This document shows positions 1 through 64,000 of a stretch of DNA of 64,000 bases, piece by piece. The DNA comes from Sphyrna mokarran (lineage: Eukaryota): positions 34,968,001-35,032,000 of the forward strand of contig JAGIQG010000013.1 of the NCBI GenBank assembly GCA_024679065.1. The letters are read 5' to 3'. A program made the position numbers and the translations under genes. Numbering within the stretch: the stretch's first letter is position 1; each line of letters opens with the position of its first letter. The notes below the pieces were generated by a model. It worked only from the letters and a program-made list of their open reading frames with translations. It had not been told where the DNA came from and searched no databases.

Positions 1-2734
1 CAAAATCTGCCTCAATCAGTGTCTCCTGCGACACACTGAGTAATGGGTTATTGGATGACATCTCACCCAATATTTTTAATCCAAGTGAAAGATTTTGGTT
101 TTGATTCCCTGGTTTTTATCTGTCAGGTACTAGGACAATAGAGGCACCTATATACAAATATATTAGGCACAGAAAACACTTTGTACTTCTGAATGTCTCC
201 CAGTGATCTCTGTTAACGATGTTTGGGCACGCACTTGCACGACTGAATGTGATCATGACGCCCCCTTTGGTCAAACAATATTCTCAGTGATGTTCATTGC
301 CTACACTAGCAGCTAAAGAAAGGCCAAGTTATGTGACAGCTAGTGTGACCTCGGAACTATCCTAAAAATAATTAAATGCCTTCAGGTCCAGTGGAGTGAA
401 AATGGACTTTCTAAAAAAAAACAATGGAACTTCAAAGAAAAGTTGTTAATAGTTCAAGTTCAGTAGCAATCTAAAATAAAGTACTCCATTAAATGGGTGT
501 GATGTACAACACACAGCGATTTTGAGCCCAAAACTCTCCATATGTCTGTTTTCCGGAGTGGTGTCCAAATGCCATAAGATTGGAAAAGTGCAATTCACAT
601 CAGTGTATTCGAGTGATGCAATTTTCAAAGCCCTTCCCCAGTGGAGTAATGTACATCACCCCAAGCAAGGATGAGGAGCTCATTTTAATACATTTGCATC
701 TCACTACCAGGCACTCTCATTGGGTTTTCATCCATGGCGGAATATTCATAGGGGGCCAGAGTGACATCGTGCCAACTACTCTATAAAAAAAATGAACCTG
801 GCACCTTTACCTATGAGGGGGACTTCGGAGGTGAGCGCTTAGGGGAACATTACCATAGAGGTGCTCAGGGCTCTGGGAACACAGGACATGGGGGATGCAG
901 ATAAGTGTAACTTGGGGATAGCAGGTTTAGTCACACAGTTTCAGAGGGAATCCTATCTTCCAGTTGTCTCAGAGTGTTCCCTGCCTCAAAGGGGTCCAGT
1001 GGCTGGCTTGCAGGCAGCACCTCCTGTGTCCTCTCTTCCATGCAGTGGGTGCCTAACCTTTGTGTGTATTTGATTTTGGGTCACATGAGAGAATGCAGAA
1101 GATCAGTATTGGTTTCCAATCTGAGCCCCCATTTGGTGTGAGGGCAGTCTCTGAGGGCACAGTGGGGGAGGTTTTAGTTTTTTCTATTCATTCATGGAAC
1201 ATGAGCATCGCTAGCTTGCCAGCACTTACTGCCCATCCCTAGTTGGCTGAGGGCAGTTGAGAGTCAACCACATTATTGTGGCTCTGGAGTCACAAATAGG
1301 CCAGACCAGGTAAGGATGTCAGATTTTCTTTCCTTAAAGGACATTAGTGAACTAGATGTATGAACCAGTGAACCAGGCTTGATAATCCTCCAATATGGGG
1401 GAGGGAGGGCTGCAATGTATTTTGAACCCCAGGCAACAGTGTGAGCACAAAAGGGTTTAGCTGCATGGAAGTTCAAACCCACTTCTCAGGGAAGTTTGAC
1501 TGTCAGGAATAAGTCTTGGTGTGTATGGCTGTGATTGATGGAAGGTAGTTTATCTTTATAGTCTTGTAGCCTGGGAGAATGAGGTGTCCTCCAGGAATGT
1601 GTTCCACATACTAATTGCAGTCTTATCGGTACCCTTGTCATCCATAAGAGGAAGCCAGTTGCCAAGATAATAATCAAATTCTTCCTTGAATGGTGAATCC
1701 TGCTGAAAGAGACCAATGTGGGGATGTGTCTATAGTCTGAGGCAAGGGTATGAGGGATAGTGGACAGGCACTCACTAAGTGGGGACCACTACAGTGGAAG
1801 TCCTTTGGGCATTGAGGGACAAAAGTCAGGGCTCTGTTATGAATCCTCAGAGCTCTTGTGGTATTCTCCTCTTTTCAGTGCATGATTCTGGAGAATCAAG
1901 GACTCACCTCAGATGAGGGGGAGGCTGGGCCTGAAGCTATTGTGGGAACAGCACTATAGATGCTACAGCCTCATAGGACTCATTATCAAAAAAGGATCTT
2001 CCTCCTCCCCAGCCAGCTCATATGCTGTCTTCTCAAACAGCGTGAGGAATCTGAGCTCTAGTTTAATTCCACAATGCTGAATATGCTTCCCAGGCAGGGG
2101 GCGGTCACCTTGCTGAAAGGACTTCTGAACGACTGTGGATTGAGGACATCACACATCTGCTGCACACCATCCATGAGTTTGGTCAGGACTTCCTCTAAGA
2201 ATTGAATGCTATCTTCCTGATAGGCATTCTGACCAATGAAACTAGAACAAGTGCTGGGAAAACATTTATATGGAGCTATCCATTGATTGCAGCATTTAAG
2301 TTACTCTGAGGTGAGCAAATCGGCAGGACACTGCCACAAATGCAGTGTGAAAATTGTTAAAGAAGGTCAAAATCCCATGAGAAATCCCACCATTTTTGTC
2401 ACCATAACTGTCACTTTGCCAAATTCTGGTAACTTTGCTTCCCACATATACCATTGCGGTGAGTGAGTATCCAATAGCAACACTGTCACTCAGCTGAAGC
2501 AGGTGGTGTAGCCAAATGAAATAAAGGGTTTTTTTGAAGTCTTGCATTTCATCATTTTACGTCTGGATATAATTAGTTGAAAAGACTGAGATCAAATACA
2601 AAATCCTAGCACTCAATGTTAATTCATATTTCAGAGAATAATCCTCAGTTGTTGGTGATTTGCAATCTTTACAATGCTAACATTTTCTGACTGACAGCCA
2701 AATGAGTTAGAATGAAATGTATTTTAGATAATTG

Positions 2735-3045
2735 AATCCCTACACTATAGATGAAGGCCATTCCTCTCATCGAGTTTGTATTGACCATAATATCCACTCA
2801 GGCCCTATTCCCGTAACTCTCATTTACCCAGCTAATCCCTTTGATACAAAGGTCAATTTAGCATGATCAATCAATCTAACTCACACATCTTTAGACTATG
2901 GAGGATAACCAGAATACTCAGAGGAAGCTCACGCTGACATGAGGAGGAAGTGCAAACTCCACACAGACAGTGACCTGAGGCTGGAATTGAACCTGTGTCC
3001 CTGACGCTATGAGATAGCAGTGCTAATCACAGTGCCACTATGTCG
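2735..3045 (-). mobile_element. HE1-type V-SINE
   Basis: tRNA-like A/B boxes and V-domain core. Confidence 0.8.
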
Positions 3046-3229
3046 TTCTAAGTTGTGGACAAATAGACACCTTTTCTCATCACGCCAATCCAGCAATCCC
3101 TCAGATTAACAAAACATGAATAAAAGACAAGTGGGCCTCAGTCTTTTATCAACAGTAGTCCCAAAATATCAATTTGAAAACAGTACAAATAAATGTATTA
3201 ATGCTCTTGTGTGCACCTGATTGTTTGGA

Positions 3230-3760
3230 AGACTTACAGCTGTCAAGAAAAGAAGTTCAACAATTTCCATCTTCACTGTCTGTGTTTTGGGCATATCCTG
3301 GCAGTATAGAGTCACAAAGGTAGCAATCTCCTCAAAGGCGGAGCTCCCAAGTTTGTCAGCACTCTTTACACAGAGACAGCTTTATTGCTTTAGGCACACT
3401 GTCAAGATGGAAGATGATTGTGTACCCAGAACATCTTTGTGCGGTACGGCAGACAGAGCCAGATGACCCGTAGGACATCTCCAGAGTTCCACTTCAAGAG
3501 TGACATGAAGCCTTAGACATTGATTGTCACAATAGGAGTCATTTACTAATGGCAGAAGAAAATGGCACCATTGCCTGTAAGCTGGTACTTGACACCATGA
3601 TGACAAGTGGCTACACTGGCTTGGCAACAGATGCCAACACTGAATACACCAATATACAATGCTACAAATGTAGCTTCACATGGGACATTTGTGGCAGAAC
3701 CTGCTCCTCAGGGATTCAGCCTTGGCTGCACATCTGAAGCTTGTGCAGAAAGGGAAAATG
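3230..3760 (+). mobile_element. Degenerate RTE-type LINE 3' fragment
   Basis: ILGISWQYRVT, KMEDDCVPR, C-terminal ICGRTC. Confidence 0.6.
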
Positions 3761-3999
3761 GGTAGACCCTAAGGAAGTCATGTGATCCTCCACACCCAAT
3801 TGTTCTTGCTGCATTCTCTTAATATCCCAGTAGTAAACAAAATACAGTCCATTGATACTAGATATGTTGTCCCCTTTGCGTTCCCAGTGTATTGTGTTAA
3901 CAAATAACTTAATTAAGTTGACAATAATTCATAATGCATTCAGTTCAGTACAGCATGTGTCCACACTGTGTAGAAAAAGTATCAAAACAATTTACTTAC

Positions 4000-4070
4000 T
4001 TCATTTGCTGATTCATCTATTGATATTTCACTTATTTGATTACCAACATTTTTGCTGTGGATCGATGAAT
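4000..4070 (-). CDS. Gene A exon: cytoplasmic segment (DSSIHSKNVGNQISEISIDESANE)
   Basis: cttaacag acceptor and GAA|gtaagt consensus donor; 71 nt, phase 1-0, open in frame after the TM exon; the final exon was not confidently identified. Confidence 0.62.
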
Positions 4071-4759
4071 CTGTTAAGTATATCATCAACATTAGAAATG
4101 TGTTAGAGTAACATTTTGTATAGTGGTGTATGTAATGAGATGCAACAATAAAAATAATCTATAACTGTGAAATTTGTTTCTATAAATTATTTGCGTGCAC
4201 ATTACTGGTGCTAATTACACCAAGTCATTCAACAAAAACATGCATTAAAGGCAAATTATAATGTTAATCAGACTGTAACCTTGATTTGACACAGCGCTGC
4301 CAGTTTGGATGTCAACACTCCATCTCTCACCCAACTGAACAGGTATTTAGGAACAGAAGGTTCTTAAGAAACAATCAATTACATGCAGATTGGTCACTGA
4401 TTGATTTTGACCTGTAATTGTAAAGTGTTTGGTGGTTTTCAGATTTGGTCAAGTTGTTAAGTGGGGTGGCATATAGTTCCAATTGCCAAGGATTCTACAT
4501 AAACCACTTGCTCCATGCACATGTGCATTACTTTGTCTCCTATTTAGCCTACTGCTTGACAGGGAGACTAAGCAGAGGTGACACAGAACAGGAAAAACTG
4601 CAGCAAGAGGAAGGACACGGTATCTCAGTAGGGGGAGCTATATTTACTCAGAATGTTCAGGTGGCATTCTTCTACCTAAGTTCATCAAGAAACAATATGT
4701 TTAACATCTCCAGTTGACTAAGGAGACCCCCACTGAAATCTGCCCTCTTTTGCAGCCTC

Positions 4760-5900
4760 AACAACCTTAGCAATGTGATGGAGGATGTGACATACTGAAA
4801 ACTTCATTCAATGCTGGTATCTTTAGCTTTGATGGTAGCGTACTGAGCCTGTGTAATGGCAAACTGAACTTGCTTGACTTAATTCTGACTTTTTATGGAA
4901 CCTAGAGGTTGAATGATTTCTATTTGTGGTGCAATAGAGGCTGAGACATCAGGCATTAGATGCTGGATCATGAATGAGTACACATGCATTACATGGAACT
5001 GGACAGCAAGGCCACCAAGCTCTGCACAAAATGTAGTACAAATTGATGCAGGTACCTCCATTGACAAGCCTACCATTGCACCAAGCATTTCAATCATCAT
5101 ATTCTTTTCAAAACTGCAATGTCTTCCCTGTTCAGTACTGCCACCCCATCTCCCTGTCTCACTTCTCTATCTTCTCTGAACAATATATATGCATAATATA
5201 AAGCATCCATTTTAAGCCATGATTCTGATATTGCCACCACATCGTATTCCTTGTGTGGTTCTAGCTCATCAACTTTATTTTTTAACTTTGTATGTCTACA
5301 AACATGCATTCTTAGTCTGTATTTGCATTCCTTGTAACTCTTCTTAGTCATCTTCAATCTAATATAGTACTAAATTCTTCCCTGGTACTATCCAACAGTC
5401 TCAATGAATACATCTTTTTTCTCGTTTTATGCTTGTATATGCTGCTGCCTATTCACCTGGAAATTCAGTTTAAACCATCTCCAATCACACTGGTGCACAT
5501 TCCTGTGTGTACATTAGTCCTGGTCTTATGGAGATATGACCTGTCCTCGTTGAATATGTCTTTTTGCTCCAGGATTAGTTCCAAGGCCCCAAGAATCTGA
5601 AGCCCTCCATCCTACCTCATGCCTCAAGCCAATCATTCATTCTTCCTATCTTCTTATTTCTATCAACATCTGCACAAACACTAGAAGCAATCCTGTACTT
5701 CTGAAAATATGCCTGTAAAACTTCAGTACCTGCTCTCACTACCATTGATACTGAAATGTAGGACAATTTTTGGCTTACTTGCTTCTCTTTGCAGCATATT
5801 CTTCATCCTTTTCATGATGTCCTTTCTTCTGGCACCAGACAGGCAATACACTATGTGAGATTCAGGATGACAATTGGAGACATGCCTGCCCATCCACTTC
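4760..5900 (-). mobile_element. Degenerate CR1 5' region (ORF1 esterase-like and ORF2 EN remnants)
   Basis: CLSGARRKDI...KIVLHFSIN (ORF1 SGNH-like); YDVVAISESWL...GDGVA (APE). Confidence 0.7.
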
Positions 5901-6405
5901 ACTATGGAATCTGCCTCTCTAACAAACACAAAATCCTGGAACTCCCTCTCTAACGGCACTATGAGCATACTTACAGAAAAATGGACTGCAGCAGTTCACC
6001 AATACCTTTTCAAGGGCAAATGGGGATGGGCAATAAATGCTGGCCTAGCCAGCAATACCCATGTAGCAGATGAATTTTTAAAAACCTCTTTGCTGTTCTC
6101 TCCCATTGGTACCCATTGGTGCCATGTCTGGACTGCACTCTTTCAAGACATTGTTACTCCTAGTAATATCCAGTGTTGAGTACCAGTTTGAGATGCTATG
6201 CACACCAAGGAGCCCTGCACTTCTTGCTTCTTCCTACTTTTCCGAATGGCCAACATCTACTATCCTGAACTCTCACCGCTTGCAGGAATATGATCGTTTT
6301 TGCTTTTCTTTGTTGGAATTATTGATTTTAATTTAATTGAATTTAAATATAATTTTCAATACAAATTAATTAAGTTACAAAATAAAATGTATTTTATCCA
6401 ATTAC

Positions 6406-6510
6406 CTTTTCCATTCTTCAGTTTACAGCACAAACTCTTAATGATCCAAAGGCAAACAGGTACAATTAGGATCAGACCAAGCAGGCTGAAGTAATAGTAC
6501 TTGGAAACAT
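6406..6510 (-). CDS. Gene A exon: transmembrane segment (DVSKYYYFSLLGLILIVPVCLWIIKSLCCKLKNGK)
   Basis: aattttgaag acceptor and G|gtaatt donor; 105 nt, phase 1-1, in frame with C1; about 20 hydrophobic residues followed by a basic/Cys stop-transfer. Too short for the ORF track. Confidence 0.78.
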
Positions 6511-6865
6511 CTTCAAAATTACAATTGAAATGTGAATCAAAATCATGAATAACAATTAATTATAATTATAAACATAACCAATGTTTATGCAATAATTTTC
6601 AATACAATTCTTCAGATATGTTATTTAAAGCACATATTGTATCAGGGGTACATTTAGCAACTGTCACTTTTGTTTTACTGGTGAAATGAACAAATAGGAT
6701 TCACTCAGCAGGAACTCCACTGAGGATTGATGTTGCAAATGTTTCCATTTGTACAAATAGTGATATTGTATCCATTATTCTATTTCTACTAATAATTCAT
6801 AAAGGAATGTAGCAGTCTTTCACTGGTGAGAGGAGAAAGCCTCCTCTACCACTGAGTCTTTATGG

Positions 6866-9452
6866 TAAGTGTCAGATTAGAAGGGGAGGAAGACGCTGGT
6901 ACATATGGTCTATAGGCCCCCTTATAGCAACTTTGAAGTGGGGAAGGCTATAAACAAGCAAATAAGAGATGCGTGCAGAAACGAGACAGTGTTAGTAATG
7001 GGCGATTTCAATCTGCGCATTGACTGGGTGACGCAAGTCGGACACGGCGGGCTGGAGGAAGAGTTTTTGGAATGCTGTAGGGATGGGTTCCTTGAACAGT
7101 ATGTTACGGAACTGACGAGAGAGCGTGCTTTCTTAGAACTAGTACTATGTAATGAGATGGGTAGAATTAGGGATATTCATGTGAGGGATCCTCTAGGGAT
7201 GAGTGATCATAGTATGGTAGAATTTATGATGCAGATGGAGGATGAGGTAGTGGAGTCCCAGAGCTGTGTACTAAGCTTGAACAGAGGGGACTATGATCGG
7301 ATGAGAGAGGAATTGGCTACTGTGGATTGGAGGAGTGCGCTGGTTGGTAGGACGGCAGAGGAACAGTGGGGGATTTTTAAAGAGATCTTTTTTGGTACTC
7401 AGCAGAAATATATTCCGATGGTGAAGAAGGACTGTAGGAGAAGGGAAAATCAGCTGAGGTTCTCCAAGGAAATTAGGGAGAGTATTAAATCTAAAGCTGA
7501 GGCATTCAGAACAGCTAAAAATAGTGGGAAATCGGAGGATTGGGAAAGTTTTAAACAACAGCAGAGAGTGACTAAAAAAGGGAAGATGGAATATGAGGCT
7601 AAACTAGCTTGCAACATCAAAAAGGACAGTAAGAGTTTTTATAAGTATATAAAGAAAAGGAGGATGGCCAGAGTAAATGTAGGACCCTTGGAGGATGAGA
7701 GGGGTGGTTTAATGGTGGGTGACAGGGATATGGCAGAGACCTTGAATAAGTTTATTGTGTCGGTCTTTATGGAGGAGGATGTAAATAGCTTGCCCGAACT
7801 CAAGGATAGAAGCGTGGTAGGAGATGAGGTCCTTGATGAGATTACAGTCACTAGCGAGGTGGTGCTTGATAGGCTAATGGGGCTGAGGGCAGATAAGTCC
7901 CCAGAACCGGATGGAATGCATCCCAGGGTTCTCAAGGAAATGGCAGAGGTGATAGTGGATGCCCTGGTAATTATCTTTTCAAAATTCGCTGGACTCCGGA
8001 AAAGTGCCAGAAGATTGGAAAACGGCTAATGTTACGCTGCTGTTTAAAAAGGATAGCAGACAGAAAGCAGGGAATTATAGGCTGGTTAGTTTAACGTTTC
8101 TAGCAGGAAAAATGTTTGAATCTGTAGTCAAAGCAGAAATAATGAGTCACCTGGATACAAACGGTTTGATTAAGTAGATGCAGCATAGATTCGTTAAGGG
8201 GAAGTTGTGCTTGACGAATTTATTGGAGTTCTATGAGGAAGAGACTAGTGTGGTAGATAGAGGAGAATCAGTGGATGTGGTGTTTTTGGATTTCCAGAAA
8301 GCATTTGATAAGGTGCCTCACAAAAGATTGCTGCAGAAGGTTAAAGGAGTCGAAGGTAGGGTGTTAGACTGGATAGAGGATTGGTTGTCTAATAGGAAGC
8401 AGAGGGTAAGTATTAATGGGTGCTATTCTGATTGGCAGCTGGTGACTAGTGGAGTGCCCTAGGGATCAGGGCTGGGGCCTCAACTATTTACCATTTACAT
8501 AAATGATCTGGAGGAAGGGGTAGAGTGCAGGGTGACGAAATTTGCTGATGACACAAAGATGAGTGGAAAAGCAAATTGCGAGGAGGGTGTGGAAAGCCTG
8601 CAGAGGGATCTGGTTAGGTTGAATGAATGGGCGAGGACCTGGCAGATGGAGTATAATGTTAGCAAGTGTGAGGTTATCCACTTTGGTAAGAATAATGATA
8701 GGAAGGACTACTATTTAAATGGAGAAAAGTTGCAGCATGCGACGGTGCAGAGGGACCTGGAGGTCTTTGTGCACCAATCATAAAAACACAGTCTGCAGGT
8801 GTAGAAGGTGATTAAGAAGGCGAATGCAATGTTGGCCTTTATAGCTAGGGGGATAGAATATAAAAGTAGGGAGGTTCTGTTGCAGCTGTATAGGGTACTG
8901 GTGAGGCTGCACTTTTGGTCTCCACATTCGAGGAAGGATATATTGGCCTTTGAGGGGATGCAGAGAAGGTTTACTAGGCTGATACCGGAGATGAATGTGT
9001 TGGATTATGAGGAGAGACTGAATAGGTTTGTACTCTTTGGCGTTTAGAAGGCTGAGAGGGGATCTCTTAGAAATGTATAAGGTCATGAAGGGGATGGATA
9101 GGGTAGAGGTTGAGAGACTCTTCCCACTTGACAAAGATAGCAGGACTAGAGGGAACAACTTCAAGATTGGGGAGGGGGGGATGGTTCAGATCGGAGTTGC
9201 AGAGGGGTTTCTTCACGCAGAGGGTGGTGAATCTTTGGAATTCTCTGCCTGATCAGATGGTGGAGGCTTCCTCACTGAATATGTTCAAGTCAAGAGTGGA
9301 TAGGTTTTTAATTGACAAGGGAATTAAGGGTTACGGGGAGAAAGCAGAAAAGTGGTACTGAACCACTACAGATCAGCCATGATCTTATTGAATGGTGGGG
9401 CATGCTCAAGGGGCTGTATGGCCTACTCCTGCTCCTATTTCTTATGTTCTTC
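6866..9452 (+). mobile_element. CR1/HER1-type LINE, 5'-truncated, ORF2 (EN-RT) pseudogene
   Basis: VYRPP, MGDFN, SDH (EN); DFQKAFDKVPH, SGVP, KFADD (RT); frameshifts and stops; CR1 3' tail. Confidence 0.93.
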
Positions 9453-9691
9453 TGTTTTATTACACTTGAGCAACATTATTATTGCTTGGAAGGATGTCAC
9501 ACCTCACAGCTTATGTGCATCAAGTAGCCGGCTGAATCATATTATCATCTTTAATTGAAACACACCTCAAAAAAAAACACATTGCAAAAATAGCAGCATT
9601 TTAGCACCCTAAGAGATGGTTTTACAATATTTTCACATTATATCAAACAGCTGCACAGCACTTAAAAATAAATATGAAACCTAAGGAGTTG

Positions 9692-10065
9692 CCTAGTGCT
9701 TCATGTTGTTAGTGTATGCTTAAACTGGACCATCTGATGGGCAACATGACAGCTCAGAGACTATCGCTGTTGCTGTGCTGACACATGGATTTGGGCCGGT
9801 GTCTGCGGGAGTTTGCGCGTTCTCCTCGTGGTTGCGTGGGTTTCCTCCAGGTGCTCCGGTTTCCTCCCACATCCCAAAAATGTGCTCTTAGGCTGATTGG
9901 GTAACAAATTGTCCCTACATTGGTCCCTATATGGGAATCTTCAACAATAGGCATAGCCTAAAGACAAGGATATGTCATTAGGACGTTAGGACGGCGACAT
10001 GGGCTCGTTGGGCCGAAGGGCCTGTTTCCTGTGCTGTGTTGCTCTTTGTTCTTTGTTGTTGTTGT
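9692..10065 (+). mobile_element. 5'-truncated copy of the CR1/V-SINE chimeric 3' end
   Basis: CCTAGTGCTTCATGTTGTTAGTGTATGCTT...GATGGGCAACA matches the reverse complement of 48680-48730, followed by the V-SINE core and tail. Confidence 0.75.
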
Positions 10066-11859
10066 TCTAAGATAGATTGTCCTTCTGGTCTCTTAACACT
10101 TACACAATCAGTAACAAATTTACTGGGGGTGGATCAATAATAAGCTTATCTATGCTTGAATGTAGAAAACTGACACTCCACCACCCCCTTACGGAACCCA
10201 CACCGTCTCATCCTCACACCTCCTATAGTTAATGCATCAGCTTGAAAGATAGTAAAACCTCTTCTCCTTGCTCAAATTATCGGTAATTACAGAACTAGTT
10301 TACAATGTTTGCATTTTTCTCATACCATCTCTTTATCTCTTTCATTTACCTATATATAACTATAAAGCTTCTTCAACAACACCTTGCAAACATGTGAACC
10401 CTACCACCTAGAAGCACATGGAGGAACACCACCACCTGCGAGTTCCCTCTAAGCCACAAACTATCCTGACTTGGAAATATATATCTGTGTCTTCACTGTC
10501 ACTGGGTCAAAATCTTGCGACTCCCTCTCTAACACCACAGTAGGTGTAACTACACTGCATGGATTGCAGCAGTTCAAGAAGATGACTCACCACCACTTCT
10601 CAAAGACAATTATGGATGGACAATAAAAAAATGCTGGCCTAGCCAGCAATGCCCATGTCCGATGAAAACAGTAAATAAAAAGGTTACCTCGTAAAGATGG
10701 TTAGTATTATTTCTGGTTTCAATCAATACACATAAGGCAACCATCAGTGTTTTCAATTAAGAGTTAGCACTTTACTCCTCGTATTTCAAAAAGAAAACTT
10801 TAATTTTTCTTTTAATTGCTATGGAAGTTGTCAGCATAATCAAATGATTTGATAGTTAGAACTGGAAACTCTCAGGACAAAGCTGCTTGAAGGACAGAGC
10901 TGGAATCAATCAGATACTGTGTATTTTCATTTTCTTAGGTGGAAACATAAGATTAACAGCTGGGGAAAAGCTGATATTTTCTGGCTTCATGTTTGTAGAT
11001 GTGCTAATTTAATGTTTATTCCTAACTAAATTATTTATAGCAAATAAACTATGAAACTTCAGTGATTTCCATTTTTATTTTCATGCAAGTGACTTGGAGC
11101 ATTTCTGTTTGATGTTTCAGATGAGAAGTTCTTTTCTTAGTGAAGAGTTGCAGCCTACCTTTTTAAGATCACTGGGTGTTTCTTCTTTGCGAGAGCACCA
11201 ACAATTTTCAGTTAAGAATAATGTTTGCCTTGGTTACAGAATTGCCTTTGGAAATTGACAGCGTGATGCAGTTGATTCGATTTTTTTTAAGAAATGTTAC
11301 TTGCCATTAAATTTTGATTTACAACATTGCTGGGAAGTGCTTTGAGGTACTTTTAGTCTGTTAAAGGTATTACATAAATATTTCTCCAAATAGATCTCAT
11401 ACATTCATCATTCAAATCTGATATTTTCTGCAATGTCTAAATCACCCTTCTGCTATCTGTTTGTCAACGCTAGACAGAATACAGACCGTCATGACAAATC
11501 GCACCCTTTACAACTCTCAATCTCGCACGTTGCCTTCATGGGTGGGAGACATATTGTGGGCTGCCGTTGAACTACGAACTCTTTTGAAGCAGCTGGTCAG
11601 CTTTTGTTAGTTTTCTGACCTGACAGATGCTAAAAGCAGCATAAAATGTCAAATTGAAAATTACTATATTTAAACCTCCCACTTTGGAAACAAAAAACAA
11701 TATTAGACAGCCTACAAGAGGAAATCTTCCACCTTACTGACATTTCTGTATTCTGTAGTATTATAAATGACAGGATATGCTGGAAATAATCTGCTGGTCT
11801 CACAGCATCTGTGGAGAGGAAAACAATGTGTTCTGATGGAAGGTCATTGACATGGGAGC

Positions 11860-12146
11860 AGTCTGGTGGCAAGGTGGTTAGCACTGCTGCTTCATAGTGC
11901 CAGGGACCTGGGATCGATTTCCTGCTTGGGTGACTGTCTGGGTGGAGTTTGCATGTTCTCCCCATGTCTGCATGGTTTTCCTCCAGGTGCTTCAGTTTCC
12001 TCCCACAGTCCAAAAAATATACTGGTTAGGTGGATTGGCCAGGCTAACCCGGACAGGTGCTGGAGTATGGCAACTAGAGGATTTTTGCAGTAAATTCATC
12101 ACAGTGTTAATGTAAGTCTACATGTGGCTAATAAATAAACTTTACT
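11860..12146 (+). mobile_element. HE1-type V-SINE (alternative tail)
   Basis: GTGGTTAGCACTGCTGC head; GGAGTTTGCATGTTCTCCCC core. Confidence 0.85.
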
Positions 12147-12667
12147 AAAATATTAATTCTGTTCCCTCTCCACTAAAGCTACCTGACTTGATGAGTAAAA
12201 TCAGCCATGATTGAATGGCAGAGCAGTCTCAATGGGCTGAGTGGCCTAATTCTGCCCCTTATAGTCTTTTGAGTACATTCAGCATTTTGTGTTTTTATTT
12301 CAGTTTTCCAGCATTTGCATTATTTTGCTTCTGTAGGAGTTCAGTATTTATTCTTCAGAGTTACAATGCCACTTCTGCTTGATATGTACCCAGAAAGAGA
12401 TTGTATTAGTCAAATTGCACTCTCTTTCCCTAATATTTCTTAAACTAGTAATGAATTCACTACACGCCAAGATTACTTTGAAAAGTTTCTAGTTTGCATA
12501 CAGACACATTTCACCAACCCTCACCTTCTCAAGCACTTCAAGCAACTTTGTAACGATAGCTTTCAACTCTGCTAAACAATATATTTATATGTCATCTCCT
12601 TGTTTCTTTTCCACATGTTGCCTTAAAAGTTCCATTTCTTTTAATGCCAAGATTGAAAAAAGTTGAA

Positions 12668-12958
12668 AGTTTATTTATCAGTGTCTCAAGTAGGCTTACA
12701 TTAACAGTGCAATAAAGTTACTGTGAAAATCCTGTACTCACTATATTCCAAAACCTGTTCATGTACACTGAGGGAGAATTTACCATGACCAGTGCACCTA
12801 ACCTGTATGTCTTTTGGACTGTGGGCAGAAACAGGAGAACCCAGGAGAAACGTATGCAGACGTAGGGAGAACATGCAGACTCTGCACAGACAGTGATCCA
12901 AACCAGGAATCAAACCCAGGTCCCTGAGGCTGAGAGGCAGCAGTGCTAACTATTGCAT
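12668..12958 (-). mobile_element. HE1-type V-SINE (alternative tail)
   Basis: Reverse-complement head and core. Confidence 0.85.
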
Positions 12959-13289
12959 CAAATATGAAGACATATTCTTATTAGCTAAGCTTAAGTGAGC
13001 AGAGGTTGAAAACAGACTTTAAAATGGTCTGACTTGTGAATGAATGAATTGAGTGGACACTATTTTGTTTCTTGCACATACACTCCAGAATCTAAAATCC
13101 CAATGAATTATGCCTATTAACCACTGAAATTAGTAAGTTTAGTGATCTTAAGATTGTGGTAATAGTGTTATATCATCTGTGAGCTGAAAGCAGGATGGTT
13201 GCCTGTATACAGCTATAGCAAAATCAATTGTGGAAACTTATCAGTAGACATGAAAATGTAAAATTAGGAACACAAGACTTAGTAGCAGG

Positions 13290-13800
13290 TCACCCTGTAT
13301 AGAAAAGATATTATTAAACTAGAAAGAGTACAGCAAAGATTTACTAGGATGTTATCGGGATTTGATGGATTGAGTAATAGGGCAAGGCTGAACAGACTGG
13401 GACTTTTCTTTCTGGAGCTTAGGAGGCTGAGGGGTGACCTTATGGAAGTCTATAAAATAATGAGGAGCATAGTCAATATCTTTTCCCAAAGATAGAGGGC
13501 ATAGGTTTAGGGTGAGAAGGGAGAGATACAAAAGAACCCAGAGAAGCAATTTTTTTAGACAGAGGGTGGTGAGTGTCTGGAACAAAATGCCAGAGATAGT
13601 AGTGGAAGCAGTACAATTTTAACTTTCAAAAAGCATTTAGATAGTTACATGGATATGATGGATATAGAAGGATATGGGCCAAATGCAGGCAATTGGGATT
13701 AGTTTAGGGGTTTAAAAAAAGGGCAGCATGGACAAGTTGGGCCGAAGGGCCTGTTTCCATACTATAAACCTCTATGACATTGTGACTTTATGATCCTATG
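13290..13800 (+). mobile_element. CR1 3' fragment
   Basis: Degenerate RRLRGDL-type sequence and GGGCCGAAGGGCCTGTTTCC tail. Confidence 0.8.
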
Positions 13801-14519
13801 AATAAGTCATTTGACCTCTAGAGCATTCAATAAGACTGGTGCAACATGACTCATGTAGACAAGTTAAATGTCATTGTACTTTCTGTGATGATCATTTTGA
13901 AATGTCTGTAATACTCCTTTCGTTACACTGAAGCACTTTAGGGTGCAACATGATCTATGAGAAAACTTGAATAGCATTGCACTTACTACAATGGCCATTT
14001 TGAATATTTTGTAATGTTCTTTCAAGAATCTTATGAATGAAGTACACTTTTGTAAAACAAATCATGGCTGATCTGATTGTGGTCTCAACTCCACTTTCTT
14101 ATCCACCGCACCCCCTCCCCCCCACACCCTCCATCACATAACACTTAACTCCTTTATCGCTCAAAAACACAACTCAACCTTGAATAAATTCAATGATCCA
14201 GTATCTGCTGCCTTTTTAGAGAAGAGAATTCCACCAACAAAACTGACAAAAACAAAGGTCCTCAATCTCCATCTGAAGACAGAAGACATATGGCAAAATA
14301 TCAGCGCCATGCTGTAGAAGAATCCAGTTTATTCACAGCTGTTACAATGAGAAGTCTGGCAGTGGATTAAATGGCGGTTGTTAATGGGAATCATTATAAC
14401 TCATAGCACAGGAGGAGACCATTCAATATTCTGCTCATGTGCTTGTGTTAATTGTTACTAATTTTTTCTCACATGCTTGTCCAGTCTCCCTTTCCTTCTA
14501 CATTCTTTTCCCTTAGACA

Positions 14520-14876
14520 ACGCGATGGCACAGTGGTTAGCACTGCTGCCTCACAGCACCAGGGACCCGGGTTTGATCCTGGCCTCAGGCAACTGAAAAT
14601 GTGAACTTTGTACATTCTCCCTGCATCTGTGTGGGTTTCTTCCAGATGCTCCTATTTCCTCCCATAGTCCAAAGGTGTGCAGGTTAGGTGGATGGCCATG
14701 CTAAATTGCCCCTTGATGTCCAAAGATATATAGGTTAGACGGATTAACCATGGTAAATGTGTAGGGTTACAGGGATAGGACAGGGGAGAAGGCCTGGGTA
14801 AGATACTTCATTAGAGAGTTGGTGCAACATTATTGGGCCGATTGGCCTCCTTCTGCACTGTCAGAATTTTATGATT
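14520..14876 (+). mobile_element. HE1-type V-SINE
   Basis: GGCACAGTGGTTAGCACTGCTGCCTCACAG head; CR1-like tail. Confidence 0.85.
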
Positions 14877-15155
14877 TTTGTCAAATACCTCTATTGAAAT
14901 CATCCTATCTCTGAGTAGAGTGTAGTAGTTCTGAGGAGTAAATCTAATAATAGAAATCTCCTTATAGAACCACAGAGAGGTTACAACATAGAAGGAGGCC
15001 ATTCGGCTCATCTTACTCATGCGAGCCCGAGGATACCCAAGTTTCTTTTCTAATCCCACCTTCCTGCACCTCATCCATAGCCTTGTAATTTACAGCACTT
15101 AAGGTGCAGATCCAAGTACTTTAAAAAGATCTGATATCAAATTGTTTTGTCTGTA

Positions 15156-15425
15156 TTGGCACAGTGGTTAGCACACTCAGAGTGCTAGGAACATTCGTTT
15201 GATTCCCATTTTGGGTCGCTGTGCGGAGTCTTCATGTTTTCCCGTGATTGCATGGATTTCCTCCGGGTGCTCGGGTTGCCTCCCACAGTCCCAAAGGCAT
15301 GCTATTAAGTGCACTGGCCATGCTAAATTCTTCCTCAGGTATTGGAGTGTGGCGACTATGGGGATATTCGCAGCAACTTCATTGCACTGTTAATGTAAGT
15401 TTACTTGTGACAATAATAAATAATC
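15156..15425 (+). mobile_element. HE1-type V-SINE (alternative tail)
   Basis: Head, core and GTGTGGCGACTA...TAATGTAAG tail. Confidence 0.8.
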
Positions 15426-15749
15426 TTAAACTTTAAACTTTTGTATCTATTCTGGGGTCAGGGACTTTCTCTCTGTCAATTTATGAAGCCGGGATAAATT
15501 AAATTATTTCAACAATGTCAGTTACACAAAATGGTATTTAACGAGTGATCCTTTGTTGTTAATCATACTTTACCGTGTCTTTGCCAGAAAGCGATTCCGT
15601 TGTGAATTATTTTATAAACCAGCTTTTACATAAGAGAAAACTTGCTATGATTTGCATTCCATGTGATATTTTTAAGTTCAGACTTATTGCGAACCTGTCT
15701 ACTCGGTAGAATTAACACGCAGGAAGATCATTGTTGAAAACACTGTGGG

Positions 15750-15760
15750 TCAGTTAGTAC
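15750..15760 (-). CDS. Gene A putative alternative secretory terminal exon (G-T-N-stop)
   Basis: Strong acceptor caaatcttctcactctctag about 300 nt after the C1 donor; phase-1 reading GGT ACT AAC TGA; no canonical polyA signal located. Confidence 0.45.
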
Positions 15761-16059
15761 CTAGAGAGTGAGAAGATTTGAGATGAAAAAAATCTCTGTT
15801 CCCAGTCTAACTGATTAATGTTGCTGATTTCAATTCCCCGCCATAATTTGTAATGTTTCTAATAAATCAGAAAATCGTCGTCGTGCGAATTTAATGTATT
15901 TTAGAGGTTTTTTTTGCTCGCAATTTCTCCAGCCTGCACTTGTATCTTCTGTAATTGCATCCCAAACACGCTTTTACACGGGGTGTACAAAATTATAATT
16001 TCTACCTCCACTTACTGTAATCGGGAGTGTGGGGTTTATTCCCTCTGTGAATCACTTAC

Positions 16060-16359
16060 CTCTGCTATGGCTGAAACGTATCCTCTCTGGCTCAGGGAGT
16101 GTGATGTGTTGAACCTCACAAATGACGGTGGTTCCCTGGTCCCAGTGAGTGTCTATAATGTGCAGCCGGGAGCTCAGGTTGTAGCTGCCGTCACTGTTTA
16201 CTATCAGCAAGCCCTGTTCAGTTTGATAGGAGACATCTCCCTCAACAATCCAGGAGATGGTCAGATTACTGGGAAAAAAACCCGCAGCCAAACAAATCAG
16301 AGATGGAAATCCAACTGTTTCTTTCTCGGGATCCGCAGAAAGAGAGATTTCAGGTTTGG
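16060..16359 (-). CDS. Gene A exon: Ig C1-set domain
   Basis: tttag acceptor and G|gtaagt donor; 300 nt, phase 1-1. AKPEISL...LICLAAGFFPSNLTISW...NSDGSYNLSSRL...WDQGTTVICEVQH matches the C1 motifs C-x-x-x-G-F-[FY]-P and C-x-V-x-H. Confidence 0.93.
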
Positions 16360-16899
16360 CTAAATGAACAAAATATTAAAAAAAACCTATCAATCTTCGT
16401 TGTAGCAAATACACAGAACGACTGCAAGAAAGATTTAAACCTGTACACGTCTGATAAAAACTGCAGAATCTGTTTGATTAATTACATAACAGGAAAGGAA
16501 AATGCAACGCGCATGAAATACGATCCAGAATAATAATATAAGTACTATCCAGTGACTTTATAAATGTAATTCTGACACAAGTTCAGTTTGTGTTTTTGGA
16601 GCTGCATTGTTAATGAAATATAAAAAATAATAGTAATTATTTCACAAAGACCAATTTCTCTCTTTGCAATCCGCTTGTTAACTAAATTATATTCGGCTGT
16701 TAGGACTGATGTCAGTATTACACAACTTTATCTTTTGGCCGTTTTTCTTCAAACTAAGTTTTGAAGATGATCTGAAAGCCCCTGTTTTTTAACGGTTATT
16801 GTGACAATAAAGCTAAAGGCTTTAGCCCCAGTATAGCATTTCTGGTTAGATTTCTGTTCCTTCCCCCCCGCATTGAGCTTTTTCAGTGTCTCTTAATCT

Positions 16900-17235
16900 A
16901 ATCTGAAAATCACAGCATGGTTACAGCACAGATCAGGAGGAGGCCATTTGGTCCATTATGCCCATGCCGATTGTCTGAAAGTATAATTGAACCAGTCCCA
17001 CTTCAGCCTTTTACAGTAGCTAGAACTGTTTCTTTTCAAAAATTGTCCAATTCTCTTTGGAAAATCACTATTGATTTTTTTCTCCACCGCGATCTCTGGC
17101 AGTGCACTCCAGATCCTAATCACACAGGAAGTAAAAGAAAAATAAATTCCTTTGTAGCCTCTTTTTAGACGTTCATTTTTAAATCCTTGAATTTTGGACA
17201 CTGCCTCCAATGGGGATAGTTTCTTCCTATCTCAT
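16900..17235 (-). mobile_element. CR1 3' fragment
   Basis: Degenerate RIWSALP and GGAGGCCATT tail motif. Confidence 0.6.
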
Positions 17236-17254
17236 CCATCGAGACCCAAATTCA

Positions 17255-17895
17255 AAACGAAGTATTGCGGATACGGGGAATTTAAAATAAAAGCAGAAAA
17301 GGTAGGGGGAAAAATACAGCCGATCTGGCAGCATCTGCAGAGAGAGAAACCGAGTTAACTTGCAGAAAGATAAAACAGAAAATGCACAGTGATGAAGGGT
17401 CATCCAGGCTCAAAACTTTGGCTCTATTCTCTCTCCACTGTCAGACATGCTGAGTTTTTCCAGCATTTTCTACAACAATATAAAGAGAAATTACTGCGGG
17501 TGCTGGAATCTGAAACCAAAAGAGAAAACGCTGAAAACAAGGGGAGAAAAGAGCTGACGTTTCGACTCCAGATGACTGTTTGTTAAAGCCTTGATGAAAT
17601 ATATTGATTAAAATAAATACAAGGCTTTGATAAAGGGTTATCGAAACGTCAGCTCTTTTCTCTCCTTACAGATGCTGCCAGACCTGCTGAGATTTTCCAG
17701 CATTTTCTCTTTTGGTTTCAGATTCCAGCAGTATTTTGCACTTGTGTTTTTATTTCAGAAAGATGACATTAATAATAAATTTAAACGATTAAATCTCTAG
17801 CTTCTTCCAGTTCTGACCAAATGTCATTGACTTTAGCTCAGTGTCTGTCTCCACAGAGACTGTCGGAGCTGAAGAGTATTTTCTGTTTTTATTTT
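17255..17895. repeat. Nested Penelope-derived palindromic repeats in the gene A V-C intron
   Basis: GCTGGAATCTGAAACCAAAAGAGAAAA / TTTTCTCTTTTGGTTTCAGATTCCAGC; GATGCTGCCAGACCTGCTGAG. Confidence 0.65.
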
Positions 17896-17903
17896 CTAAT
17901 TAC

Positions 17904-18239
17904 CTTGAATGTTCAGTTTTGTTCCTTCTCCTACAAAGTTTTTCCAGGGCTTAGGGGCCACTCTAAGAACCACGCAGTGGTAAGTGTCGGAATCGTCCAG
18001 AGTCACCTGCCGAATGACAAGTGAACCCTCAGATGGGGACAGGCGAGAGCTTTTCTGGAGGTTATTCTTGGATGCGTTGCCTCTGATGTTCGGGTTGTCT
18101 CTTGCCCTATACCAATAATATCTCATCTCACCCACCCGCTCCTCTCCGGGTATCAGGGTGCAACTTATTCGAGCTGTCTGTCCTGTCAGGAGGGACAGAA
18201 CTGAAGGAAACTGAGTCACGTTCAGACCGACAACAGGTC
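17904..18239 (-). CDS. Gene A exon: germline-joined VJ-type Ig V domain of a non-rearranging antigen-receptor/CD28-like IgSF protein
   Basis: tttcag acceptor and G|gtaatt donor; 336 nt, phase 1-1. GPVVGLNVTQFP...ARISC...YYWYR...LVIRQVTLDDSDTYHC...FVGEGTKLNIQ has canonical C, W, D-x-x-x-Y-x-C and J-like G-x-G-T-x-L in a single exon. Confidence 0.93.
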
Positions 18240-18330
18240 CTGAAACATAAAATTATAACATAATAATTAAACCCAAATAATCTGAGTACAACCAGAATTA
18301 CTGTTAACTGGAGTCCAAGTAAATCCTTAC

Positions 18331-18376
18331 CTACGACACAGAGGCAGAGTTTGAGAATGTATCCAACTGCACCCAT
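18331..18376 (-). CDS. Gene A exon: signal peptide (MGAVGYILKLCLCVV-G)
   Basis: ATG at 18376; 46-nt hydrophobic leader ending phase 1 at a G|gtaagg donor; splices in frame to the VJ exon. Confidence 0.88.
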
Positions 18377-18424
18377 CTCTCTCACCGGTATTACAGAGCT
18401 GCTGGTATTCTGAAGAAAAGAAAA

Positions 18425-18505
18425 ATCACTGGAAGGTTCTTGTGGTTGTAGCGCCCGGTACGTCACATCATACTGACTGCCGGTTACAGACCGAATGGGA
18501 AGTTT
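18425..18505 (-). promoter_or_regulatory. Putative gene A proximal regulatory region (CRE-like, RUNX, ETS motifs)
   Basis: TGACGTA (18459-18465), TGTGGTT (18441-18447) and GGAAG cores (18431, ~18498) with retained CpGs just 5' of the leader. Confidence 0.4.
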
Positions 18506-19899
18506 AACAAAATACACATGCTAGTCTCTTCACTTCTATGCAATAAACATTTGTATTTTCTCCCTTAATGCAAAATACCGTTGAATTTATAGTGTCAATG
18601 ATCTTTATCATTTGATTTTAAATTATGGTGCAATCGCCCCTAGTCTGGCATCAACAACTTGTAATCAACATTCAGAATAAATAAATCTGTAAACCACACG
18701 AATTTCAGTTGATGGAACTGGCCTGGAATTCGGATAATACCGAGGCAATTTATTTAACTTATGAGACCATCTGAAAGGGTGATTTGTTACTGACCAATGT
18801 TCATCCAGCCCGAGGCCAGTGCATGCAAATTCCATTTGTATCACTCCCAGTTGTCCTCCCAAGGCATTTTTAATTCATTCATGTGATAATCATGGACGTT
18901 TTCATAGAATCATAGACTCAGAATCCCTACTGTGCAGAAGGATACCATTCGACCCATCCAGTCTGCAACGACAACAATCCCGCCCAGTTCCCCTACACTA
19001 AGCGGCAATTCAGTATCGCCAATCAATCTATTCAATATTCAGTCAGTATTCTTCCATTTTGTACAACGCTTGAAGGAATCACTGAGGATGTCAAGGGCAC
19101 AAAATGTCCACCACCAAGAATGGCTTGGCAGCTGCACTACTGATCGAGCTGGGCAGGTCCTACTCATAATCTGCTCATACTGCATCACTGGAATTTTCAC
19201 CTGAACTCAGATAACCCTGTCTCATTTTACCCCATTTCAATTTCCCCAGAAGCCTGGAGTTTAGATTTCCAATCTTAGTTTTTGTTTTAGCTTCATTAGA
19301 AACTAGTAAGTTCCATCTCCTTTATCCGTTTCCCTTTTTAATTAAGGCTGTCTTGAAACTACAAGCTTTAACACATTGCCTTCCAACATAATGCTGTGAA
19401 GTCAGATACTTGATCACAGTTAACCACTTCCTCTCCTCCTTCTCCCTGCGCACTTTCTTCTTTATGTTCCTCAAAAAAAATGATTGATTTCAAAATTAAA
19501 CTTGTTCTTCATTGATCAAAAGCATTCCACTAAAATGAGGGACAAGACTATGGAATAACATTTTCATGATCACTATAACTTCAGGTTGTTGAAGATCGTG
19601 GCTGGGCCCTGGAATGCTCGTGGGGACCTGGACTGGCCAGAAATCAATCTGGTGAGCAAAGTGCAGATAGTTCAGGGCTTCAGCATATGCCCAGAGTTCA
19701 GCAACTGTCAGAATTGGTGTGAATAAACCTCGTCCGCCTGAACTTTTAATCAGATTCGTGATTGTGACCTCTGCATTGCAGAGTGTGGGAGATTTGAGTC
19801 TGAACTCCCACTGAGGAAAATAATTGTAGTCTACACCAGTTTTTCCGCAAATTCAGCACATAGAGCTTTTTTGAGAGAATCACCCCCTATGATTCTACT

Positions 19900-20165
19900 T
19901 CATAGAACAGTGCAGAAGGAGGCCATTCGGCCCATTGAGCTTGCACCGACAACAATCCCAACAAGGTCCTATCCCTGTAACATCATATATTTACAATGCT
20001 AAGAGACAATTTAGCATGACCTAACCCTCACATCTTTGGATTGTGGGAAGAAACTAGAGCAACCAGAGGAAACCCAAATATGCAGAGAACAGTAAATCAC
20101 CTGAGGCCAGATTGAGCATGGCTGCTTAGTGCTGTTAAGCAGCAGTGCTAACCATCGTGGCATGC
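19900..20165 (-). mobile_element. HE1-type V-SINE
   Basis: Reverse-complement head, core and tail. Confidence 0.8.
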
Positions 20166-21375
20166 ACCTGGCCACCTTACCTTCACTTGGGATTTTGAGA
20201 TTTGTTGACATCGCATGCACCTACCTTTCACTGCACTGCTACCATCTTTCACATGCTGCTTTAACCCCAGAGCACTGCCAAAGCTACTTTTTCACACAAG
20301 GTTGTAGCAAAGTGGCTTCACTTAGTCAGCAGAGGCTGGTGTTTGTTGCAAGTAAGATTGCATTCTACCATGTAAGATCATTCTGGGGCAGGACAGAGGA
20401 GGCTGATTAGACAGAGTCCTGCTACGAGGGGTGCAGGCTATAGGTTTCATATGATGAAGGGAGGGAGTGAAGGGATGCCTGCCAGAGGAATGACTATAGC
20501 CAGGTGAGGATAATGGGACCAAGGAAGGTGGGGGGTGGTGGCATGCAGAGGAATGATTGGAAGTGGGGAACTGGAGCCTGAAATAGAAGGCTGGAAATGA
20601 GAAGGGGTGGATATGGTTTAATATTATATAAGAAAAAGAGCAGGAACATAGGATCATTTCTAAAGGAGAGGGTTGAAGGAATTGGGGGAATAAGTGTCAG
20701 CCAGTCATTTAATCCTGAGACTGAGACAATATGGAGAGATAAGGCAGTTATGAGGCTGTGTAGGACATGCTACAATAAAATGCAAAGCATGCACATTGTG
20801 ACCCCATCCAGGGATGCAGAAGGCCTGTCTGTGCAGTGACAGTAATGCACAGAATGGTGTGCAGGGCATGGATCAGTGCCTCACACACAAGGATCATGAG
20901 GCCGCTGGCTCAGTAGACTCTTCAGAGGCCATGTGGGAGAAATCAACAGTCAGGCTTATGGATTAATTCAATAGGAAGCCACATTATGTCCAGATGAGAA
21001 CATTGAGTTGAAAGTTCAGCTGAAAATAGTCATGGAAAATTAATAGGAAAATGAATGCATTGACATATAGTGGAGAGTCTTTTGCCATCACATCAATATG
21101 AGAAGGAAAGAGGGATTTCGCCATTAAAGGAATATTGGCAGGATATGCCATATGCAGGGTGGCACGAAGAGAGACTATGCCTAGCATTGTGGCATCAAAG
21201 TCTCTTATGGAGCACAAGGCTTCCAAACATTCAATACATCCGCGGCGACAGGGATATATTCAAATCCAAATAAGGTGGCCTGACAGTGTCGTGAATGAGG
21301 TTGAACTCACATGGCTGTGCTCAACTTTTGCAATCCTATTTGTGATTATGCTGTTAGGGAGCTGGAGGATTTATT

Positions 21376-21665
21376 CATAGAATCCTTACAGAAGGAGGCC
21401 ATTCAGCCCATCAAATCTGTACAGACCACAATCCCACTCAGACCCTATCCCCGTGACCTCATAAATTTACCCTGTTAATCCCCCTGACACTAGAGTCAAT
21501 TAAGCATGGCCAATCAATCTAACCCACACATCTTTTGGATTGTGGGAGGAAACTGGAGCACCCAGATGAAACCTACACAGACACACACAGTGACCTGAGG
21601 CCAGAATTGAACCTGGGTCCCTGGCACTATGGGGCAGCATGGTAACCAGTGTGTCACCATGCCGC
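21376..21665 (-). mobile_element. HE1-type V-SINE
   Basis: Reverse-complement head, core and tail. Confidence 0.8.
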
Positions 21666-22079
21666 TGCAGGATGATTAAGCACCCAGGATCCTTGATGTA
21701 GGATTGCAGTTGCAAGAATAGTATTGAATTAGTGCAGCCCAAGAACATCACAGTGCCTTGGAATGAGAGGTTGATCATTGCAGGGTAAGCTGCATTCGTA
21801 TATTTGATCCATCTGTCCATAGGAAGCATGAGGAATACAGAATGGAGGCTATAGATAATGCTGCTTTCCTAGTTGGCTACATTTGTAATAAGGAGGAGAT
21901 GAAGTGTCTCTAGCCATCTGGCAAGTCTCAGAGAAGAGCCATGGCCTGAGGCCTAGGTTCCAGAGACACCCAGGAAGACCCAGCAACTTAGAGGTGAGAT
22001 GTAACGCACAGAAGTGACTGGCACGGCCTTGAGTATACTGAAGACATATCTAATTTTTGGAAAAAAGAAAGTGAAAGTG

Positions 22080-22900
22080 TTGCAGATCTTTCCATCTGTT
22101 AAGGGATGTGGTGGCTCACATCTGCCACATTGTGGCAGCAGCTACTGATCTTCATCAACATGAAATGGTTCCACTCCCTGCAGCTGACGTGCAATCATCA
22201 AAAGATCCCCCATGTTTGTGTCAAGTTCTCTGAGAGTTCTCACAACTCTTACATGCTGAATCACTCCCAAGTGCCACAGATCCTTGAAGGTCCAAGCCAC
22301 TTACAGTGTTGGCTGCTGGGTGATGATGGCCCAGTGGTTAGTATTGCTGCCTCACAGCTCCAGAGACCCAGGTTCGATTCGAGCTTCCAGTGACTATCTA
22401 ACTGGAGTTTGCACTTTCTCCCTACGTCTGCAAGGGTTTCATCCAGATGCTCCAGTTTCCTCCCACACTCTAAAGATGTACGGATTAAGTTGATTGGCCA
22501 TGATAAATTGCCCCTTAGTGTCAGGGGGATTAGCAGGATAAGTATGTCGAATTACAGAGATAGGGCCTGGAGGGATTGTTATTGATGCAGTCTCGATGGG
22601 TCAATGGCTGCTTCTGCACTATTGGGATTCAATGATTCTATGAAGACGTGATTTATGACACTCATGTATCATCCTCAAAGTGCCTCGGGGCGAGATACGT
22701 TCTGTGACAAGGTCCATCATAGAGCAACATATTCACATCCTGAAGATACACTTCTGATGCTTGAACCTTTCTCCTGGTGCTTCCCTCGGAGGGTGTCCTG
22801 CATCATCATGCTGCTCTTTGCATTGCATAACCTGGCACTTCAAAAGGGAGATAGTGTAAAGATGGAGACATGGAGCAAATAGAAATTTATTTGGACAAGG
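22080..22900 (+). mobile_element. PIF/Harbinger transposase (HARBI1-like DDE) relic, split by a SINE
   Basis: FINMKWFHSLQLTCNH...SSHNSYML...WLLGD | FMT...IEQ...ILK.HF.CL...RRVSCII...ALHNLA. Confidence 0.8.
22325..22642 (+). mobile_element. HE1-type V-SINE inserted in the Harbinger transposase
   Basis: Head with GGTTCGATTC B box; core; tail. Confidence 0.85.
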
Positions 22901-23566
22901 AGCATTTGGAAACATCAAAACTTGAAGAGGATCAGGATAGAGACATTCCACATGAGGATGCCAGCCCCCATGGCAAGAGGCAGAAGATGTGCCTATGACA
23001 AGCTAATTGCTACTAGGTTTAAGGAGAAGTAGGTAATAAGTATGCATTTCTCCTGTTCTTTAGAGGCATGGAGGTGATTGGGAAGTCCTTTCCAATCTTT
23101 GATACTTCAGGCAAGCTCACCATTCACCTTGGAACCAATAACCATTAAGGGTAAAAAAGGGATCAGTATTGGAAAGGTTAGGATCCAATGTCACATATGG
23201 TACCCTTCCCATGTGAAAGTCAGCAAATGAGCATGCAACCTGAGGTAACTAAACATTGTTCTGACTTTAGCACCAGCACATGACTCTTTCAGCAGCCATT
23301 GTGATTTGGACTTGTTTACAGTAAACATAATGCTTGCCATGTGCTTTCACACTCACAAGGAACACAGCTCAGTGCTGATGTTACAGCGTTAAATGTCATC
23401 CTCCAAGACACAGGAGCACACATAATTCAATCGTCTGCTGCAGGACTTAAAAGAGCATTTCTGTCTCCACTTGCAATTTCAGGTTCTGACTTGACACATC
23501 CCCCTTTAGATGCCACAAGGGGCGAGTGACTAACATGACTTAACTATACCATAAGACCATAAGACA

Positions 23567-25072
23567 TAGGAGACTTTTTTCTCTGTCAGTTGTGCAACTT
23601 TGGAACTTTCTATCAGAAAACAGTGGAAGTCATTGAATGTTTTTAAGGCAGAGGTAGATAGATTTTTGTTAGAAAAGGGAATAAGAGGCTATTAGATCAG
23701 ATTACAGAATTTGAAACAATAGATCAGTCATGATCTAATTGAATGATGGACCAGGCTTGAGGGGCTGATTCTGATGTTAATTACATTGAGTGTTGCAGAT
23801 GCTAGTTTTTATCTTAATATTGATTGGGGGTTGTTTAGGTTGGCAAATGATAAATGCCTTTTGTAACATTTTCACCAATGTATCCACATTTTGTTATATT
23901 TTCAGTTTCTTGTTGTTGCCCGAGTAATAGGATTTCTCCATTCAAAACACTGAAACTCTGTCAAATTTCCCTAGCAAGCATCCCCTGTATTCCTGTGTAA
24001 TTCTCCTATTTAAGACATAGGAGCAGAATTAGGCCACTCAGCCCATCGAGTCTGCTCCACCATTCAATCATGGCTGATATTTCTCTCATTCCCATTCTCC
24101 TGCCTTTTCCTCATATTTCCTGACCCCTTATTAATCAAGAACCTATCTATATCATGACATGAATCTGATGGAATCAAAAGCAGACCATTAAAGAGTAGGA
24201 GCTAAATTCATCCTTGAGACAAGACGTTACACAGAATCATATACAAGAAGCATTCACACACAAGGATCATTCAATTACTTCAGGCACAGCATTCAGACCC
24301 TTGAGACCTGATTGCTATTATTGACTTCCATAACTATCTATTGCCACTGTTTTCATATCTTGAAGACCTTCTGCTACTCTGTGTACACAGGAAATCTCTC
24401 CTCCTTTCCACCAGCTCCAGCTCCATTACAGCATCAGAAAACCTGGATGTCCCTTCCACCCAAAGTCAGCTATTCTTTAATCTTTCCAACTCAGATTCAT
24501 AGATTAATACTAAAGTATGTTTTTGATTTTGTTTCAGATTTTAAAAATCAGTTATGTAGGAAGATTATGTTTGACTAATTGACTCCAAAATACCAACTGC
24601 TGGCCAGAACGTTCTCACAGGCTAAAATAGGAGAATTACACAGGAATACAGGGGATGCTTACTAGGGAAATTTGATAGAGTTTCAGTGTTTTGAATGGGG
24701 AAGTCCTATTATTCGGGCAACAACAAGAAACTGAAAATATAACAAAATGTGGATACATTGGTTAAAATGTTACAAAAGGCATTTATCATTTGCCAACCTA
24801 AACAACCCCCAATCAATATTAAGATAAAAACTAGCATCTGCAATCTCAATGTAATTAACATCAGAATCAGCCCCTCAAGCCTGGTCCATCATTCAATTAG
24901 ATCATGACTGATCTATTGTTTCAAATTCCGTAATCTGATCTAATAGCCTCTTATTCCCTTTTCTAACAAGAATCTATCTACCTCTGCCTTAAAAACATTC
25001 AATGACTTCCACTGTTTTCTGATGAAGAACGTTCCAAAGTTGCACAACTGTCTGAGAGAAAAAAGTCTCCTA
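23567..25072. repeat. ~445-bp high-identity inverted repeat (23567-24011 vs 24625-25072)
   Basis: Direct reverse-complement match; ~610-bp spacer. Confidence 0.92.
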
Positions 25073-25600
25073 ATTTCTGTCCTATTAGGATGACGCCTAA
25101 TTTTAAAACAGTGTCCCCTAGCTCTGGACTTACCCTCAAAAGGAAATATCCTTGTCAATACCATTCAAGATCTTATTTTCTTCAATTAAGTCACCCCAGA
25201 TTCTTCTAAACTGCAGTGTAAATGAGTCCAGTCTCTTGAATCTTTCCTTGTAAGAAGATAAACACAATCCAGGTATCAATCTAGTAAACCCCCTCTAAAC
25301 TGCCTCCAACACATTTACATCCTCACTTAAATAAGGAGACCAAAACTGCATACAGTATTCAAAGTGTGGTCCTGGTAATGCACTGTAAAACCGAAGCACA
25401 ACATTCTCATTTTCATTTTTAACCCCTCTCATGATAAAAAATAGCATTCCATTAGCATTCTTAATTACTTACTGTACCTGCACACTATCTTTCTATGACT
25501 TATGAGAACACTTAGATCCCTCTGCATCACATAATGCTGCAACTGTTGTCCTTTTAAGTAATACTCTGCTTCTTTATTCTCCCTGCTGTAGTTAACAACT
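24860..25600 (-). mobile_element. CR1 3' fragment
   Basis: SRARGH...FKAEVDRFL..KGIRGY; HFEYCMQFW remnant. Confidence 0.75.
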
Positions 25601-26309
25601 TCCCTTTGCTAGGTCTCCATTCGTCGGGACTTGCTCTACATCCTGTCCCATTAGAGGAGGTCATCTGATGTGGGAGGCATAATACAGCGAGGCAGCCTGC
25701 TTATTACATTTAAATGCATGGTAATAGGTTTCCTGACTTTTCGTGGCAGGAATCCCATTCTATCATTGGTTGTGGTTGGGTACAAATGAGCTGGGGAATC
25801 CCATCAGAATTAAACCTGTTTTGGGTTTCTATTCAATTCTCCACCCCTTCTGTCATTCCCAACTCCAAAGATGGGAGTAGAAATTTTGAGTACAGGTGTA
25901 TTCTCAGGTTTTATCTCTGGTTGTGGCTGCTAATCTCCGATTTTCATTTCCCATGTTACTATTTTCTCTTTCGCCTTGAATCTATCCCTTGTTTTATTAC
26001 AACTACCCAAATGATCCTCATCCTCTTTAGTTGTAATAAAGAGTCTAGTTATCATAAAGCTCTCTCTGACTTTCTCTAGTTATGTAATTTGTAAGGATTC
26101 TTGTCCAGCATGGTTCAGGTGTAGATTATCCTAATGGTACAGTCCACACTTTCCACAGTACTGGTGCCAATGCTTATCAAATGAGAACCCACTTCTCCCA
26201 CTTTATGAATCACGCATTCATCCCTCTGATCTTATTTGCCCTGTGTCAGTTTGCATATGGCTTAGGTAACAATCCAATGGTAACATTACCTTTAGGTAAT
26301 GATTTTATT

Positions 26310-26670
26310 TTGATTTGATTTGATTTATTATTGTCACATGTATCGACATATAGCGGGAAGTATTGTTTCTTGCACACTATACAGCCAAAACATACCATTC
26401 ATAGAGAAGGAAACAAGAGAGTGCAGAATACAGTGTTACAGTCTTGCTGTAGAGAAAGATCAACTTAATGCAATGTAAGTCCATTCAAAAGTCTGACAGC
26501 AGCAGGGAAGAAGCTGTACTTGAGTTGGTACATGACATCAGACTTTTATATCTTTTTCCTGAAGGAAGAAGGAGGAAGGAAGAACGTCCAGGGTGCATGG
26601 AGTCCATAATTATGCTGGCTGCTTTGCCAAGGCAATGGGAAGTTTAGACAGAGGCAATGGATGGCAGGCT
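26310..26670 (-). mobile_element. Rex1-type LINE 3' end with (ATTTG)n tail
   Basis: SFFPAAVRLLN-type end (AGCAGGGAAGAAGCTG on +) and a microsatellite tail. Confidence 0.55.
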
Positions 26671-27239
26671 TCTTAATTTAGTGCCTACCTCTTCATACTG
26701 ACTATGCAGAATTTCCTTCCTCATCCTGACTATAATTGGTACTTATATGCTCCATGAAAGCTGCATCCTCTCTCCATTCACTGCAAGTTCTTCTCCAGCC
26801 CTGAGAAAATGCCCCAAACACTGGCAGCAGACAGGCAACGCTGCCCTCTAAACTCTTGCTCTTTGCTGCAGAGGATAGTTTCAATCCTCTTCACTATACT
26901 GAATCACAGGATCGTTACAGTGCAGGTAAGGCCCGTCATAACTGCACAAGTCTCCAAATGAGCACTACAACTTAGTCCCATTCTCCTGCCCTTTCCCTAT
27001 ATGCTTGCGCATTGTTTCTATTCAAATAATCATCTAATGACTCCTGAATGCTTTAATTGAACGTCCCCCACACTTCCAGGTAATGCACTCCAGACTTGAA
27101 CCACTTGCTGTGTGAATAAGGTGACATCACATTTGCTTCTTTTGCAAATCACTTTAAGTCTGTGCCCTCTTGTTCTCAATCCTTTTACCAGTGGGAGTAG
27201 TTTCTCCCTATTATTCTGTCCAGCTCCCTCCCTTTACTC

Positions 27240-27800
27240 ATGAACTGAGGGTTATTTCTGTTCATCACAATGTCTGTAATGCCATGCTGACTGAAGTGTG
27301 TTTTCCCCTGTCATCATTAAAGAATGCTCCCAGTAGTTAGAATAGTTGTCTGCAGTGACAACACCATCAGTTTCTGCCAAAGTAAAAAAAAATCTAACCC
27401 ACAGTTTCATCCATGGTCAGTCAGGATGTCATGCTTCATCATTATCTTTCTAGCTTGTTTTGCTTTGTATTTGTTACACACACTACAGTGGTCAGTGTGG
27501 TGTTTAATTCCATTGCTTATGTTTGGCCAGTAGAGCATTCTCTCGCCTTTTTCAGACTCAAATCAATTCCTTTGATGCTTACATGGATATCCTTCATTCC
27601 TCTCATTTCCTGAGTGATGATAATTCTATTTCCTTTGTACAAGATGCCATTATGGACTGTCAATTCATCTTGGTACGATCAGTGTGCTGTTGTGACCATA
27701 AGTGTGTCCTTTATGGTCTGAGGCCGACTTCTCATCACTATCTCTTGCAAGCGCTTGTAGAATTGTATTTAGTCGGACATTTTGCTTGATTTGAACAAGA
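27240..27800 (-). mobile_element. Gypsy LTR-retrotransposon integrase relic
   Basis: ELTVHNGILYKGNRIII...LYWPNISNGIKHHTDHCSVC (integrase H2C2 zinc-binding region), frameshifted. Confidence 0.75.
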
Positions 27801-27821
27801 CACTTCTCGGTCAGATTCAAT

Positions 27822-28023
27822 GGCTGGAATTCTCCGGCTATTCACGCCAGCAGGATTCTCCAGTCTCACCGGCAGTGCACCCCTGGCTGCAGCCTGGTGT
27901 GGGGTGACATCAGTGGGAATTCCCACTGACAGTGGTGGGACCAGCGCATCCTGCCACTCACAAACAATGCGTCACCTCCTGCTGGCGGGCAACACTGGGT
28001 TGGGAGGCATGCAAATCCCAGCC
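27822..28023. mobile_element. Non-autonomous MITE, Harbinger-like TIRs (relatives at ~34483-35375, 38505-38701, 38983-39104, 44002-44118, 44258-45310)
   Basis: GGCTGGAATT...AAATCCCAGCC terminal inverted repeats; recurring GG(C/G)C(A/G)GAATT(C/T)T termini. Confidence 0.55.
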
Positions 28024-28419
28024 AACATTTCTATTGGGTTGAGTTCCAGATAATATCAAGTTGCTGCTTCACACTGAATCTGAAAGCTTTCACATTCTGT
28101 TGTAGAGTCTTCAACTTTCTTCACTGGGGACATGGCTTTCAATCGCGTTTGTGCATTGTACATTTGTTTTCCTTGATTGTATGTCCCTATAAACACTCTT
28201 GCACAAGCTCTGGGGGCAGACTTATCAAAGAAATTCTAAATGCTGAACGAGTGAGAAAATAGGAGATTTTCAGACTAATTTTGTGGGCGAGTTAATAAGT
28301 TTTAAAAAGAAGCAATCTTATGGCACTTGGTCAAAAATAAGTGCCAGTATGCGACTTTCACCAGTAGGTGGCAGGGTGAAGCCTACTCTTGCTGGTGAAG
28401 CTGTCTGCTGAGCTCTGGA

Positions 28420-28535
28420 GGTAAACACTGTAAGAAGTCTCACAACAAACACCAGGTTAAAGTCCAACAGGTTTATTTGGTAGCAAACGCTGGACTTTAA
28501 CCTGGTGTTACGAGACTTCTTACTGTGTTTACCCC
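28420..28535. repeat. Penelope-derived palindrome (related copy at ~34760-34835)
   Basis: GTAAGAAGTCTC..CACCAGGTTAAAGTCCA / TGGACTTTAACCTGGTG..GAGACTTCTTAC. Confidence 0.65.
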
Positions 28536-29099
28536 ATTCTAACTCCACATCATGGCTACCATTAAGCTCTAGGAGTGCCATTGGTGATCCCTCCCTGTGC
28601 TGGGCATCACCCTCCCTCCCTGCTAGGCATCACCAACCCCCACCGCACCCCCCCCCCACTCCACCCCAATCATTACCTTGGATATCACCTCCCCCCTCCC
28701 AAATGTCAACCCTGGCCAGTCATGCTACCATCCATCCCTGACCGCCAGTCCAGCCAATAAATCACTACCCACCTGCCAGCCTTGCCATACAACCCTCTGC
28801 ACCCCAATCACCACCCCTGCAGACGTTTGCCCTCCTCCTCCTGCATGGGAGCCCACATCCCATATCGGTCCCCACTTCCCTCAGGCCCCTCCCCTTTCAG
28901 GTCTTATCTCCCTCAGGCCCTACCCCCTTAGTACTGTCCAGTGAGCAATGTCTGGGTGCCAGCCAGGTAGTGCCAGGACGCCAGTGGGCATTGCCATCTT
29001 ATAAGGCCCAAGGGCACTGCCCACAACCATCCGGAGGCTTTAATCTGCTCCTGATGATACATCCATCATATCTGGTCCCCATTGGAGATGATCATGCAC

Positions 29100-30062
29100 A
29101 GGATCAATACAGCATAGAAACAGCCTTTTGGGCCAACTTGTCCATGTTGCCTTTTTTTTATTGACTAAGCTAGCACTAGTTGCCCACGTTTGGCCCAAAT
29201 CCTTCTATACCTATTCTACCCATATAATTAGAACATAGAACATAGAACAATTGTCTAAATGCTACTATGTCTGGCAGCTTCTTCCATATAATCATCACCT
29301 TCTGTGTGAAAAAAATTGCCTTTCTGAGTTCTTTTTCATCTTTCCCCTTTCACCTTAAACTTATACCATCTAGTTTTAGGCTCCCCTACTTTTGGGGAAA
29401 GATGTTAACTATCTAACTGATTTGTGTCCATCATTATTTTATAGACCTCTATAAGATCATCCCTAAGTCTCCTTTGCTCCAGGGAAAAGAGTCCCAGTCT
29501 ATCCAGAATCTCCTTATAACTCAAACCATCAAGTCCTGGTAGCATCTTAGTAAATTTTTTCTGCACTCTTTTTAGTTTAATAGTATCCTTTCTATAATAG
29601 TGATCAGAACATGCACAGTATTTAAGTGTGGCCTTATCAACGTCTTGTGCAGCTTCAACAAGATGTCCCAATTCCTATATTCAATGTTCAGACCAATGAA
29701 ACCAAGTATGCCGAATGTCTTCTTTACCATTCTGTCCACCCGTGTCTTCACTTTCAAGGTGCTCCTAGATCTCTTTGTTCCATAACTCTCCCCATGCTTT
29801 TCCATTAACTGAGTAAGTCCTGCCCTGGTTCGATCTACCAAAAAGCATCACCTCATATTTATCTAAATTAGACTTCACCTGCCATTCATCAGCCCACTTG
29901 CCCAATTGATCAAGATCCCATTGCAATCCTAGATAACCTTCTTCACTGCCTACTATGCCACTAATCTTGGTGTCACCTACAGACTTACTAACCGTGCCTC
30001 TAAATTTCCTTCCAAATCATTTGATCCCTGAAGCAAACTACTGGTTACAGGCCTCCAGTTTG
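29100..30062 (-). mobile_element. CR1 3' fragment
   Basis: KRVQKKFTKMLPGL...RRLRDDLIEVYKI; LIRPHL. Confidence 0.85.
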
Positions 30063-32734
30063 ACCACATAATCCTTGGCTGGTGAGCAGATAAGATCAAG
30101 TGAGCTGGAACAATAGTGTCCGGGACTCACTCATGATATGCTAAAAATGTCAACAATATTGGAAACCAATTCACTCCATTCATGGGCACAAACAGATTTT
30201 GCCGGCATGATTCTCATTTTTCACCTCAAACTTTTAGAGATCTTAAATTTAGCTTTGAGGTCAGGATACCCTGTAAAATAAATGATCTGAACTCAGATGT
30301 TTAGACCTCACTATTCCAGCTGGCTGTGTGATCCTTGCCAACACACAAATTGTGGACTCGTCAACAGTTGTGGACTCGTCAAGTTTAAGGGCATTCAAAT
30401 GGTCAGTGGTTGGGCATATGGATAGCATTGGAATAGTTTAGGTTAGAGGGTCATAAAATTGGTTCCATTGGTCGATGCAACATCAAGGGCTGAAGGGCCT
30501 GTACTGCGCTGTAATTTTCTATGTTCTAAATTGCGCAGAGCACTGTTAAATCAGATTAGAAAAGGGCGGCTGTTAAACCGATATGTTTCACACTCACCTG
30601 ATCCAACACTGAGCAATTTTGGGAAGATTGCACCCAGTTTGTCTGCAATGGATCTTAACTCCTCTAATATGCCTTTCAAGATTCCAGATTGGCAAAAATA
30701 AATCCTTTCTTCAAAACCCAGAAGTGGTGGGAGTTTGGTCACATGGCTGCTAGAATTTGTAATATCGCCATGTGAAACAGAACTGAGGCAGTCTACCATT
30801 TTACCAATTAACAGATAGCAGCACAAAGAGTGGCGGTAAATTGACTGACCCTTATCTATATTGTACTACTGGAACATCAGAACTCATACATCTGTATCTT
30901 TAAAACCAATTAATCTCTCCACCTTCTTCTTTGGGGGATGTCATCCCTTCTAGGGTGATTGACCACCTTACAGCAGTTTCAGTTTGCTAATCTCTGAAGG
31001 GATACAGCATTGAACTTTTGATTCTTGACTTGGACTTACATAAAACCAAAACTCTTATTTTATTATGATTTTAATTGTATGAGTGCAAAACTCCTTTTGG
31101 CATTTTTTTTGTCTGTATAAAGTAAACCAACCCTCTTATTTTACCTTATCTGGTGCTTGCTGTGAAGTTATTAATAGAAGATTGGATAATTTGAAAATGG
31201 AAGGAATTGGGAAAATACACCACTGTTTTCTGTTCATGGATGGGTAGTAAGAGAAGAAATCAGGACTATTTAAGTTAATCCCCTTTCCATTCGTAACACT
31301 CTTAAAGTTATATCTAAAGTCAAAATAAAATCTAATATTTGCAATGCCCAACTTCTGATTTCCAAGACACTGAAATTCTAATTTCTGTGATTGAAACCGA
31401 GATACCAAGTTACTCTTGGTCTAACTTGCAAGTAGAATGTGTCCACAAAACTAAAGACAGGTGAGAAAATAATGCAAATTGGGGAGGGGAAAGAAAGCAA
31501 ATAAACAAAAGGAATAGTAAAACTATTCATTCAATAGTTTTCTTGTCCTTTGAACTTTATTCAAAAAAGAACGTTGCACATCAATAGATAAAGATAGTAG
31601 AATTACAGCATTAGATCGTTGCATGCTTGGCAAAAATGGAGCATGAAGTGCAGAGTTTTATATGAATGAAGGAAACATCGCTCCACACAACAATGAATTC
31701 CCTGTGATTTTCCAACACACTGAACTCTCCTGAGTAATTTAAGCAAATCACACTTGCGAATTTTCCAAGCTAATATCACCCTTGCATTAACATTTAAAAG
31801 CTTGACTACTCATAATAAAATGGATAAAAGGGAAATCCTTCTGTCTGACAATATGATCCTGCTTTAGTAAGGGCTTGCCCATGTCAAAGATCAAAGGATT
31901 CATCAGGAATGTCTACAAAGAGTCTGCTTTCACTTTATGATCACTGGATTCAATCAACTGGCTTTTATTAACTGTGTTGTCAGACATTACTGGAAAATGT
32001 GGAAGATTGTACATTTTGGCCAGAATCTCACTACCATTCATGCGGACAGGATTTTCCCATCTCACTACAGTGAACGGAAATTTGGCTAGCTGCCAAATCT
32101 TCTAACCTCAAAGCACTGGGAGTGTTGCCTGTGTCTTTCTACTGATACCTTAGAATCCCAATTGTGCAAAAGGGACTGATGTGAATTCTAAAGTGGCCAA
32201 AGCTGGAAAAAGTCTCTAATGTCTGTTTTCAGCATGTCCGGCCTGTGAGATCTTCCACTCCTGCCAAAGTCATTCGAAATTTGAATAGTTCACCACATGA
32301 TGGCAAGAAATCCACTGGAGTTGTGCCAGAACATCCCGGACTACAGCTCTATTAACACAGTTGGAACACTAATAACTGGCACCCACAAACATAAACGGGA
32401 TCATAAGTCAACTTACAAACTATAACAGTGCACTACTTACACCAATATAATTCCAAGGATTAGTTCAATCTTATAAATCAATTGAAATAACACCCACAAA
32501 GCAAATCACAAATATACGTTCCATCACAAAGCACATTATTGAAACAAAGTTTTGATGCTGCTTTTTCCTACTTCTGTTTGCAGAATCGTATCAATATGAA
32601 GACCTCTTATCACCTCTGGAAAAGTCAGTTTTAGCTGCTGGTGCACAAATGAGCCTCCGCTAGTATTTTTTTTATCTCTAGGGCTATACAATGAATTGCA
32701 GGAGCTAATATTCCATGGTCATTTTTGAATTTAT

Positions 32735-33098
32735 TTTTATTCAATCAGGAGACATGGGCGTTGTTGGCCGCTCAGCATTTATTGTCCATCCCTAGTTGCC
32801 TGGGGGCAATTGAGAATCAATCGCATTGCTGTGGCTCGACTCTCATGAGTTACATGTAGATCAGACCAGATAAGTACGGCAGATATCCTTCCCTAAAGGG
32901 CATTAGTGAAGCAGATGGGTTTTTCCAACAATTGATAGTGGTTTCTTGGTCAATAGTAATTTCTTAATTCCAGGCTTTTTTTTACTGAATTCAATTTCCA
33001 CTGTCTGCCATGGTGGGATTCGAACCTGTGTCCCCAGAACATTAACTGAATTTCTGGATTAGTAATCTAAAGATAATACCATTAGGCCATCACCTTCC
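32735..33098 (-). mobile_element. tRNA-derived SINE, SacSINE1/DeuSINE-like (partial copy at ~1190-1375)
   Basis: B box GGTTCGAATCC on the minus strand; central segment shared with 1190-1375. Confidence 0.6.
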
Positions 33099-33339
33099 TT
33101 CATGAAACGTTTAGTGATGAAGTCCACCAGAATCCCAAGACTTTGCTTTCATACCCATACTGTTGGTTTTCATATCCGTTAATTTGTACAAGTGAAGCGG
33201 CTTGAGTAAAGACATACTTGCCTCTTCAGTTTAAATGACAATACTGTTTCTTCTGCTTAAAATGATAAAAAGGTTTTAAATGTTTTTCTACTGAATAATT
33301 TGCTTGTGGCAGAGTGCAAAAAAATGAAGGAGAGAAACA

Positions 33340-33513
33340 TGAGGGAAAAAAGCCACTCTACTTGCTTAAATTAACAGTGGTTAGTATTACCAATTTAGAC
33401 CATTCTTCACCGAGAGAATTGCCAATCAAAATTTAATACTGGCAATTCTGTCAGCAAAGAATGGTCTAAATTGGGTAATACTAACCACTGTTAATTTAAG
33501 CTTTTTTCCCTCA
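33340..33513. repeat. Long near-perfect hairpin/palindrome (MITE-like)
   Basis: Arms 33364-33424 and 33440-33501, 15-nt loop, plus outer TGAGGGAAAAAAGC/GCTTTTTTCCCTCA. Confidence 0.9.
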
Positions 33514-34215
33514 CCTCCCAGAAATCTGCCTTATTCACCAACAACCACACACGTGAGATACTCTAGACAAGTAAACAAAGCCCTCTGTTTTGCACAGCTG
33601 GTATTAGACAGGATTTTATGAAATTTTTTGTCAATCCTTTTTTAATGTGATAGTATTTATATACCCTGAGAGAGGAAGGGTCCTGAGAGTTGACAGCAAG
33701 AGCAGCAGGTGGCAGTCAGCAGCCAACCCTTCAATTAAGGGAATTGTTGAAATTGACATTCCAGTTTGTGGCCTCTGAAAACTGCAACTCAATCTGGAAA
33801 ACTGAATTGTGCAAGTGTTGAGAACCTGAATTTGCGGCTGGTCCTATAAACAGATGTAGACTGCAATTTGCGCATTTCAGTAGCTCAGCTGTTTACCTGA
33901 CTGCTGGCACAATGAAAAGCGACATTGGGACTGAAGCTGGCACCAATGGATAGAATAAGCTGCCCTCATCCCCAGTTATTGATTTTCCAATGCGAACTAC
34001 CTATCTTCAAGGTGCAAATCGGAAAGAGTTAAATTACTCTCCACACTTCAGTGAATTTCCCCAAAGACAAACATATCTCTTAGCTATTCAGTGACTTATA
34101 AAGAAACAACAAACAACTTTTTAATTGTTTATGGAAATTTTGCAATTCATAGTGAGCAATGAAGAATTATTCTGAGAAGTTATTTGATGGCTTCAATGAT
34201 AAAACAGCTTTTGAC

Positions 34216-34265
34216 TTATAAATCTGAAGGATTTCCATCGTCTATGCGAATCATGTTTCCCCCAT
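34216..34265 (-). CDS. Gene B putative terminal coding exon (DGGNMIRIDDGNPSDL*)
   Basis: cctttactttcag acceptor; phase-1 open reading to TAA at 34218-34216; AT-rich sequence follows. Confidence 0.62.
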
Positions 34266-34519
34266 CTGAAAGTAAAGGAAATATAAAGAAGTGTCAGTAT
34301 TTCTTCAGCTCATGCCATGTTATGAGGTAGCAATGTGTAAAACTTTCAAAGAGAAGTGTTCAATATAACTTAAAGTGATTGCAAATTCTGGTGCCTACTT
34401 CATATGTAACATTGGTTATTTCATCCGCAGTTCAAATAACCAGTGTCTATTTTCCGTAAGCTGCAATTTCAACTATCACATAGGCCAGAATTCTCCAGTC
34501 TTGCATGCCCGTTACAACT

Positions 34520-34551
<32 letters not shown>

Positions 34552-36068
34552 AGGCCCCCTTCGGCAGAGCACATTCCCCCATGATCCATCCCCTTGGGAG
34601 ATAGCCCCTCCCTGCGGTCAAGCCACCCCCCCCACCCAAGCCCCGGGAGGCAGCCCCCTCTGGGCAGGGCACACCCCCCAACACAACTCCTTTGCTGCTT
34701 TCCCTGCAGCATCCTTCTGACCTGCACTTGTTGATGTGGAGATGCTAGCATTGGACTAGGGTGAACACATTAAGAAGTCTCATAATACCAGGTTGAAGTC
34801 CTGTTGGACTGGTGTTGCGAGACTTCTTACTGCACTTGTTGGACAGCCTGCAAGCACCTTCCTGGCCTTCCACTGGCGTCTGCCGGAGGAGGGGAAGTGG
34901 GCTCAGATGGATCTCTGGTTGGGGGGTAGTGTGAAGATTCGCTGAAGTCCACCCTCCCCCAATCCTCCATCACTCCCACCCCCAACCGGGGGTGGGGGGG
35001 GGGGGGGGGGGGTCTGCCGGAGTGGTTAGAGGGGAGTCTGCGAGGAGTGTATGAGGAGGATGGGCTTCAGAGATTCAGAGATTCTCCTGCAGAACAGGAA
35101 TCCAGATTTTTATTTTTCAGGTGGATTGCAGTGCAGATCCGAAATGGATCTGAAGACAGTAAAATGGGATTTGACATTACAATACGGCACATGGTTCATG
35201 CATTTAAATTGTCAGGCTGCCAACTGGGGCGCGGACCGGATCCATGCCCAGATTGAGTGTCGGTAAAGGCACGATCTGCTCGGTTTTGGATGCAGATCGG
35301 GTTACAGGCCTGACGCCTGAATTTACCACGATTTTGACCCAAAAACGGGCACCAATTTTTGGTAAAATCAGGCCCTAGATTTCTAATTTGGATAGAAAAT
35401 GCCCTCCCTGTTTGACCATTCCATGTTTCCTTACTGAAACAAATAAGAATCTGTATTGGGTTTTGTGTCATTTTTTTCACTTCAGCTTTCAATCAAGAAA
35501 ACTGGCAGATTAAGAAAGGTCACATTCGGACAAAAGATTTTTCACATTTGGCGACTCTAATACCTTTACAAAACCAGAATGTAGGTGAAATCAGTCAATG
35601 GGTATCACTTCCACACAAAAACAAATTGGCCTAATTTATTTAAATTAATAACATTAGTCTTAATTTTATTTTTATTGCTATTTTAACAGAAGTGTAATCC
35701 AGTTATTGATATCAAGAATTCTAACATATTAATTCCTAACAATCTTACCTAATTTATCTCCAAAAGTATTGATATGTTTTATAATTTTCTGTCTGCAAAT
35801 ACACTTCATGAATGCTTCCTGTTAGGTCATTGCCTCTATCAAAGTATCAGACAGAGGTATTCAATAATTGTGTTAAGTGTTCAATGCATCATCAACAGCA
35901 CAATTTCATGGTACATTTCCTGTCTTTAAATAACTAAGAAACAGATTATTATTTTGTCCATAATCATGCCATTGATGTGTTTCTCCTTTACCCAACAGAT
36001 AGATATATTTTCCACAACTTTTACACTAGTCTGTTAACCTAAGCATAAATCTCATAAATAAAACCCAC

Positions 36069-36356
36069 CTGTGAACACAGCTCGAGTACGGAGAGGCTCT
36101 TTCATCCACCGATGTTTCTTGGAGCAGATGTAATGGTTCTTTGAGTCATGCTTCTGCTTCAGGTCATGTTCAACATGGAAAAATCCATTGTTGTCTCTGG
36201 TCACGATTGTTTCAGAGAAGTCATTCAGAAGATTACCATGGCTATCTTTCCAGCTGACTTCTGGTTCTGGGTACCAGCCTGAAGATTGGCAAGACAGCAT
36301 GTCATTGCCACTTCCATCAGATTTCCATATGATACGGCTACCGTCACTACTTTGTG
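36069..36356 (-). CDS. Gene B exon: B7/butyrophilin-type IgC domain
   Basis: tttttttctag acceptor and G|gtgggt donor; 288 nt, phase 1-1. LSCQSSGWYPEPEVSW...DNNGFFHV...YIC matches the BTN/B7 C motif C-x-S-x-G-W-Y-P-x-P-x-V-x-W. Confidence 0.92.
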
Positions 36357-36594
36357 CTAGAAAAAAATGACATGCCATTATATAAGGAACCACAAAGATA
36401 ATGTGCCTGTAACCCATTACAGAACATAGCAGCTTTCACAACAGTTGAGAATATGTATTTAAAAGCATATTGTGACCAATAATGCCAAAACTATTTACAG
36501 CAGAGCAAAAATAAAACTACAGGAGATAGGTTCAGTGGTTTATGTTGGAATTAGGAGCTTTGGATAAATGCAGGTATCTTATAATTGTGGAAAA

Positions 36595-37930
36595 TTATAG
36601 AACAAGATGAGGCCATTCAGCCCATCATCCCCAGACTAGCTCTTTGAAAGAATTGTCATTTTTAGTTCCATACTCCTGTGTTTTTCACAGTCTTGCAAGT
36701 TCAACATCCGCAACAACCTGCCCAACTCCCTTTGAATATTATTTTTGGAATCACCTTCAAACATCTTTTTAGGTTCAGCATTCTAGATTGCAGCAACTGA
36801 ATGAAAATATTTCATCAGTTCACCTTCACATACGTTGCCAATGATTTTAAATCAATAATTTCAGTTTTTTGATGCATTCACTAGAGAGATTAATTTTTCT
36901 GACCCTATCAAAACCTCTGATCTTCCTGAAAACCTCAATTAAGTCACCTCTTTACCTTCCCTAGTCTTAAATTTTTCAATCTCTCCTTGTAATTAAAATC
37001 CCATATTTCTGATAATTTCTGATAAACCTCCATTGTTACCCCTTGTAAGACCTTTACATCATTACTGAAGTGTCATGTCTGGAACTATCCACAATATTCA
37101 TGAGACCTAATCAGTAACTGATATTTTTCCAGCATCATCTCCCTGGTTTTATATCATATTACTCCATTTAAAATCCAAGAAGCATTACAGCATGGAAACA
37201 GGTCCTTCAGCCCAACTTGTCCCTGCCGCTCTTCTTTTTAAAACCTCAAAGCCAGTCCCAATTGCTGCATTTAGCCCATATCCCTCTATACCATTCTTAT
37301 GTATGAAACTGTCTAAATGCTTTTTAAAAGACTAAATTGTACCTATCTCTACTACTACCTCTGACAGCTTGTTCCAGACACTCATCACCCTCTGTGTGAA
37401 AAAACTGCCCCTCTGGACACTTTCGATCTCTTCCCTCTCACCTTAAACCTATGCCCTCTAGCTTTAGACTTCCCTAACTTTGGGAAAAGATATTGAGTAT
37501 CAATCTGATCTATACCCTTCATTATTTTAAAGACCTCTGTGACATCCCCCCTCAGCCTTCTATGCTCCAGAGAGAAAAGTCTATTCAGCCTCTCCTCCCA
37601 ACTCAAACCATCAAGTCCTGGTAGCATCCTAGTAAACCTTTTCTGCACTCTTTCTAGTTTAAGAATATCCTTTCTATAATAGGGTGACCAAAACTGTACT
37701 TAATATTGTACAGTTATTCTTTTTGTAACCATCTTATCGGCTTACTGTGCCATCTTTAATGATTTGTTCATTTGGTTACTAAGATCTCTCTGCTCATTTG
37801 CATTTTTCAAAACGATGCCATATAGAGCATTTGTTCCTATATTAGTCCCTCTAACAACATCCTCCCTCCAACCTGCATCACTTCACTTTACCAAGTGAAA
37901 TTGATCTGCCTTGTTTCTGTCTATTTTATC
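36595..37930 (-). mobile_element. Nested CR1 fragments
   Basis: QKRFTRMLPGL...RRLRGDVTEVFKI at 37385-37648, inside an older degenerate CR1. Confidence 0.75.
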
Positions 37931-39240
37931 AACCTGTCTATGTCATCCCAAATCTACTGACGAATTTCATCTAAACAGGAGGAGGCCATCTCACAATGTG
38001 GAGATCAGCTCCTTGCGGTGTTTTGTAGAACTCTGTTTACAATTTTCAGAAAATGGTAGGTGACATGTGTTCTGTGCTCATCAGGCTATTTGTACCAGCC
38101 AAGGAATGATCTTAATTATCCTTAAAAAGATGACCTAGGAAATTTTTGTTCAAAAAATTATAACACCTGCTAGGTAGAAATTCTAAATAAACACTTATGA
38201 TATTTTGACAGCACTTCTGTTTTCAATTCTGAGCTGACCAGCTGGCTTTTTAATCTGATCATTCTCTTCTATTTTCTCAGTTTCCTTTATAAGTGCCTCA
38301 ACTGTTCAGATACTCTTGCTTCATCGATATCCTTTATTTTTGGTCCACTCTCTGTTTCTTAATGCAAATTATTGGCCTTCATTTACAATACTGCTGGAAG
38401 TAGGATCAGGGATAGAGATTAATTTGGATTACAGATTTGTGTTATTGTTCTAACCAATAATACCTCCGGGATAAAGTTTGACAATTTCATCTTCCAAACT
38501 CAGTGGGCGAGATTTTGTGGCCATGCTTGCCCCAAAATCAGAAAATCCCACCTGAGGTCAACATACCTTTCCATGGTGTCCGCTTCCCTCCCCAACGACA
38601 ACCCCCCCCCCCCCCCCCACCCCCCCCCCCCCCACCGCTTGCTACAATTTCCATGACAGGCGGAATGGGAAAATTCCCCACAATGTGATAAAAATTCTGG
38701 CTGAAGTTTCTTTATGTCCCACTGCAGCTTCAGTGGATGCCAGAGAAAAATGGCATAATCCCTGATCCTACTGCAAAGTGATAAGACATTGAAAAGTAGG
38801 AGCAGAAATTGCCCATATGGCCCATTGCTGATCATCGCTGATCTGACTGTGATCTCAACTCCATTTTCCAGCCTGACTCCGTCAATCAAAATTCTAACTC
38901 AGCCTTCAATGCATTCAATAACTCAAACTTCACCGTCCTCTGTGGAAGGGAATTCAAAATACTCATGACACTCATGATTCCTTGGCCAGAATTTTACCAG
39001 CCTGCCCACCATGGGAATCAAGCGGGTGAGGGCTGGGATATGGGAAGGTCCACTGACTCCAGGCATGGTTTTGTGATTTGGGACAAGCAAGTAAAATCCT
39101 GCCCCTTATCTCCAACTTAAATGTGAGGCTTTTTATTTTTAAGCTATGCCCCCATCAGTTCTAGAGTCCCCTATGAGGGAAAACATCCATACAACATCCA
39201 TCCTGATAAACCCCCTCAGGAACTTATATGCATTTTACAT

Positions 39241-39540
39241 GGACAGCACAGTGGCACAATGATTAGCGCTGCTCTCTCCCAGTACTGGGGGCCCGGACTC
39301 AATTCCAGCCTTGGATGACTGTATGAAGTTTGCACATTCTCCTCGTATCTGCATGGGTTTCCTCTGGGCATTGTGATTTCCTCCCACAGTCCAAAGATGT
39401 GCAGGTTAGGTTGATTGGCCATGCTAAATTGCCCCTTAGCACCATAAATACATGAGGTTATGGGGAAAGGACTGGATGGGATTGTTGTCGGTGCAGGCTT
39501 GATGGGCTGGATGACCCTACTTCTGTAAGGATTCTATGTT
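39241..39540 (+). mobile_element. HE1-type V-SINE
   Basis: Head, core and tail. Confidence 0.8.
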
Positions 39541-39636
39541 CCAATAAGATTACCTGTCACTCTTCCAAACTTCAATTAACATTGGTCCAACCTGGAGATC
39601 AGGAGAATCTGGTATATTTTCATTTTTGTTTTGTTT

Positions 39637-41587
39637 GGCTTATGTCAGGATGAGGCTTGAAGGCTCAGTTAGTGCACTGGAAAGCTATAGATTAGCCAGG
39701 AGGGAGCTAAAGAGTGAGTTGAGAAGAGCTAAAAGAGGACACGAGGAGACTTTGGCTGATAGGATCAAGGAGAATCCTAAAGCTTTCTTTAGATATGTTA
39801 AGAATAGAAGATTGGTTAGGGCAAGATTAGGGCCAGTCACAGACAGTATTGGGAAGTTATGCGTGGAGCCTGAAGAGATTGGAGAGGCACTGAACAAATA
39901 TTTCTCTTTGGTATTCATGCAGGGAGATGTAAATGTAGTTGTGGAGAACACTGGGATACAGGGTTGCAAACTGGAAAGTATTGAAGTAGATAAGAAGGAT
40001 GTGCTAGATATTCTTGAGGGTTTGAAGTTAGATAAGTCCCCTGGGCCGGACGGGATTTACCCTAGGATTCTCTGGAAGGCGAGAGAGGCGATTGCAGAGC
40101 CTCTGGCTCTGATCTTCAGGTCGTCGTTGGTTACGGGTATAGTGCCGGAAGACTGGAGGATAGTGAATGTGGTCCCATTGTTCAAGAAGGGGAATAGAGA
40201 CTTTCCGGGGAATTATAGGCTGGTGAGTCTTACTTCTGTTGTGGGCAAAGTATTAGAAAGAAATATTAGGGATAGGATTTATAGTTATTTAGAGAGAAAT
40301 GAATTGATTGGGGATAGTCAGCATGGTTTTGTGAAGGGTAGGTCGTGCCTTACTAACCTCATTGAGTTTTTTGAAAAAGTGACCAAAGAGGTGGATGGTG
40401 GTAAGGCAGTTGATGTGGTATATATGGACTTTAGTAAGGCATTCGATAAGGTGGCCCATGGAAGGCTTCTGCAGAAAATGCAGATGTATGGGATTGAGGG
40501 TGATTAGCTAATTGGATTAGGAATTGGCTAGCAGATAGAAGACAGAGGGTGGTGGTTGATGGGAGATATTCATCGTGGAGTTCGGTTACAAGTGGTGTAC
40601 CTCAGGAATCTGTTTTGGGGCCCCTGCTGTTTGTAATTTTTATAAATGATCTGGATGAGGGTATTGAAGGATGGATTAGTAAATTTGCGGATGACACTAA
40701 AGTCGGAGGAGTGGTAGATAGTGAAGAGGGGTGTTCTAGTTTGCAGAGAGACTTGGACAAGTTGCAGAGCTTGGCCGAGAGGTGGCAAATGGAGTTTAAT
40801 GTGGAAAAGTGTGAGGTAATTCACTTTGGCAGGAATAACAAATGTATAGAGTATAGGGCTAATGGTAGGACTCTTAATAGTGTTGATGAACAGAGGGATC
40901 TTGGTGTACGTGTGCATAGATCCCTGAAAGTTGGCAATCAAGTCGATAAGGTTGTTAAGAAGGCATACGGAGTCTTAGCTTTTATTGGTAGGGGGATTGA
41001 ATTTCAGAGCCGTAACGTCATGTTGCAACTGTACAAAACTCTGGTGCGGCCGCACTTGGAGTATTGTGTGCAGTTCTGGTCCCCACATTATAAGAAAGAT
41101 GTGGAGGCATTGGAGAGGGTACAGAGGAGCTTTACCAGGATGTTGCCTGGTATGGAGGGCAGGTCCTATGAAGAGAGGTTGAAGGATTTGAGTTGTTTTC
41201 GTTAGAAAGGAGGCGGCTAAGAGGGGATCTTATTGAAGCATATAAGATGATTAGAGGTTTAGATAGGGTGGACAGTGATAGCCTTTTTCCTAGGATGGCG
41301 AAAGCTAGCACGAGGGGACATAGCTTTAAATTAAGGGGTGGTAGTTATAGGACGGATATCAGAGGTAGGTTCTTTACCCAGAGGGTGGTAAGGGTATGGA
41401 ATGCCCTGCCTGCTGCAGTGGTAGATGCGCCAAGTTTGGGGGCGTTTAAGAGGTTAGTAGATAAGTTTATGGATGAAAAGGGAATGGTTTAGGTTAGAGG
41501 GTCATTGCTTTTTCTTAATTGGTCGGCGCAACATCGAAGACCAAAGGGCCTATTCTGCACTGTAATGTTCTATGTTCTATCTATGTT
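39637..41587 (+). mobile_element. CR1 LINE, young 5'-truncated copy, in the gene B V-C intron
   Basis: KSPGPDGIYP, QHGFVKGRSCLTNL, DFSKAFDKV, KFADD, RPHLEYCVQFW; few disablements; TTCTATG-type tail. Confidence 0.93.
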
Positions 41588-41740
41588 AGAAGCTATTGCT
41601 GTTATTTCACAGCAAACTTTCTTAATAACTAAATGAAATGAATAATGTCTTTTCCGCTAGAGTCACTGGAAACCTACATAAAAATTTAAATAATTAAACA
41701 CCGAGTGATTCTGAATGCAGATGCAGAACAGATGACATAC

Positions 41741-42076
41741 CCCAAACAGATAGATGTATTGATATTTCACCAAATCCATTGTTATTATACGCTCCGCACT
41801 TGTAGGTTCCTTCATCCCAGATATTGACATTCTTCAGTGTAAGAGATGCATCTCCTTTATTGACTCCATGAAGTTCGGTTCTCTTGGTGTAGTTTTTGTG
41901 CTGATTGCTGAAGTCATGCTCATTTCTTTTGTACTCATGCACAGTTTGATCCACACCTTCCTTCTGCCAGATCACTGTAGGATTATTGTCACCAGTGCTG
42001 TCAAATGTACACTTGAGAATGGCATGTTTGCCAATCTCTACAGCAATGTGCTCCTCAGGGGCAACAATGAATGTCT
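41741..42076 (-). CDS. Gene B exon: B7/butyrophilin-family IgV domain
   Basis: cccttgtgcag acceptor and G|gtatgt donor; 336 nt, phase 1-1. ETFIVAPEEHIAVEIGKHAILKC...VIWQK...VHEY...QHKNYTKRTEL...GDASLTLKNVNIWDEGTYKC is a typical B7/BTN V. Confidence 0.92.
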
Positions 42077-42994
42077 CTGCACAAGGGATGAAAGTACCAC
42101 AGTTAGAAACAAATATTTTAATAATTATTCACATAAATATATATTAGCCTTTTGTTCAGATCAGATCTGTTTATTTCTATCATTTATAAAGAAGTGTTGA
42201 AAAGGTGCATTGTTTCGCTGATAAATGGGTTAGATTGTGATCACAAATTCCTCAAAGTTGGTTTCTGCTTTCTTGCAAATAAACAACAAGGATGAGCTCC
42301 GAGGAATTTCCTGGTCTATGTAGGCCGTTGGTAAGTAGCTGAATGTGTTTTTAATAACATTTGGAGCTAACTTTGAACTAATTGCAATATTGCCATGTCT
42401 ATCTGTTGTTTTCCAGAGCTGTTGTGTACTTGATGGACTGATTGGTATAAATCCCTGATGTCGCTATATGATACCAGTGCTTCACTTGAACTTGCATTTA
42501 GAGATTTTCATTTAGGTACAGAAGTCCACATGAAAGACATCTCATAGTTCAAATATGAAGGGTCATCTAATCTTGAAATATTGGCTCTACTCTCTCTCCA
42601 TAAATGCCGTCAGATTTGCTGAGATTTCCCAGCATTTTTCTGTTTTTGTCACAGCACATGCCTACCTTCATACTCCTGACAAGTTTCAGTTGGTGGGAAA
42701 ACCACCACTATTCTACCTTTCAGGCTTCCAATAAAACAGCAGCAACTTTGGGTTCTGGCAACAATCAGGTCCAGCCTTTGGCACTCACCATTTACAACCA
42801 CAGTGGTGAGAATGTGAGAACAAAATGGATAAGTCCCGTTGACAATTAAATGGCAACCTAAAATGTTTGTCTGAATTCTAGAGTCAAATTAATAGTCAAA
42901 TTATTCAAATCCATGAATTTCTCTGAATTTAGGCTTTTTTTTTATTATTAACAGAGACAAATTTCAGCCAGACAGAAATCTGCTGCACTATTTT

Positions 42995-43675
42995 GTGGCA
43001 CGGTGGAACGTAGCTAACACTGTTGCTTCACAGCACCAGGGACCCAGGTTCAATTCCGGTCACTATCTGTGTGGAGTTTGTATGTTCTCCTTGTGTCTGC
43101 ACAGGTTTCCTCCAGCTTCTCCAGTTTCCTCCCACAGTCCAAAGATAGAAATAATGGAATCATAGAAAATTACAGCTCAGAAACAGGCCTTTTGGTCCTT
43201 CTTGTCTGTACCGAACCATTTTTTGCCTTGTTCCACTGACCTGCTCTTGAACCATATCCCTCCACATCTCTCTCATCCATGAACCCGTCAAAGCTTTTCT
43301 TAAACAATAAAAGTGACCCCACATTTACCACTTTATCCGGCAGCTCATTCCACACTCCCACCACTCTCTGCGTGAAGAAGCCCCTCTAATAATCCCTTTA
43401 AACTTTTCTCCTTTCACCCTTAACCGATGCCCTCTGGTTTTTTTCTCCCCTAGCCTCAGTGGAAAAAGCCTGGGCTTTTAGGTGCAAGTTAGGTGAATTG
43501 GCCATGTTAAATTGCCCTTAATGTCTCAAGATGTGTAAGTTCGGGGGGATTAGTAGGCTAAATACATGGAGTTACGAGGGTAGGGCCTGGTGGAATGCTC
43601 TGACAGAGTGTTGATGCAGACTTGATGGGCCGAATGGCCCCCTTCTGCACTGTAGGAATTCTATGATTCTATTCT
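42995..43675 (+). mobile_element. HE1-type V-SINE split by an antisense CR1 3' fragment (~43150-43472)
   Basis: Core stops at CAGTCCAAAGA and resumes at GTGCAAGTTAGG. Confidence 0.8.
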
Positions 43676-46349
43676 ATCCTGTTTCAAAGGCTTTTCTTAT
43701 TTATTAGTTATCCTAGCCAAAGTATTGATGGTGAGAATGACATGAATTCTGCCTGTTTCAGTTATAAATGTTTAGAATCCTTACAAACTTCTTGTAGTAG
43801 ACCAATCCCAGATTTGTCAGAGTAGTCTTATGACCCAAGTGCCTCATCCTTTGAGCCATTCGCATAGATCTTTTTGCATCCTCTCCATGGCCTTCCAATC
43901 CTTCATAAATTATGGATCCAAGACTAGGAGACAATACTCTAATTGAAGCTGAAATAGTGCTTTATAAAGATTCCCCATAACTTGCTGTTTTTGTATTGTA
44001 TGGGCAGAATCTTAGCGGCACATCCGCCCAAGGTTCGTATGATCCCGTCCGAGGACAATGGAGAATACAGTTCTCCAAGCCCCTCCAATCAGGGCAGGTT
44101 TCCCAATAAAATTCTGGCCTATGACTCTACTTATAAAGTCCAGAACCCGATATGCCCATTTATGCTCAATAATCTGTGCACATATATCCCCAAGTCACTC
44201 TGCTCCCTTTAGTGTATCCTTTAGTTTATGTTGTCTTTCCACATTCTTCACCCATTGAGGGGACGGTTCTCCCATCCCGACAAGCTAATTCTTTAGCACA
44301 GTGGGAGGGGAGAACCGTGTGTGGGCTAATTTGTGGGATTCGCACATGCATTCCAGATGTGTGTGCATCTCTGAGCGCCGGATAGCCAGCACGGTCAGGA
44401 CCACACTGGAAACTGGCAGGAACTGCAGGTAACTGATTTTAATCTATTTTTAATTCTATTTTGATGTCATTGCAGGCCCAAAACTGAAGTCTTTGGGCTC
44501 TCTAGTATTTCCTACCCTGTCAGTGCAATTCCACTCTGGCAGGGTTCAGACTGGCTCTCCACTTTCGGGGAACTAGCAGGGTGACCCCACTGGAGTGAAG
44601 GGCGGAGGGCAATCGGGGCTCCCTTGGGCATAGGCACCCTGGCAGTGCTGGCCCTATGCTCCTTGGCATTGCCCATGCCTGGGGGAGAGGGGGAGGGCAC
44701 CTTGTCATTGCCCACTGGACATCTGGCAGTGGCAATGGGGTGCTTGTCTAGGGGCGAGCCCTAGTGAATGCAGCTTTAGGGCGATCCATGGGAGCAGGGA
44801 TCCACTCTGCATAGAGATCAGTTGGGACTGGAAGGAGGCCAGCGATCAGGACGGGCCGCTGGGGGATGGGGGCATCTGACTCCTGTGGAGGGGGTAATCA
44901 CCGCAGCTGAGGTGGCGGAGCTGGTGATTGGCACAGGTGTTGTTCTTTGGACAGGAGAGGGGTCGAAGCTGGCTGGGGAATGGTCGTGGGGGCCGCGATT
45001 GGATCATGGGAGTGGGGGGGAGGAGGGGGGGTTGCTAGAGGGGCAGCATGGCGAGGGTGGCATGCTGGCCAGCGATCAAACTGGCCAGCAAACCTCAGGT
45101 TGACAGTTCGGGGCCATTACCCTTGAGGTCTTGGGGGTGAATAGGCCCCATCCCCTAAGCTTTTAGTGATAGTCACAACTGTGGCCTCTGCATTACAATA
45201 GAATGTGGGAAATTCTGGTGTGACCTCCCACTGAAAAAAACAATTGTAAATTACACCAGTTTTCCCACAAATTCAGCACTTGAAGGTTTTTTCAGAGAAT
45301 CTAAATTCCCCTAAATTTGTCTGCCATTCAATCAATGACCTCTCTATTCTCCTCACAGTTCACCATAGTTCCAAGTTTTGTGTCATCTGCAAAATTTTAA
45401 ATTGTGCCCTGGACGCCAAAAACAATGATTCTGAGCGTGACTCCTGGGGAATGCCGTGATTTACCAAAAATAGCAATTCAATAGTATTCTCTGGCTCAAA
45501 TCTTCAGATCAGTGTCAGAACTATCGCGCAGAATTTGATCAATCAGACAACCGCACTTAACTGATTATCTTTAGAAGGCTATGACTAATGATGCAGAATC
45601 TTGAAGAACTCATTCAGCACAGAAGACATGCCCTGTTTTTATGGCACTAGTTGCCATATAGTAAATCAAGGGCCAGCCTTTGAACCTTAGTGAATGGGTG
45701 AACAGATGAATGATGAATAGGTTGGTGGGCAGGATGACTACGTGGGTAGATGAATGAGTCAGAGAAGTGGGTGAGGTGAGTGAGGTGGATAAGAGGGTAG
45801 GCTGATGAATGGGTGAGCTGGGTGAAGAGGCAAGGTGAAGGAGACAATGGCAAGTAGTTGTCTTTTGGGGTTAACTGTGTGGTCATGAGTAGTCAGGTTA
45901 GGGAGCAGTTGTGTTGGGTTGGGGTTAGTCATGGGATAGGGTTGAGGGGTAATCAGGTCAAAGGATCAGGTAGCATAGTCATGACGGTGCTGTAGATAGG
46001 GGAGGGATGTGGTCAGTTGTGCAGATGGATGTTAGACTAAGGTTTAACCTGTCTAACACTTCTGCATAACTAGATAAGTATCATGGAACTGTCCCAAGTC
46101 TCTGACTCTAGCTCAGAGTCTAAGACATTTGCAGAGGGGAAATTTAAACTTCCTGGGCAAATTCCTGGTGTTGGGAATTTCCGCAGAGTCCTGTCGCACA
46201 TCTTTAGCTGTACATCCAGTCTCCAACAATCCCAATCAAGTTACGTAAATATAATTTGCCAGATATATCTAATATCTGTCACATTCATATATGCATATTT
46301 ATTTAGGTTTATTCATGTATTTTCAAACAAGGGGGAAAAAAAAACTTAC

Positions 46350-46399
46350 CGATCTGGCTGAACAGCAAGCAAAGCAGGAGAAAGCATAGTGGTGGCATC
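46350..46399 (-). CDS. Gene B exon: signal peptide (MPPLCFLLLCLLFSQI)
   Basis: ttctttttcag acceptor, ATG at 46398, G|gtaagt donor, phase 1; in frame with the V exon. Confidence 0.85.
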
Positions 46400-46539
46400 C
46401 TGAAAAAGAATTATTGATTGGTTAGAAAGAAGGAACGAGACAGTAAAAAAAAGGGGTGCTTCCAAGTGGGTAAGGTGTGGTAATGATATTCCACACGGTA
46501 TAGCTCTATAACTGCTTCTGTTAATTTGTGCACATCAAC

Positions 46540-47250
46540 TAATTGGATAAAATCAGAGAGAGTGGTGTCTATATTTCCAGAAAATATTAAAATAGGACAC
46601 ATAGAAAATATTTCTGAAGTCCAGAGGATGCTCCAAAATAAGGGACTTAAGAGCGATAAGTCCCTTTCACTGATCAGTTGCACTCTTGGATATTAAAGGT
46701 AGCAGCTGCAGAGATAGAGGATGCACTGGTAATCTTCCAAGAAGGCTTAAATTCTGGAAAAGTCCCAGAGAACTGAAAAAATCCACTGTAACACCTTTAT
46801 TCAAAAAGGGAGACAGAAACAAAAAATTATAGGCCAGTTATTATAGCTATTACTTAAATATGGCTAAGGAAGGACATGATTACATCGAGGGCCGAAGGGC
46901 CTGTTCTGCGCTGTAATGATTGGCAGCTCAATGTTCCAGGGTACGGATACAATAGGAAAAATAGAACAGAAGGTAAAAGAGGAAGGGGAGTCACACTTTT
47001 GATTAGAGAAAACATCATAGCAGTTCTGAGAGAGGATATATACGAGGATTCGCCTACTGAGTCAATATGGGTAGAACTGAGAAATAAGGTGAGGGAAATG
47101 ACTTTGATAGGGTTGTACTACAGGGCCCCAAATAGTCAGCGGGAAATTGAGGAGCAAATATATAAGGAGATTACCGATAGCTCCAAAATAGGATGGTGAT
47201 AGTAGGGGATTTTAACATTCCCAACATTGACTGGGACAGCCATAGTATTA
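46540..47250 (+). mobile_element. CR1 ORF2 fragments
   Basis: ESIWVELRN...GLYYRAPNS, GDFN. Confidence 0.75.
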
Positions 47251-47534
47251 GACTATAAGACCATAAGACATAAAGGAGCAGAATTAGGCCATGCGGCCCA
47301 TCGAGTTTGTTCTGCCATTCAATTATGGCTGATATTTTCCTTATCCTCATTTTCCTGCCTTTTCCCCATGACCCCTGACCCCCTTATTAATCAAAAACCT
47401 ATCTAACTCTATCTTAAAGACACTCAATGACTTGGCTGCCACAGCCTTCTGCAGCAAAGAGTTCCACAGAGTCAGCAATCTCTGTCTGAAGAAATTCTTT
47501 CTCATCTCTGTTTTAAAGGATTATCCCTTTAGCC

Positions 47535-48265
47535 TGAGATTATGCCCTCCAGGCCACAGAATTTGGAGATGAATTTTGTAGGAATGATGGTGTTGAAGGC
47601 TGAGCTGTAGTTAATGTAGTCCGACGCAAGGGTCTTTGTTACCCAGGTTTTCCAGGGTTGAATGTGGGGCCAGGTAGATGGCATCTACTGTGGACCTGTT
47701 GCAAACACTACTGGATCCAGGCAATCTGGGAGGCTGGAACTGATTGGTGCCATGACTAACCTTTTGAAACACTTCAGAATGATGGATGTCAGAGCCACTG
47801 GATGATAGTCATTGAAGCACTGGCTTTTCTTTGGTACAGGAGATGATGGTCATCTCCTTGAAGCAGGTAGCGGCTTCAGATCAGTGTAAGGAGAGTTTAA
47901 AGATGCCTGCGATTACTGCCACCAGTTGATCTGTGCAGGATCTGAATATTCATCCGGGTATCCCATTCAGGCCGGTAACTTTCTGATGGGTTGATTTCCA
48001 TGAGGGCTGCTCTGACATCAGTGATGTTGACCTTGGATACTGGTTTAGCCAAGGCTTCAGGAGTGGAAGGGCTGGTCTCGCTGACCTCTTGCTCAAAACA
48101 AGCATTGAGCTCATCAGGAAGGAGTATTTTGGTGTCGGCAATTCTACGTGCCTTCATCTTGTAGCCTGTTATGTCTTGCAGACCTTGCCATAGTTGGCAG
48201 GAGTCTGTGTGGCTAGTTTGGGACTCTAGCTTGGTCTGGTACTGTCTCTTGTCATCTGTGATGGT
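47535..48265 (-). mobile_element. Rex1/Babar-clade LINE RT fragment
   Basis: LPDELNACFE; degenerate [16 protein letters not shown]...SAFNTIIP. Confidence 0.75.
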
Positions 48266-48359
48266 TCTTAGAATTTTTTGAGGTGGTATTATTCATGAAA
48301 AATAAAGGGGAGCCAGTAAGTGTAATAGGTAATGAAGGTGAGAGGCTCAAAGAAGAGAC

Positions 48360-51300
48360 TGAAAGAACAAAGAACAAAACAGCACAGGAAACAGGTCCTT
48401 TGGCCCAACGAGCCCGCACCACCACCCCGATGTTCCCGCCTCTACCCGTGATCCCTGTCTATGTTTATAGATCTATGGATTAAAAACCAAATTTGAGACA
48501 ATTTAGGGAGAATTGTTTTGCCAATTAGCCTAAGAGCACATCTTTGGGATGTGGGAGGAAACCGGAGCACCCAGAGAAAACCCACGCAAGCACGGGGGGA
48601 ATGCGCAAACTCCCACAGACACAGGCCCAAATCCATGTATCTGCACAGCACAGCGATAGTCACTGAGCTGTCGTGTTGCCCATCAAATGTCCAGGTCAAG
48701 CGTACACTAACGACGTGAAGCACTAGGATACTCTCGAAAAAGATCCAAGAGCAGCCCTCTCATGACCCATCGCGTGTATGCCCCTCGTTAGACAACAAGG
48801 TGGACCAAAGCACCTGTACGATAAAAACAAGTACATCAATATCATCATCTATTTACATACTTCCCAGGGACTCCCAAGGCTCATGATCCCTATTTTAAAT
48901 CAGTTTTCTATACCCCTCCATTCCCATTCTGTTCATGTGCCCATCTAAGTATTTCTTAAATAACTCCAGAGTACCTGCCTCCACCACTTTAGTTGGCAGC
49001 GCATTCCATACCCCCACCACCCTGTATGTGAAAAAACTCCCTCTAGCATCCAAATTATACCTTACCCCCCGCACCCTAAGCCCGTGACCCCTCGTGCTAT
49101 TTGAGTCCATCCTAGGAAAAAGCTTAACCCTGTTTACTCTATCTATACCCCTCATAATCTTGTACACCTCTGTTAGATCCCCTTTAAGTCTACGTCTTTC
49201 TGAGGAAAACAGTCCCAATTTGCCTAACCTCTCCTTGTAATTCAGACCTTCCATACCAGGCAGCATCCTGGTAAACCTCCTCTGCACTCTCTCCAGAGTC
49301 TCCACATCCTTCCAGTAGTAAGGCGATCAGAACTGGACGCAGTATTCCAAATGAGGTCTAACCAGCGTTTTATACAACTGCAACATTAAAGGCCAGCTCT
49401 TGTACTCTATACCCCTTCCTATAAACGCTAGCATACCATATGCTTTCTTCACAACCTTCTCCACTTGTTCTGCCACCTTCAGAGACTTGTTCACCTGCAC
49501 CCCCAGGTCCCTCTGCATTTCTGTACTCTTAACAGGTCTACCCTTTATCATATACCTCCCCTCTACATTCTTTCTCCCGAAATGCATCACCTCACATTTA
49601 TGAGGATTGAATTCCATCTGCCATCTGTCTGCCCAAGCTACCAGCCTATCTATGTCCTGCTGCATCACCTGACAATGCTCCTCACTATCCGCAAGTCCAG
49701 CAATCTTTGTATCGTCTGCAAACTTGCTGATCACTCCACTTACTCCCTCTTCCAAATCATTTATATATATTACAAGTAGAAGAGGTCCCAGTACCGAGCC
49801 CTGTGGCACACCACTAGCGACCGACCTCCAGCTAGAAAAACACCCTTCCGCTATTACTCTCTGTCTCCTATTACCAAGCCAGTTACTTATCCATCTAGCT
49901 ACCTGTCCTTGTATCCCATGAGCCTTGACTTTCTCAACTAACCTCCTGAGGGGCTTTGTCAAACGCCTCACTAAAATCCATATAGACGACATCAACAGCT
50001 CGCCCTTCGTCCACCGTTTTCGTCACCTCCTCAAAAAATTCTACCAGATTTGTAAGGCATGACCTCCCCTCAACAAATCCATGCTGCGTATCCCTAATCA
50101 GATTGCAACGGTCTAAGTGCCTATACATCCTATCTCTAAGAATCCCCTCCAACAGCTTCCCTACCACTGACATCAAACTCACCGGCCTATAATTTCCAGG
50201 GTTATCCCTACTACCCTTTTAAAACAATGGTACAACATTAGCTATTATCCAGTCCTCTGGGACCTCACCTGTGTCCAAGGAAGAGACAAAGATTTGCGTC
50301 AGAGGCCCAGCAATTTCACCTTGCACCTCTCTAAGCAGCCTGGGATAAATGCCATCAGGCCCTGGAGATTTATCAGTTTTAATGCTACCTAGAAGCTCTA
50401 ACACTTCCTCCCTCGGTATGGATATTTCCCTCAACTGGTCCACAGCTCCCTCAGAGACAGGAGCTGTCAACAAGTCCCTCTCCTTCGTGAATACCGACGC
50501 AAAGTATTCATTCAGGATCTCCGCCATTCCCTCGGGCTGTAAGCACAGTTCCCCTCCTCTGTCCCTAAGAGGTCCGATTTTTCCTCTAACCACCCTTTTA
50601 TTCCTAACATAGGAGTAAAAAACCTTTGGATTTTCCTTAATCCTATCTGCCAAAATCATTTCATGCCCCCTTTTTGCCCTTCTAACTCCCCGTTTGAGCT
50701 CCCTCCTATTCTCTCTATATTCCTCCAACGCTGTCTCCGTTCCCAGCTGCTTTGACCTATCATACGCCTCTCTTTTCTTCCTAACCAAGTCCTCAAAATC
50801 CCTAGTAATCCACAGCTCTCTAATCCTTCCTTTCCCATCTTTCCTCTTGGCCGGCACATATTTATCTTGCAACATTTTCAGTATTCCCTTGAAAGACTCC
50901 CACATGCCTAGCGTGGACTTGCCCTCGAACAACCATTCCCAATCAGTTTCCATAAGTTCCTGCCTAATCTGACCATAGTTAGCCTTCCCCCAATTCAGCA
51001 CCCTGCCCCTAGGGCAACAAGCATCCTTTTCCATCTGTACCCTAAAGCAGACAGAATTGTGGTCACTGTTAGGCACATGTTCCCCTACTACAGCATCAAC
51101 CACCTGCCCTGGCTCATTACTCAGAACTAAATCCAATATAGCCCCTTCTCTGGTCGGGCTAGCCACATACTGCTCCAACGATCCTTCCAGTACACATTTT
51201 ACAAATTCCTGCCCGTCTAAACCCCCAGCTTTAGGTACTTTCCAATCCACCCTAGGGAGATTAAAATCTCCCACTGTAACGACTCTGTTCTTTCTGCACC

Positions 51301-51430
51301 TATCCAAAATGTCTTTACATATGCCTTCTTCAACTATCTGCGGGCTGTTGGGAGGCCTATAATACACCCCCAGCATGGTAATCGCCCCCTTTCTATTCCT
51401 CAACTCCACCCACAGTGACTCCAGGGTTGT
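48360..51430 (-). mobile_element. CR1 LINE (EN-RT) whose 3' end continues into a V-SINE-derived segment
   Basis: YYRPPN, GDFN, SDH, GVPQGSVLGP, KFADD; after the stop at 48895, a unique 3' UTR runs into a V-SINE core at 48685-48520 and a GTTCTTT tail. Confidence 0.9.
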
Positions 51431-51564
51431 TTATGTATGTCCTCTCAACCTGGACTCGGTATTCACTACTTCTCAGGGTCACATGCTATTGTTGCATTCT
51501 GTCCCACCTTAAACTCAACAAACCCACCAAAGCAGTTCCAAGCAGTCCCGATTGTTTAGATTAA

Positions 51565-51737
51565 ACAACAAAGAACAAAGAATAACACAGCACGGGAAAC
51601 AGACCCTTCGGTCCAATGAGCCCACGCTGCTATTTTAACGTTCCCACTTCCACCCATGACCCTTGTCTATGTTTATGGAAATCTGCATTGGAACCAAATT
51701 GGGGAGACAATTTAGGGACAATTTGTTTCGCCAATCA
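51565..51737 (-). mobile_element. Short 3' fragment of the same chimeric family
   Basis: Similar to 48360-48530 (AAAGAACAAAG tail; GAGACAATTTAGGGA). Confidence 0.7.
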
Positions 51738-51929
51738 TTATTGATATTCGATAGATTATTGATAACATCAACAAACTGGACAGATTTGTCTTCTGAATCT
51801 ACTGGCTTTGCATCATAAAGACCCACATGGTCCATGTACACCTCTCACAACACACTGTCCAGTCTCACCCTTCACACACTGATTATTGTCCAACGTACAA
51901 CTCTATAAGAGGAAAGGCAATCAGCAAGT

Positions 51930-53478
51930 ATGTAATAACCACTGAGGAATCTCACTGCTCTCCATCATAGGAAAAACCCTCGTAAGAGTCCTGCTAAATC
52001 ATTTGCTCACTCATCTGGAGTTAGGCCTGCTTCCAGTCACAGTGTGACTTCCGCAAAGGTCATGAAACTACTGACATGATTTTTGCTGTGCACCAACTTC
52101 AGGAGAAGAGTCAGGAGCAGAATCGTGAGCTCTACACGACCTTTGTTGACCTTGCAAAAGCCTTCGACACTGTAAGCCGATAAGGCTTGTGGAGGATCAT
52201 GTCAAAGTTCGGCTGCCCCCCCAAATTCATTCAGGTGGTATGCCAGTTCTATGGTGGCATGAGGGCCAGAGTACTGGATGGCGGAGAATCCACTGAGGCA
52301 TTCCCAGTCACCAATGGTGTCAAACAGGGCTGTGTGCTCTCACCCACACTGTTCAGCATAATGTTTACTGCCACGCTGAATGATGCCTTCCAGGACAATG
52401 TTGCTGGAATCAGCCTCAAGTACAGAGTGGATAGGAAGCTCTTCAACCTGAGGAGACTTCAAGCTATTACCAAAGTGAAAGAGACTGTTCTGAGAGATTT
52501 CCTCTTTGCCGATGACTGCCTGTATGCTGGCTCAGAGATGCAAGTCAGTATGGACAAATTTTCCACAGCTTGTGACAACTTTGGACTCACCATCAACATT
52601 AAAAAGACCGAAATCATGCACCAGCCTGCTCCTCGTGCACTGTACACAGAACCCATAATCACAATCAAACAGCAGAAACTACAGGCAGTGGACCAGTTCA
52701 CTTATCTTGGCAGCACCCTCTCTCAAGCAGTGACTGCTGATACAGAAGTTAACTGCAGAATAGCAAAGGCAAGTTCTGCTTTCAGTAGACTGCACTTCAC
52801 TGTATGGGAACATTGAGGAGTCAGCCCAGCAGCAAAACTGAAGGTCTACAGTGCCACAATGCTCATTACCCTCCTATATGCCTGTGAAACATGGACTATA
52901 CATCAAGATATGCAAGACAACTCAAGCATTTCCATATGACTTGTCTTTGCAGAATATTAGGCATCAGGTGGCAAGACAAAATACCAGACACTGAAGTTCT
53001 CTCTAGAGCATGTCTACCAACAGTCCACACACTGCTGATGAGAGCACAGACCTGGTGGGCAGGTCACCACATATGTATGTCAGACAAGCGCATACCAAAG
53101 CAGCTCTTTTTTTGACGAACTCTCTGTTAGAAGACGTTCGCATGGAGGGCAGAAGATATGTTTCAAAGACATACCCAAGGCCTTCCTGAAGTCGCTTGAC
53201 ATTGACACGACCACCTGGGAAACGTTGGCACAAAACCTGGCACTGCCTCATCCACAAAGGATGTCAAGCTCACGAAGCAAGATGTATTCCTGAAGCACAA
53301 CTTAAACGCAAGTTGCGCAAGTCCAGAGCCACCAGCGCAACAACTACAGGTCCAATATGTGCCAGGCCATTCTGTGTCCGAACTGGCCTGATCAGTCATC
53401 TTCAGACAAACCGCAACCATCCTCAAAATGACTAATGGTGTCGAGGTCCTCATGAATGATGGACGAACAACAACATTG
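51930..53478 (+). mobile_element. RTE-clade LINE, 5'-truncated, disrupted
   Basis: FVDLAKAFDTV, GVKQGCVLSPTLF, KLFNLRRL, LFADDC, FTYLGS, C-terminal C..C..GLISH, CAA tail. Confidence 0.9.
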
Positions 53479-54052
53479 TACAGAAGGCATTTTTTTTTAG
53501 AAAGAAGATGGAGAGCTCTTTGGAATAAAGAAGGACTTGCACGAGTTGCACTGTTCACAACCACAGGCCGTCCCAAAAGCGCCCAGCCTATGAAATATTT
53601 CTTGAAATGGGGTTGATATTATAATGCCACTATATTGGGGTTTGATAAAATCGTACCAAGGGTCGGCAAAAACAGATTACACACGGGATTAAAGTCATTG
53701 CGCCCGTGGAGTATAAACACCAAGACAGATCGCCCCTTCAACCTCTCCCCAAACTCCCTCCAACACGCGTCAGTTGGGCCGAACGGCCTGCTTCCATGCT
53801 AGAACGAGTTCTTCCACGGCCATGCAGCATTCTACAATACATTATAAAATCTCTATAACATATCTGTCACCTGGACAATTAAAAACTTAATATGTTTATG
53901 AGCATTTTCTATAGCGATTGCTCTACATCCACAACGTTACAACAGTCTACTTGATGGAAAAGCAACACAGATCACATATCGGTCACATATTATATCCAGT
54001 TAATTATAATCATGCAGGTAACATCTACAGGTAACATTGAATAAAAACTTAC

Positions 54053-54140
54053 ATTGCTGCTCAATCTTGTTCGATTTAACTGCGGAACAATCGCACTTCT
54101 GACTCTACGACCTGCGGAACCAACTGAGACTGGGAGAGGT
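54053..54140 (-). other. Gene B putative first exon (5' UTR ending in AT of a split start codon)
   Basis: GCAGCAAT|gtaagt donor in a CpG-retaining region; splicing to 46399 gives GCA AT|G ATG CCA, an in-frame ATG; 5' end approximate. Confidence 0.55.
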
Positions 54141-54580
54141 GCTATCCGGAGTTGAGTGCAAGCGCCTATTGAAAAGCTGCTATATGCAGTCATCACTTGT
54201 TTCGAGGCAGAAGAATATTTTGCAGGTTACCAACCGAGTGTCTGTACTTCCCCTTAAACTGATAATCAGTTTAAAACCGGATATAATATTTCAGTGTGGA
54301 TATCGGCAGCTTTTAGTGCATTTCTAATCACATTGATATTTACAAGTCACAATTACTTGAATAATTAAGTATAGCGCCGGGACAGTTAATCATTAGATTG
54401 ACGCTAAGATTTGTGTGATAAATTACTGCACATATAAATATAACCGAATGAGTCCAAAACACGGCTTTAAGTGCATACTTAATGAATTTAAAGCACCCAA
54501 TATATATGTGAATGTGTGAAATTATATACTTTAAATATTCCTTTGGCCCGAGTAGGCACATGGGAAACTGCGTGGTTAGA

Positions 54581-54603
54581 GAAAGAGAATCGAAACTGAA
54601 ACC
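54581..54603. promoter_or_regulatory. ISRE/IRF element upstream of gene B
   Basis: GAAAGAGAATCGAAACTGAAACC contains the consensus GAAANNGAAAC (54592-54602). Confidence 0.55.
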
Positions 54604-54954
54604 GGATTGCTATTGCTGGAAATGGCCCCAATTTGCAGTGTTGTCAATATTTTCTGTTTTCCAACATTCTCAGTTTGAACTCTTGCTGAAATTAAAACAC
54701 TGACATATATGCATTAAAGGAGAATAATTAAAGTAGTTGCTGTATATTTCAGCTGCCAGCTACATCCGACCCCTTCCACGAAACCATGGGACCTCTACTC
54801 AACTTAATGTTATACATTCGAGAGCAAGCTGATGCGAATTTGGAGCTCCCAATACAGTAGATTTTCCAATACTTTCGCTAGTTCCTACCACATTCCGATC
54901 AAGAGGAATAGCAAGTAAAATAATTATTCAAAGGAGCAAACTGGAAGATGTTTT

Positions 54955-55218
54955 AGAAGTACAGAACGAAGCGATTGGCAACAATCCCACAGTAAACCCA
55001 CCTATTTACCCTGCTCGTCCCCCTGACATTAAGAGTCAATTGAGCTTGGCCAATCCACCTAATCTGTACATCTTTGGAGTGTGGGGGGAAACCGGAGCAC
55101 TGAAAGAAACTCATATAGATACGGGGAGAATGTGCAAACTCTACACAATCACCCAAGGCTGGAATTGAACCTGGGTCCCTGGCATTGTGAGGCAGCAGTG
55201 CTAACCACCCTGTTGCCC
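54955..55218 (-). mobile_element. HE1-type V-SINE
   Basis: Reverse-complement head and core. Confidence 0.85.
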
Positions 55219-55644
55219 AGTACAGTGTTTGCATTTTTATGGTGGCAATGTAATAGACAACAATGGCCAATGTCCTTTATGAGGTCATACTTCTGAGATA
55301 ACATTTTTTTAAGTAGATGATGTAAACATTACTAAGTGGTAAGTTTAGATTTCCAAAATGCATTTGACAAAAATCTTTGATTTATGTCTGAAGGATAAAA
55401 TGGCTGAGGGTAAAAAGAATGAACTCATTTGGGGTTTTATCTTTGGAGAGAAGTCTAGTTTTATGAGAAACAGCTCAAGGTTTCATTTCTCTAGAAACAA
55501 GCAAACAGAATGATTATTCTCTTGTGATGTAAGCTACAGCTAGTTGGAAAAGGAATACAAGTCCTTCATAATAGTGAAAGATATGGACAGAAACTGAAAG
55601 CAAACAACTATACCACAGAGTATTGTCTTTGAGCTCAAACAATG

Positions 55645-55884
55645 AAACTCCTTGGCCTTTTGGCTAAGATCAGTGTCATATAAAGTCCAAGATGGAGTGA
55701 AATGTCTTATCTTGTCAGATTGGATCTTGTTGGTCTCTCTTGCAGGGACCACCACCTGGATTCAATTGGATTTTGAATTTGATTTTTGAAGCAAGCAAGG
55801 CATGGACTTAGGTTTGTCCATTCCACTCTGAGCATTGGCTTTGTAACTTTAAGGATGGAGTAAACAAAAAAAGACAAAACTCCT
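55645..55884 (+). pseudogene. U2 snRNA-derived retroposed element (pseudogene or SINE-like)
   Basis: Exact U2 5' segment GGCCTTTTGGCTAAGATCA (55654-55672), Sm-site-like GATTTTTG (55781-55788), TCCACTC 3' remnant, A-rich tail, flanking AAACTCCT repeats. Confidence 0.7.
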
Positions 55885-56733
55885 GAATATTAGCTGAAGG
55901 CCAGAGATGGGACGTAAGCAAGTTGTAAAGTCAAAATGGGAAATAGCCTATGGTGTGTTACATGGAATATACAATACAGAAACTAGCCATCCATACCAAC
56001 TAGTACATGCAGGGCTTATGCTCCACTTTGACATCCTCACATCTTTACTCAGCCAATCCCACTATCTATTCATTTGTCCCTTATCTGCTGTCTATTTTTC
56101 TCTTAAACACATCTATCCTATTCACTTTAACCATTCCCTTTGGGAGTGAGTTCCCCGATGTTATCATTTTTAGGTGATATTGACATGCACTGCTATTCAA
56201 TCCTATTCAATATCAATACACAACAGCGAATCCCACAATTCTGAACAAACAGCTACACAAACAGAGCTGGGTTAGGTGCTAATCTGGAGTTGAGTGCAAA
56301 CGCCTATTGAAAAGCTGCTTTACAGCTAGTCACTTGTTTTGAGGCAGAAGGGAGTTTTACAGGTTAGATGTTTGGAATTCCCCTTAGACATAATTGACAG
56401 AAAATCTGGGTTTAAAGAAGGATACAATATTTCAGTGTGAAAATGGGCAACTTTTAGTACATTCCTAATCAAATAGATTTTACAAGTCCTAATTACTTGA
56501 ATACTTAAGTGTCGTGATGGAACAGTTAATCATTGGATTGATGCTAACATTTGTATGATAAATTACTTTACATATAAATATAACCAAATGCATCCAAAAC
56601 ACGACTTTAAATGCAGAATTTATTCAATGAATTTAGAACATCAATAATCAAACATATACATGTATATATGTGAAATTATTTACTTTAAATGTACTGTGAC
56701 TCAAGTGAGCAAGTGAGAAACCGTGCAGTTACA

Positions 56734-56754
56734 GAAAGTGAAACAAAAGTGAAA
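56734..56754. promoter_or_regulatory. Tandem IRF-E/ISRE in the duplicated promoter copy
   Basis: GAAAGTGAAAC-AAAAGTGAAA at the position homologous to the 54592 ISRE. Confidence 0.5.
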
Positions 56755-56827
56755 ATTATTTGATAATACTGTTAATGTCCTAAATCATGGAGAATTGCTA
56801 ACTATTTTAATTTCTGTTTTCCAACAG

Positions 56828-57118
56828 TTTATATCTTAGTGTCACAAGTAGGCTTACATTAACACTGGAATGAAGTTATTGTGAAAATCCCCTAGTCACC
56901 ATACTCCAGCACTTATTTGGGTACACTGAATGAGAATTTAGCATGGCCAATGTACCTAACCAACCCAATGCTCATACTGTGTGAGGAAACCAGAGCATCC
57001 ATAAGAAATCCATGCAGATTAGGGGAAAACACGCAAGTTTTGCACAGATAATGACCCAAGCTGGGAATTGAACCCAGGTTCCTGGCACTGTGAGGTAGCT
57101 GTGCTAACCATTGTACTA
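56828..57118 (-). mobile_element. HE1-type V-SINE (alternative tail)
   Basis: Reverse-complement head and core. Confidence 0.85.
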
Positions 57119-58789
57119 CTGGTATTGTGCTCTTGGTGCAACCAAAACACAAACCCATTAAAGGAAAATGGGTGCATTACAATATACAATGTACAATGCT
57201 GTACATTTCAGCTGTTAGCTGCATTAGGGTTAAGAAGTTTTCCTTGACAAGGTACTCTGTTTGGTATCCTTGATCACCACTATCACTGCCACCATTACCA
57301 GTCCACCATTTTTCTTTTCAACATCTTCACAATCATTAGCACATAAGTGTTAGCTCAAAATTGTCAGGTTGAAATTTAATGATGAAAATGGACAAGTCAC
57401 TGATTGAAGAGTAGAAAGTTCTAGGAATGTGTCAAGGTCAGGAAAAGTATTAACCAATCTCCCAATTAACAGCATGACCCAATCCATCACCACAACCAAC
57501 CTCAATACAACTACTGCAAGGATCTGATCCAATTACTCCCCGATCCCGTCAAATTAGTGCCCAAACCCAACTATCCCAAAATACTGTGGATGCAGAAAAT
57601 TTTGAATAAGAACAGGAAGTGCTGGATAAAGTCAGCAGATCTGACAGTGTAGATCTAAATGAACCATTGTCCCAGAGTTAAATGTTGGGGCCAAATCTCC
57701 AAGCCACCCAGACCTCGCCACTGTTCTAACTTACATTAATAAAGTTCAGTAGAAGCCGATATGTAGGAGGCACCAAGCTGGGAGTGTAAATTGAATCTGT
57801 GTGGACAGACTAGAAACTAGAAAATAAGATTTTACTGTCAGCAGAGATTCCTATGAGCTGATTTGTTTCTGGTAGAAAGTCGATTTTTCTGTTGATTGTC
57901 ACTTCATTCTTTGGTAAAAATGTTTCATTCACGGGTACATCCTGTGGAACTTCTTTAAAAGACTTGCATTCTCTGCATAAACCATCACTAATATTCTACA
58001 GAAGGATCATTTAGATTCACGCTACCAGATCTGATGAGTTTATCCAACAATTTCTTCATTCACTGTATTTTGAGATAGTTGGGTTAGGGCAGTAATTGGT
58101 TGGGGCGAGGAAGTAATGGGCTCAGGTTCTTGCAATACTTGGGTTGAAGGTACAGTAGAGGGTGGGTGGAAGATTGGTTGTGGTAGTGGATTGAGTTTTG
58201 CTGTTAAGTTAGACCAGAGATTAACTGACATGTAATAATCCTAGGGTAAATATCCACATAAATAACATGCATCTAGTGCAAGTTTCCAATCTGAAATCAA
58301 TGTAAAACATGGAGGGTCTGGGACAACGTGTATCAGCCCATTGGAAAGTTAAATTTCTTCGGTAATTATAGCACCTGTATGCACACAAAGACTTCTCCTT
58401 CAGTGTCCTGACATGTAATAAAAGTTAATTTTAGTGCATTGTAGCCTCTGATATCAGAAGAACTAACACATTTTTAAAACTAATGCAGTGAATTGTGGAA
58501 ACTCAATTTGCATTGAAAGAAATTTGTACTTACAAATCCATGGTCTTTTAGGCCTTTACCCTGACGTTGAATGAATTGTGCTGCAAAGACAAGTACAATA
58601 GAACAGACACTCCAGATCTTCAGATCAAACTGCATCTCTTTTTTGTAATAATTCTTTATTTTATGTCTAATTTTGTGAGTGTTTTTTTTATCCATTCAAG
58701 GGATGTGGGCATCATTAGATAGTCAGCATCTATACCAGGCCATCCCTATATGCCCTTGAGAAGGTGGTAGTGAGCCGCCTTCTTAAATC

Positions 58790-59337
58790 TGTTGGAGTGA
58801 AATCAAAGTTAAAGGATACAAAATGGTTACCTGGCACGAAATGGATTCTGGAAAAAGACAGTAGGAGGAACTGACTTTGGACACAGACAGTACACAGAGT
58901 TAAAATCTGTAGTGTTTAAATTACTGCAGGAAACAGGTCAGACCTTAAGGCGCTTTAAACTTGAGATAAAAGCAGACACAAAACAATGAGCTTGATAATG
59001 AGATCAGCCATTGAGGAGGGGACATAAATGCATAAATATATATAACAAGATCAGCTATTGTAGGGACATAAATGCATAAATGTATTTACTCTATGTATAA
59101 TGATATGCTAACTGTTGATGGCTGTACTTGACTACTCAACATTAACAATGTGCTAACGGCTAATGTCTATACTGTCCATTATCTAACAATGTATAAAAAA
59201 TACTCAACTATCATTGTGTAGTTGAGAAGGTGACTGTCTCTACTGTGGAGCACCAATGCTTCTCCCAAAGCTTTGTCCAAATAAAACCGTTTGTTGAACC
59301 ACCAAGTCTGGCTCCGAGGTGGTGACTTTCCCCAACA
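58790..59337 (+). mobile_element. 5' LTR of an LTR retroelement
   Basis: TGTTGG...CCAACA termini, internal tandem repeat, TATA-like box, AATAAA at ~59280. Confidence 0.8.
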
Positions 59338-59339
59338 AA

Positions 59340-59359
59340 TAGGTGTAGTCAGGCAGGAT
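59340..59359 (+). promoter_or_regulatory. Primer-binding site, tRNA-Ser-like
   Basis: TAGGTGTAGTCAGGCAGGAT vs TGGCGTAGTCGGCAGGAT (complement of the tRNA-Ser 3' end), immediately after the LTR. Confidence 0.7.
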
Positions 59360-59732
59360 CTCACTGCTGGTGAGTTTTGATCAGTTGGCCTCAATCACAA
59401 ATTGGAGTAGAGATTATTGAATCTGTGAGAGTCAGACTGAATCAACAATACAGTTTAAAAGGGGTAAAAATTGGGGGACATTATGGTATTGAAATAAGTA
59501 TTAATTGTTAATGGTATAGTAATAAGTATTGGCTGTTACTTGTGCTGATCAAACGCGCAACCTTAGACTGGTTGGTAAGAGGGGAAATCTCCCACGTAAA
59601 GGTTAGGATCCTGAAGTGGGCATAGAGGCACAAGGGCACTTAGGATCATGAAGCACAAGTGGCAAAGGCCATTTAACATCAAACTCTGTAGTGGTGAACA
59701 AACGCAGAGTTTGCCACCTGTTTGCATGGAAG

Positions 59733-60544
59733 TTTGTATAGTTGGATACTAGACTGTTAATGTTGTAAAAGTGGTGCGGGAAAGGAGCTGTTCAGTTCTG
59801 ACTTAGAGTCAGACTCTGGTGGAGAAAACATGTTGCTAGGAAGTAATCACGGCCAGGCGGTGGATAAAACACATTGCCAAGGAAGTAATCGTGGCCGGGG
59901 ATAGTGAAGCGAAGGAGGAAAAGGGTTAATGAATTTTGTATCTGGAGTGTAGCACAAAAAGTGGCTGTTCATCATAGTTGATCTTCCCAGACTTATATTG
60001 CTACTGGCATTAATGTAAATGTTTCACATAATTTAACTCATGTTTTTATAACAGCTGATAGTTAAATGTGACGGTTATTTGTAGACTTTGCATGCTTTAA
60101 CTCTTATTTTTGTAGCAACTGATAGTTAAATGTGACTATTATTTTGTAGACTTTGCGAACATTACCGCTCTGTATTAGTTAGATTTTGTTACACAGATGG
60201 TAGTTTACGATACTGGCTTTGAACAGGAAGAGTCCTACTGGGACAGCCGCGATCGTGCAAGTAACTTCAGAGAAGGAATGCCAATACCGCTGCAGAAGAA
60301 GCTTCTTATGCCCTGACTGCAGAACTGTAATTGCTGAGGAACTCTGAGCTGGAGGGTCTTGCAGGAATCAGAACTTTGAATCGTGATTCCTGCTGGAGTT
60401 CATAATATATAAATACTCACTTCTGTTTGTGTTCTCTGAGAAGTCTGGTAAGCCTTAATCGGAGCCAGTTTCTCCCCAAAGCTTTGGAATAAAAACCACT
60501 GTATTTTGACTCACTGTGTCAGAGGTATTATTTTACCTACAACA
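59733..60544 (+). mobile_element. Nested related solo LTR in the leader
   Basis: Ends CCTACAACA; shares TTCTCCC(C)AAAGCTTT-AATAAAA with the first LTR; possible GAAG(T) TSD; 5' boundary uncertain. Confidence 0.55.
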
Positions 60545-60556
60545 GAAGTCTATGAA

Positions 60557-62330
60557 ATGGCAGATAAAGAAACTAAGTGGGGACCTGCAGGATCTTCCAT
60601 TGAAAATTACATGACAGACAGAGATGCGTTAATTAAGAGGATGCAAAGGAATGGCTGGGATGTTTCTCAGACCTTAGAACAGCAGAGAAAGTGGATAAAT
60701 GGGAAAAAAAGAGACAAGATAAAGAAAACAGGAGCATTATTAGTACATCAATTAGCGGGACTAATTGAACAAGTTGTCGCTTCCACCAAAAAGTGGAGCG
60801 AAGATAAAGATAAGATTAGAAAGTCAGAATCCAGAGTAAGGGAACTGGAGAAACAGAAGCGAGTGTTGGGAGAGAATCAATGGGAAGGTGAAACTGTTCC
60901 TCTACCCTCTCATGAGTACACACAATAGGGACTAACTGCCCCTCTAGAGAAATGGGAAGCACTAGAACAAAACTGAGCACCAGTAACACGAGGGGGAACA
61001 GATATGCAGCCAACAGCAGACTATAAACCATTCACTCCAGGCGAAAGACAACAGATAATGGCTTCCGTGGGTAAACTGCAAACACTAAATTTTGGAAAGA
61101 ATTAGATACAGTATGGGTAGGACACCAACTGCACCTAAAGGATATACACTAACTGGTCAGGGCAGCATTACCAGCAGATAAATGGAGGCAGGTAGCTGGA
61201 GGACTGTCACTCCCCCATCACAACACTATAGTTGGAGGTTGTTGGGAACACATAGTCGCCCTACAGCAGAAATAGATGCCCAACAGGCACCCTTTGCCCA
61301 GTTTAAAAAAAGAAGTCCAGAGAGTTTTAGGAAATGCTCCTACTAACTGCAGCAGAATTACAACGTCCAAGTAGCTAAAGGGGGAAGGAGCTTCTGAATA
61401 CAGGGAATGGTTGTTCCAAGTATACTAAGAATGCTCAGGGCAAGGAAACCCAAGCAGTGGGGATCAAGCACTCATCCAGGCTTTCAAAGAAGTGCTCTCT
61501 AGTGCTCACCAAACCATCAAAAAAATGGGAGTGATCATGTCCCAGGAATATGAGGAACTAGCAGAATGGGTAGTGATGTATTGGGAAATGGGGAGGAGAA
61601 ATTCTAGACAAGAGTAAGACAAGAAAGAGTAGCTGTTTACAGTAGCAGGAGCAGAAATAAGTCCAAACAGACCTGTCACAATTGTGGCTGACAAGGGAAT
61701 GCTGGGTCCGAAGGAATGGAAACAAATTTGGAAGCAGTGAGAGACATTGTAATCTCTGTAATAAAAACGGACACACAGAAGTAATGTGTTGGGACAAGCA
61801 TGGAGACCCCTGATCTGATCCATGACCGCAGCAGAATCAGAGGAACTAAGGAACGTCCAAGGTCAGCAAGATTGATGGTCTGTAGCCTCTATTCATAAGG
61901 GTAAGAAGGAGGGAAGGATTTATGTGTCTGCACTAATAGGGGGCAGTCAATGTGCAATGCTGGTGGACACAAGAGCATCCATATTGTCACCAACCTTCAC
62001 TTACCCACTACAAGTAGGATGATTCATCTAACAGGGATAAGAGGGTACAAAACATGTGCCTTCTTGAGCGAGACCACATTAGTAGAAATAAATAATTTGT
62101 ATATGCTTATGAAATTCTGTGCGTAAAAATAATGAGGGTACAATTATGGGAAATGATTTAATGAAGAAGTATGAGGTTTTGATTGATTGTGGGAAGAGAA
62201 CATTAATCTGGCCAAAGAGAGACAGTTGGAAAATTAGAATATGAAAATTCACAAGTCACCTTGAAACTATCAAAGTGGCCATAGCCACCACGAGAGATTG
62301 GAGATTAGAAACAGAGGGGTTTGGAATCAT
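60557..62330 (+). mobile_element. Degenerate gag and protease of an ERV/Gypsy-like element, 3' truncated
   Basis: MADKETKW... coiled-coil gag, YKPFTPGER capsid-like motif, CAMLVDTRAS (mutated DTG active site at ~61965); many stops. Confidence 0.7.
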
Positions 62331-63634
62331 CTGTGCCACTGTCCCTGGAGTATGGGCTGTGACAGGATTCTGACCCAATGACAGTGAAGGACATGGTTCC
62401 AAGTCAGGATGGTGAGTGACTTGGTGGGGAAATGGTGTTCCCATGTATTTGTTGTGCTATTCCATCCAGATGGTAGTGGTTGTGGGTTTGGAAGGTGTTG
62501 GAAGACAACTTAGTTTTGTCACTTGCTGATATATTTCCTTGAAATCTGTTCCCTTTAGTTAGAAATTACCTTCCTTTTTGTCTAATTGTTGTTTCATTTG
62601 TGATCATTGGCTGGTGAGTTATGAACTATGGATGAACAAGCTTCGTATTGAGAAATATTCTGTCCTTGTCTTATATCTAGACCCATTTTCAGCAGGAATG
62701 AGTGAGTAGTAAATGGGAGTGAAAATGAAGTCCTAAGATCAACTATTGTCTTTCTAACTGTTATAATTTGAAGTGCATCCAAGACACACCAATACCTTAG
62801 AAAGTTCCATTCCACGCACAAGACTGCCTTCAATTAATTCATTAATTATTAGAGTATTCTGTTATTGGCATGCAAATTGTAGTGTGATCTCCATTTAATC
62901 TTTTATGAACAACTTCCCAGGTATAAGAAAAATACAACAAATATTTTAATTCGGCTGTAACTTTATTAACATTATTGATAAATATGATTGTATGAACAAG
63001 TAACATTAAAAATAATTTCAAACATAACATTTATTCATGATTATTACAACACACAAGTTTAATTACTGCCAACCAAATGACTTTTATCCACAATTATTAA
63101 TATGTAATGTAACTAAATTGGTAATAAATGGATGTCTATTAATTTGTTTACTAGTTTTTTTCCTAAGTATGAAGCATTTAAGAATCATTTTAATATTCAC
63201 GTTGTATAAAATCAAAAGTACTGATTTCTTTGGTGATCATGTTGTAAAAAAGAGCATTAACAGAGATATAACAGCTTGGAAACAACTCTCCTCATTCTGG
63301 GAATGCTCTGGTGAAGACAATCATGCAAGGTTGATTCCAGTGACTGCAGGATAAATAAGTTAGCTGGGTAACTTTGACTGCTGAGCCATTATTTCAATAC
63401 GTATGTAGAGTTAAGATTAACTTCTCTGTTCCTGAAGGTCCAAATAATATTTTTTTGTTAATTGATCATATTAAATTTTCAGTGTAAGTACCATGTTAAT
63501 AACTTTGATTTGACTTGTTATGAGAATCATTAATGTTGTAAAACATCTCAAGCTGCTTAACAAAAAGAAAAAAGCTGGAGATCAATGGATGTTTGAGCCT
63601 GAAGAGAATCAGGGATTTAATTAAAGGATATGGA

Positions 63635-63694
63635 TGTGTGGGGGTATGTGTGCATGCGTCTGTGTGCGTGTGCGTGTGCATGTGCGTGTGTGTG
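63635..63694. repeat. (GT)n-type microsatellite
   Basis: GTGTGCGTGTG-type repeats. Confidence 0.85.
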
Positions 63695-64000
63695 GAAGTG
63701 AGATAGAAATTCAGCCATGATTTTCGTGAATGGTGGAGCAGAATTGATGGGGCATTAAGGCCTACTGCTACATTTATTTCTTATGTTTTTCTTATTTAGA
63801 GGGAAGAAGGGAAAATACATTGACAATTGTATTTTCAATTGGAGGACAGTTCCAAGTATACTAAGTTACTGAGGGCTTTAATTGGCTAAAATCTATTTGG
63901 ATGAGTGGAGGATAGGGGCATTGTTGAAAAGGTGCAGAACAAGAGATTCTGGCTGTCTTAAAGCTACCTCAATGACAGGGGACTGAATTTTCACTGAGGC

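What the first reader, a model, noticed from the sequence alone, without database searches (positions are those of the whole stretch)
4000..54603. Candidate linked receptor-ligand module: a CD28/antigen-receptor hybrid (VJ-C1-TM) beside an IFN-inducible soluble B7/BTN-like gene
Seen: two tandem minus-strand IgSF genes about 16 kb apart, separated only by TE debris. Gene A is L-VJ-C1-TM-cyt and gene B is L-V-C-tail. Established: B7/BTN proteins are ligands for germline VJ-type receptors (CD28/CTLA-4, NKp30-B7H6, TMIGD2-HHLA2) and for gamma-delta TCR. Inference: A and B may be a co-inherited receptor-ligand or receptor-decoy pair in a cartilaginous fish. Binding is not shown by the sequence.
Basis: partly seen in the sequence, partly recalled or inferred. 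Interest (0 to 1): 0.85.

Follow-up and report, generated by a model that had tools for sequence, protein, structure and literature searches.

The report
Shark B7-H4 gene beside SIRP-like receptor
Two intact immune genes sit 16 kb apart in this shark DNA, a secreted form of the checkpoint ligand B7-H4 (VTCN1) and a SIRP-alpha-like inhibitory receptor, and nothing yet shows that they bind each other.

Summary
Two minus-strand IgSF genes lie 15.8 kb apart, and only decayed LINE fragments and repeats were detected between them.

Gene B (46398-34216) has four coding exons: leader, V, C and a 16-residue tail, 240 codons in all. It is the shark VTCN1/B7-H4 gene. Nine shark orthologues share the same anchorless architecture and the same hydrophilic tail.

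Gene A (18376-4000, continuing beyond the window start) has a split leader, a germline-joined VJ exon, one C1 exon, a TM exon and a first cytoplasmic exon. Orthologues exist in sharks and rays under automatic SIRP-alpha/beta-like or Ig-kappa-like names. Their tails carry two invariant tyrosine motifs of ITIM/ITSM type.

The "CD28 hybrid" label is not supported. "IFN-inducible" rests on one ISRE-plus-TATA-like site 8 kb upstream and has no RNA evidence.

A and B lie on the same chromosome record in 5 of 5 other sharks where both were found.

Receptor-ligand pairing remains a positional guess, at about 0.1. It has some interest because the B7-H4 receptor is still unidentified.

First readers of this scan noted other VJ-C1-TM genes on other pieces of this genome. 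Those notes are unchecked.

The parts
18331..18376 (-). Gene A leader exon (15 codons + 1 base, phase 1 donor G|GTAAGG); split-leader layout
   Evidence: 11/15 identical to Mustelus asterias P0112
17904..18239 (-). Gene A germline-joined VJ exon (V-set; ends ...FVGEGTKLNIQ, then GT donor)
   Evidence: Pfam V-set 8.5e-11; 93/111 identical to P0112; single exon read directly
16060..16359 (-). Gene A C1-set constant-domain exon
   Evidence: Pfam C1-set 2.4e-15; PDB IgA1 6.1e-25, UrIg2 1e-23; 79/99 identical to P0112
6406..6510 (-). Gene A short stalk + transmembrane + juxtamembrane exon; no charged residue in the membrane span
   Evidence: 34/34 identical to P0112
4000..4070 (-). Gene A first cytoplasmic exon (phase-0 donor); the rest of the tail lies beyond the window start
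   Evidence: 19/23 identical to P0112
6905..9361 (+). LINE (endonuclease/RT ORF fragments) inside the C1-TM intron of gene A, antisense to the gene
18377..34215 (.). Intergenic 15.8 kb: repeats and decayed LINE RT/tail fragments; no Ig exon and no Pfam domain in the 10 ORFs submitted
34216..34265 (-). Gene B last exon: 16-residue hydrophilic tail and TAA stop; no membrane anchor
   Evidence: tail conserved in 9 shark orthologues
36069..36356 (-). Gene B IgC exon (butyrophilin/B7-type)
   Evidence: Pfam C2-set_3 4.3e-17; BTNL8, CD276, BTN1A1; 75/95 identical to Mustelus P0106
39626..41492 (+). LINE RT fragments inside the V-C intron of gene B, antisense to the gene
41741..42076 (-). Gene B IgV exon, closest solved V domain = human VTCN1/B7-H4
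   Evidence: Pfam V-set 3.4e-14; 4gos 3.7e-14; 87/111 identical to P0106
46350..46398 (-). Gene B leader exon (16 codons + 1 base, donor G|GTAAGT); an acceptor-like ...tttttcag lies 1 base before the ATG, so an upstream non-coding exon is possible
54520..54603 (-). ISRE-like motif (54592-54602) followed about 65 bp downstream on the minus strand by a TATA-like box; candidate but unproven promoter for gene B; lies in a duplicated 2.14-kb segment

Best explanation
The window holds two neighbouring, intact immune-type IgSF genes from the shark counterpart of the human VTCN1 region. They are not shown to be functionally coupled.

Gene B is the shark VTCN1 (B7-H4) gene. It encodes a signal peptide, a B7-H4-like IgV, a butyrophilin-type IgC and a conserved 16-residue hydrophilic tail. 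It has no membrane anchor, so it is most likely secreted.

Gene A encodes a non-rearranging type I membrane receptor. It has a split leader, a germline VJ domain that binds the ligand, one C1-set domain as spacer or dimer module, a highly conserved uncharged TM and a cytoplasmic tail. In all full-length orthologues the tail carries two invariant tyrosine motifs, one ITIM-type and one ITSM-type.

Inferred mechanism for gene A: ligand engagement leads to tyrosine phosphorylation, then SHP-1/SHP-2 recruitment, then inhibition of the cell, as for SIRP-alpha.

The adjacency most likely reflects residence in an IgSF-rich block that is conserved as a chromosome segment across sharks. The ligand of A and the receptor of B are unknown.

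Shown here: exon structures, domain types, orthologues, tail motifs in orthologues, and same-chromosome location.
Inferred: secretion, SHP signalling and expression.
For: Exons, phases and splice sites.

Domains.

Gene B:
- Its V exon is closest to human VTCN1 IgV (4gos, 3.7e-14).
- With the 9-species profile, the VTCN1 V domain alone gives 80 bits. PD-L1 V-only gives 47.7 and MOG about 48.
- 6 of 6 candidates and 8 proteins at E <= 1e-8 among 132 candidates are the same family. All named ones are called VTCN1 or VTCN1-like.
- All are 237-244 aa with the same tail and no hydrophobic C-terminus.

Gene A:
- The best of 98 hits (E <= 0.001) in the library of 1.84 billion representative proteins are elasmobranch proteins at 65, 63, 56 and 47% identity.
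- 15 proteins at E <= 1e-8 among 2070 candidates, from sharks and rays.
- Nine aligned orthologues have invariant tail tyrosines Y298 and Y326 with their flanks, and a conserved TM.
- The Atlas top two clusters are SIRP-alpha / PTPNS1-like at 0.96.
- The profile aligns V+C1 contiguously to SIRP-alpha 2wng at 3.7e-30.

Against: - No RNA evidence. No sequencing run was listed, so expression, the 5' exon of gene B and the C1-to-TM splice are predictions.
- The tyrosine-motif exons of gene A are outside the window. Its inhibitory nature here is extrapolated from orthologues that are 80-84% identical in the V and C1 exons.
- SIRP membership is not established. PDB scores to SIRP-alpha, UrIg2 and Ig chains are similar. 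A 2026 survey dates the SIRP family to tetrapods (PMC13262535, passages).
- The Atlas places gene B nearest to butyrophilin-like clusters, not to a VTCN1 cluster.
- TRIM45 next to the window is only an unchecked first-reader note.
Confidence: 0.7

Rival explanations
1. The secreted B7-H4 (gene B) is the ligand, or a soluble decoy ligand, of the adjacent VJ-C1 ITIM receptor (gene A). The two are kept together as a co-inherited receptor-ligand module.
For: - Tandem, same-strand neighbours 15.8 kb apart.
- Same chromosome record in 5 of 5 sharks where both were found.
- In Heterodontus francisci the RefSeq protein numbers are consecutive: VTCN1 ...839, gene A orthologues ...840 to ...842.
- Both V domains are conserved and not diversified across sharks, as expected for a self ligand-receptor pair.
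- The B7-H4 receptor is unidentified and thought to be inhibitory (PMC11985252, passages).
- B7-type ligands bind V-type receptors (established knowledge, recalled).
Against: - There are no binding, co-expression or co-folding data.
- Accession order is not positional in general. The same pair differs by 271, 661 and 616 numbers in Scyliorhinus, Mustelus and Heptranchias.
- Gene A orthologues were found in five rays, but no ray VTCN1 was returned. That search is word-limited, so the blank is weak evidence.
- The known B7 receptor-ligand pairs are mostly unlinked in extant genomes (recalled).
- Gene A's closest named family binds CD47, not a B7 ligand (PMC2785349, abstract and passages).
Confidence: 0.1
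2. Gene A is one chain of a two-chain, C1-paired antigen-receptor-like complex. Its partner is encoded by another VJ gene of the neighbourhood, for example the VJ genes noted beyond the window end. It would not be a self-sufficient SIRP-like receptor.
For: - C1-set domains normally pair in cis (PMC2785349, passages).
- UrIg2 C1 domains dimerise (PMC12227049, passages).
- The TM exon is the most conserved part: 34/34 identical to Mustelus, with invariant Pro and Cys. This suggests intramembrane contacts.
- First-reader notes s1-887732 and s1-887808 place further VJ genes just beyond the window (unchecked).
Against: - There is no conserved extra cysteine in the ectodomain or stalk for an interchain bond.
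- There is no charged TM residue for adaptor or partner pairing.
- The tail carries its own signalling motifs.
- SIRP-alpha has C1 domains and signals as a single chain (recalled).
Confidence: 0.1
3. One or both genes are silent relics (unexpressed or pseudogenes) in this species.
For: - No RNA run was listed.
- Large LINE insertions sit in the introns of both genes.
Against: - All nine exons seen are open, in phase and flanked by AG/GT.
- They are 78-100% identical to Mustelus orthologues exon by exon.
- The LINEs are intronic and antisense.
Confidence: 0.05

Closest known systems
VTCN1 / B7-H4 (B7x)
   Same: - Signal peptide, IgV and butyrophilin-type IgC.
- The V domain is the closest solved V domain.
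- NCBI names the shark orthologues VTCN1.
- An unchecked note places TRIM45, the neighbour of VTCN1 in human (recalled), just beyond the window.
   Different: - It has no hydrophobic C-terminal anchor.
- It ends in a conserved 16-residue hydrophilic tail in 9 of 9 shark sequences aligned.
- It is 237-244 aa long.
SIRP-alpha (PTPNS1) family
   Same: - N-terminal V-set domain with a J-like G-x-G-T strand, followed by a C1-set domain.
- Single TM and a cytoplasmic tail with ITIM-type tyrosines.
- Top Atlas clusters.
- Contiguous V+C1 profile match to 2wng at 3.7e-30.
- Automatic NCBI names.
   Different: - One C1 domain in sharks; two in the three rays whose sequences were fetched (Hypanus, Mobula, Hemitrygon), by a recent duplication.
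- PDB scores are no better than to UrIg2 or Ig chains.
- It sits next to VTCN1, not in a SIRP cluster (human SIRP location recalled).
- The SIRP family is dated to tetrapods in PMC13262535.
- CD47 binding is untested.
UrIg / UrIg2 (non-rearranging elasmobranch VJ-C1 genes; PMC12227049)
   Same: - Single-exon VJ with a split leader, and C1-type domains.
- Elasmobranch genes that do not rearrange, on MHC-related chromosome regions (passages).
- The UrIg2 C1 domain is among the best PDB matches.
   Different: - UrIg/UrIg2 have three to eleven C domains.
- They form disulfide-linked dimers.
- No ITIM-type tail was found for them in the passages read.
- Gene A has one C1 domain and its orthologues have a tyrosine-motif tail.
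PRARP genes (Fu et al. 2019, J Immunol; cited in PMC10751288; paper itself not held, abstract recalled)
   Same: Non-rearranging VJ receptors with a V-C1 layout in most vertebrates and a potential ITIM (recalled).
   Different: - They are reported from bony fish to birds (recalled).
- No PRARP sequence was available here, so the relationship is untested.
- Amphibian V-C1-ITIM hits P0042 and P0065 share only 29-37% of the V domain. Their tails gave no phmmer match below 1e-3.
CD28 / CTLA-4
   Same: A V-type domain with a J-like G strand on a signalling receptor. This receptor family binds B7 ligands.
   Different: - A C1 domain is present.
- There is no stalk cysteine and no proline-run FG loop.
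- None is among the 60 PDB matches shown.

Membership tests
VTCN1 / B7-H4 | Signal peptide + IgV + B7/butyrophilin-type IgC ectodomain | tested here: met
VTCN1 / B7-H4 | V domain closer to VTCN1 than to other B7/BTN V domains | tested here: met
   4gos is the best hit at 3.7e-14. With the profile, VTCN1 V-only gives 80 bits, PD-L1 V-only 47.7 and MOG about 48. No tree was built, and the Atlas puts butyrophilin-like clusters first.
VTCN1 / B7-H4 | Hydrophobic C-terminal membrane anchor | tested here: not met
   The last exon encodes 16 hydrophilic residues and a stop. The same holds in 9 of 9 shark orthologues.
VTCN1 / B7-H4 | Conserved position beside TRIM45 | not tested
   TRIM45 lies outside the window. 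The only source is the unchecked note s1-887732. The human gene order is recalled.
SIRP family | N-terminal V-set domain with a J-like strand followed by C1-set domain(s) | tested here: met
   Sharks have one C1, where SIRP-alpha has two.
SIRP family | Single TM and cytoplasmic ITIM tyrosines (SIRP-alpha type) | tested here: inconclusive
   The TM is present in the window. The ITIM/ITSM-type motifs are invariant in orthologues, but their exons are outside the window.
SIRP family | Specific sequence kinship to SIRPs above other VJ-C1 proteins | tested here: inconclusive
   SIRP-alpha scores 3.7e-30 against UrIg2 at 2.6e-31 and Ig heavy chains at about 1e-33. The Atlas top clusters are SIRP. No tree with SIRP references was possible.
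SIRP family | Binds CD47 | not testable with these tools
   Needs a binding assay.
CD28 / CTLA-4 family | Single IgV ectodomain, stalk cysteine homodimer, proline-rich FG loop that contacts B7 (features recalled) | tested here: not met
   A C1 exon follows the V exon. The stalk has no Cys. The FG region reads ...VAPKPWKNFVGEGT..., with no proline run. No CD28 or CTLA-4 entry is in the 60 shown of 193 PDB matches.
Rearranging antigen receptors (Ig/TCR) | V and J in separate gene segments | tested here: not met
   V through the J-like strand is one exon that ends in a GT donor. No search for recombination signal sequences was run.
UrIg / UrIg2 | VJ followed by three or more C1-type domains | tested here: not met
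   Only one C1-like segment was found between the VJ and TM exons.

The most novel reading that the evidence does not exclude
The conserved elasmobranch VJ-C1 ITIM receptor encoded directly beside VTCN1 is the original receptor of B7-H4. Sharks use a secreted B7-H4 as a soluble inhibitory ligand for it. The pair would be a surviving linked receptor-ligand module of the MHC-paralogous region. It would point to SIRP-like V-C1 receptors as candidates for the still unidentified B7-H4 receptor of mammals.
Probability: 0.1. Interest if true: 0.85.

Novelty: new variant of a known kind. Interest (0 to 1): 0.45.

Why it matters
B7-H4 is a clinically targeted immune checkpoint whose receptor is still unidentified (PMC11985252).

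A naturally anchorless B7-H4 conserved in nine shark species, with an inhibitory-type V-C1 receptor as its immediate neighbour, gives a cheap and direct binding test. A positive result would open a route to the receptor question. A negative result would still leave two useful facts:
- Sharks make B7-H4 as a secreted protein.
- Elasmobranchs keep a single-C1, SIRP-alpha-like, non-rearranging VJ receptor beside VTCN1. This bears on models in which antigen-receptor-like VJ-C1 genes predate RAG (PMC12227049, PMC10751288, PMC2785349).

Tried and rejected
RNA evidence. The look-up of sequencing runs on 15900-18400 listed no run, so read laying was never used. Expression, the gene B 5' exon and IFN induction stay untested.

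I also looked at RefSeq accession order and judged it unreliable: consecutive in Heterodontus, but 271-661 apart in three other sharks.

Structure. The AlphaFold2 model of orthologue P0112 with 9 sequences had mean pLDDT 48.7. It was too poor for a fold search, so none was run.

Tail exons of gene A. phmmer of 11 relatives against all six-frame segments of 30 aa or more and lenient tblastn of four tails against 1-4100 found only the cyt-1 exon.

ISRE. The pattern count is not above chance. The site nearest gene B has a TATA-like box after it, and the segment is duplicated. I kept it as a candidate promoter only.

scan_promoters_terminators uses bacterial consensus and was irrelevant here.

Literature.
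- Searches found no paper on shark VTCN1 or shark SIRP-like genes among the rows listed: 15 of 39, 12 of 426 and 7 of 7.
- 'PRARP' returned unrelated acronyms.
- Ohta et al. 2019 and Fu et al. 2019 are not held.
- Supplements were not opened. Table S1 and fig. S1 of PMC12227049 and the supplements of PMC10751288 and PMC13262535 may list such genes.

Rejected readings:
- CD28 hybrid (see membership tests).
- UrIg member (only one C1 domain).
- A rearranging receptor (single VJ exon).

Full report
What is there. The window has no N and is eukaryotic, repeat-rich DNA. Pfam calls them V-set (8.5e-11) and C1-set (2.4e-15) for gene A. For gene B it calls V-set (3.4e-14) and the butyrophilin-type C2-set_3 domain (4.3e-17). 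Reading the sequence and mapping orthologues gave complete exon models. Lengths, phases and AG/GT sites were checked without joining the exons.

Gene A exons:
- leader 18376-18331
- VJ 18239-17904
- C1 16359-16060
- stalk/TM 6510-6406
- first cytoplasmic exon 4070-4000

Gene B exons:
- leader 46398-46350
- V 42076-41741
- C 36356-36069
- tail plus stop 34265-34216 (723 nt in all)

Each exon was handled separately.

Between the genes. The stop of gene B and the ATG of gene A are 15,839 bp apart. In this stretch phmmer with 11 relatives of both genes found no further Ig-like segment. In the whole window only six segments matched, and all six are the exons above. None of the 10 ORFs I submitted has a Pfam family. 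Of the bases, 14% repeat elsewhere in the window. Decayed LINE RT and tail fragments lie at about 25.2-25.6, 27.1-27.2 and 29.2-30.0 kb. LINE pieces also fill the large introns of both genes and the 48.9-52.8 kb region. "Separated only by TE debris" is a fair description.

Gene B is shark VTCN1 (B7-H4).
- Its V exon matches the human VTCN1 IgV structure best (4gos, 3.7e-14), ahead of CD276.
- Its C exon matches BTNL8, CD276 and BTN1A1.
- The V-exon open frame found 6 of 6 candidates at E <= 1e-5. Five are named VTCN1 or VTCN1-like and one is an unnamed transcript-derived protein.
- The Scyliorhinus protein found 8 proteins at E <= 1e-8 among 132 candidates, all the same family.
- With a profile of nine shark sequences, the VTCN1 V domain alone scores 80 bits. 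PD-L1 V-only scores 47.7 and MOG about 48. Two-domain CD276 and butyrophilins reach only about 86 bits over V plus C.
- The Atlas search is less specific and puts butyrophilin-like clusters first.

All nine shark proteins are 237-244 aa. They end in the same hydrophilic tail, and the window's last exon encodes that tail followed by TAA. None has a hydrophobic C-terminus. No longer, anchored paralogue turned up within the length range searched. So sharks appear to make B7-H4 as a secreted protein. This departs from the anchored mammalian form (recalled), and I found no paper on it.

Gene A is a conserved, non-rearranging, SIRP-alpha-like receptor.
- The VJ domain is one exon that runs through a J-like strand into a GT donor. 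It is preceded by a split leader with a 91-bp intron. Flajnik et al. call this leader layout canonical for antigen-receptor genes (PMC12227049, passages).
- Against 1.84 billion representative proteins the V exon had 98 hits at E <= 0.001, 11 at <= 1e-10 and 2 at <= 1e-30. The clear relatives are four elasmobranch clusters at 65, 63, 56 and 47% identity.
- A follow-up with the Scyliorhinus protein found 15 proteins at E <= 1e-8 among 2070 candidates. They come from eight sharks (with Rhincodon) and five rays (with Pristis).
- Their automatic names are SIRP-alpha (PTPNS1)-like, SIRP-beta-1-like, Ig kappa-like or Ig heavy chain-like.
- The window's exons are closest to Mustelus asterias: V 93/111, C1 79/99, TM 34/34, cyt-1 19/23.
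- In nine aligned orthologues the TM (with invariant Pro and Cys) and two tail tyrosines with their flanks are invariant. One motif is ITIM-type and one ITSM-type, and further tyrosine motifs occur in most sharks.
- The exons for that tail are not in the window. For this species the inhibitory tail is therefore an extrapolation.
- The membrane span has no charged residue, so there is no sign of adaptor coupling.

Family placement of gene A.
- PDB searches rank Ig chains, UrIg2 and SIRP-alpha/gamma close together.
- With the profile, SIRP-alpha (2wng) aligns contiguously over V and C1 at 3.7e-30, and UrIg2 scores 2.6e-31.
- The Atlas feature search puts two SIRP-alpha clusters first at 0.96.
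- Hatherley et al. showed that SIRP-alpha is V-C1-C1 and argued that it is close to the antigen-receptor precursor (PMC2785349, abstract and passages). A 2026 survey dates the SIRP family to tetrapods (PMC13262535, passages).
- I therefore say that gene A works like SIRP-alpha and leave membership open.
- Weaker V-C1 relatives exist in Callorhinchus (35%), a caecilian (37%) and frogs, some with ITIM-type tails. Their tails gave no detectable match to the gene A tail.
- They may be the PRARP family of Fu et al. 2019. I know that paper only from its citation in PMC10751288 and from recall.

The CD28 comparison fails. A C1 domain is present. There is no stalk cysteine, and the FG loop has no proline run. 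None of the 60 PDB matches shown (of 193) is CD28 or CTLA-4; they are antibody light-chain V domains and shark VNARs.

"IFN-inducible". The finding's end coordinate is an ISRE-like 11-mer at 54592-54602. The window has 4 such matches against 1.77 expected, and 9 of 100 shuffles reach 4. On the minus strand this site is followed about 65 bp later by a TATA-like box. The leader exon of gene B has an acceptor-like site one base before its ATG. A non-coding first exon near 54.5 kb is therefore possible. The segment is one of two copies of a 2.14-kb duplication, and both copies keep an IRF-type motif. Without RNA data this is a candidate, not a property.

Linkage elsewhere. 
- Scyliorhinus canicula: 211,674,833
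- Mustelus asterias: 91,901,885
- Heterodontus francisci: 126,457,832
- Stegostoma tigrinum: 82,076,947
- Heptranchias perlo: 83,457,822

That is 5 of 5 species in which both were found. In Carcharodon, Chiloscyllium and Pristiophorus only B was returned. In Hemiscyllium, Cetorhinus, Rhincodon and the five rays only A was returned. This shows shared chromosomes across four shark orders, not adjacency. Consecutive RefSeq numbers in Heterodontus hint at adjacency, but the same pair is 271-661 numbers apart in three other sharks. Accession order is therefore not a safe proxy.

First-reader notes place another VJ gene and TRIM45 just beyond the window end and a CD101-like gene 438 kb further. This would fit the human VTCN1 neighbourhood (recalled). 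I could not check these notes.

How it most likely works.
- Gene B: secreted two-domain B7-H4 (inferred from the missing anchor).
- Gene A: a membrane receptor whose conserved VJ face binds a conserved, probably self, ligand. Its phosphorylated tail tyrosines recruit SHP phosphatases (inferred by analogy).
- Whether B is A's ligand is open, and I put it at about 0.1. Proximity and the orphan status of B7-H4 (PMC11985252, passages) speak for it. The absence of any binding evidence speaks against it, as does gene A's presence in rays where no VTCN1 was returned (a weak blank). The usual lack of linkage between B7 ligands and their receptors (recalled) also speaks against it.

Verdict. Both genes already exist as automatic models in related species but appear unstudied. 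The anchorless B7-H4 and the single-C1 SIRP-like receptor are variants of known kinds. The pairing idea is cheap to test and would matter if true.

Noticed in passing
window 54144-54700 and 56282-56802: Two copies of a 2.14-kb segmental duplication, 82-93% identical in the aligned blocks. Each keeps an ISRE/IRF-like motif and a TATA-like box on the minus strand.
   Followed up: partly
P0118 (Heterodontus francisci isoform X2): This gene A orthologue isoform joins C1 directly to the cytoplasmic exons and lacks the TM exon. It is a predicted soluble or intracellular isoform.
   Followed up: no
P0123 (Hemitrygon akajei): A ray relative with the same V-C1 ectodomain but a different TM. That TM has an arginine near its start and is followed by a short tail without tyrosine motifs. 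It may be an activating counterpart, as in paired receptors.
   Followed up: no
P0101, P0004 (Hypanus), P0114 (Mobula): These ray orthologues carry two nearly identical C1 domains, an exon duplication. All shark orthologues seen have one.
   Followed up: no
window 6406-6510: The TM exon is the most conserved piece of gene A. It is 34/34 identical to Mustelus, where the V domain is 84% and the C1 domain 80% identical. It has invariant Pro and Cys across sharks and rays. The reason is unexplained.
   Followed up: partly
window 60506-60928 (+): A 140-aa lysine- and glutamate-rich ORF with no Pfam family. Its origin is unknown, and it may be retroelement-derived.
   Followed up: partly
window 21503-21868, 48445-48759, 54956-55276, 56913-57158 (minus-strand frames): These are repeated copies of a short element whose translation shares an '...ARDPGSIP...' stretch. 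It is probably a SINE-like repeat.
   Followed up: no
window 34450-34770 and 38541-38711: G-rich low-complexity tracts, seen as poly-Gly in translation, lie in a gene B intron and just downstream of its C exon.
   Followed up: no

What the first reader, a model, noticed from the sequence alone, without database searches (positions are those of the whole stretch)
16060..18376. Non-rearranging, germline-joined VJ-C1 gene
V and the J-like GEGTKL motif lie in one exon, no RSS with a nonamer is visible, and a true C1 exon follows. C1 domains are largely restricted to Ig, TCR, MHC, tapasin and SIRP-type proteins. It lacks the C-terminal interchain Cys of light chains and the FG-x-G Phe (it has V-G-E-G). 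It resembles the PRARP/VJC1 'antigen-receptor precursor' class rather than a germline-joined shark light chain.
Basis: partly seen in the sequence, partly recalled or inferred. Interest (0 to 1): 0.7.

Follow-up and report, generated by a model that had tools for sequence, protein, structure and literature searches.

The report
Shark on/off antibody-shaped receptor pair
This is an intact shark gene for an antibody-shaped cell-surface receptor that needs no DNA rearrangement and is likely an immune 'brake'; a second gene 114 kb away has an almost identical outer part but a likely 'accelerator' anchor, and the two appear to be kept alike by repeated copying, as seen in paired receptors that counter pathogens.

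Summary
The L, joined VJ and C1 exons are real (18376-16060, minus strand; no RSS), but the gene continues: a transmembrane exon (6510-6406) and two cytoplasmic exons (4070-4000; one 2.4 kb outside the window) give an open 369-aa receptor with four ITIM/ITSM-like tyrosines, conserved in sharks and rays. It is not a light chain. A second, inverted gene 114 kb away has the same V protein and a C1 differing at one residue, but an arginine-bearing transmembrane exon and a short tyrosine-free tail: a likely activating partner. Identity is 99% over the ectodomain exons, about 90% or nil in between; across species ectodomains follow the species tree while anchors follow the class, which points to long-running gene conversion. 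The pair brackets a B7-H4-like gene, another VJ exon and TRIM45-like, in a block matching human 1p13. Relatives occur in sturgeon, paddlefish, bichir and amphibians. It works like SIRP-alpha/beta or CEACAM pairs; membership of SIRP or PRARP is unresolved, and nothing ties it specially to the antigen-receptor precursor. Ligand unknown; a complex prediction with the B7-H4-like neighbour gave only weak support.

The parts
18331..18376 (-). Exon 1, signal peptide (46 nt, phase 1)
   Evidence: sequence; matches N-termini of P0001-P0006
17904..18239 (-). Exon 2, germline-joined VJ domain (C42-W58-C104, G-E-G-T-K-L)
   Evidence: Pfam V-set E 8.5e-11; AlphaFold model pLDDT 87.7, V-type fold
16060..16359 (-). 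Exon 3, C1-set domain, no unpaired Cys
   Evidence: Pfam C1-set E 2.4e-15; spliced join in a relative's contig
6406..6510 (-). Exon 4, uncharged transmembrane segment
   Evidence: tblastn E 3e-17 to P0001; 34 of 35 residues identical; splice sites
4000..4070 (-). Exon 5, first cytoplasmic exon. Exon 6 (252 nt, four tyrosine motifs and the stop) lies outside the window at G000:C335:34965622-34965371
   Evidence: exon 6 has a single match in the genome
17840..18470 (-). Tract 1 of about 99% identity with the inverted partner gene at G000:C335:35099887-35100518 (5' leader region, L, intron 1, VJ, 66 nt of intron 2)
16050..16390 (-). Tract 2 of about 99% identity with the partner gene (C1 exon); about 90% identity runs on to about 16850
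41697..42128 (-). Neighbour: V exon of a B7-family gene (B7-H4/VTCN1-like by position); candidate ligand, not shown
   Evidence: best PDB hits CD276 E 1e-14 and VTCN1 E 3e-14; Pfam
36055..36435 (-). Neighbour: C exon of the same B7-family gene
   Evidence: Pfam C2-set_3 E 4e-17

Best explanation
The gene encodes a 369-residue, non-rearranging VJ-C1 transmembrane receptor with four ITIM/ITSM-like tyrosines that is likely the inhibitory member of a paired-receptor locus, its inverted neighbour 114 kb away being the predicted activating member, the two likely kept alike by gene conversion. Shown: exon structure, open frame, the twin ectodomain, the arginine-bearing anchor and tyrosine-free tail of the twin, exon-limited identity, species-wise clustering of ectodomains. 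Inferred: ligand binding by the V domain leads to phosphorylation of the tail and recruitment of SHP-1/SHP-2; the twin pairs through its membrane arginine with an ITAM adaptor (FcR-gamma or CD3-zeta type); the twin serves as a counterweight or decoy against pathogens that exploit the inhibitory receptor, and conversion between the opposite-facing genes keeps its binding face matched.
For: Six exons splice to 1110 nt, 369 aa, one stop, the length of the Mustelus orthologue P0001. Tail motifs QHYAAI, TEYAVL, AQYSTV, TTYASL; the four tyrosines align in Mustelus, Scyliorhinus, Heptranchias, Stegostoma and Hemiscyllium and similar tails occur in sturgeon, caecilian and frog proteins. Exactly two close V and two close C1 matches and one tail exon in the genome (counts are lower bounds). 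Partner gene G000:C335:35099981-35118313 (+): 0/46, 1/336 and 3/300 nucleotide differences in L, V, C1; TM exon 35113068-35113170 reading S-I-P-E-I-V-R-Y-F-I-I-F, 23 of 29 identical to a Scyliorhinus torazame protein, E 9e-11; short tail exon like that of ray proteins P0014/P0015. Identity profile 99% / about 90% / unalignable. A clade of arginine-anchor ectodomains is rejected, p-AU 3e-45, while their anchors score 49-58 between sharks and rays against 17-31 across classes. Huso has two near-identical ectodomains on one contig with different anchors, one with Arg. Exon-limited conversion between opposite-facing inhibitory and activating genes is described for Xenopus CEACAMs (PMC5112662, passages); N-terminal TM arginine with FcR-gamma coupling in PMC2413239 (passages).
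Against: No signalling, expression or ligand data. In this species 0 of 4 motifs meet the strict consensus (S/I/V/L)xYxx(I/V/L) or TxYxx(V/I) (PMC12151841), although two do in three other sharks. The partner's anchor lacks the NxxR motif of FcR-gamma-coupled receptors. Its TM exon is 103 nt, one base off the frame of the ray-like tail exon, in a run of nine A: assembly error or a real frameshift; no transcript of the partner's C1-TM join was seen. Both genes in one species are shown only here; ray inhibitory and activating proteins come from different species, and the second Hemiscyllium protein has no modelled anchor. The sturgeon Arg anchor does not resemble the shark one (scores 21-25). Pathogen-driven selection was not tested (no orthologous DNA).
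Confidence: 0.72

Rival explanations
1. It is the shark counterpart (orthologue or sister) of tetrapod SIRP-alpha/beta, a myeloid 'don't-eat-me' receptor for CD47.
For: Same plan: VJ plus C1, four-tyrosine tail, activating twin. Databases name orthologues SIRP-alpha-like. Atlas top feature hits are SIRP-alpha clusters, 0.97 and 0.95. SIRP as sister is not rejected: p-AU 0.22, 0.27, 0.31. No SIRP-type V exon was found in this genome with a lungfish SIRP V (best hits light chains).
Against: All five trees place it apart from six or seven SIRP rows (split 96/94). V identity 20/103 and 25/105. SIRP activating forms carry a mid-membrane Lys (P0106, P0114, P0146), the twin an outer Arg. Lungfish has a true SIRP and amphibians have this family, so both lineages exist in lobe-fins. 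Neighbours match human 1p13, not the SIRP locus (human order recalled).
Confidence: 0.15
2. It is the shark orthologue of chicken PRARP / Xenopus VJC1, a relic of the gene that the RAG transposon split.
For: VJ in one exon, C1, inhibitory-type tail, relatives in bony fish and amphibians: all as I recall for PRARP. PMC11599192 lists PRARP among joined-VJ genes (passage).
Against: PMC10751288 cites PRARP as a VJ gene in the MHC (passage), whereas this locus is in a 1p13-like block. No unpaired extracellular Cys for the disulphide-linked dimers that I recall for PRARP. The genome holds other VJ-C1 families (C335:19.17-19.31 Mb, C1027), one of which falls on the Ig/TCR side of the tree with a canonical F-G-x-G. 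The V lacks the W-Y-Q-Q-K-P framework of light chains. This rival is compatible with the paired-receptor mechanism; it differs in family assignment.
Confidence: 0.25
3. The second copy is a recent partial duplicate or pseudogene (or assembly artefact), and the gene is a lone inhibitory receptor.
For: Near-identity of exons; one-base frame offset at the end of the Arg-TM exon; no transcript seen.
Against: Flanks and much of intron 2 do not align, and identity is layered, unlike one recent duplication or a collapsed haplotype; all splice sites intact; the Arg-TM exon has homologues fused to this ectodomain in catshark and two rays.
Confidence: 0.1
4. Germline-joined immunoglobulin light chain.
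For: Best PDB sequence hits of the V are light chains, E about 1e-6; some orthologues are named kappa-like.
Against: TM and tail; no terminal Cys; 26-31 identical of about 97 V residues with this genome's own kappa and lambda, which lie on other contigs; p-AU 0.02.
Confidence: 0.01

Closest known systems
SIRP-alpha / SIRP-beta paired receptors
   Same: Joined VJ plus C1 ectodomain, four-tyrosine inhibitory tail, activating twin with charged anchor and short tail
   Different: One C1 rather than two; Arg near the outer face rather than mid-membrane Lys; separate branch in all trees; different gene neighbourhood (recalled)
CEACAM paired receptors of Xenopus and mammals (PMC5112662, passages read)
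   Same: Inhibitory and activating genes in opposite orientation, exon-limited near-identity with divergent introns
   Different: Unrelated domains; CEACAM activators carry their own ITAM; here the C1 exon is homogenised too
PRARP (Fu et al. 2019) and Xenopus VJC1 genes (Ohta et al. 2019); neither held, content recalled
   Same: Non-rearranging VJ-C1 with ITIM/ITSM-type tail, found outside mammals
   Different: No free Cys; an activating twin; not MHC-linked; orthology untested
CD28H / CD28HL / PD-1 / NKp30 joined-VJ receptors (PMC11599192, passages read)
   Same: V exon type with GxG; V groups with CD28H-like exons; B7-family gene next door
   Different: CD28-family members have a single V and an EIP/PPP loop; this has a C1 and V-A-P-K-P-W
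UrIg / UrIg2 (PMC12227049, passages read)
   Same: Shark non-rearranging VJ-C1
   Different: UrIg has several C domains and is MHC- or Ig/TCR-linked; this has one C1 and a signalling tail

Membership tests
Paired receptors | Two genes in one cluster with near-identical ectodomains | tested here: met
   205 of 206 ectodomain residues identical, 114 kb apart
Paired receptors | Opposing signalling modules (tyrosine tail versus charged anchor with short tail) | tested here: met
   by sequence only; strict ITIM/ITSM consensus 0 of 4 in this species, NxxR absent
Paired receptors | Opposite orientation and exon-limited conversion | tested here: met
Paired receptors | Measured inhibition and activation | not testable with these tools
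   needs cell assays
SIRP | VJ plus C1 ectodomain and four-tyrosine tail | tested here: met
   one C1 only (two in Hypanus and sturgeon)
SIRP | One clade with tetrapod and lungfish SIRP | tested here: inconclusive
   apart in best trees, not rejected by AU
SIRP | Activating form with mid-membrane Lys | tested here: not met
   Arg near the N-end of the anchor against Lys in P0106, P0114, P0146
SIRP | Binds CD47 | not tested
   no shark CD47 was fetched
PRARP / VJC1 | Single-exon VJ, C1, ITIM/ITSM-type tail (recalled) | tested here: met
PRARP / VJC1 | Disulphide-linked dimer (recalled) | tested here: not met
   only the four canonical extracellular Cys; some orthologues have an extra V Cys
PRARP / VJC1 | Orthology by tree and synteny | not testable with these tools
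   papers not held; no named PRARP protein among hits
Ig light chain (germline-joined) | Secreted V-C with terminal Cys, no anchor | tested here: not met
Ig light chain (germline-joined) | Clade with a shark IgL class | tested here: not met
   p-AU 0.02 with kappa on V+C1; 4e-5 with five IgL V rows, confounded by IgL not being one clade
CD28 family | Single extracellular V with EIP/PPP-type loop | tested here: not met
   has C1; loop V-A-P-K-P-W
UrIg | Three or more C domains, MHC or Ig/TCR linkage | tested here: not met
   one C1; neighbours are mannosidase, B7, TRIM45-, TTF2-, EWI-like; tree inconclusive, p-AU 0.25

The most novel reading that the evidence does not exclude
This is an ancient jawed-vertebrate on/off receptor pair, lost in mammals, whose self ligand is the B7-H4-like protein encoded between the two genes: a linked receptor-ligand module that would supply a receptor for B7-H4 (an orphan in mammals, recalled) and show a CD28/NKp30-type V on a C1 stalk under gene conversion since before the shark-ray split. 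A complex prediction gave weak support only: 0.38 against a best control of 0.03 (mark reached by 51 of 78 solved and 2 of 108 mismatched pairs; at 0.60 or under by 5 of 78 solved and all 4 passing mismatches of 180); like complexes are solved, so the pass may be from memory.
Probability: 0.12. Interest if true: 0.8.

Novelty: new variant of a known kind. Interest (0 to 1): 0.5.

Why it matters
Non-rearranging VJ-C1 genes are sought as relatives of the antigen-receptor ancestor (PMC12227049, PMC10751288). This locus shows such an ectodomain used as a minimal two-gene inhibitory/activating pair in cartilaginous fish, with signs of conversion over a long time, at a defined 1p13-like address and with relatives up to amphibians. 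It gives one inhibitory gene, one activating gene and one neighbouring candidate ligand, so it is directly testable, and it warns that database names (SIRP-like, kappa-like, TCR-like, tapasin-like) hide one family.

Tried and rejected
Homologue search for the second VJ exon (C335:35051k): none among 323 candidates; no C1 for it found. My splice-plus-hydrophobicity scan for its TM exon failed its own positive control and is not used. Fold searches do not discriminate: VNAR, SIRP-alpha, light chains, TCR, PD-1, CD79b and NKp30 all score alike. Search with bird SIRP C1 domains gave only weak generic C1 hits. Literature: searches found no description of this locus or pair; PRARP in the immunological sense appeared in two papers only; Ohta 2019, Fu 2019, Flajnik 2023 and Flajnik 2012 were not held, so prior description there is possible. 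No supplements were read; those of PMC10751288 (synteny tables) may bear on the PRARP question. Earlier-findings look-ups by place and sequence were blank. Rows dropped: 16 of 56 V rows before the AU tests (near-duplicates, long branches, one partial); Polypterus C1 missing.

Full report
Observation. No strict RSS lies in 15900-18600. A contig from a related organism joins VJ to C1 at the predicted place. The window is G000:C335:34968001-35032000.

The gene is longer. Seven of 169 candidates were close homologues of the V, all from sharks, 16 with the profile, adding rays. They guided tblastn to a TM exon (6510-6406), a cytoplasmic exon (4070-4000) and a last exon outside the window (C335:34965622-34965371). 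The six exons give 1110 nt, 369 aa, one stop, followed by an AATAAA. The anchor is uncharged. The tail has QHYAAI, TEYAVL, AQYSTV and TTYASL. None meets the strict ITIM or ITSM consensus quoted in PMC12151841 (passages) in this species or Mustelus; the first and third are strict ITIMs in Scyliorhinus, Heptranchias and Stegostoma. Against Mustelus the V is 92/110 identical, C1 80/100, TM exon 34/35, tail 95/107; in more distant sharks the domains are about equally diverged. Variation in V peaks in the loops before the W, C'-C'' and the F-G loop.

A twin. The V matched two places at 100%: the window and C335:35100120-35100452 on the other strand. The twin has L, VJ and C1 with 0, 1 and 3 nucleotide differences and intact splice sites but no copy of the inhibitory TM or tail. 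Proteins from catshark and rays with the same ectodomain and another anchor (P0044, P0014, P0015) found a TM exon 11.4 kb downstream (35113068-35113170, E 9e-11) with an Arg near its outer end, and a short tail exon at 35118260. The TM exon is one base off the ray-like tail frame in a run of nine A; every reading gives a short tail without tyrosine. An Arg at the N-end of the anchor marks FcR-gamma-coupled receptors (PMC2413239, passages), though their NxxR motif is absent here.

Concerted evolution. Identity between the genes is about 99% from 18470 to 17840 and over C1, about 90% in the 3' third of intron 2, and at chance level upstream, mid-intron and after the C1 donor. In a 15-row ectodomain tree the two genes are sisters, catshark inhibitory and activating forms are sisters, and stingray forms of both classes group by kinship; an all-activating clade is rejected (p-AU 3e-45); anchors group by class across sharks and rays. 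So the activating anchor likely predates the shark-ray split while the ectodomain is refreshed. This is the pattern reported for opposite-facing Xenopus CEACAM pairs (PMC5112662, passages). Limits are listed in the Against line.

Neighbourhood. In order: GH47 mannosidase (34.68-34.76 Mb), the inhibitory gene, a B7-family gene, a lone divergent VJ exon (35.051 Mb), RING-B-box-coiled-coil-filamin TRIM45-like, the twin, an SNF2 helicase TTF2-like, an EWI-type Ig gene. I recall this as the order MAN1A2-VTCN1-TRIM45-TTF2-CD101/PTGFRN of human 1p13; the gene names come from domains plus that recalled order, not from orthology tests.

Family. The profile search (1659 hits at E 0.001, best 150 listed) gave V-C1(-C1)-TM-tyrosine-tail proteins from sturgeons, paddlefish, bichir, a caecilian and a frog, and chimaera fragments. 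On V+C1 they join the elasmobranch clade at 91/94 and 85/84; their synteny was not tested, and they sit closer to the lone VJ exon. The best trees separate the family, with CD28H-like exons and a second VJ-C1 family, from SIRP, Ig, TCR and UrIg (88/94; 96/94), but AU tests do not reject SIRP (0.31), UrIg (0.25) or kappa (0.14) as sister of the whole family; the elasmobranch clade with kappa alone is rejected (0.02). Labels of in-genome reference exons (IgH, kappa, lambda, TCR, NKp30-like) are mine, from recalled motifs; the CD28H EIP motif is from PMC11599192 (passages). The Atlas feature search names SIRP-alpha first, which reflects the shared plan.

Ligand. Unknown. Because the V groups with CD28H-type domains, I folded it with the neighbouring B7 V: weak support, 0.38 against a best control of 0.03, runs agreeing in at least 95% of contacts, partner pLDDT at least 80; the mark was reached by 51 of 78 solved and 2 of 108 mismatched pairs, but at 0.60 or under by 5 of 78 solved and all 4 passing mismatches; PD-1/PD-L1-type complexes are solved and the controls were unrelated proteins, so this may be likeness only.

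Verdict. Real gene, half of a likely inhibitory/activating pair under gene conversion. The genes are already modelled in RefSeq under assorted names; nine literature searches found no account of the pair. Earlier scan notes describe other, larger shark VJ-C1 families with on/off forms, so the theme recurs in sharks; they are unchecked and not counted as support.

Noticed in passing
G000:C335:35051702-35051337 (L013:9340-9699, minus): Lone divergent VJ exon (G-S-G-S-H-L-T-V) with a leader exon upstream, between the B7-like gene and TRIM45-like; matches caecilian P0069 V at E 1.5e-10; no C1 found, TM not found by a scan that failed its control.
   Followed up: partly
G000:C335:19170344-19315129 (L046-L050, L100-L107): Second VJ-C1 cluster on the same contig: three genes with an I/V-P-P-P loop like CD28H; the two outer ones face opposite ways, have near-identical C1 but different V, and one has an Arg-bearing TM exon. 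Orthologues in rays and chimaera; cDNA-based record in Callorhinchus.
   Followed up: partly
window 36055-42128, minus: B7-family gene, B7-H4-like by position, V and C exons open; LINE insertion between them.
   Followed up: partly
G000:C1027:2334107-2334427 (L097): VJ with canonical F-G-x-G and a C1-like domain in one open frame of 279 aa; falls on the Ig/TCR side of the tree; a possibly better PRARP candidate.
   Followed up: partly
P0126 (Callorhinchus milii model): The TM and tyrosine tail of this family appear behind a CD2/SLAM-like V domain; either a gene-model fusion or real tail shuffling.
   Followed up: no
P0003, P0005, P0010: RefSeq isoforms skip the TM exon or part of C1; the C1 donor can also read through to a stop (G-K-stop, window 16061-16052), so soluble forms are possible.
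   Followed up: no
G000:C960:14988382-14988720 (L003) and C1548:107297307-107297630 (L098): Further single-exon VJ domains; L003 groups with the bony-vertebrate relatives, L098 looks NKp30-like (recalled motif) and groups next to SIRP at 93/86.
   Followed up: partly
window 6881-8026, 39548-41202, 49330-52813: Decayed LINE (endonuclease/reverse transcriptase) copies in introns and intergenic DNA.
   Followed up: no

What the first reader, a model, noticed from the sequence alone, without database searches (positions are those of the whole stretch)
17904..18120. CD28/CTLA-4 B7-binding signatures in a V domain that is followed by a C1 domain
The FG loop C-V-V-L-R-V-A-P-K-P-W-K-N-F-V-G-E-G-T has the same length and register as CTLA-4 C-K-V-E-L-M-Y-P-P-P-Y-Y-L-G-I-G-N-G-T (P-x-P-aromatic, then G-x-G-T). 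The C-strand E-M-R-Y-Y-W-Y-R aligns with CTLA-4 E-V-R-V-T-V-L-R and CD28 E-F-R-A-S-L-H-K, keeping the E-x-R residues that contact B7. Unlike CD28-family members, it retains the canonical Trp and has a C1 domain. It may be an intermediate between costimulatory and antigen receptors. The alignment was done by eye.
Basis: partly seen in the sequence, partly recalled or inferred. Interest (0 to 1): 0.8.

Follow-up and report, generated by a model that had tools for sequence, protein, structure and literature searches.

The report
Shark germline VJ-C1 inhibitory-type receptor gene
The stretch is the V exon of a non-rearranging, antibody-shaped surface receptor conserved in sharks and rays; one loop does resemble CD28/CTLA-4, but nothing shows that it binds B7 or belongs to that family.

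Summary
The sequence is real. On the minus strand a single exon (18239..17904) encodes a germline-joined V+J domain. It is followed by a C1-set exon (16359..16060), a transmembrane exon (6510..6406) and a first cytoplasmic exon (4070..4000). Orthologues occur in at least 12 other elasmobranch species, nearest Mustelus asterias (84% identity in V). NCBI names them automatically "SIRP-like" or "Ig kappa-like". Their tails carry ITIM/ITSM-like tyrosines.

A lungfish CD28-like protein aligns without gaps over 39 residues, with P-x-P-aromatic and G-x-G-T in register. The likeness stops there: strands A to E show none (Z 1.4). The E of "E-x-R" is present in 1 of 13 species. P-x-P-W is present in 5 of 13; the conserved core is P-W-K.

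The domain misses Pfam's CD28/ICOS-type V model. It has a C1 domain. It lacks the CD28-type transmembrane motif, and its orthologues lack CD28-type cytoplasmic motifs. By profile it is closest to other VJ-C1 receptors, then to SIRPs.

Verdict: a new member of a known kind, not a CD28-family member, and B7 binding is unsupported. A paralogous P-P-P-bearing VJ-C1 family (Pristis, Callorhinchus) is a better CD28-like candidate. Earlier notes of this scan flag many similar VJ-C1 genes elsewhere in this genome.

The parts
18331..18376 (-). Leader exon (coding part), M-G-A-V-G-Y-I-L-K-L-C-L-C-V-V, ending in phase 1 before a gtaagg donor
   Evidence: Read. tblastn with the Mustelus leader gives 18376..18329, 75% identity.
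17904..18239 (-). Germline-joined VJ exon: V-set domain with a J-like F-V-G-E-G-T-K-L-N-I-Q, one open frame, acceptor tttcag, donor G|gtaatt (phase 1). No split between V and J.
   Evidence: V-set 5.9e-11. AlphaFold model pLDDT 86.5.
18106..18129 (-).
   Evidence: E present in 1 of 13 species; R/K in 13 of 13.
17920..17976 (-). F-strand Cys, FG loop and start of G strand: C-V-V-L-R-V-A-P-K-P-W-K-N-F-V-G-E-G-T
   Evidence: Gapless alignment to lungfish CD28-like P0078. Conservation.
16060..16359 (-). C1-set constant-type exon, phase 1 to phase 1
   Evidence: Pfam C1-set 3.7e-15. Best single-domain PDB match is an IgG CH3-type domain at 39.6 bits; shark UrIg2 chain 9dmx_A is also listed.
6406..6510 (-). 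Transmembrane exon, D-V-S-K-Y-Y-Y-F-S-L-L-G-L-I-L-I-V-P-V-C-L-W-I-I-K-S-L-C-C-K-L-K-N-G-K. Uncharged span, no Y-x-x-x-x-T.
   Evidence: tblastn with orthologue tails, E 5e-14 to 2e-19. DNA read.
4000..4070 (-). First cytoplasmic exon, D-S-S-I-H-S-K-N-V-G-N-Q-I-S-E-I-S-I-D-E-S-A-N-E, donor gtaagt. The tyrosine-motif exons of the orthologues were not found in 1..3999, so they probably lie beyond the window's left edge.
   Evidence: 81% identity to Mustelus. Motif scan negative.

Best explanation
What it is. The stretch is the VJ exon of a non-rearranging type I membrane receptor gene: split leader, germline-joined VJ, one C1-set domain, uncharged transmembrane segment, cytoplasmic tail. The gene is orthologous to a single family conserved in sharks and rays. 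NCBI's pipeline names its members 'SIRP-alpha-like', 'SIRP-beta-1-like' or 'Ig kappa light chain-like'.

How it most likely works.
- The V domain sits on the C1 stalk and binds an unknown ligand. Binding would be through its conserved loop residues: G-E-E-R in the BC loop, R-D-N-P after strand C, and P-W-K in the FG loop. This step is inferred.
- Tyrosines in the tail then recruit SH2 phosphatases and damp cell activation. In the orthologues these are an L-x-Y-A-x-V ITIM, followed about 28 residues later by a T/S-E-Y-A-V-L ITSM-like motif, plus further tyrosine motifs in sharks. This step is inferred by analogy with SIRP-alpha and PD-1, whose signalling I recall and did not test.
- Rays also have a partner form with Arg in the transmembrane segment and a short tail. 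The family therefore looks like a paired inhibitory/activating receptor system.

The CD28/CTLA-4 likeness. The FG-loop likeness is real but confined to strands E to G. It is a trait shared with several other non-rearranging VJ receptors. It is not evidence of B7 binding or of CD28-family membership.
For: Gene anatomy. Pfam V-set and C1-set.

Orthologues. HMMER over 1.84 billion proteins gave 101 hits at E up to 0.001. The best single-V hits are V-C1-TM proteins of Scyliorhinus, Pristis, Hypanus and Narcine. A word-index search with P0001 gave 15 proteins at E up to 1e-5 from 2070 candidates, all of this family. Mustelus P0119 is 84% identical in V and 80% in C1, and its TM exon matches.

Tree of 35 V domains. 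The family (13 rows) is one clade (97/97) with a shark/ray split. Window plus Mustelus is supported at 100/98. The SIRP clade is separate (96/92).

hhalign with the family profile:
- P-P-P VJ-C1 group: probability 99.2, score 108.8, 108 columns.
- Other VJ-C1 group: 99.2, 108.9, 106 columns.
- SIRPs: 98.0, 77.1, 105 columns.
- CD28 group: 86.5, 38.5, only 36 columns.

Tails. L-[HQ]-Y-A-x-V in 9 of 11; x-E/V-Y-A-x-L in 11 of 11 (T at -2 in 8); Y-x-x-M and Y-x-N in 0 of 11. Charged-TM, short-tail forms are P0103 (Pristis) and P0130 (Hemitrygon).

PDB. The whole V domain matches antibody light-chain V and shark VNAR (best 2.8e-7; 60 of 60 rows shown). Foldseek puts VNAR, TCR and SIRP-alpha on top.
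Against: - The tyrosine-motif exons of this particular gene are not in the window. Its inhibitory nature rests on orthology.
- No RNA run was listed, so expression and splicing are unverified.
- No ligand is known.
- My comparison set held no IgL, TCR, NKp30, PRARP or UrIg V sequences. The nearest named family is therefore not settled.
- The E-to-G similarity to CD28 is as strong as to the nearest VJ-C1 relatives. In the tree the CD28-like rows fall, unresolved and on a 2.35-long branch, on the same weakly supported side (81/82) as this family. A deep link to the CD28 family is therefore not excluded.
Confidence: 0.8

Rival explanations
1. The gene is a true relative of the CD28/CTLA-4 family: a V domain of that lineage that still carries a C1 domain. 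It would use its P-x-P-aromatic FG loop to bind a B7-family ligand, perhaps the B7/butyrophilin-like gene 16-24 kb away.
For: - Gapless 39-residue alignment to lungfish CD28-like P0078, with P-x-P-aromatic, F and G-x-G-T in register.
- E-to-G part Z 16.0, above SIRPs.
- hhalign probability 73-87 over 36 columns.
- P at +7 and +9 in 7 of 13 species; Mustelus has P-L-P, the cartilaginous-fish CD28/CTLA4 form of the motif.
- A B7/BTN-like gene lies beside it.
Against: - No PF15910 hit, while the CD28 controls score 39.5 and 33 bits.
- The A-to-E part has no similarity (Z 1.4).
- E of E-x-R in 1 of 13 species; no triple proline in any of the 13.
- A C1 domain is present. No Y-x-x-x-x-T in the window's TM exon. 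No Y-x-x-M or Y-x-N in 11 of 11 orthologue tails.
- No CTLA-4, CD28 or ICOS in the top rows.
- Cartilaginous fish already have their own CD28/CTLA4 cassette elsewhere.
Confidence: 0.1
2. It is the elasmobranch (co-)orthologue of the SIRP family and binds CD47 or a related ligand.
For: - NCBI names.
- V with a J-like motif plus C1-set domains plus an ITIM tail, and a charged-TM partner form.
- The best, though non-significant, PDB match of the 30-residue F-G segment is SIRP-beta-1 (E 0.23), with four SIRP-alpha rows among the 11 hits.
- SIRP-alpha is rank 7 in Foldseek.
- hhalign probability 98.0 over 105 columns.
Against: - The SIRP rows form their own clade (96/92) away from the family.
- The hhalign score to SIRPs (77) is lower than to the other VJ-C1 groups (109).
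- Sharks have one C1 domain. The second C1 of Hypanus and Mobula is a near-copy of the first, so it is a lineage-specific duplication.
- Synteny was not testable, and no mammalian SIRP was in the tree.
Confidence: 0.12
3. It is a germline-joined immunoglobulin light-chain gene, or a relic of one.
For: - The top PDB sequence matches are kappa/lambda V domains.
- NCBI names two orthologues 'Ig kappa light chain-like'.
- The J-like G-E-G-T-K-L-N-I-Q is present.
- Elasmobranch lambda genes are germline-joined (passage).
Against: - Conserved TM and cytoplasmic exons with tyrosine motifs.
- None of the hits of up to 520 residues examined among the 101 has the V-C1, no-TM, about 235-residue architecture of a light chain, apart from splice isoforms of VJ-C1 receptors.
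- PDB light chains score 32-34 bits, against 36-48 bits for the VJ-C1 receptors P0027, P0042, P0095 and P0100.
Confidence: 0.02
4. This copy is a non-functional gene, with its tail lost or never expressed.
For: The tyrosine-motif exons are not seen in the window. No RNA run was listed. There are long LINE-rich introns.
Against: All five visible exons are open with canonical splice sites, and they are 75-92% identical to Mustelus. Only 4 kb of window remain downstream of the last visible exon, less than the 9.5 kb intron seen upstream.
Confidence: 0.05

Closest known systems
Elasmobranch 'SIRP-like' gene models, e.g. Mustelus asterias P0119 and Scyliorhinus canicula XP_038658211 (P0001)
   Same: Same exon plan and domains. 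84% (V) and 80% (C1) identity to Mustelus. Identical TM exon motif. One clade in the V tree.
   Different: Species-level differences only. E37 and P-K-P-W are this species' version of a loop that reads P-L-P-L in Mustelus and P-R-P-W in four other sharks, and is absent in Scyliorhinus.
Other non-rearranging VJ-C1-TM receptors: Callorhinchus P0027, Pristis P0095, Rhinatrema P0042, Polyodon P0100. These are possibly the PRARP kind of Fu et al. 2019, a paper I could not read.
   Same: VJ + C1 + TM architecture. Full-length profile match (probability 99.2). A 14-residue FG loop with P at +7 and +9, then G-x-G-T.
   Different: 30-37% identity. P0027 and P0095 carry a true P-P-P and match Pfam PF15910; the window's domain does not.
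SIRP family (SIRP-alpha, -beta, -gamma)
   Same: J-like V domain on C1-set domains. ITIM tail, or charged TM with a short tail. Works as paired receptors. Fold and profile similarity.
   Different: Separate clade. One C1 instead of two. Ligand unknown.
CD28/CTLA-4/ICOS family, as defined by Quiniou et al. 2024, PMC11599192
   Same: FG-loop length. P-x-P-aromatic and G-x-G-T in register. Local alignment of strands E to G.
   Different: Has a C1 domain and the canonical Trp. No P-P-P. No PF15910 match. No Y-x-x-x-x-T. Orthologue tails have ITIM/ITSM-like motifs instead of Y-x-x-M or Y-x-N. Strands A to E are unrelated.
UrIg / UrIg2 (non-rearranging shark antibody-like genes; PMC12227049)
   Same: Split leader, single-exon VJ and C1-type domains. 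UrIg2 chain 9dmx_A is among the PDB matches of the C1 exon.
   Different: UrIg2 has nine C1-type domains and an Fc-like dimer. This gene has one C1. UrIg2 is not among the 60 V-domain matches shown.

Membership tests
CD28/CTLA-4/ICOS family (Quiniou et al. 2024) | A single extracellular V domain and no constant-type domain | tested here: not met
   C1-set exon at 16359..16060, Pfam 3.7e-15. All full-length orthologues have V + C1. Definition read.
CD28/CTLA-4/ICOS family (Quiniou et al. 2024) | P-P-P (or P-[P/L]-P in cartilaginous fish) in the FG/CDR3 loop; [M/L/I]-[Y/F]-P-P-P-Y in CTLA-4 | tested here: not met
   The window has A-P-K-P-W. 0 of 13 species have P-P-P and 1 of 13 (Mustelus) has P-L-P. 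Motif definition.
CD28/CTLA-4/ICOS family (Quiniou et al. 2024) | G-x-G in the G strand (CTLA-4 and cartilaginous-fish members) | tested here: met
   G-E-G-T; G103 in 13 of 13 and G105 in 12 of 13. This is not specific: it is shared by all joined-VJ domains.
CD28/CTLA-4/ICOS family (Quiniou et al. 2024) | Match to the family's V-domain profile (Pfam PF15910 V-set_2) | tested here: not met
   No hit at E up to 10 for the window V or for Mustelus P0119. Controls: P0078 39.5 bits and P0134 33 bits, cut-off 28. HMMER's filters may hide very weak hits.
CD28/CTLA-4/ICOS family (Quiniou et al. 2024) | Y-x-x-x-x-T dimerisation motif in the transmembrane segment | tested here: not met
   Absent from the window's TM exon. 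Present in 2 of 11 orthologues (Hypanus, Mobula). Both CD28 controls have Y-S-L-I-I-T.
CD28/CTLA-4/ICOS family (Quiniou et al. 2024) | Cytoplasmic Y-x-x-M / Y-x-N signalling motif | tested here: inconclusive
   The window's own tail exons are not in view. 0 of 11 orthologue tails have either motif.
CD28/CTLA-4/ICOS family (Quiniou et al. 2024) | Position in the conserved three-gene cd28/ctla4/icos cassette | not testable with these tools
   No second V of this kind in the 64 kb.
PD-1 | Single V, stalk, TM, ITIM + ITSM; CDR3 loop without conserved prolines | tested here: not met
   C1 domain present, and prolines conserved in the FG loop. An ITIM followed by an ITSM-like motif is present in the orthologues. 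Fold match Z 12.1 is tied with many Ig domains.
SIRP family | V + two C1-set domains, ITIM tail or charged TM; clusters with SIRPs | tested here: inconclusive
   The architecture is similar, but there is one C1. Reptile and unnamed SIRP rows form a separate clade, 96/92. hhalign probability 98.0. No mammalian SIRP sequence and no synteny were available.
PRARP (Fu et al. 2019) | Non-rearranging VJ + C domain + TM genes of bony vertebrates. Details are recalled; the paper is not held. | not testable with these tools
The family is only named.
UrIg / UrIg2 | VJ followed by several C1-type domains; MHC- or antigen-receptor-complex-linked | tested here: not met
   One C1 exon, then the TM exon. Description read.
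NKp30 (NCR3) | A single VJ-type domain without a C domain (recalled; the papers are not held) | tested here: not met
   C1 domain present. Fold match Z 11.2 at 27% identity and Foldseek rank 38, neither standing out.
Germline-joined Ig light chain | V-J-C secreted chain without a TM or signalling tail | tested here: not met
   TM and cytoplasmic exons are conserved with the orthologues.

The most novel reading that the evidence does not exclude
The 14-residue FG loop with prolines at +7 and +9 followed by G-x-G-T is a shared inherited trait. It would link an old group of non-rearranging VJ-C1 (and V-V) inhibitory receptors of cartilaginous fish and amphibians to the CD28 family. On this reading CD28-type V domains descend from such a VJ-C1 receptor by loss of the C1 domain.

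The window's gene would be a side branch of that group. The P-P-P-bearing Pristis and Callorhinchus genes, which reach Pfam's CD28/ICOS V model, would be the closest survivors. The neighbouring B7/butyrophilin-like gene could then be a linked ligand, as proposed for NKp30 and B7H6.
Probability: 0.12. Interest if true: 0.8.

Novelty: new member of a known kind. Interest (0 to 1): 0.4.

Why it matters
Non-rearranging VJ-C1 genes are studied as relics of the gene that the RAG transposon split to create antibodies and T-cell receptors (passages). [quoted passage not shown]

This gene adds one well-conserved elasmobranch family to that set. It has a clear inhibitory/activating pairing and a constrained FG loop (P-W-K).

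The more useful outcome is a correction and a lead:
- The lead: within my small comparison set, the CD28 profile is nearest to a paralogous P-P-P-bearing VJ-C1 family. That is a testable pointer to where CD28-type V domains may have come from.

Tried and rejected
- The V exon alone in the word-index search found nothing, because of the length window.
- A 12-row profile of the E-F-G segment against the PDB was swamped by multi-Ig adhesion proteins matching the generic L-x-I-x-x-V-x-x-x-D-x-G-x-Y-x-C motif. It said nothing about CTLA-4.
- The fold searches cannot discriminate. All Ig V/I domains are tied within about 2 Z units, so I use them only to say that CTLA-4 and CD28 are not favoured.
- The protein-atlas search gave only generic V-set clusters, one of them auto-named 'PD-1 family' at 0.94. 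I gave it no weight.
- I looked for an alternative activating-type TM exon in the 9.5 kb intron and found none.
- I looked for tyrosine-motif tail exons in 1..3999 and found none. The weak hit Q-A-Q-Y-A-T-I-K-A-K-D at 4851..4819 is out of exon order and was rejected.
- The J-like peptide at 12228..12148 has no V upstream and is a chance match.
- I first judged P-x-P-W 'not conserved' from four orthologues. I revised this once 12 species were in hand.
- In-print status. I found no paper on this elasmobranch family in searches. The library lacks most Journal of Immunology papers, so this is not evidence that none exists.
- Papers. Fu 2019, Flajnik 2023, Flajnik 2012 and Ohta & Flajnik 2015 are not held; what I say of them is recalled.
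- Supplements. [quoted passage not shown] They may bear on the motif definitions used here.
Full report
**Observation.**
On the minus strand, one open exon runs from an acceptor (tttcag) at 18239 to a phase-1 donor (G|gtaatt) after 17904. It encodes a complete V domain ending in the J-like F-V-G-E-G-T-K-L-N-I-Q. V and J are therefore joined in the germline.
- Pfam calls it V-set (5.9e-11) and calls the next exon (16359..16060) C1-set (3.7e-15).
- The C-strand string is at 18129..18106, nine bases beyond the stated end.
- A split leader lies at 18376..18331.
- tblastn with orthologue tails finds a transmembrane exon (6510..6406) and a first cytoplasmic exon (4070..4000).
- The tyrosine-motif exons seen in orthologues were not found in 1..3999. 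The gene most likely runs off the left edge of the window.
Each was searched on its own.

**What it is.**
HMMER over 1.84 billion representatives gave 101 hits at E up to 0.001. The best single-V hits are V-C1-TM proteins of Scyliorhinus, Pristis, Hypanus and Narcine, which NCBI names SIRP-alpha-like or SIRP-beta-1-like. A second search with P0001 gave 15 family proteins at E up to 1e-5 out of 2070 candidates. It added Mustelus, Heptranchias, Mobula, Stegostoma, Hemiscyllium, Heterodontus, Cetorhinus and Hemitrygon.
- Mustelus asterias is nearest: 84% identity in V and 80% in C1, with a matching TM exon. The window therefore comes from a related shark.
- I built a maximum-likelihood tree of 35 V domains, using one row per species for the family. 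Isoforms, duplicates and the partial P0045 were left out.
- In that tree the 13 family rows form one clade (97/97) with a shark/ray split, and window plus Mustelus is supported at 100/98. This is the pattern of an orthologous gene kept since the shark-ray split.

**How it probably works.**
The orthologue tails carry several tyrosine motifs:
- L-[HQ]-Y-A-x-V in 9 of 11;
- x-[EV]-Y-A-x-L in 11 of 11 (T at -2 in 8 of them), which lies 28 residues after the first motif in Scyliorhinus P0001;
- further V-x-Y-S-x-V and T-x-Y-A-S-L motifs in sharks.

These are ITIM/ITSM-like. Recruitment of SH2 phosphatases is inferred by analogy with SIRP-alpha and PD-1, which I recall and did not test.

Pristis P0103 and Hemitrygon P0130 have the same ectodomain on a transmembrane segment with Arg and a short tail. 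This is the usual mark of an activating partner. Heptranchias and Heterodontus have predicted isoforms that skip the TM exon.

Within the V domain the invariant or nearly invariant surface-loop residues are G-E-E-R (BC loop), R-D-x-P after strand C, and P97-W98-K99 in the FG loop. The ligand is unknown. No RNA run was listed, so expression is untested.

**The CD28/CTLA-4 claim.**
I obtained a real family member from the tools. P0078 (lungfish, 'CD28-like') has human CD28 (1.1e-20), CTLA-4 (7.6e-16) and ICOS (3.1e-6) as its best solved relatives.

For the claim:
- BLASTP aligns window residues 72-110 to P0078 without gaps: 12 of 39 identical, 25 of 39 positive, E 6e-8 for that single comparison. 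P-x-P-aromatic, F and G-x-G-T are in register.
- By shuffling, the E-to-G third scores Z 16.0. That is as high as for the nearest VJ-C1 relatives (15.6-19.0) and higher than for SIRPs and other VJ-type domains (7.6-12.9).
- P at both positions occurs in 7 of 13 species, and Mustelus has P-L-P.

Against the claim:
- The A-to-E part, which holds 'E-x-R', scores Z 1.4. The other ten non-orthologue comparators score 5.1-15.1.
- The E is present in 1 of 13 species, while the basic residue is present in 13 of 13.
- No species has P-P-P, and P-x-P-W is complete in 5 of 13.
- Pfam's CD28/ICOS V model PF15910 gives no hit at E up to 10, while P0078 and P0134 score 39.5 and 33 bits against a cut-off of 28.
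- hhalign joins the family profile to the CD28 profile over 36 columns only (probability 86.5, score 38.5). It joins it over 105-108 columns to VJ-C1 groups (99.2, score 109) and to SIRPs (98.0, score 77).
- The PDB sequence search of the whole V domain shows antibody light-chain V constructs and shark VNARs in 60 of 60 rows.
- The 30-residue F-G segment gives 11 hits, all non-significant. SIRP-beta-1 is best (E 0.23) and none is from the CD28 family.
- CTLA-4, CD28 and ICOS are absent from the top 50 of both fold searches. PD-1 (Z 12.1), NKp30 (11.2), SIRP-gamma (11.1) and BTLA (11.1) are tied with many Ig domains. The model has pLDDT 86.5.
- The family features listed by Quiniou et al. 2024 were read in sections 10, 21 and 23. 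A single V domain, the TM Y-x-x-x-x-T motif and the P-P-P or P-[P/L]-P loop motif are not met in this gene. No orthologue tail has the cytoplasmic Y-x-x-M or Y-x-N motif.

**A wider pattern.**
Thirteen of these 22 segments come from eight genes outside the family:
- Callorhinchus P0027 (I-P-P-P-I);
- Pristis P0095 (I-P-P-P-T);
- Ambystoma P0073 (L-P-P-P-A);
- Rhinatrema P0042;
- Cetorhinus P0020;
- Pristiophorus P0075;
- Amblyraja P0066;
- the lungfish CD28-like protein P0078.

These proteins were collected by similarity to the window's V domain, so the count is biased.

P0095 reaches PF15910 at 28.7 bits (cut-off 28) and P0027 scores 17.8 bits. The two-row CD28 profile aligns to these two over 113 columns (probability 96.1, score 55.5). 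Against SIRPs its probability is 13, and against a teleost group it is 4.

Within this small set there is a gradient: CD28, then P-P-P VJ-C1 receptors, then the window's family, then SIRPs. The set held no IgL, TCR, CD8, NKp30 or PRARP rows, and the profiles are thin. I treat the gradient as a lead, not a finding.

**Context.**
- A B7/butyrophilin-like gene lies on the same strand at about 36-42 kb. Its IgV exon is intact. Its IgC exon matches Pfam C2-set_3 at 4e-17, with PDB best matches BTNL8, BTN1A1 and CD276.
- Earlier notes of this scan record the same VJ-C1 gene and the B7-like gene. They also record a further VJ gene next to TRIM45 just beyond the window, and many VJ-C1-ITIM genes on other pieces of this genome. 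I did not test these notes beyond this window.

**Verdict.**
The FG and G-strand likeness to CD28/CTLA-4 is real, local and partly conserved. The C-strand likeness is not.

The gene is a member of a conserved elasmobranch family of non-rearranging VJ-C1 receptors. In architecture and in its orthologues' tyrosine motifs it resembles SIRP-type paired receptors, so that is how I infer it works. It fails the membership tests for the CD28 family, and nothing here speaks for B7 binding.

It is a new member of a known kind. The gene models exist in public annotation under automatic names. I found no paper on the family in searches, in a library that lacks most of the relevant journal.

Noticed in passing
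window 36110-36400 and 41740-42090, minus strand: B7/butyrophilin-like gene 16-24 kb upstream of the receptor gene, in the same orientation. The IgV exon is intact. The IgC exon matches Pfam C2-set_3 at 4e-17, with PDB best matches BTNL8, BTN1A1 and CD276. A VJ-type receptor linked to a B7-family gene recalls NKp30/B7H6; that is recalled, the paper is not held.
   Followed up: partly
proteins P0095 (Pristis pectinata XP_051870431) and P0027 (Callorhinchus milii XP_007893987), not in the window: VJ-C1-TM receptors with a true P-P-P FG loop plus G-x-G. They match Pfam's CD28/ICOS V model PF15910 at 28.7 and 17.8 bits (cut-off 28). They align to a CD28 profile over 113 columns. They are a better candidate for 'a CD28-like V on a C1 stalk' than the window's gene.
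   Followed up: partly
proteins P0103 (Pristis) and P0130 (Hemitrygon), not in the window: Activating-type partners of the family: the same ectodomain, Arg in the transmembrane segment and a short tail. No such alternative exon was found in the window's 9.5 kb C1-TM intron.
   Followed up: yes
proteins P0104 (Hypanus) and P0121 (Mobula), not in the window: These ray orthologues carry two near-identical C1 domains, a lineage-specific exon duplication. They also have Y-F-A-L-L-T (Y-x-x-x-x-T) at the start of the transmembrane segment.
   Followed up: no
window 6905-8029 (+), 39626-41492 (+), 49327-51409 (-): Long ORFs that look like LINE endonuclease/reverse-transcriptase remnants by eye (F-A-D-D-T motif) in the translations. 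One sits in the C1-TM intron. They were not tested against Pfam.
   Followed up: no
If so, the window lies in a cluster of VJ-type and B7-type genes.
   Followed up: no
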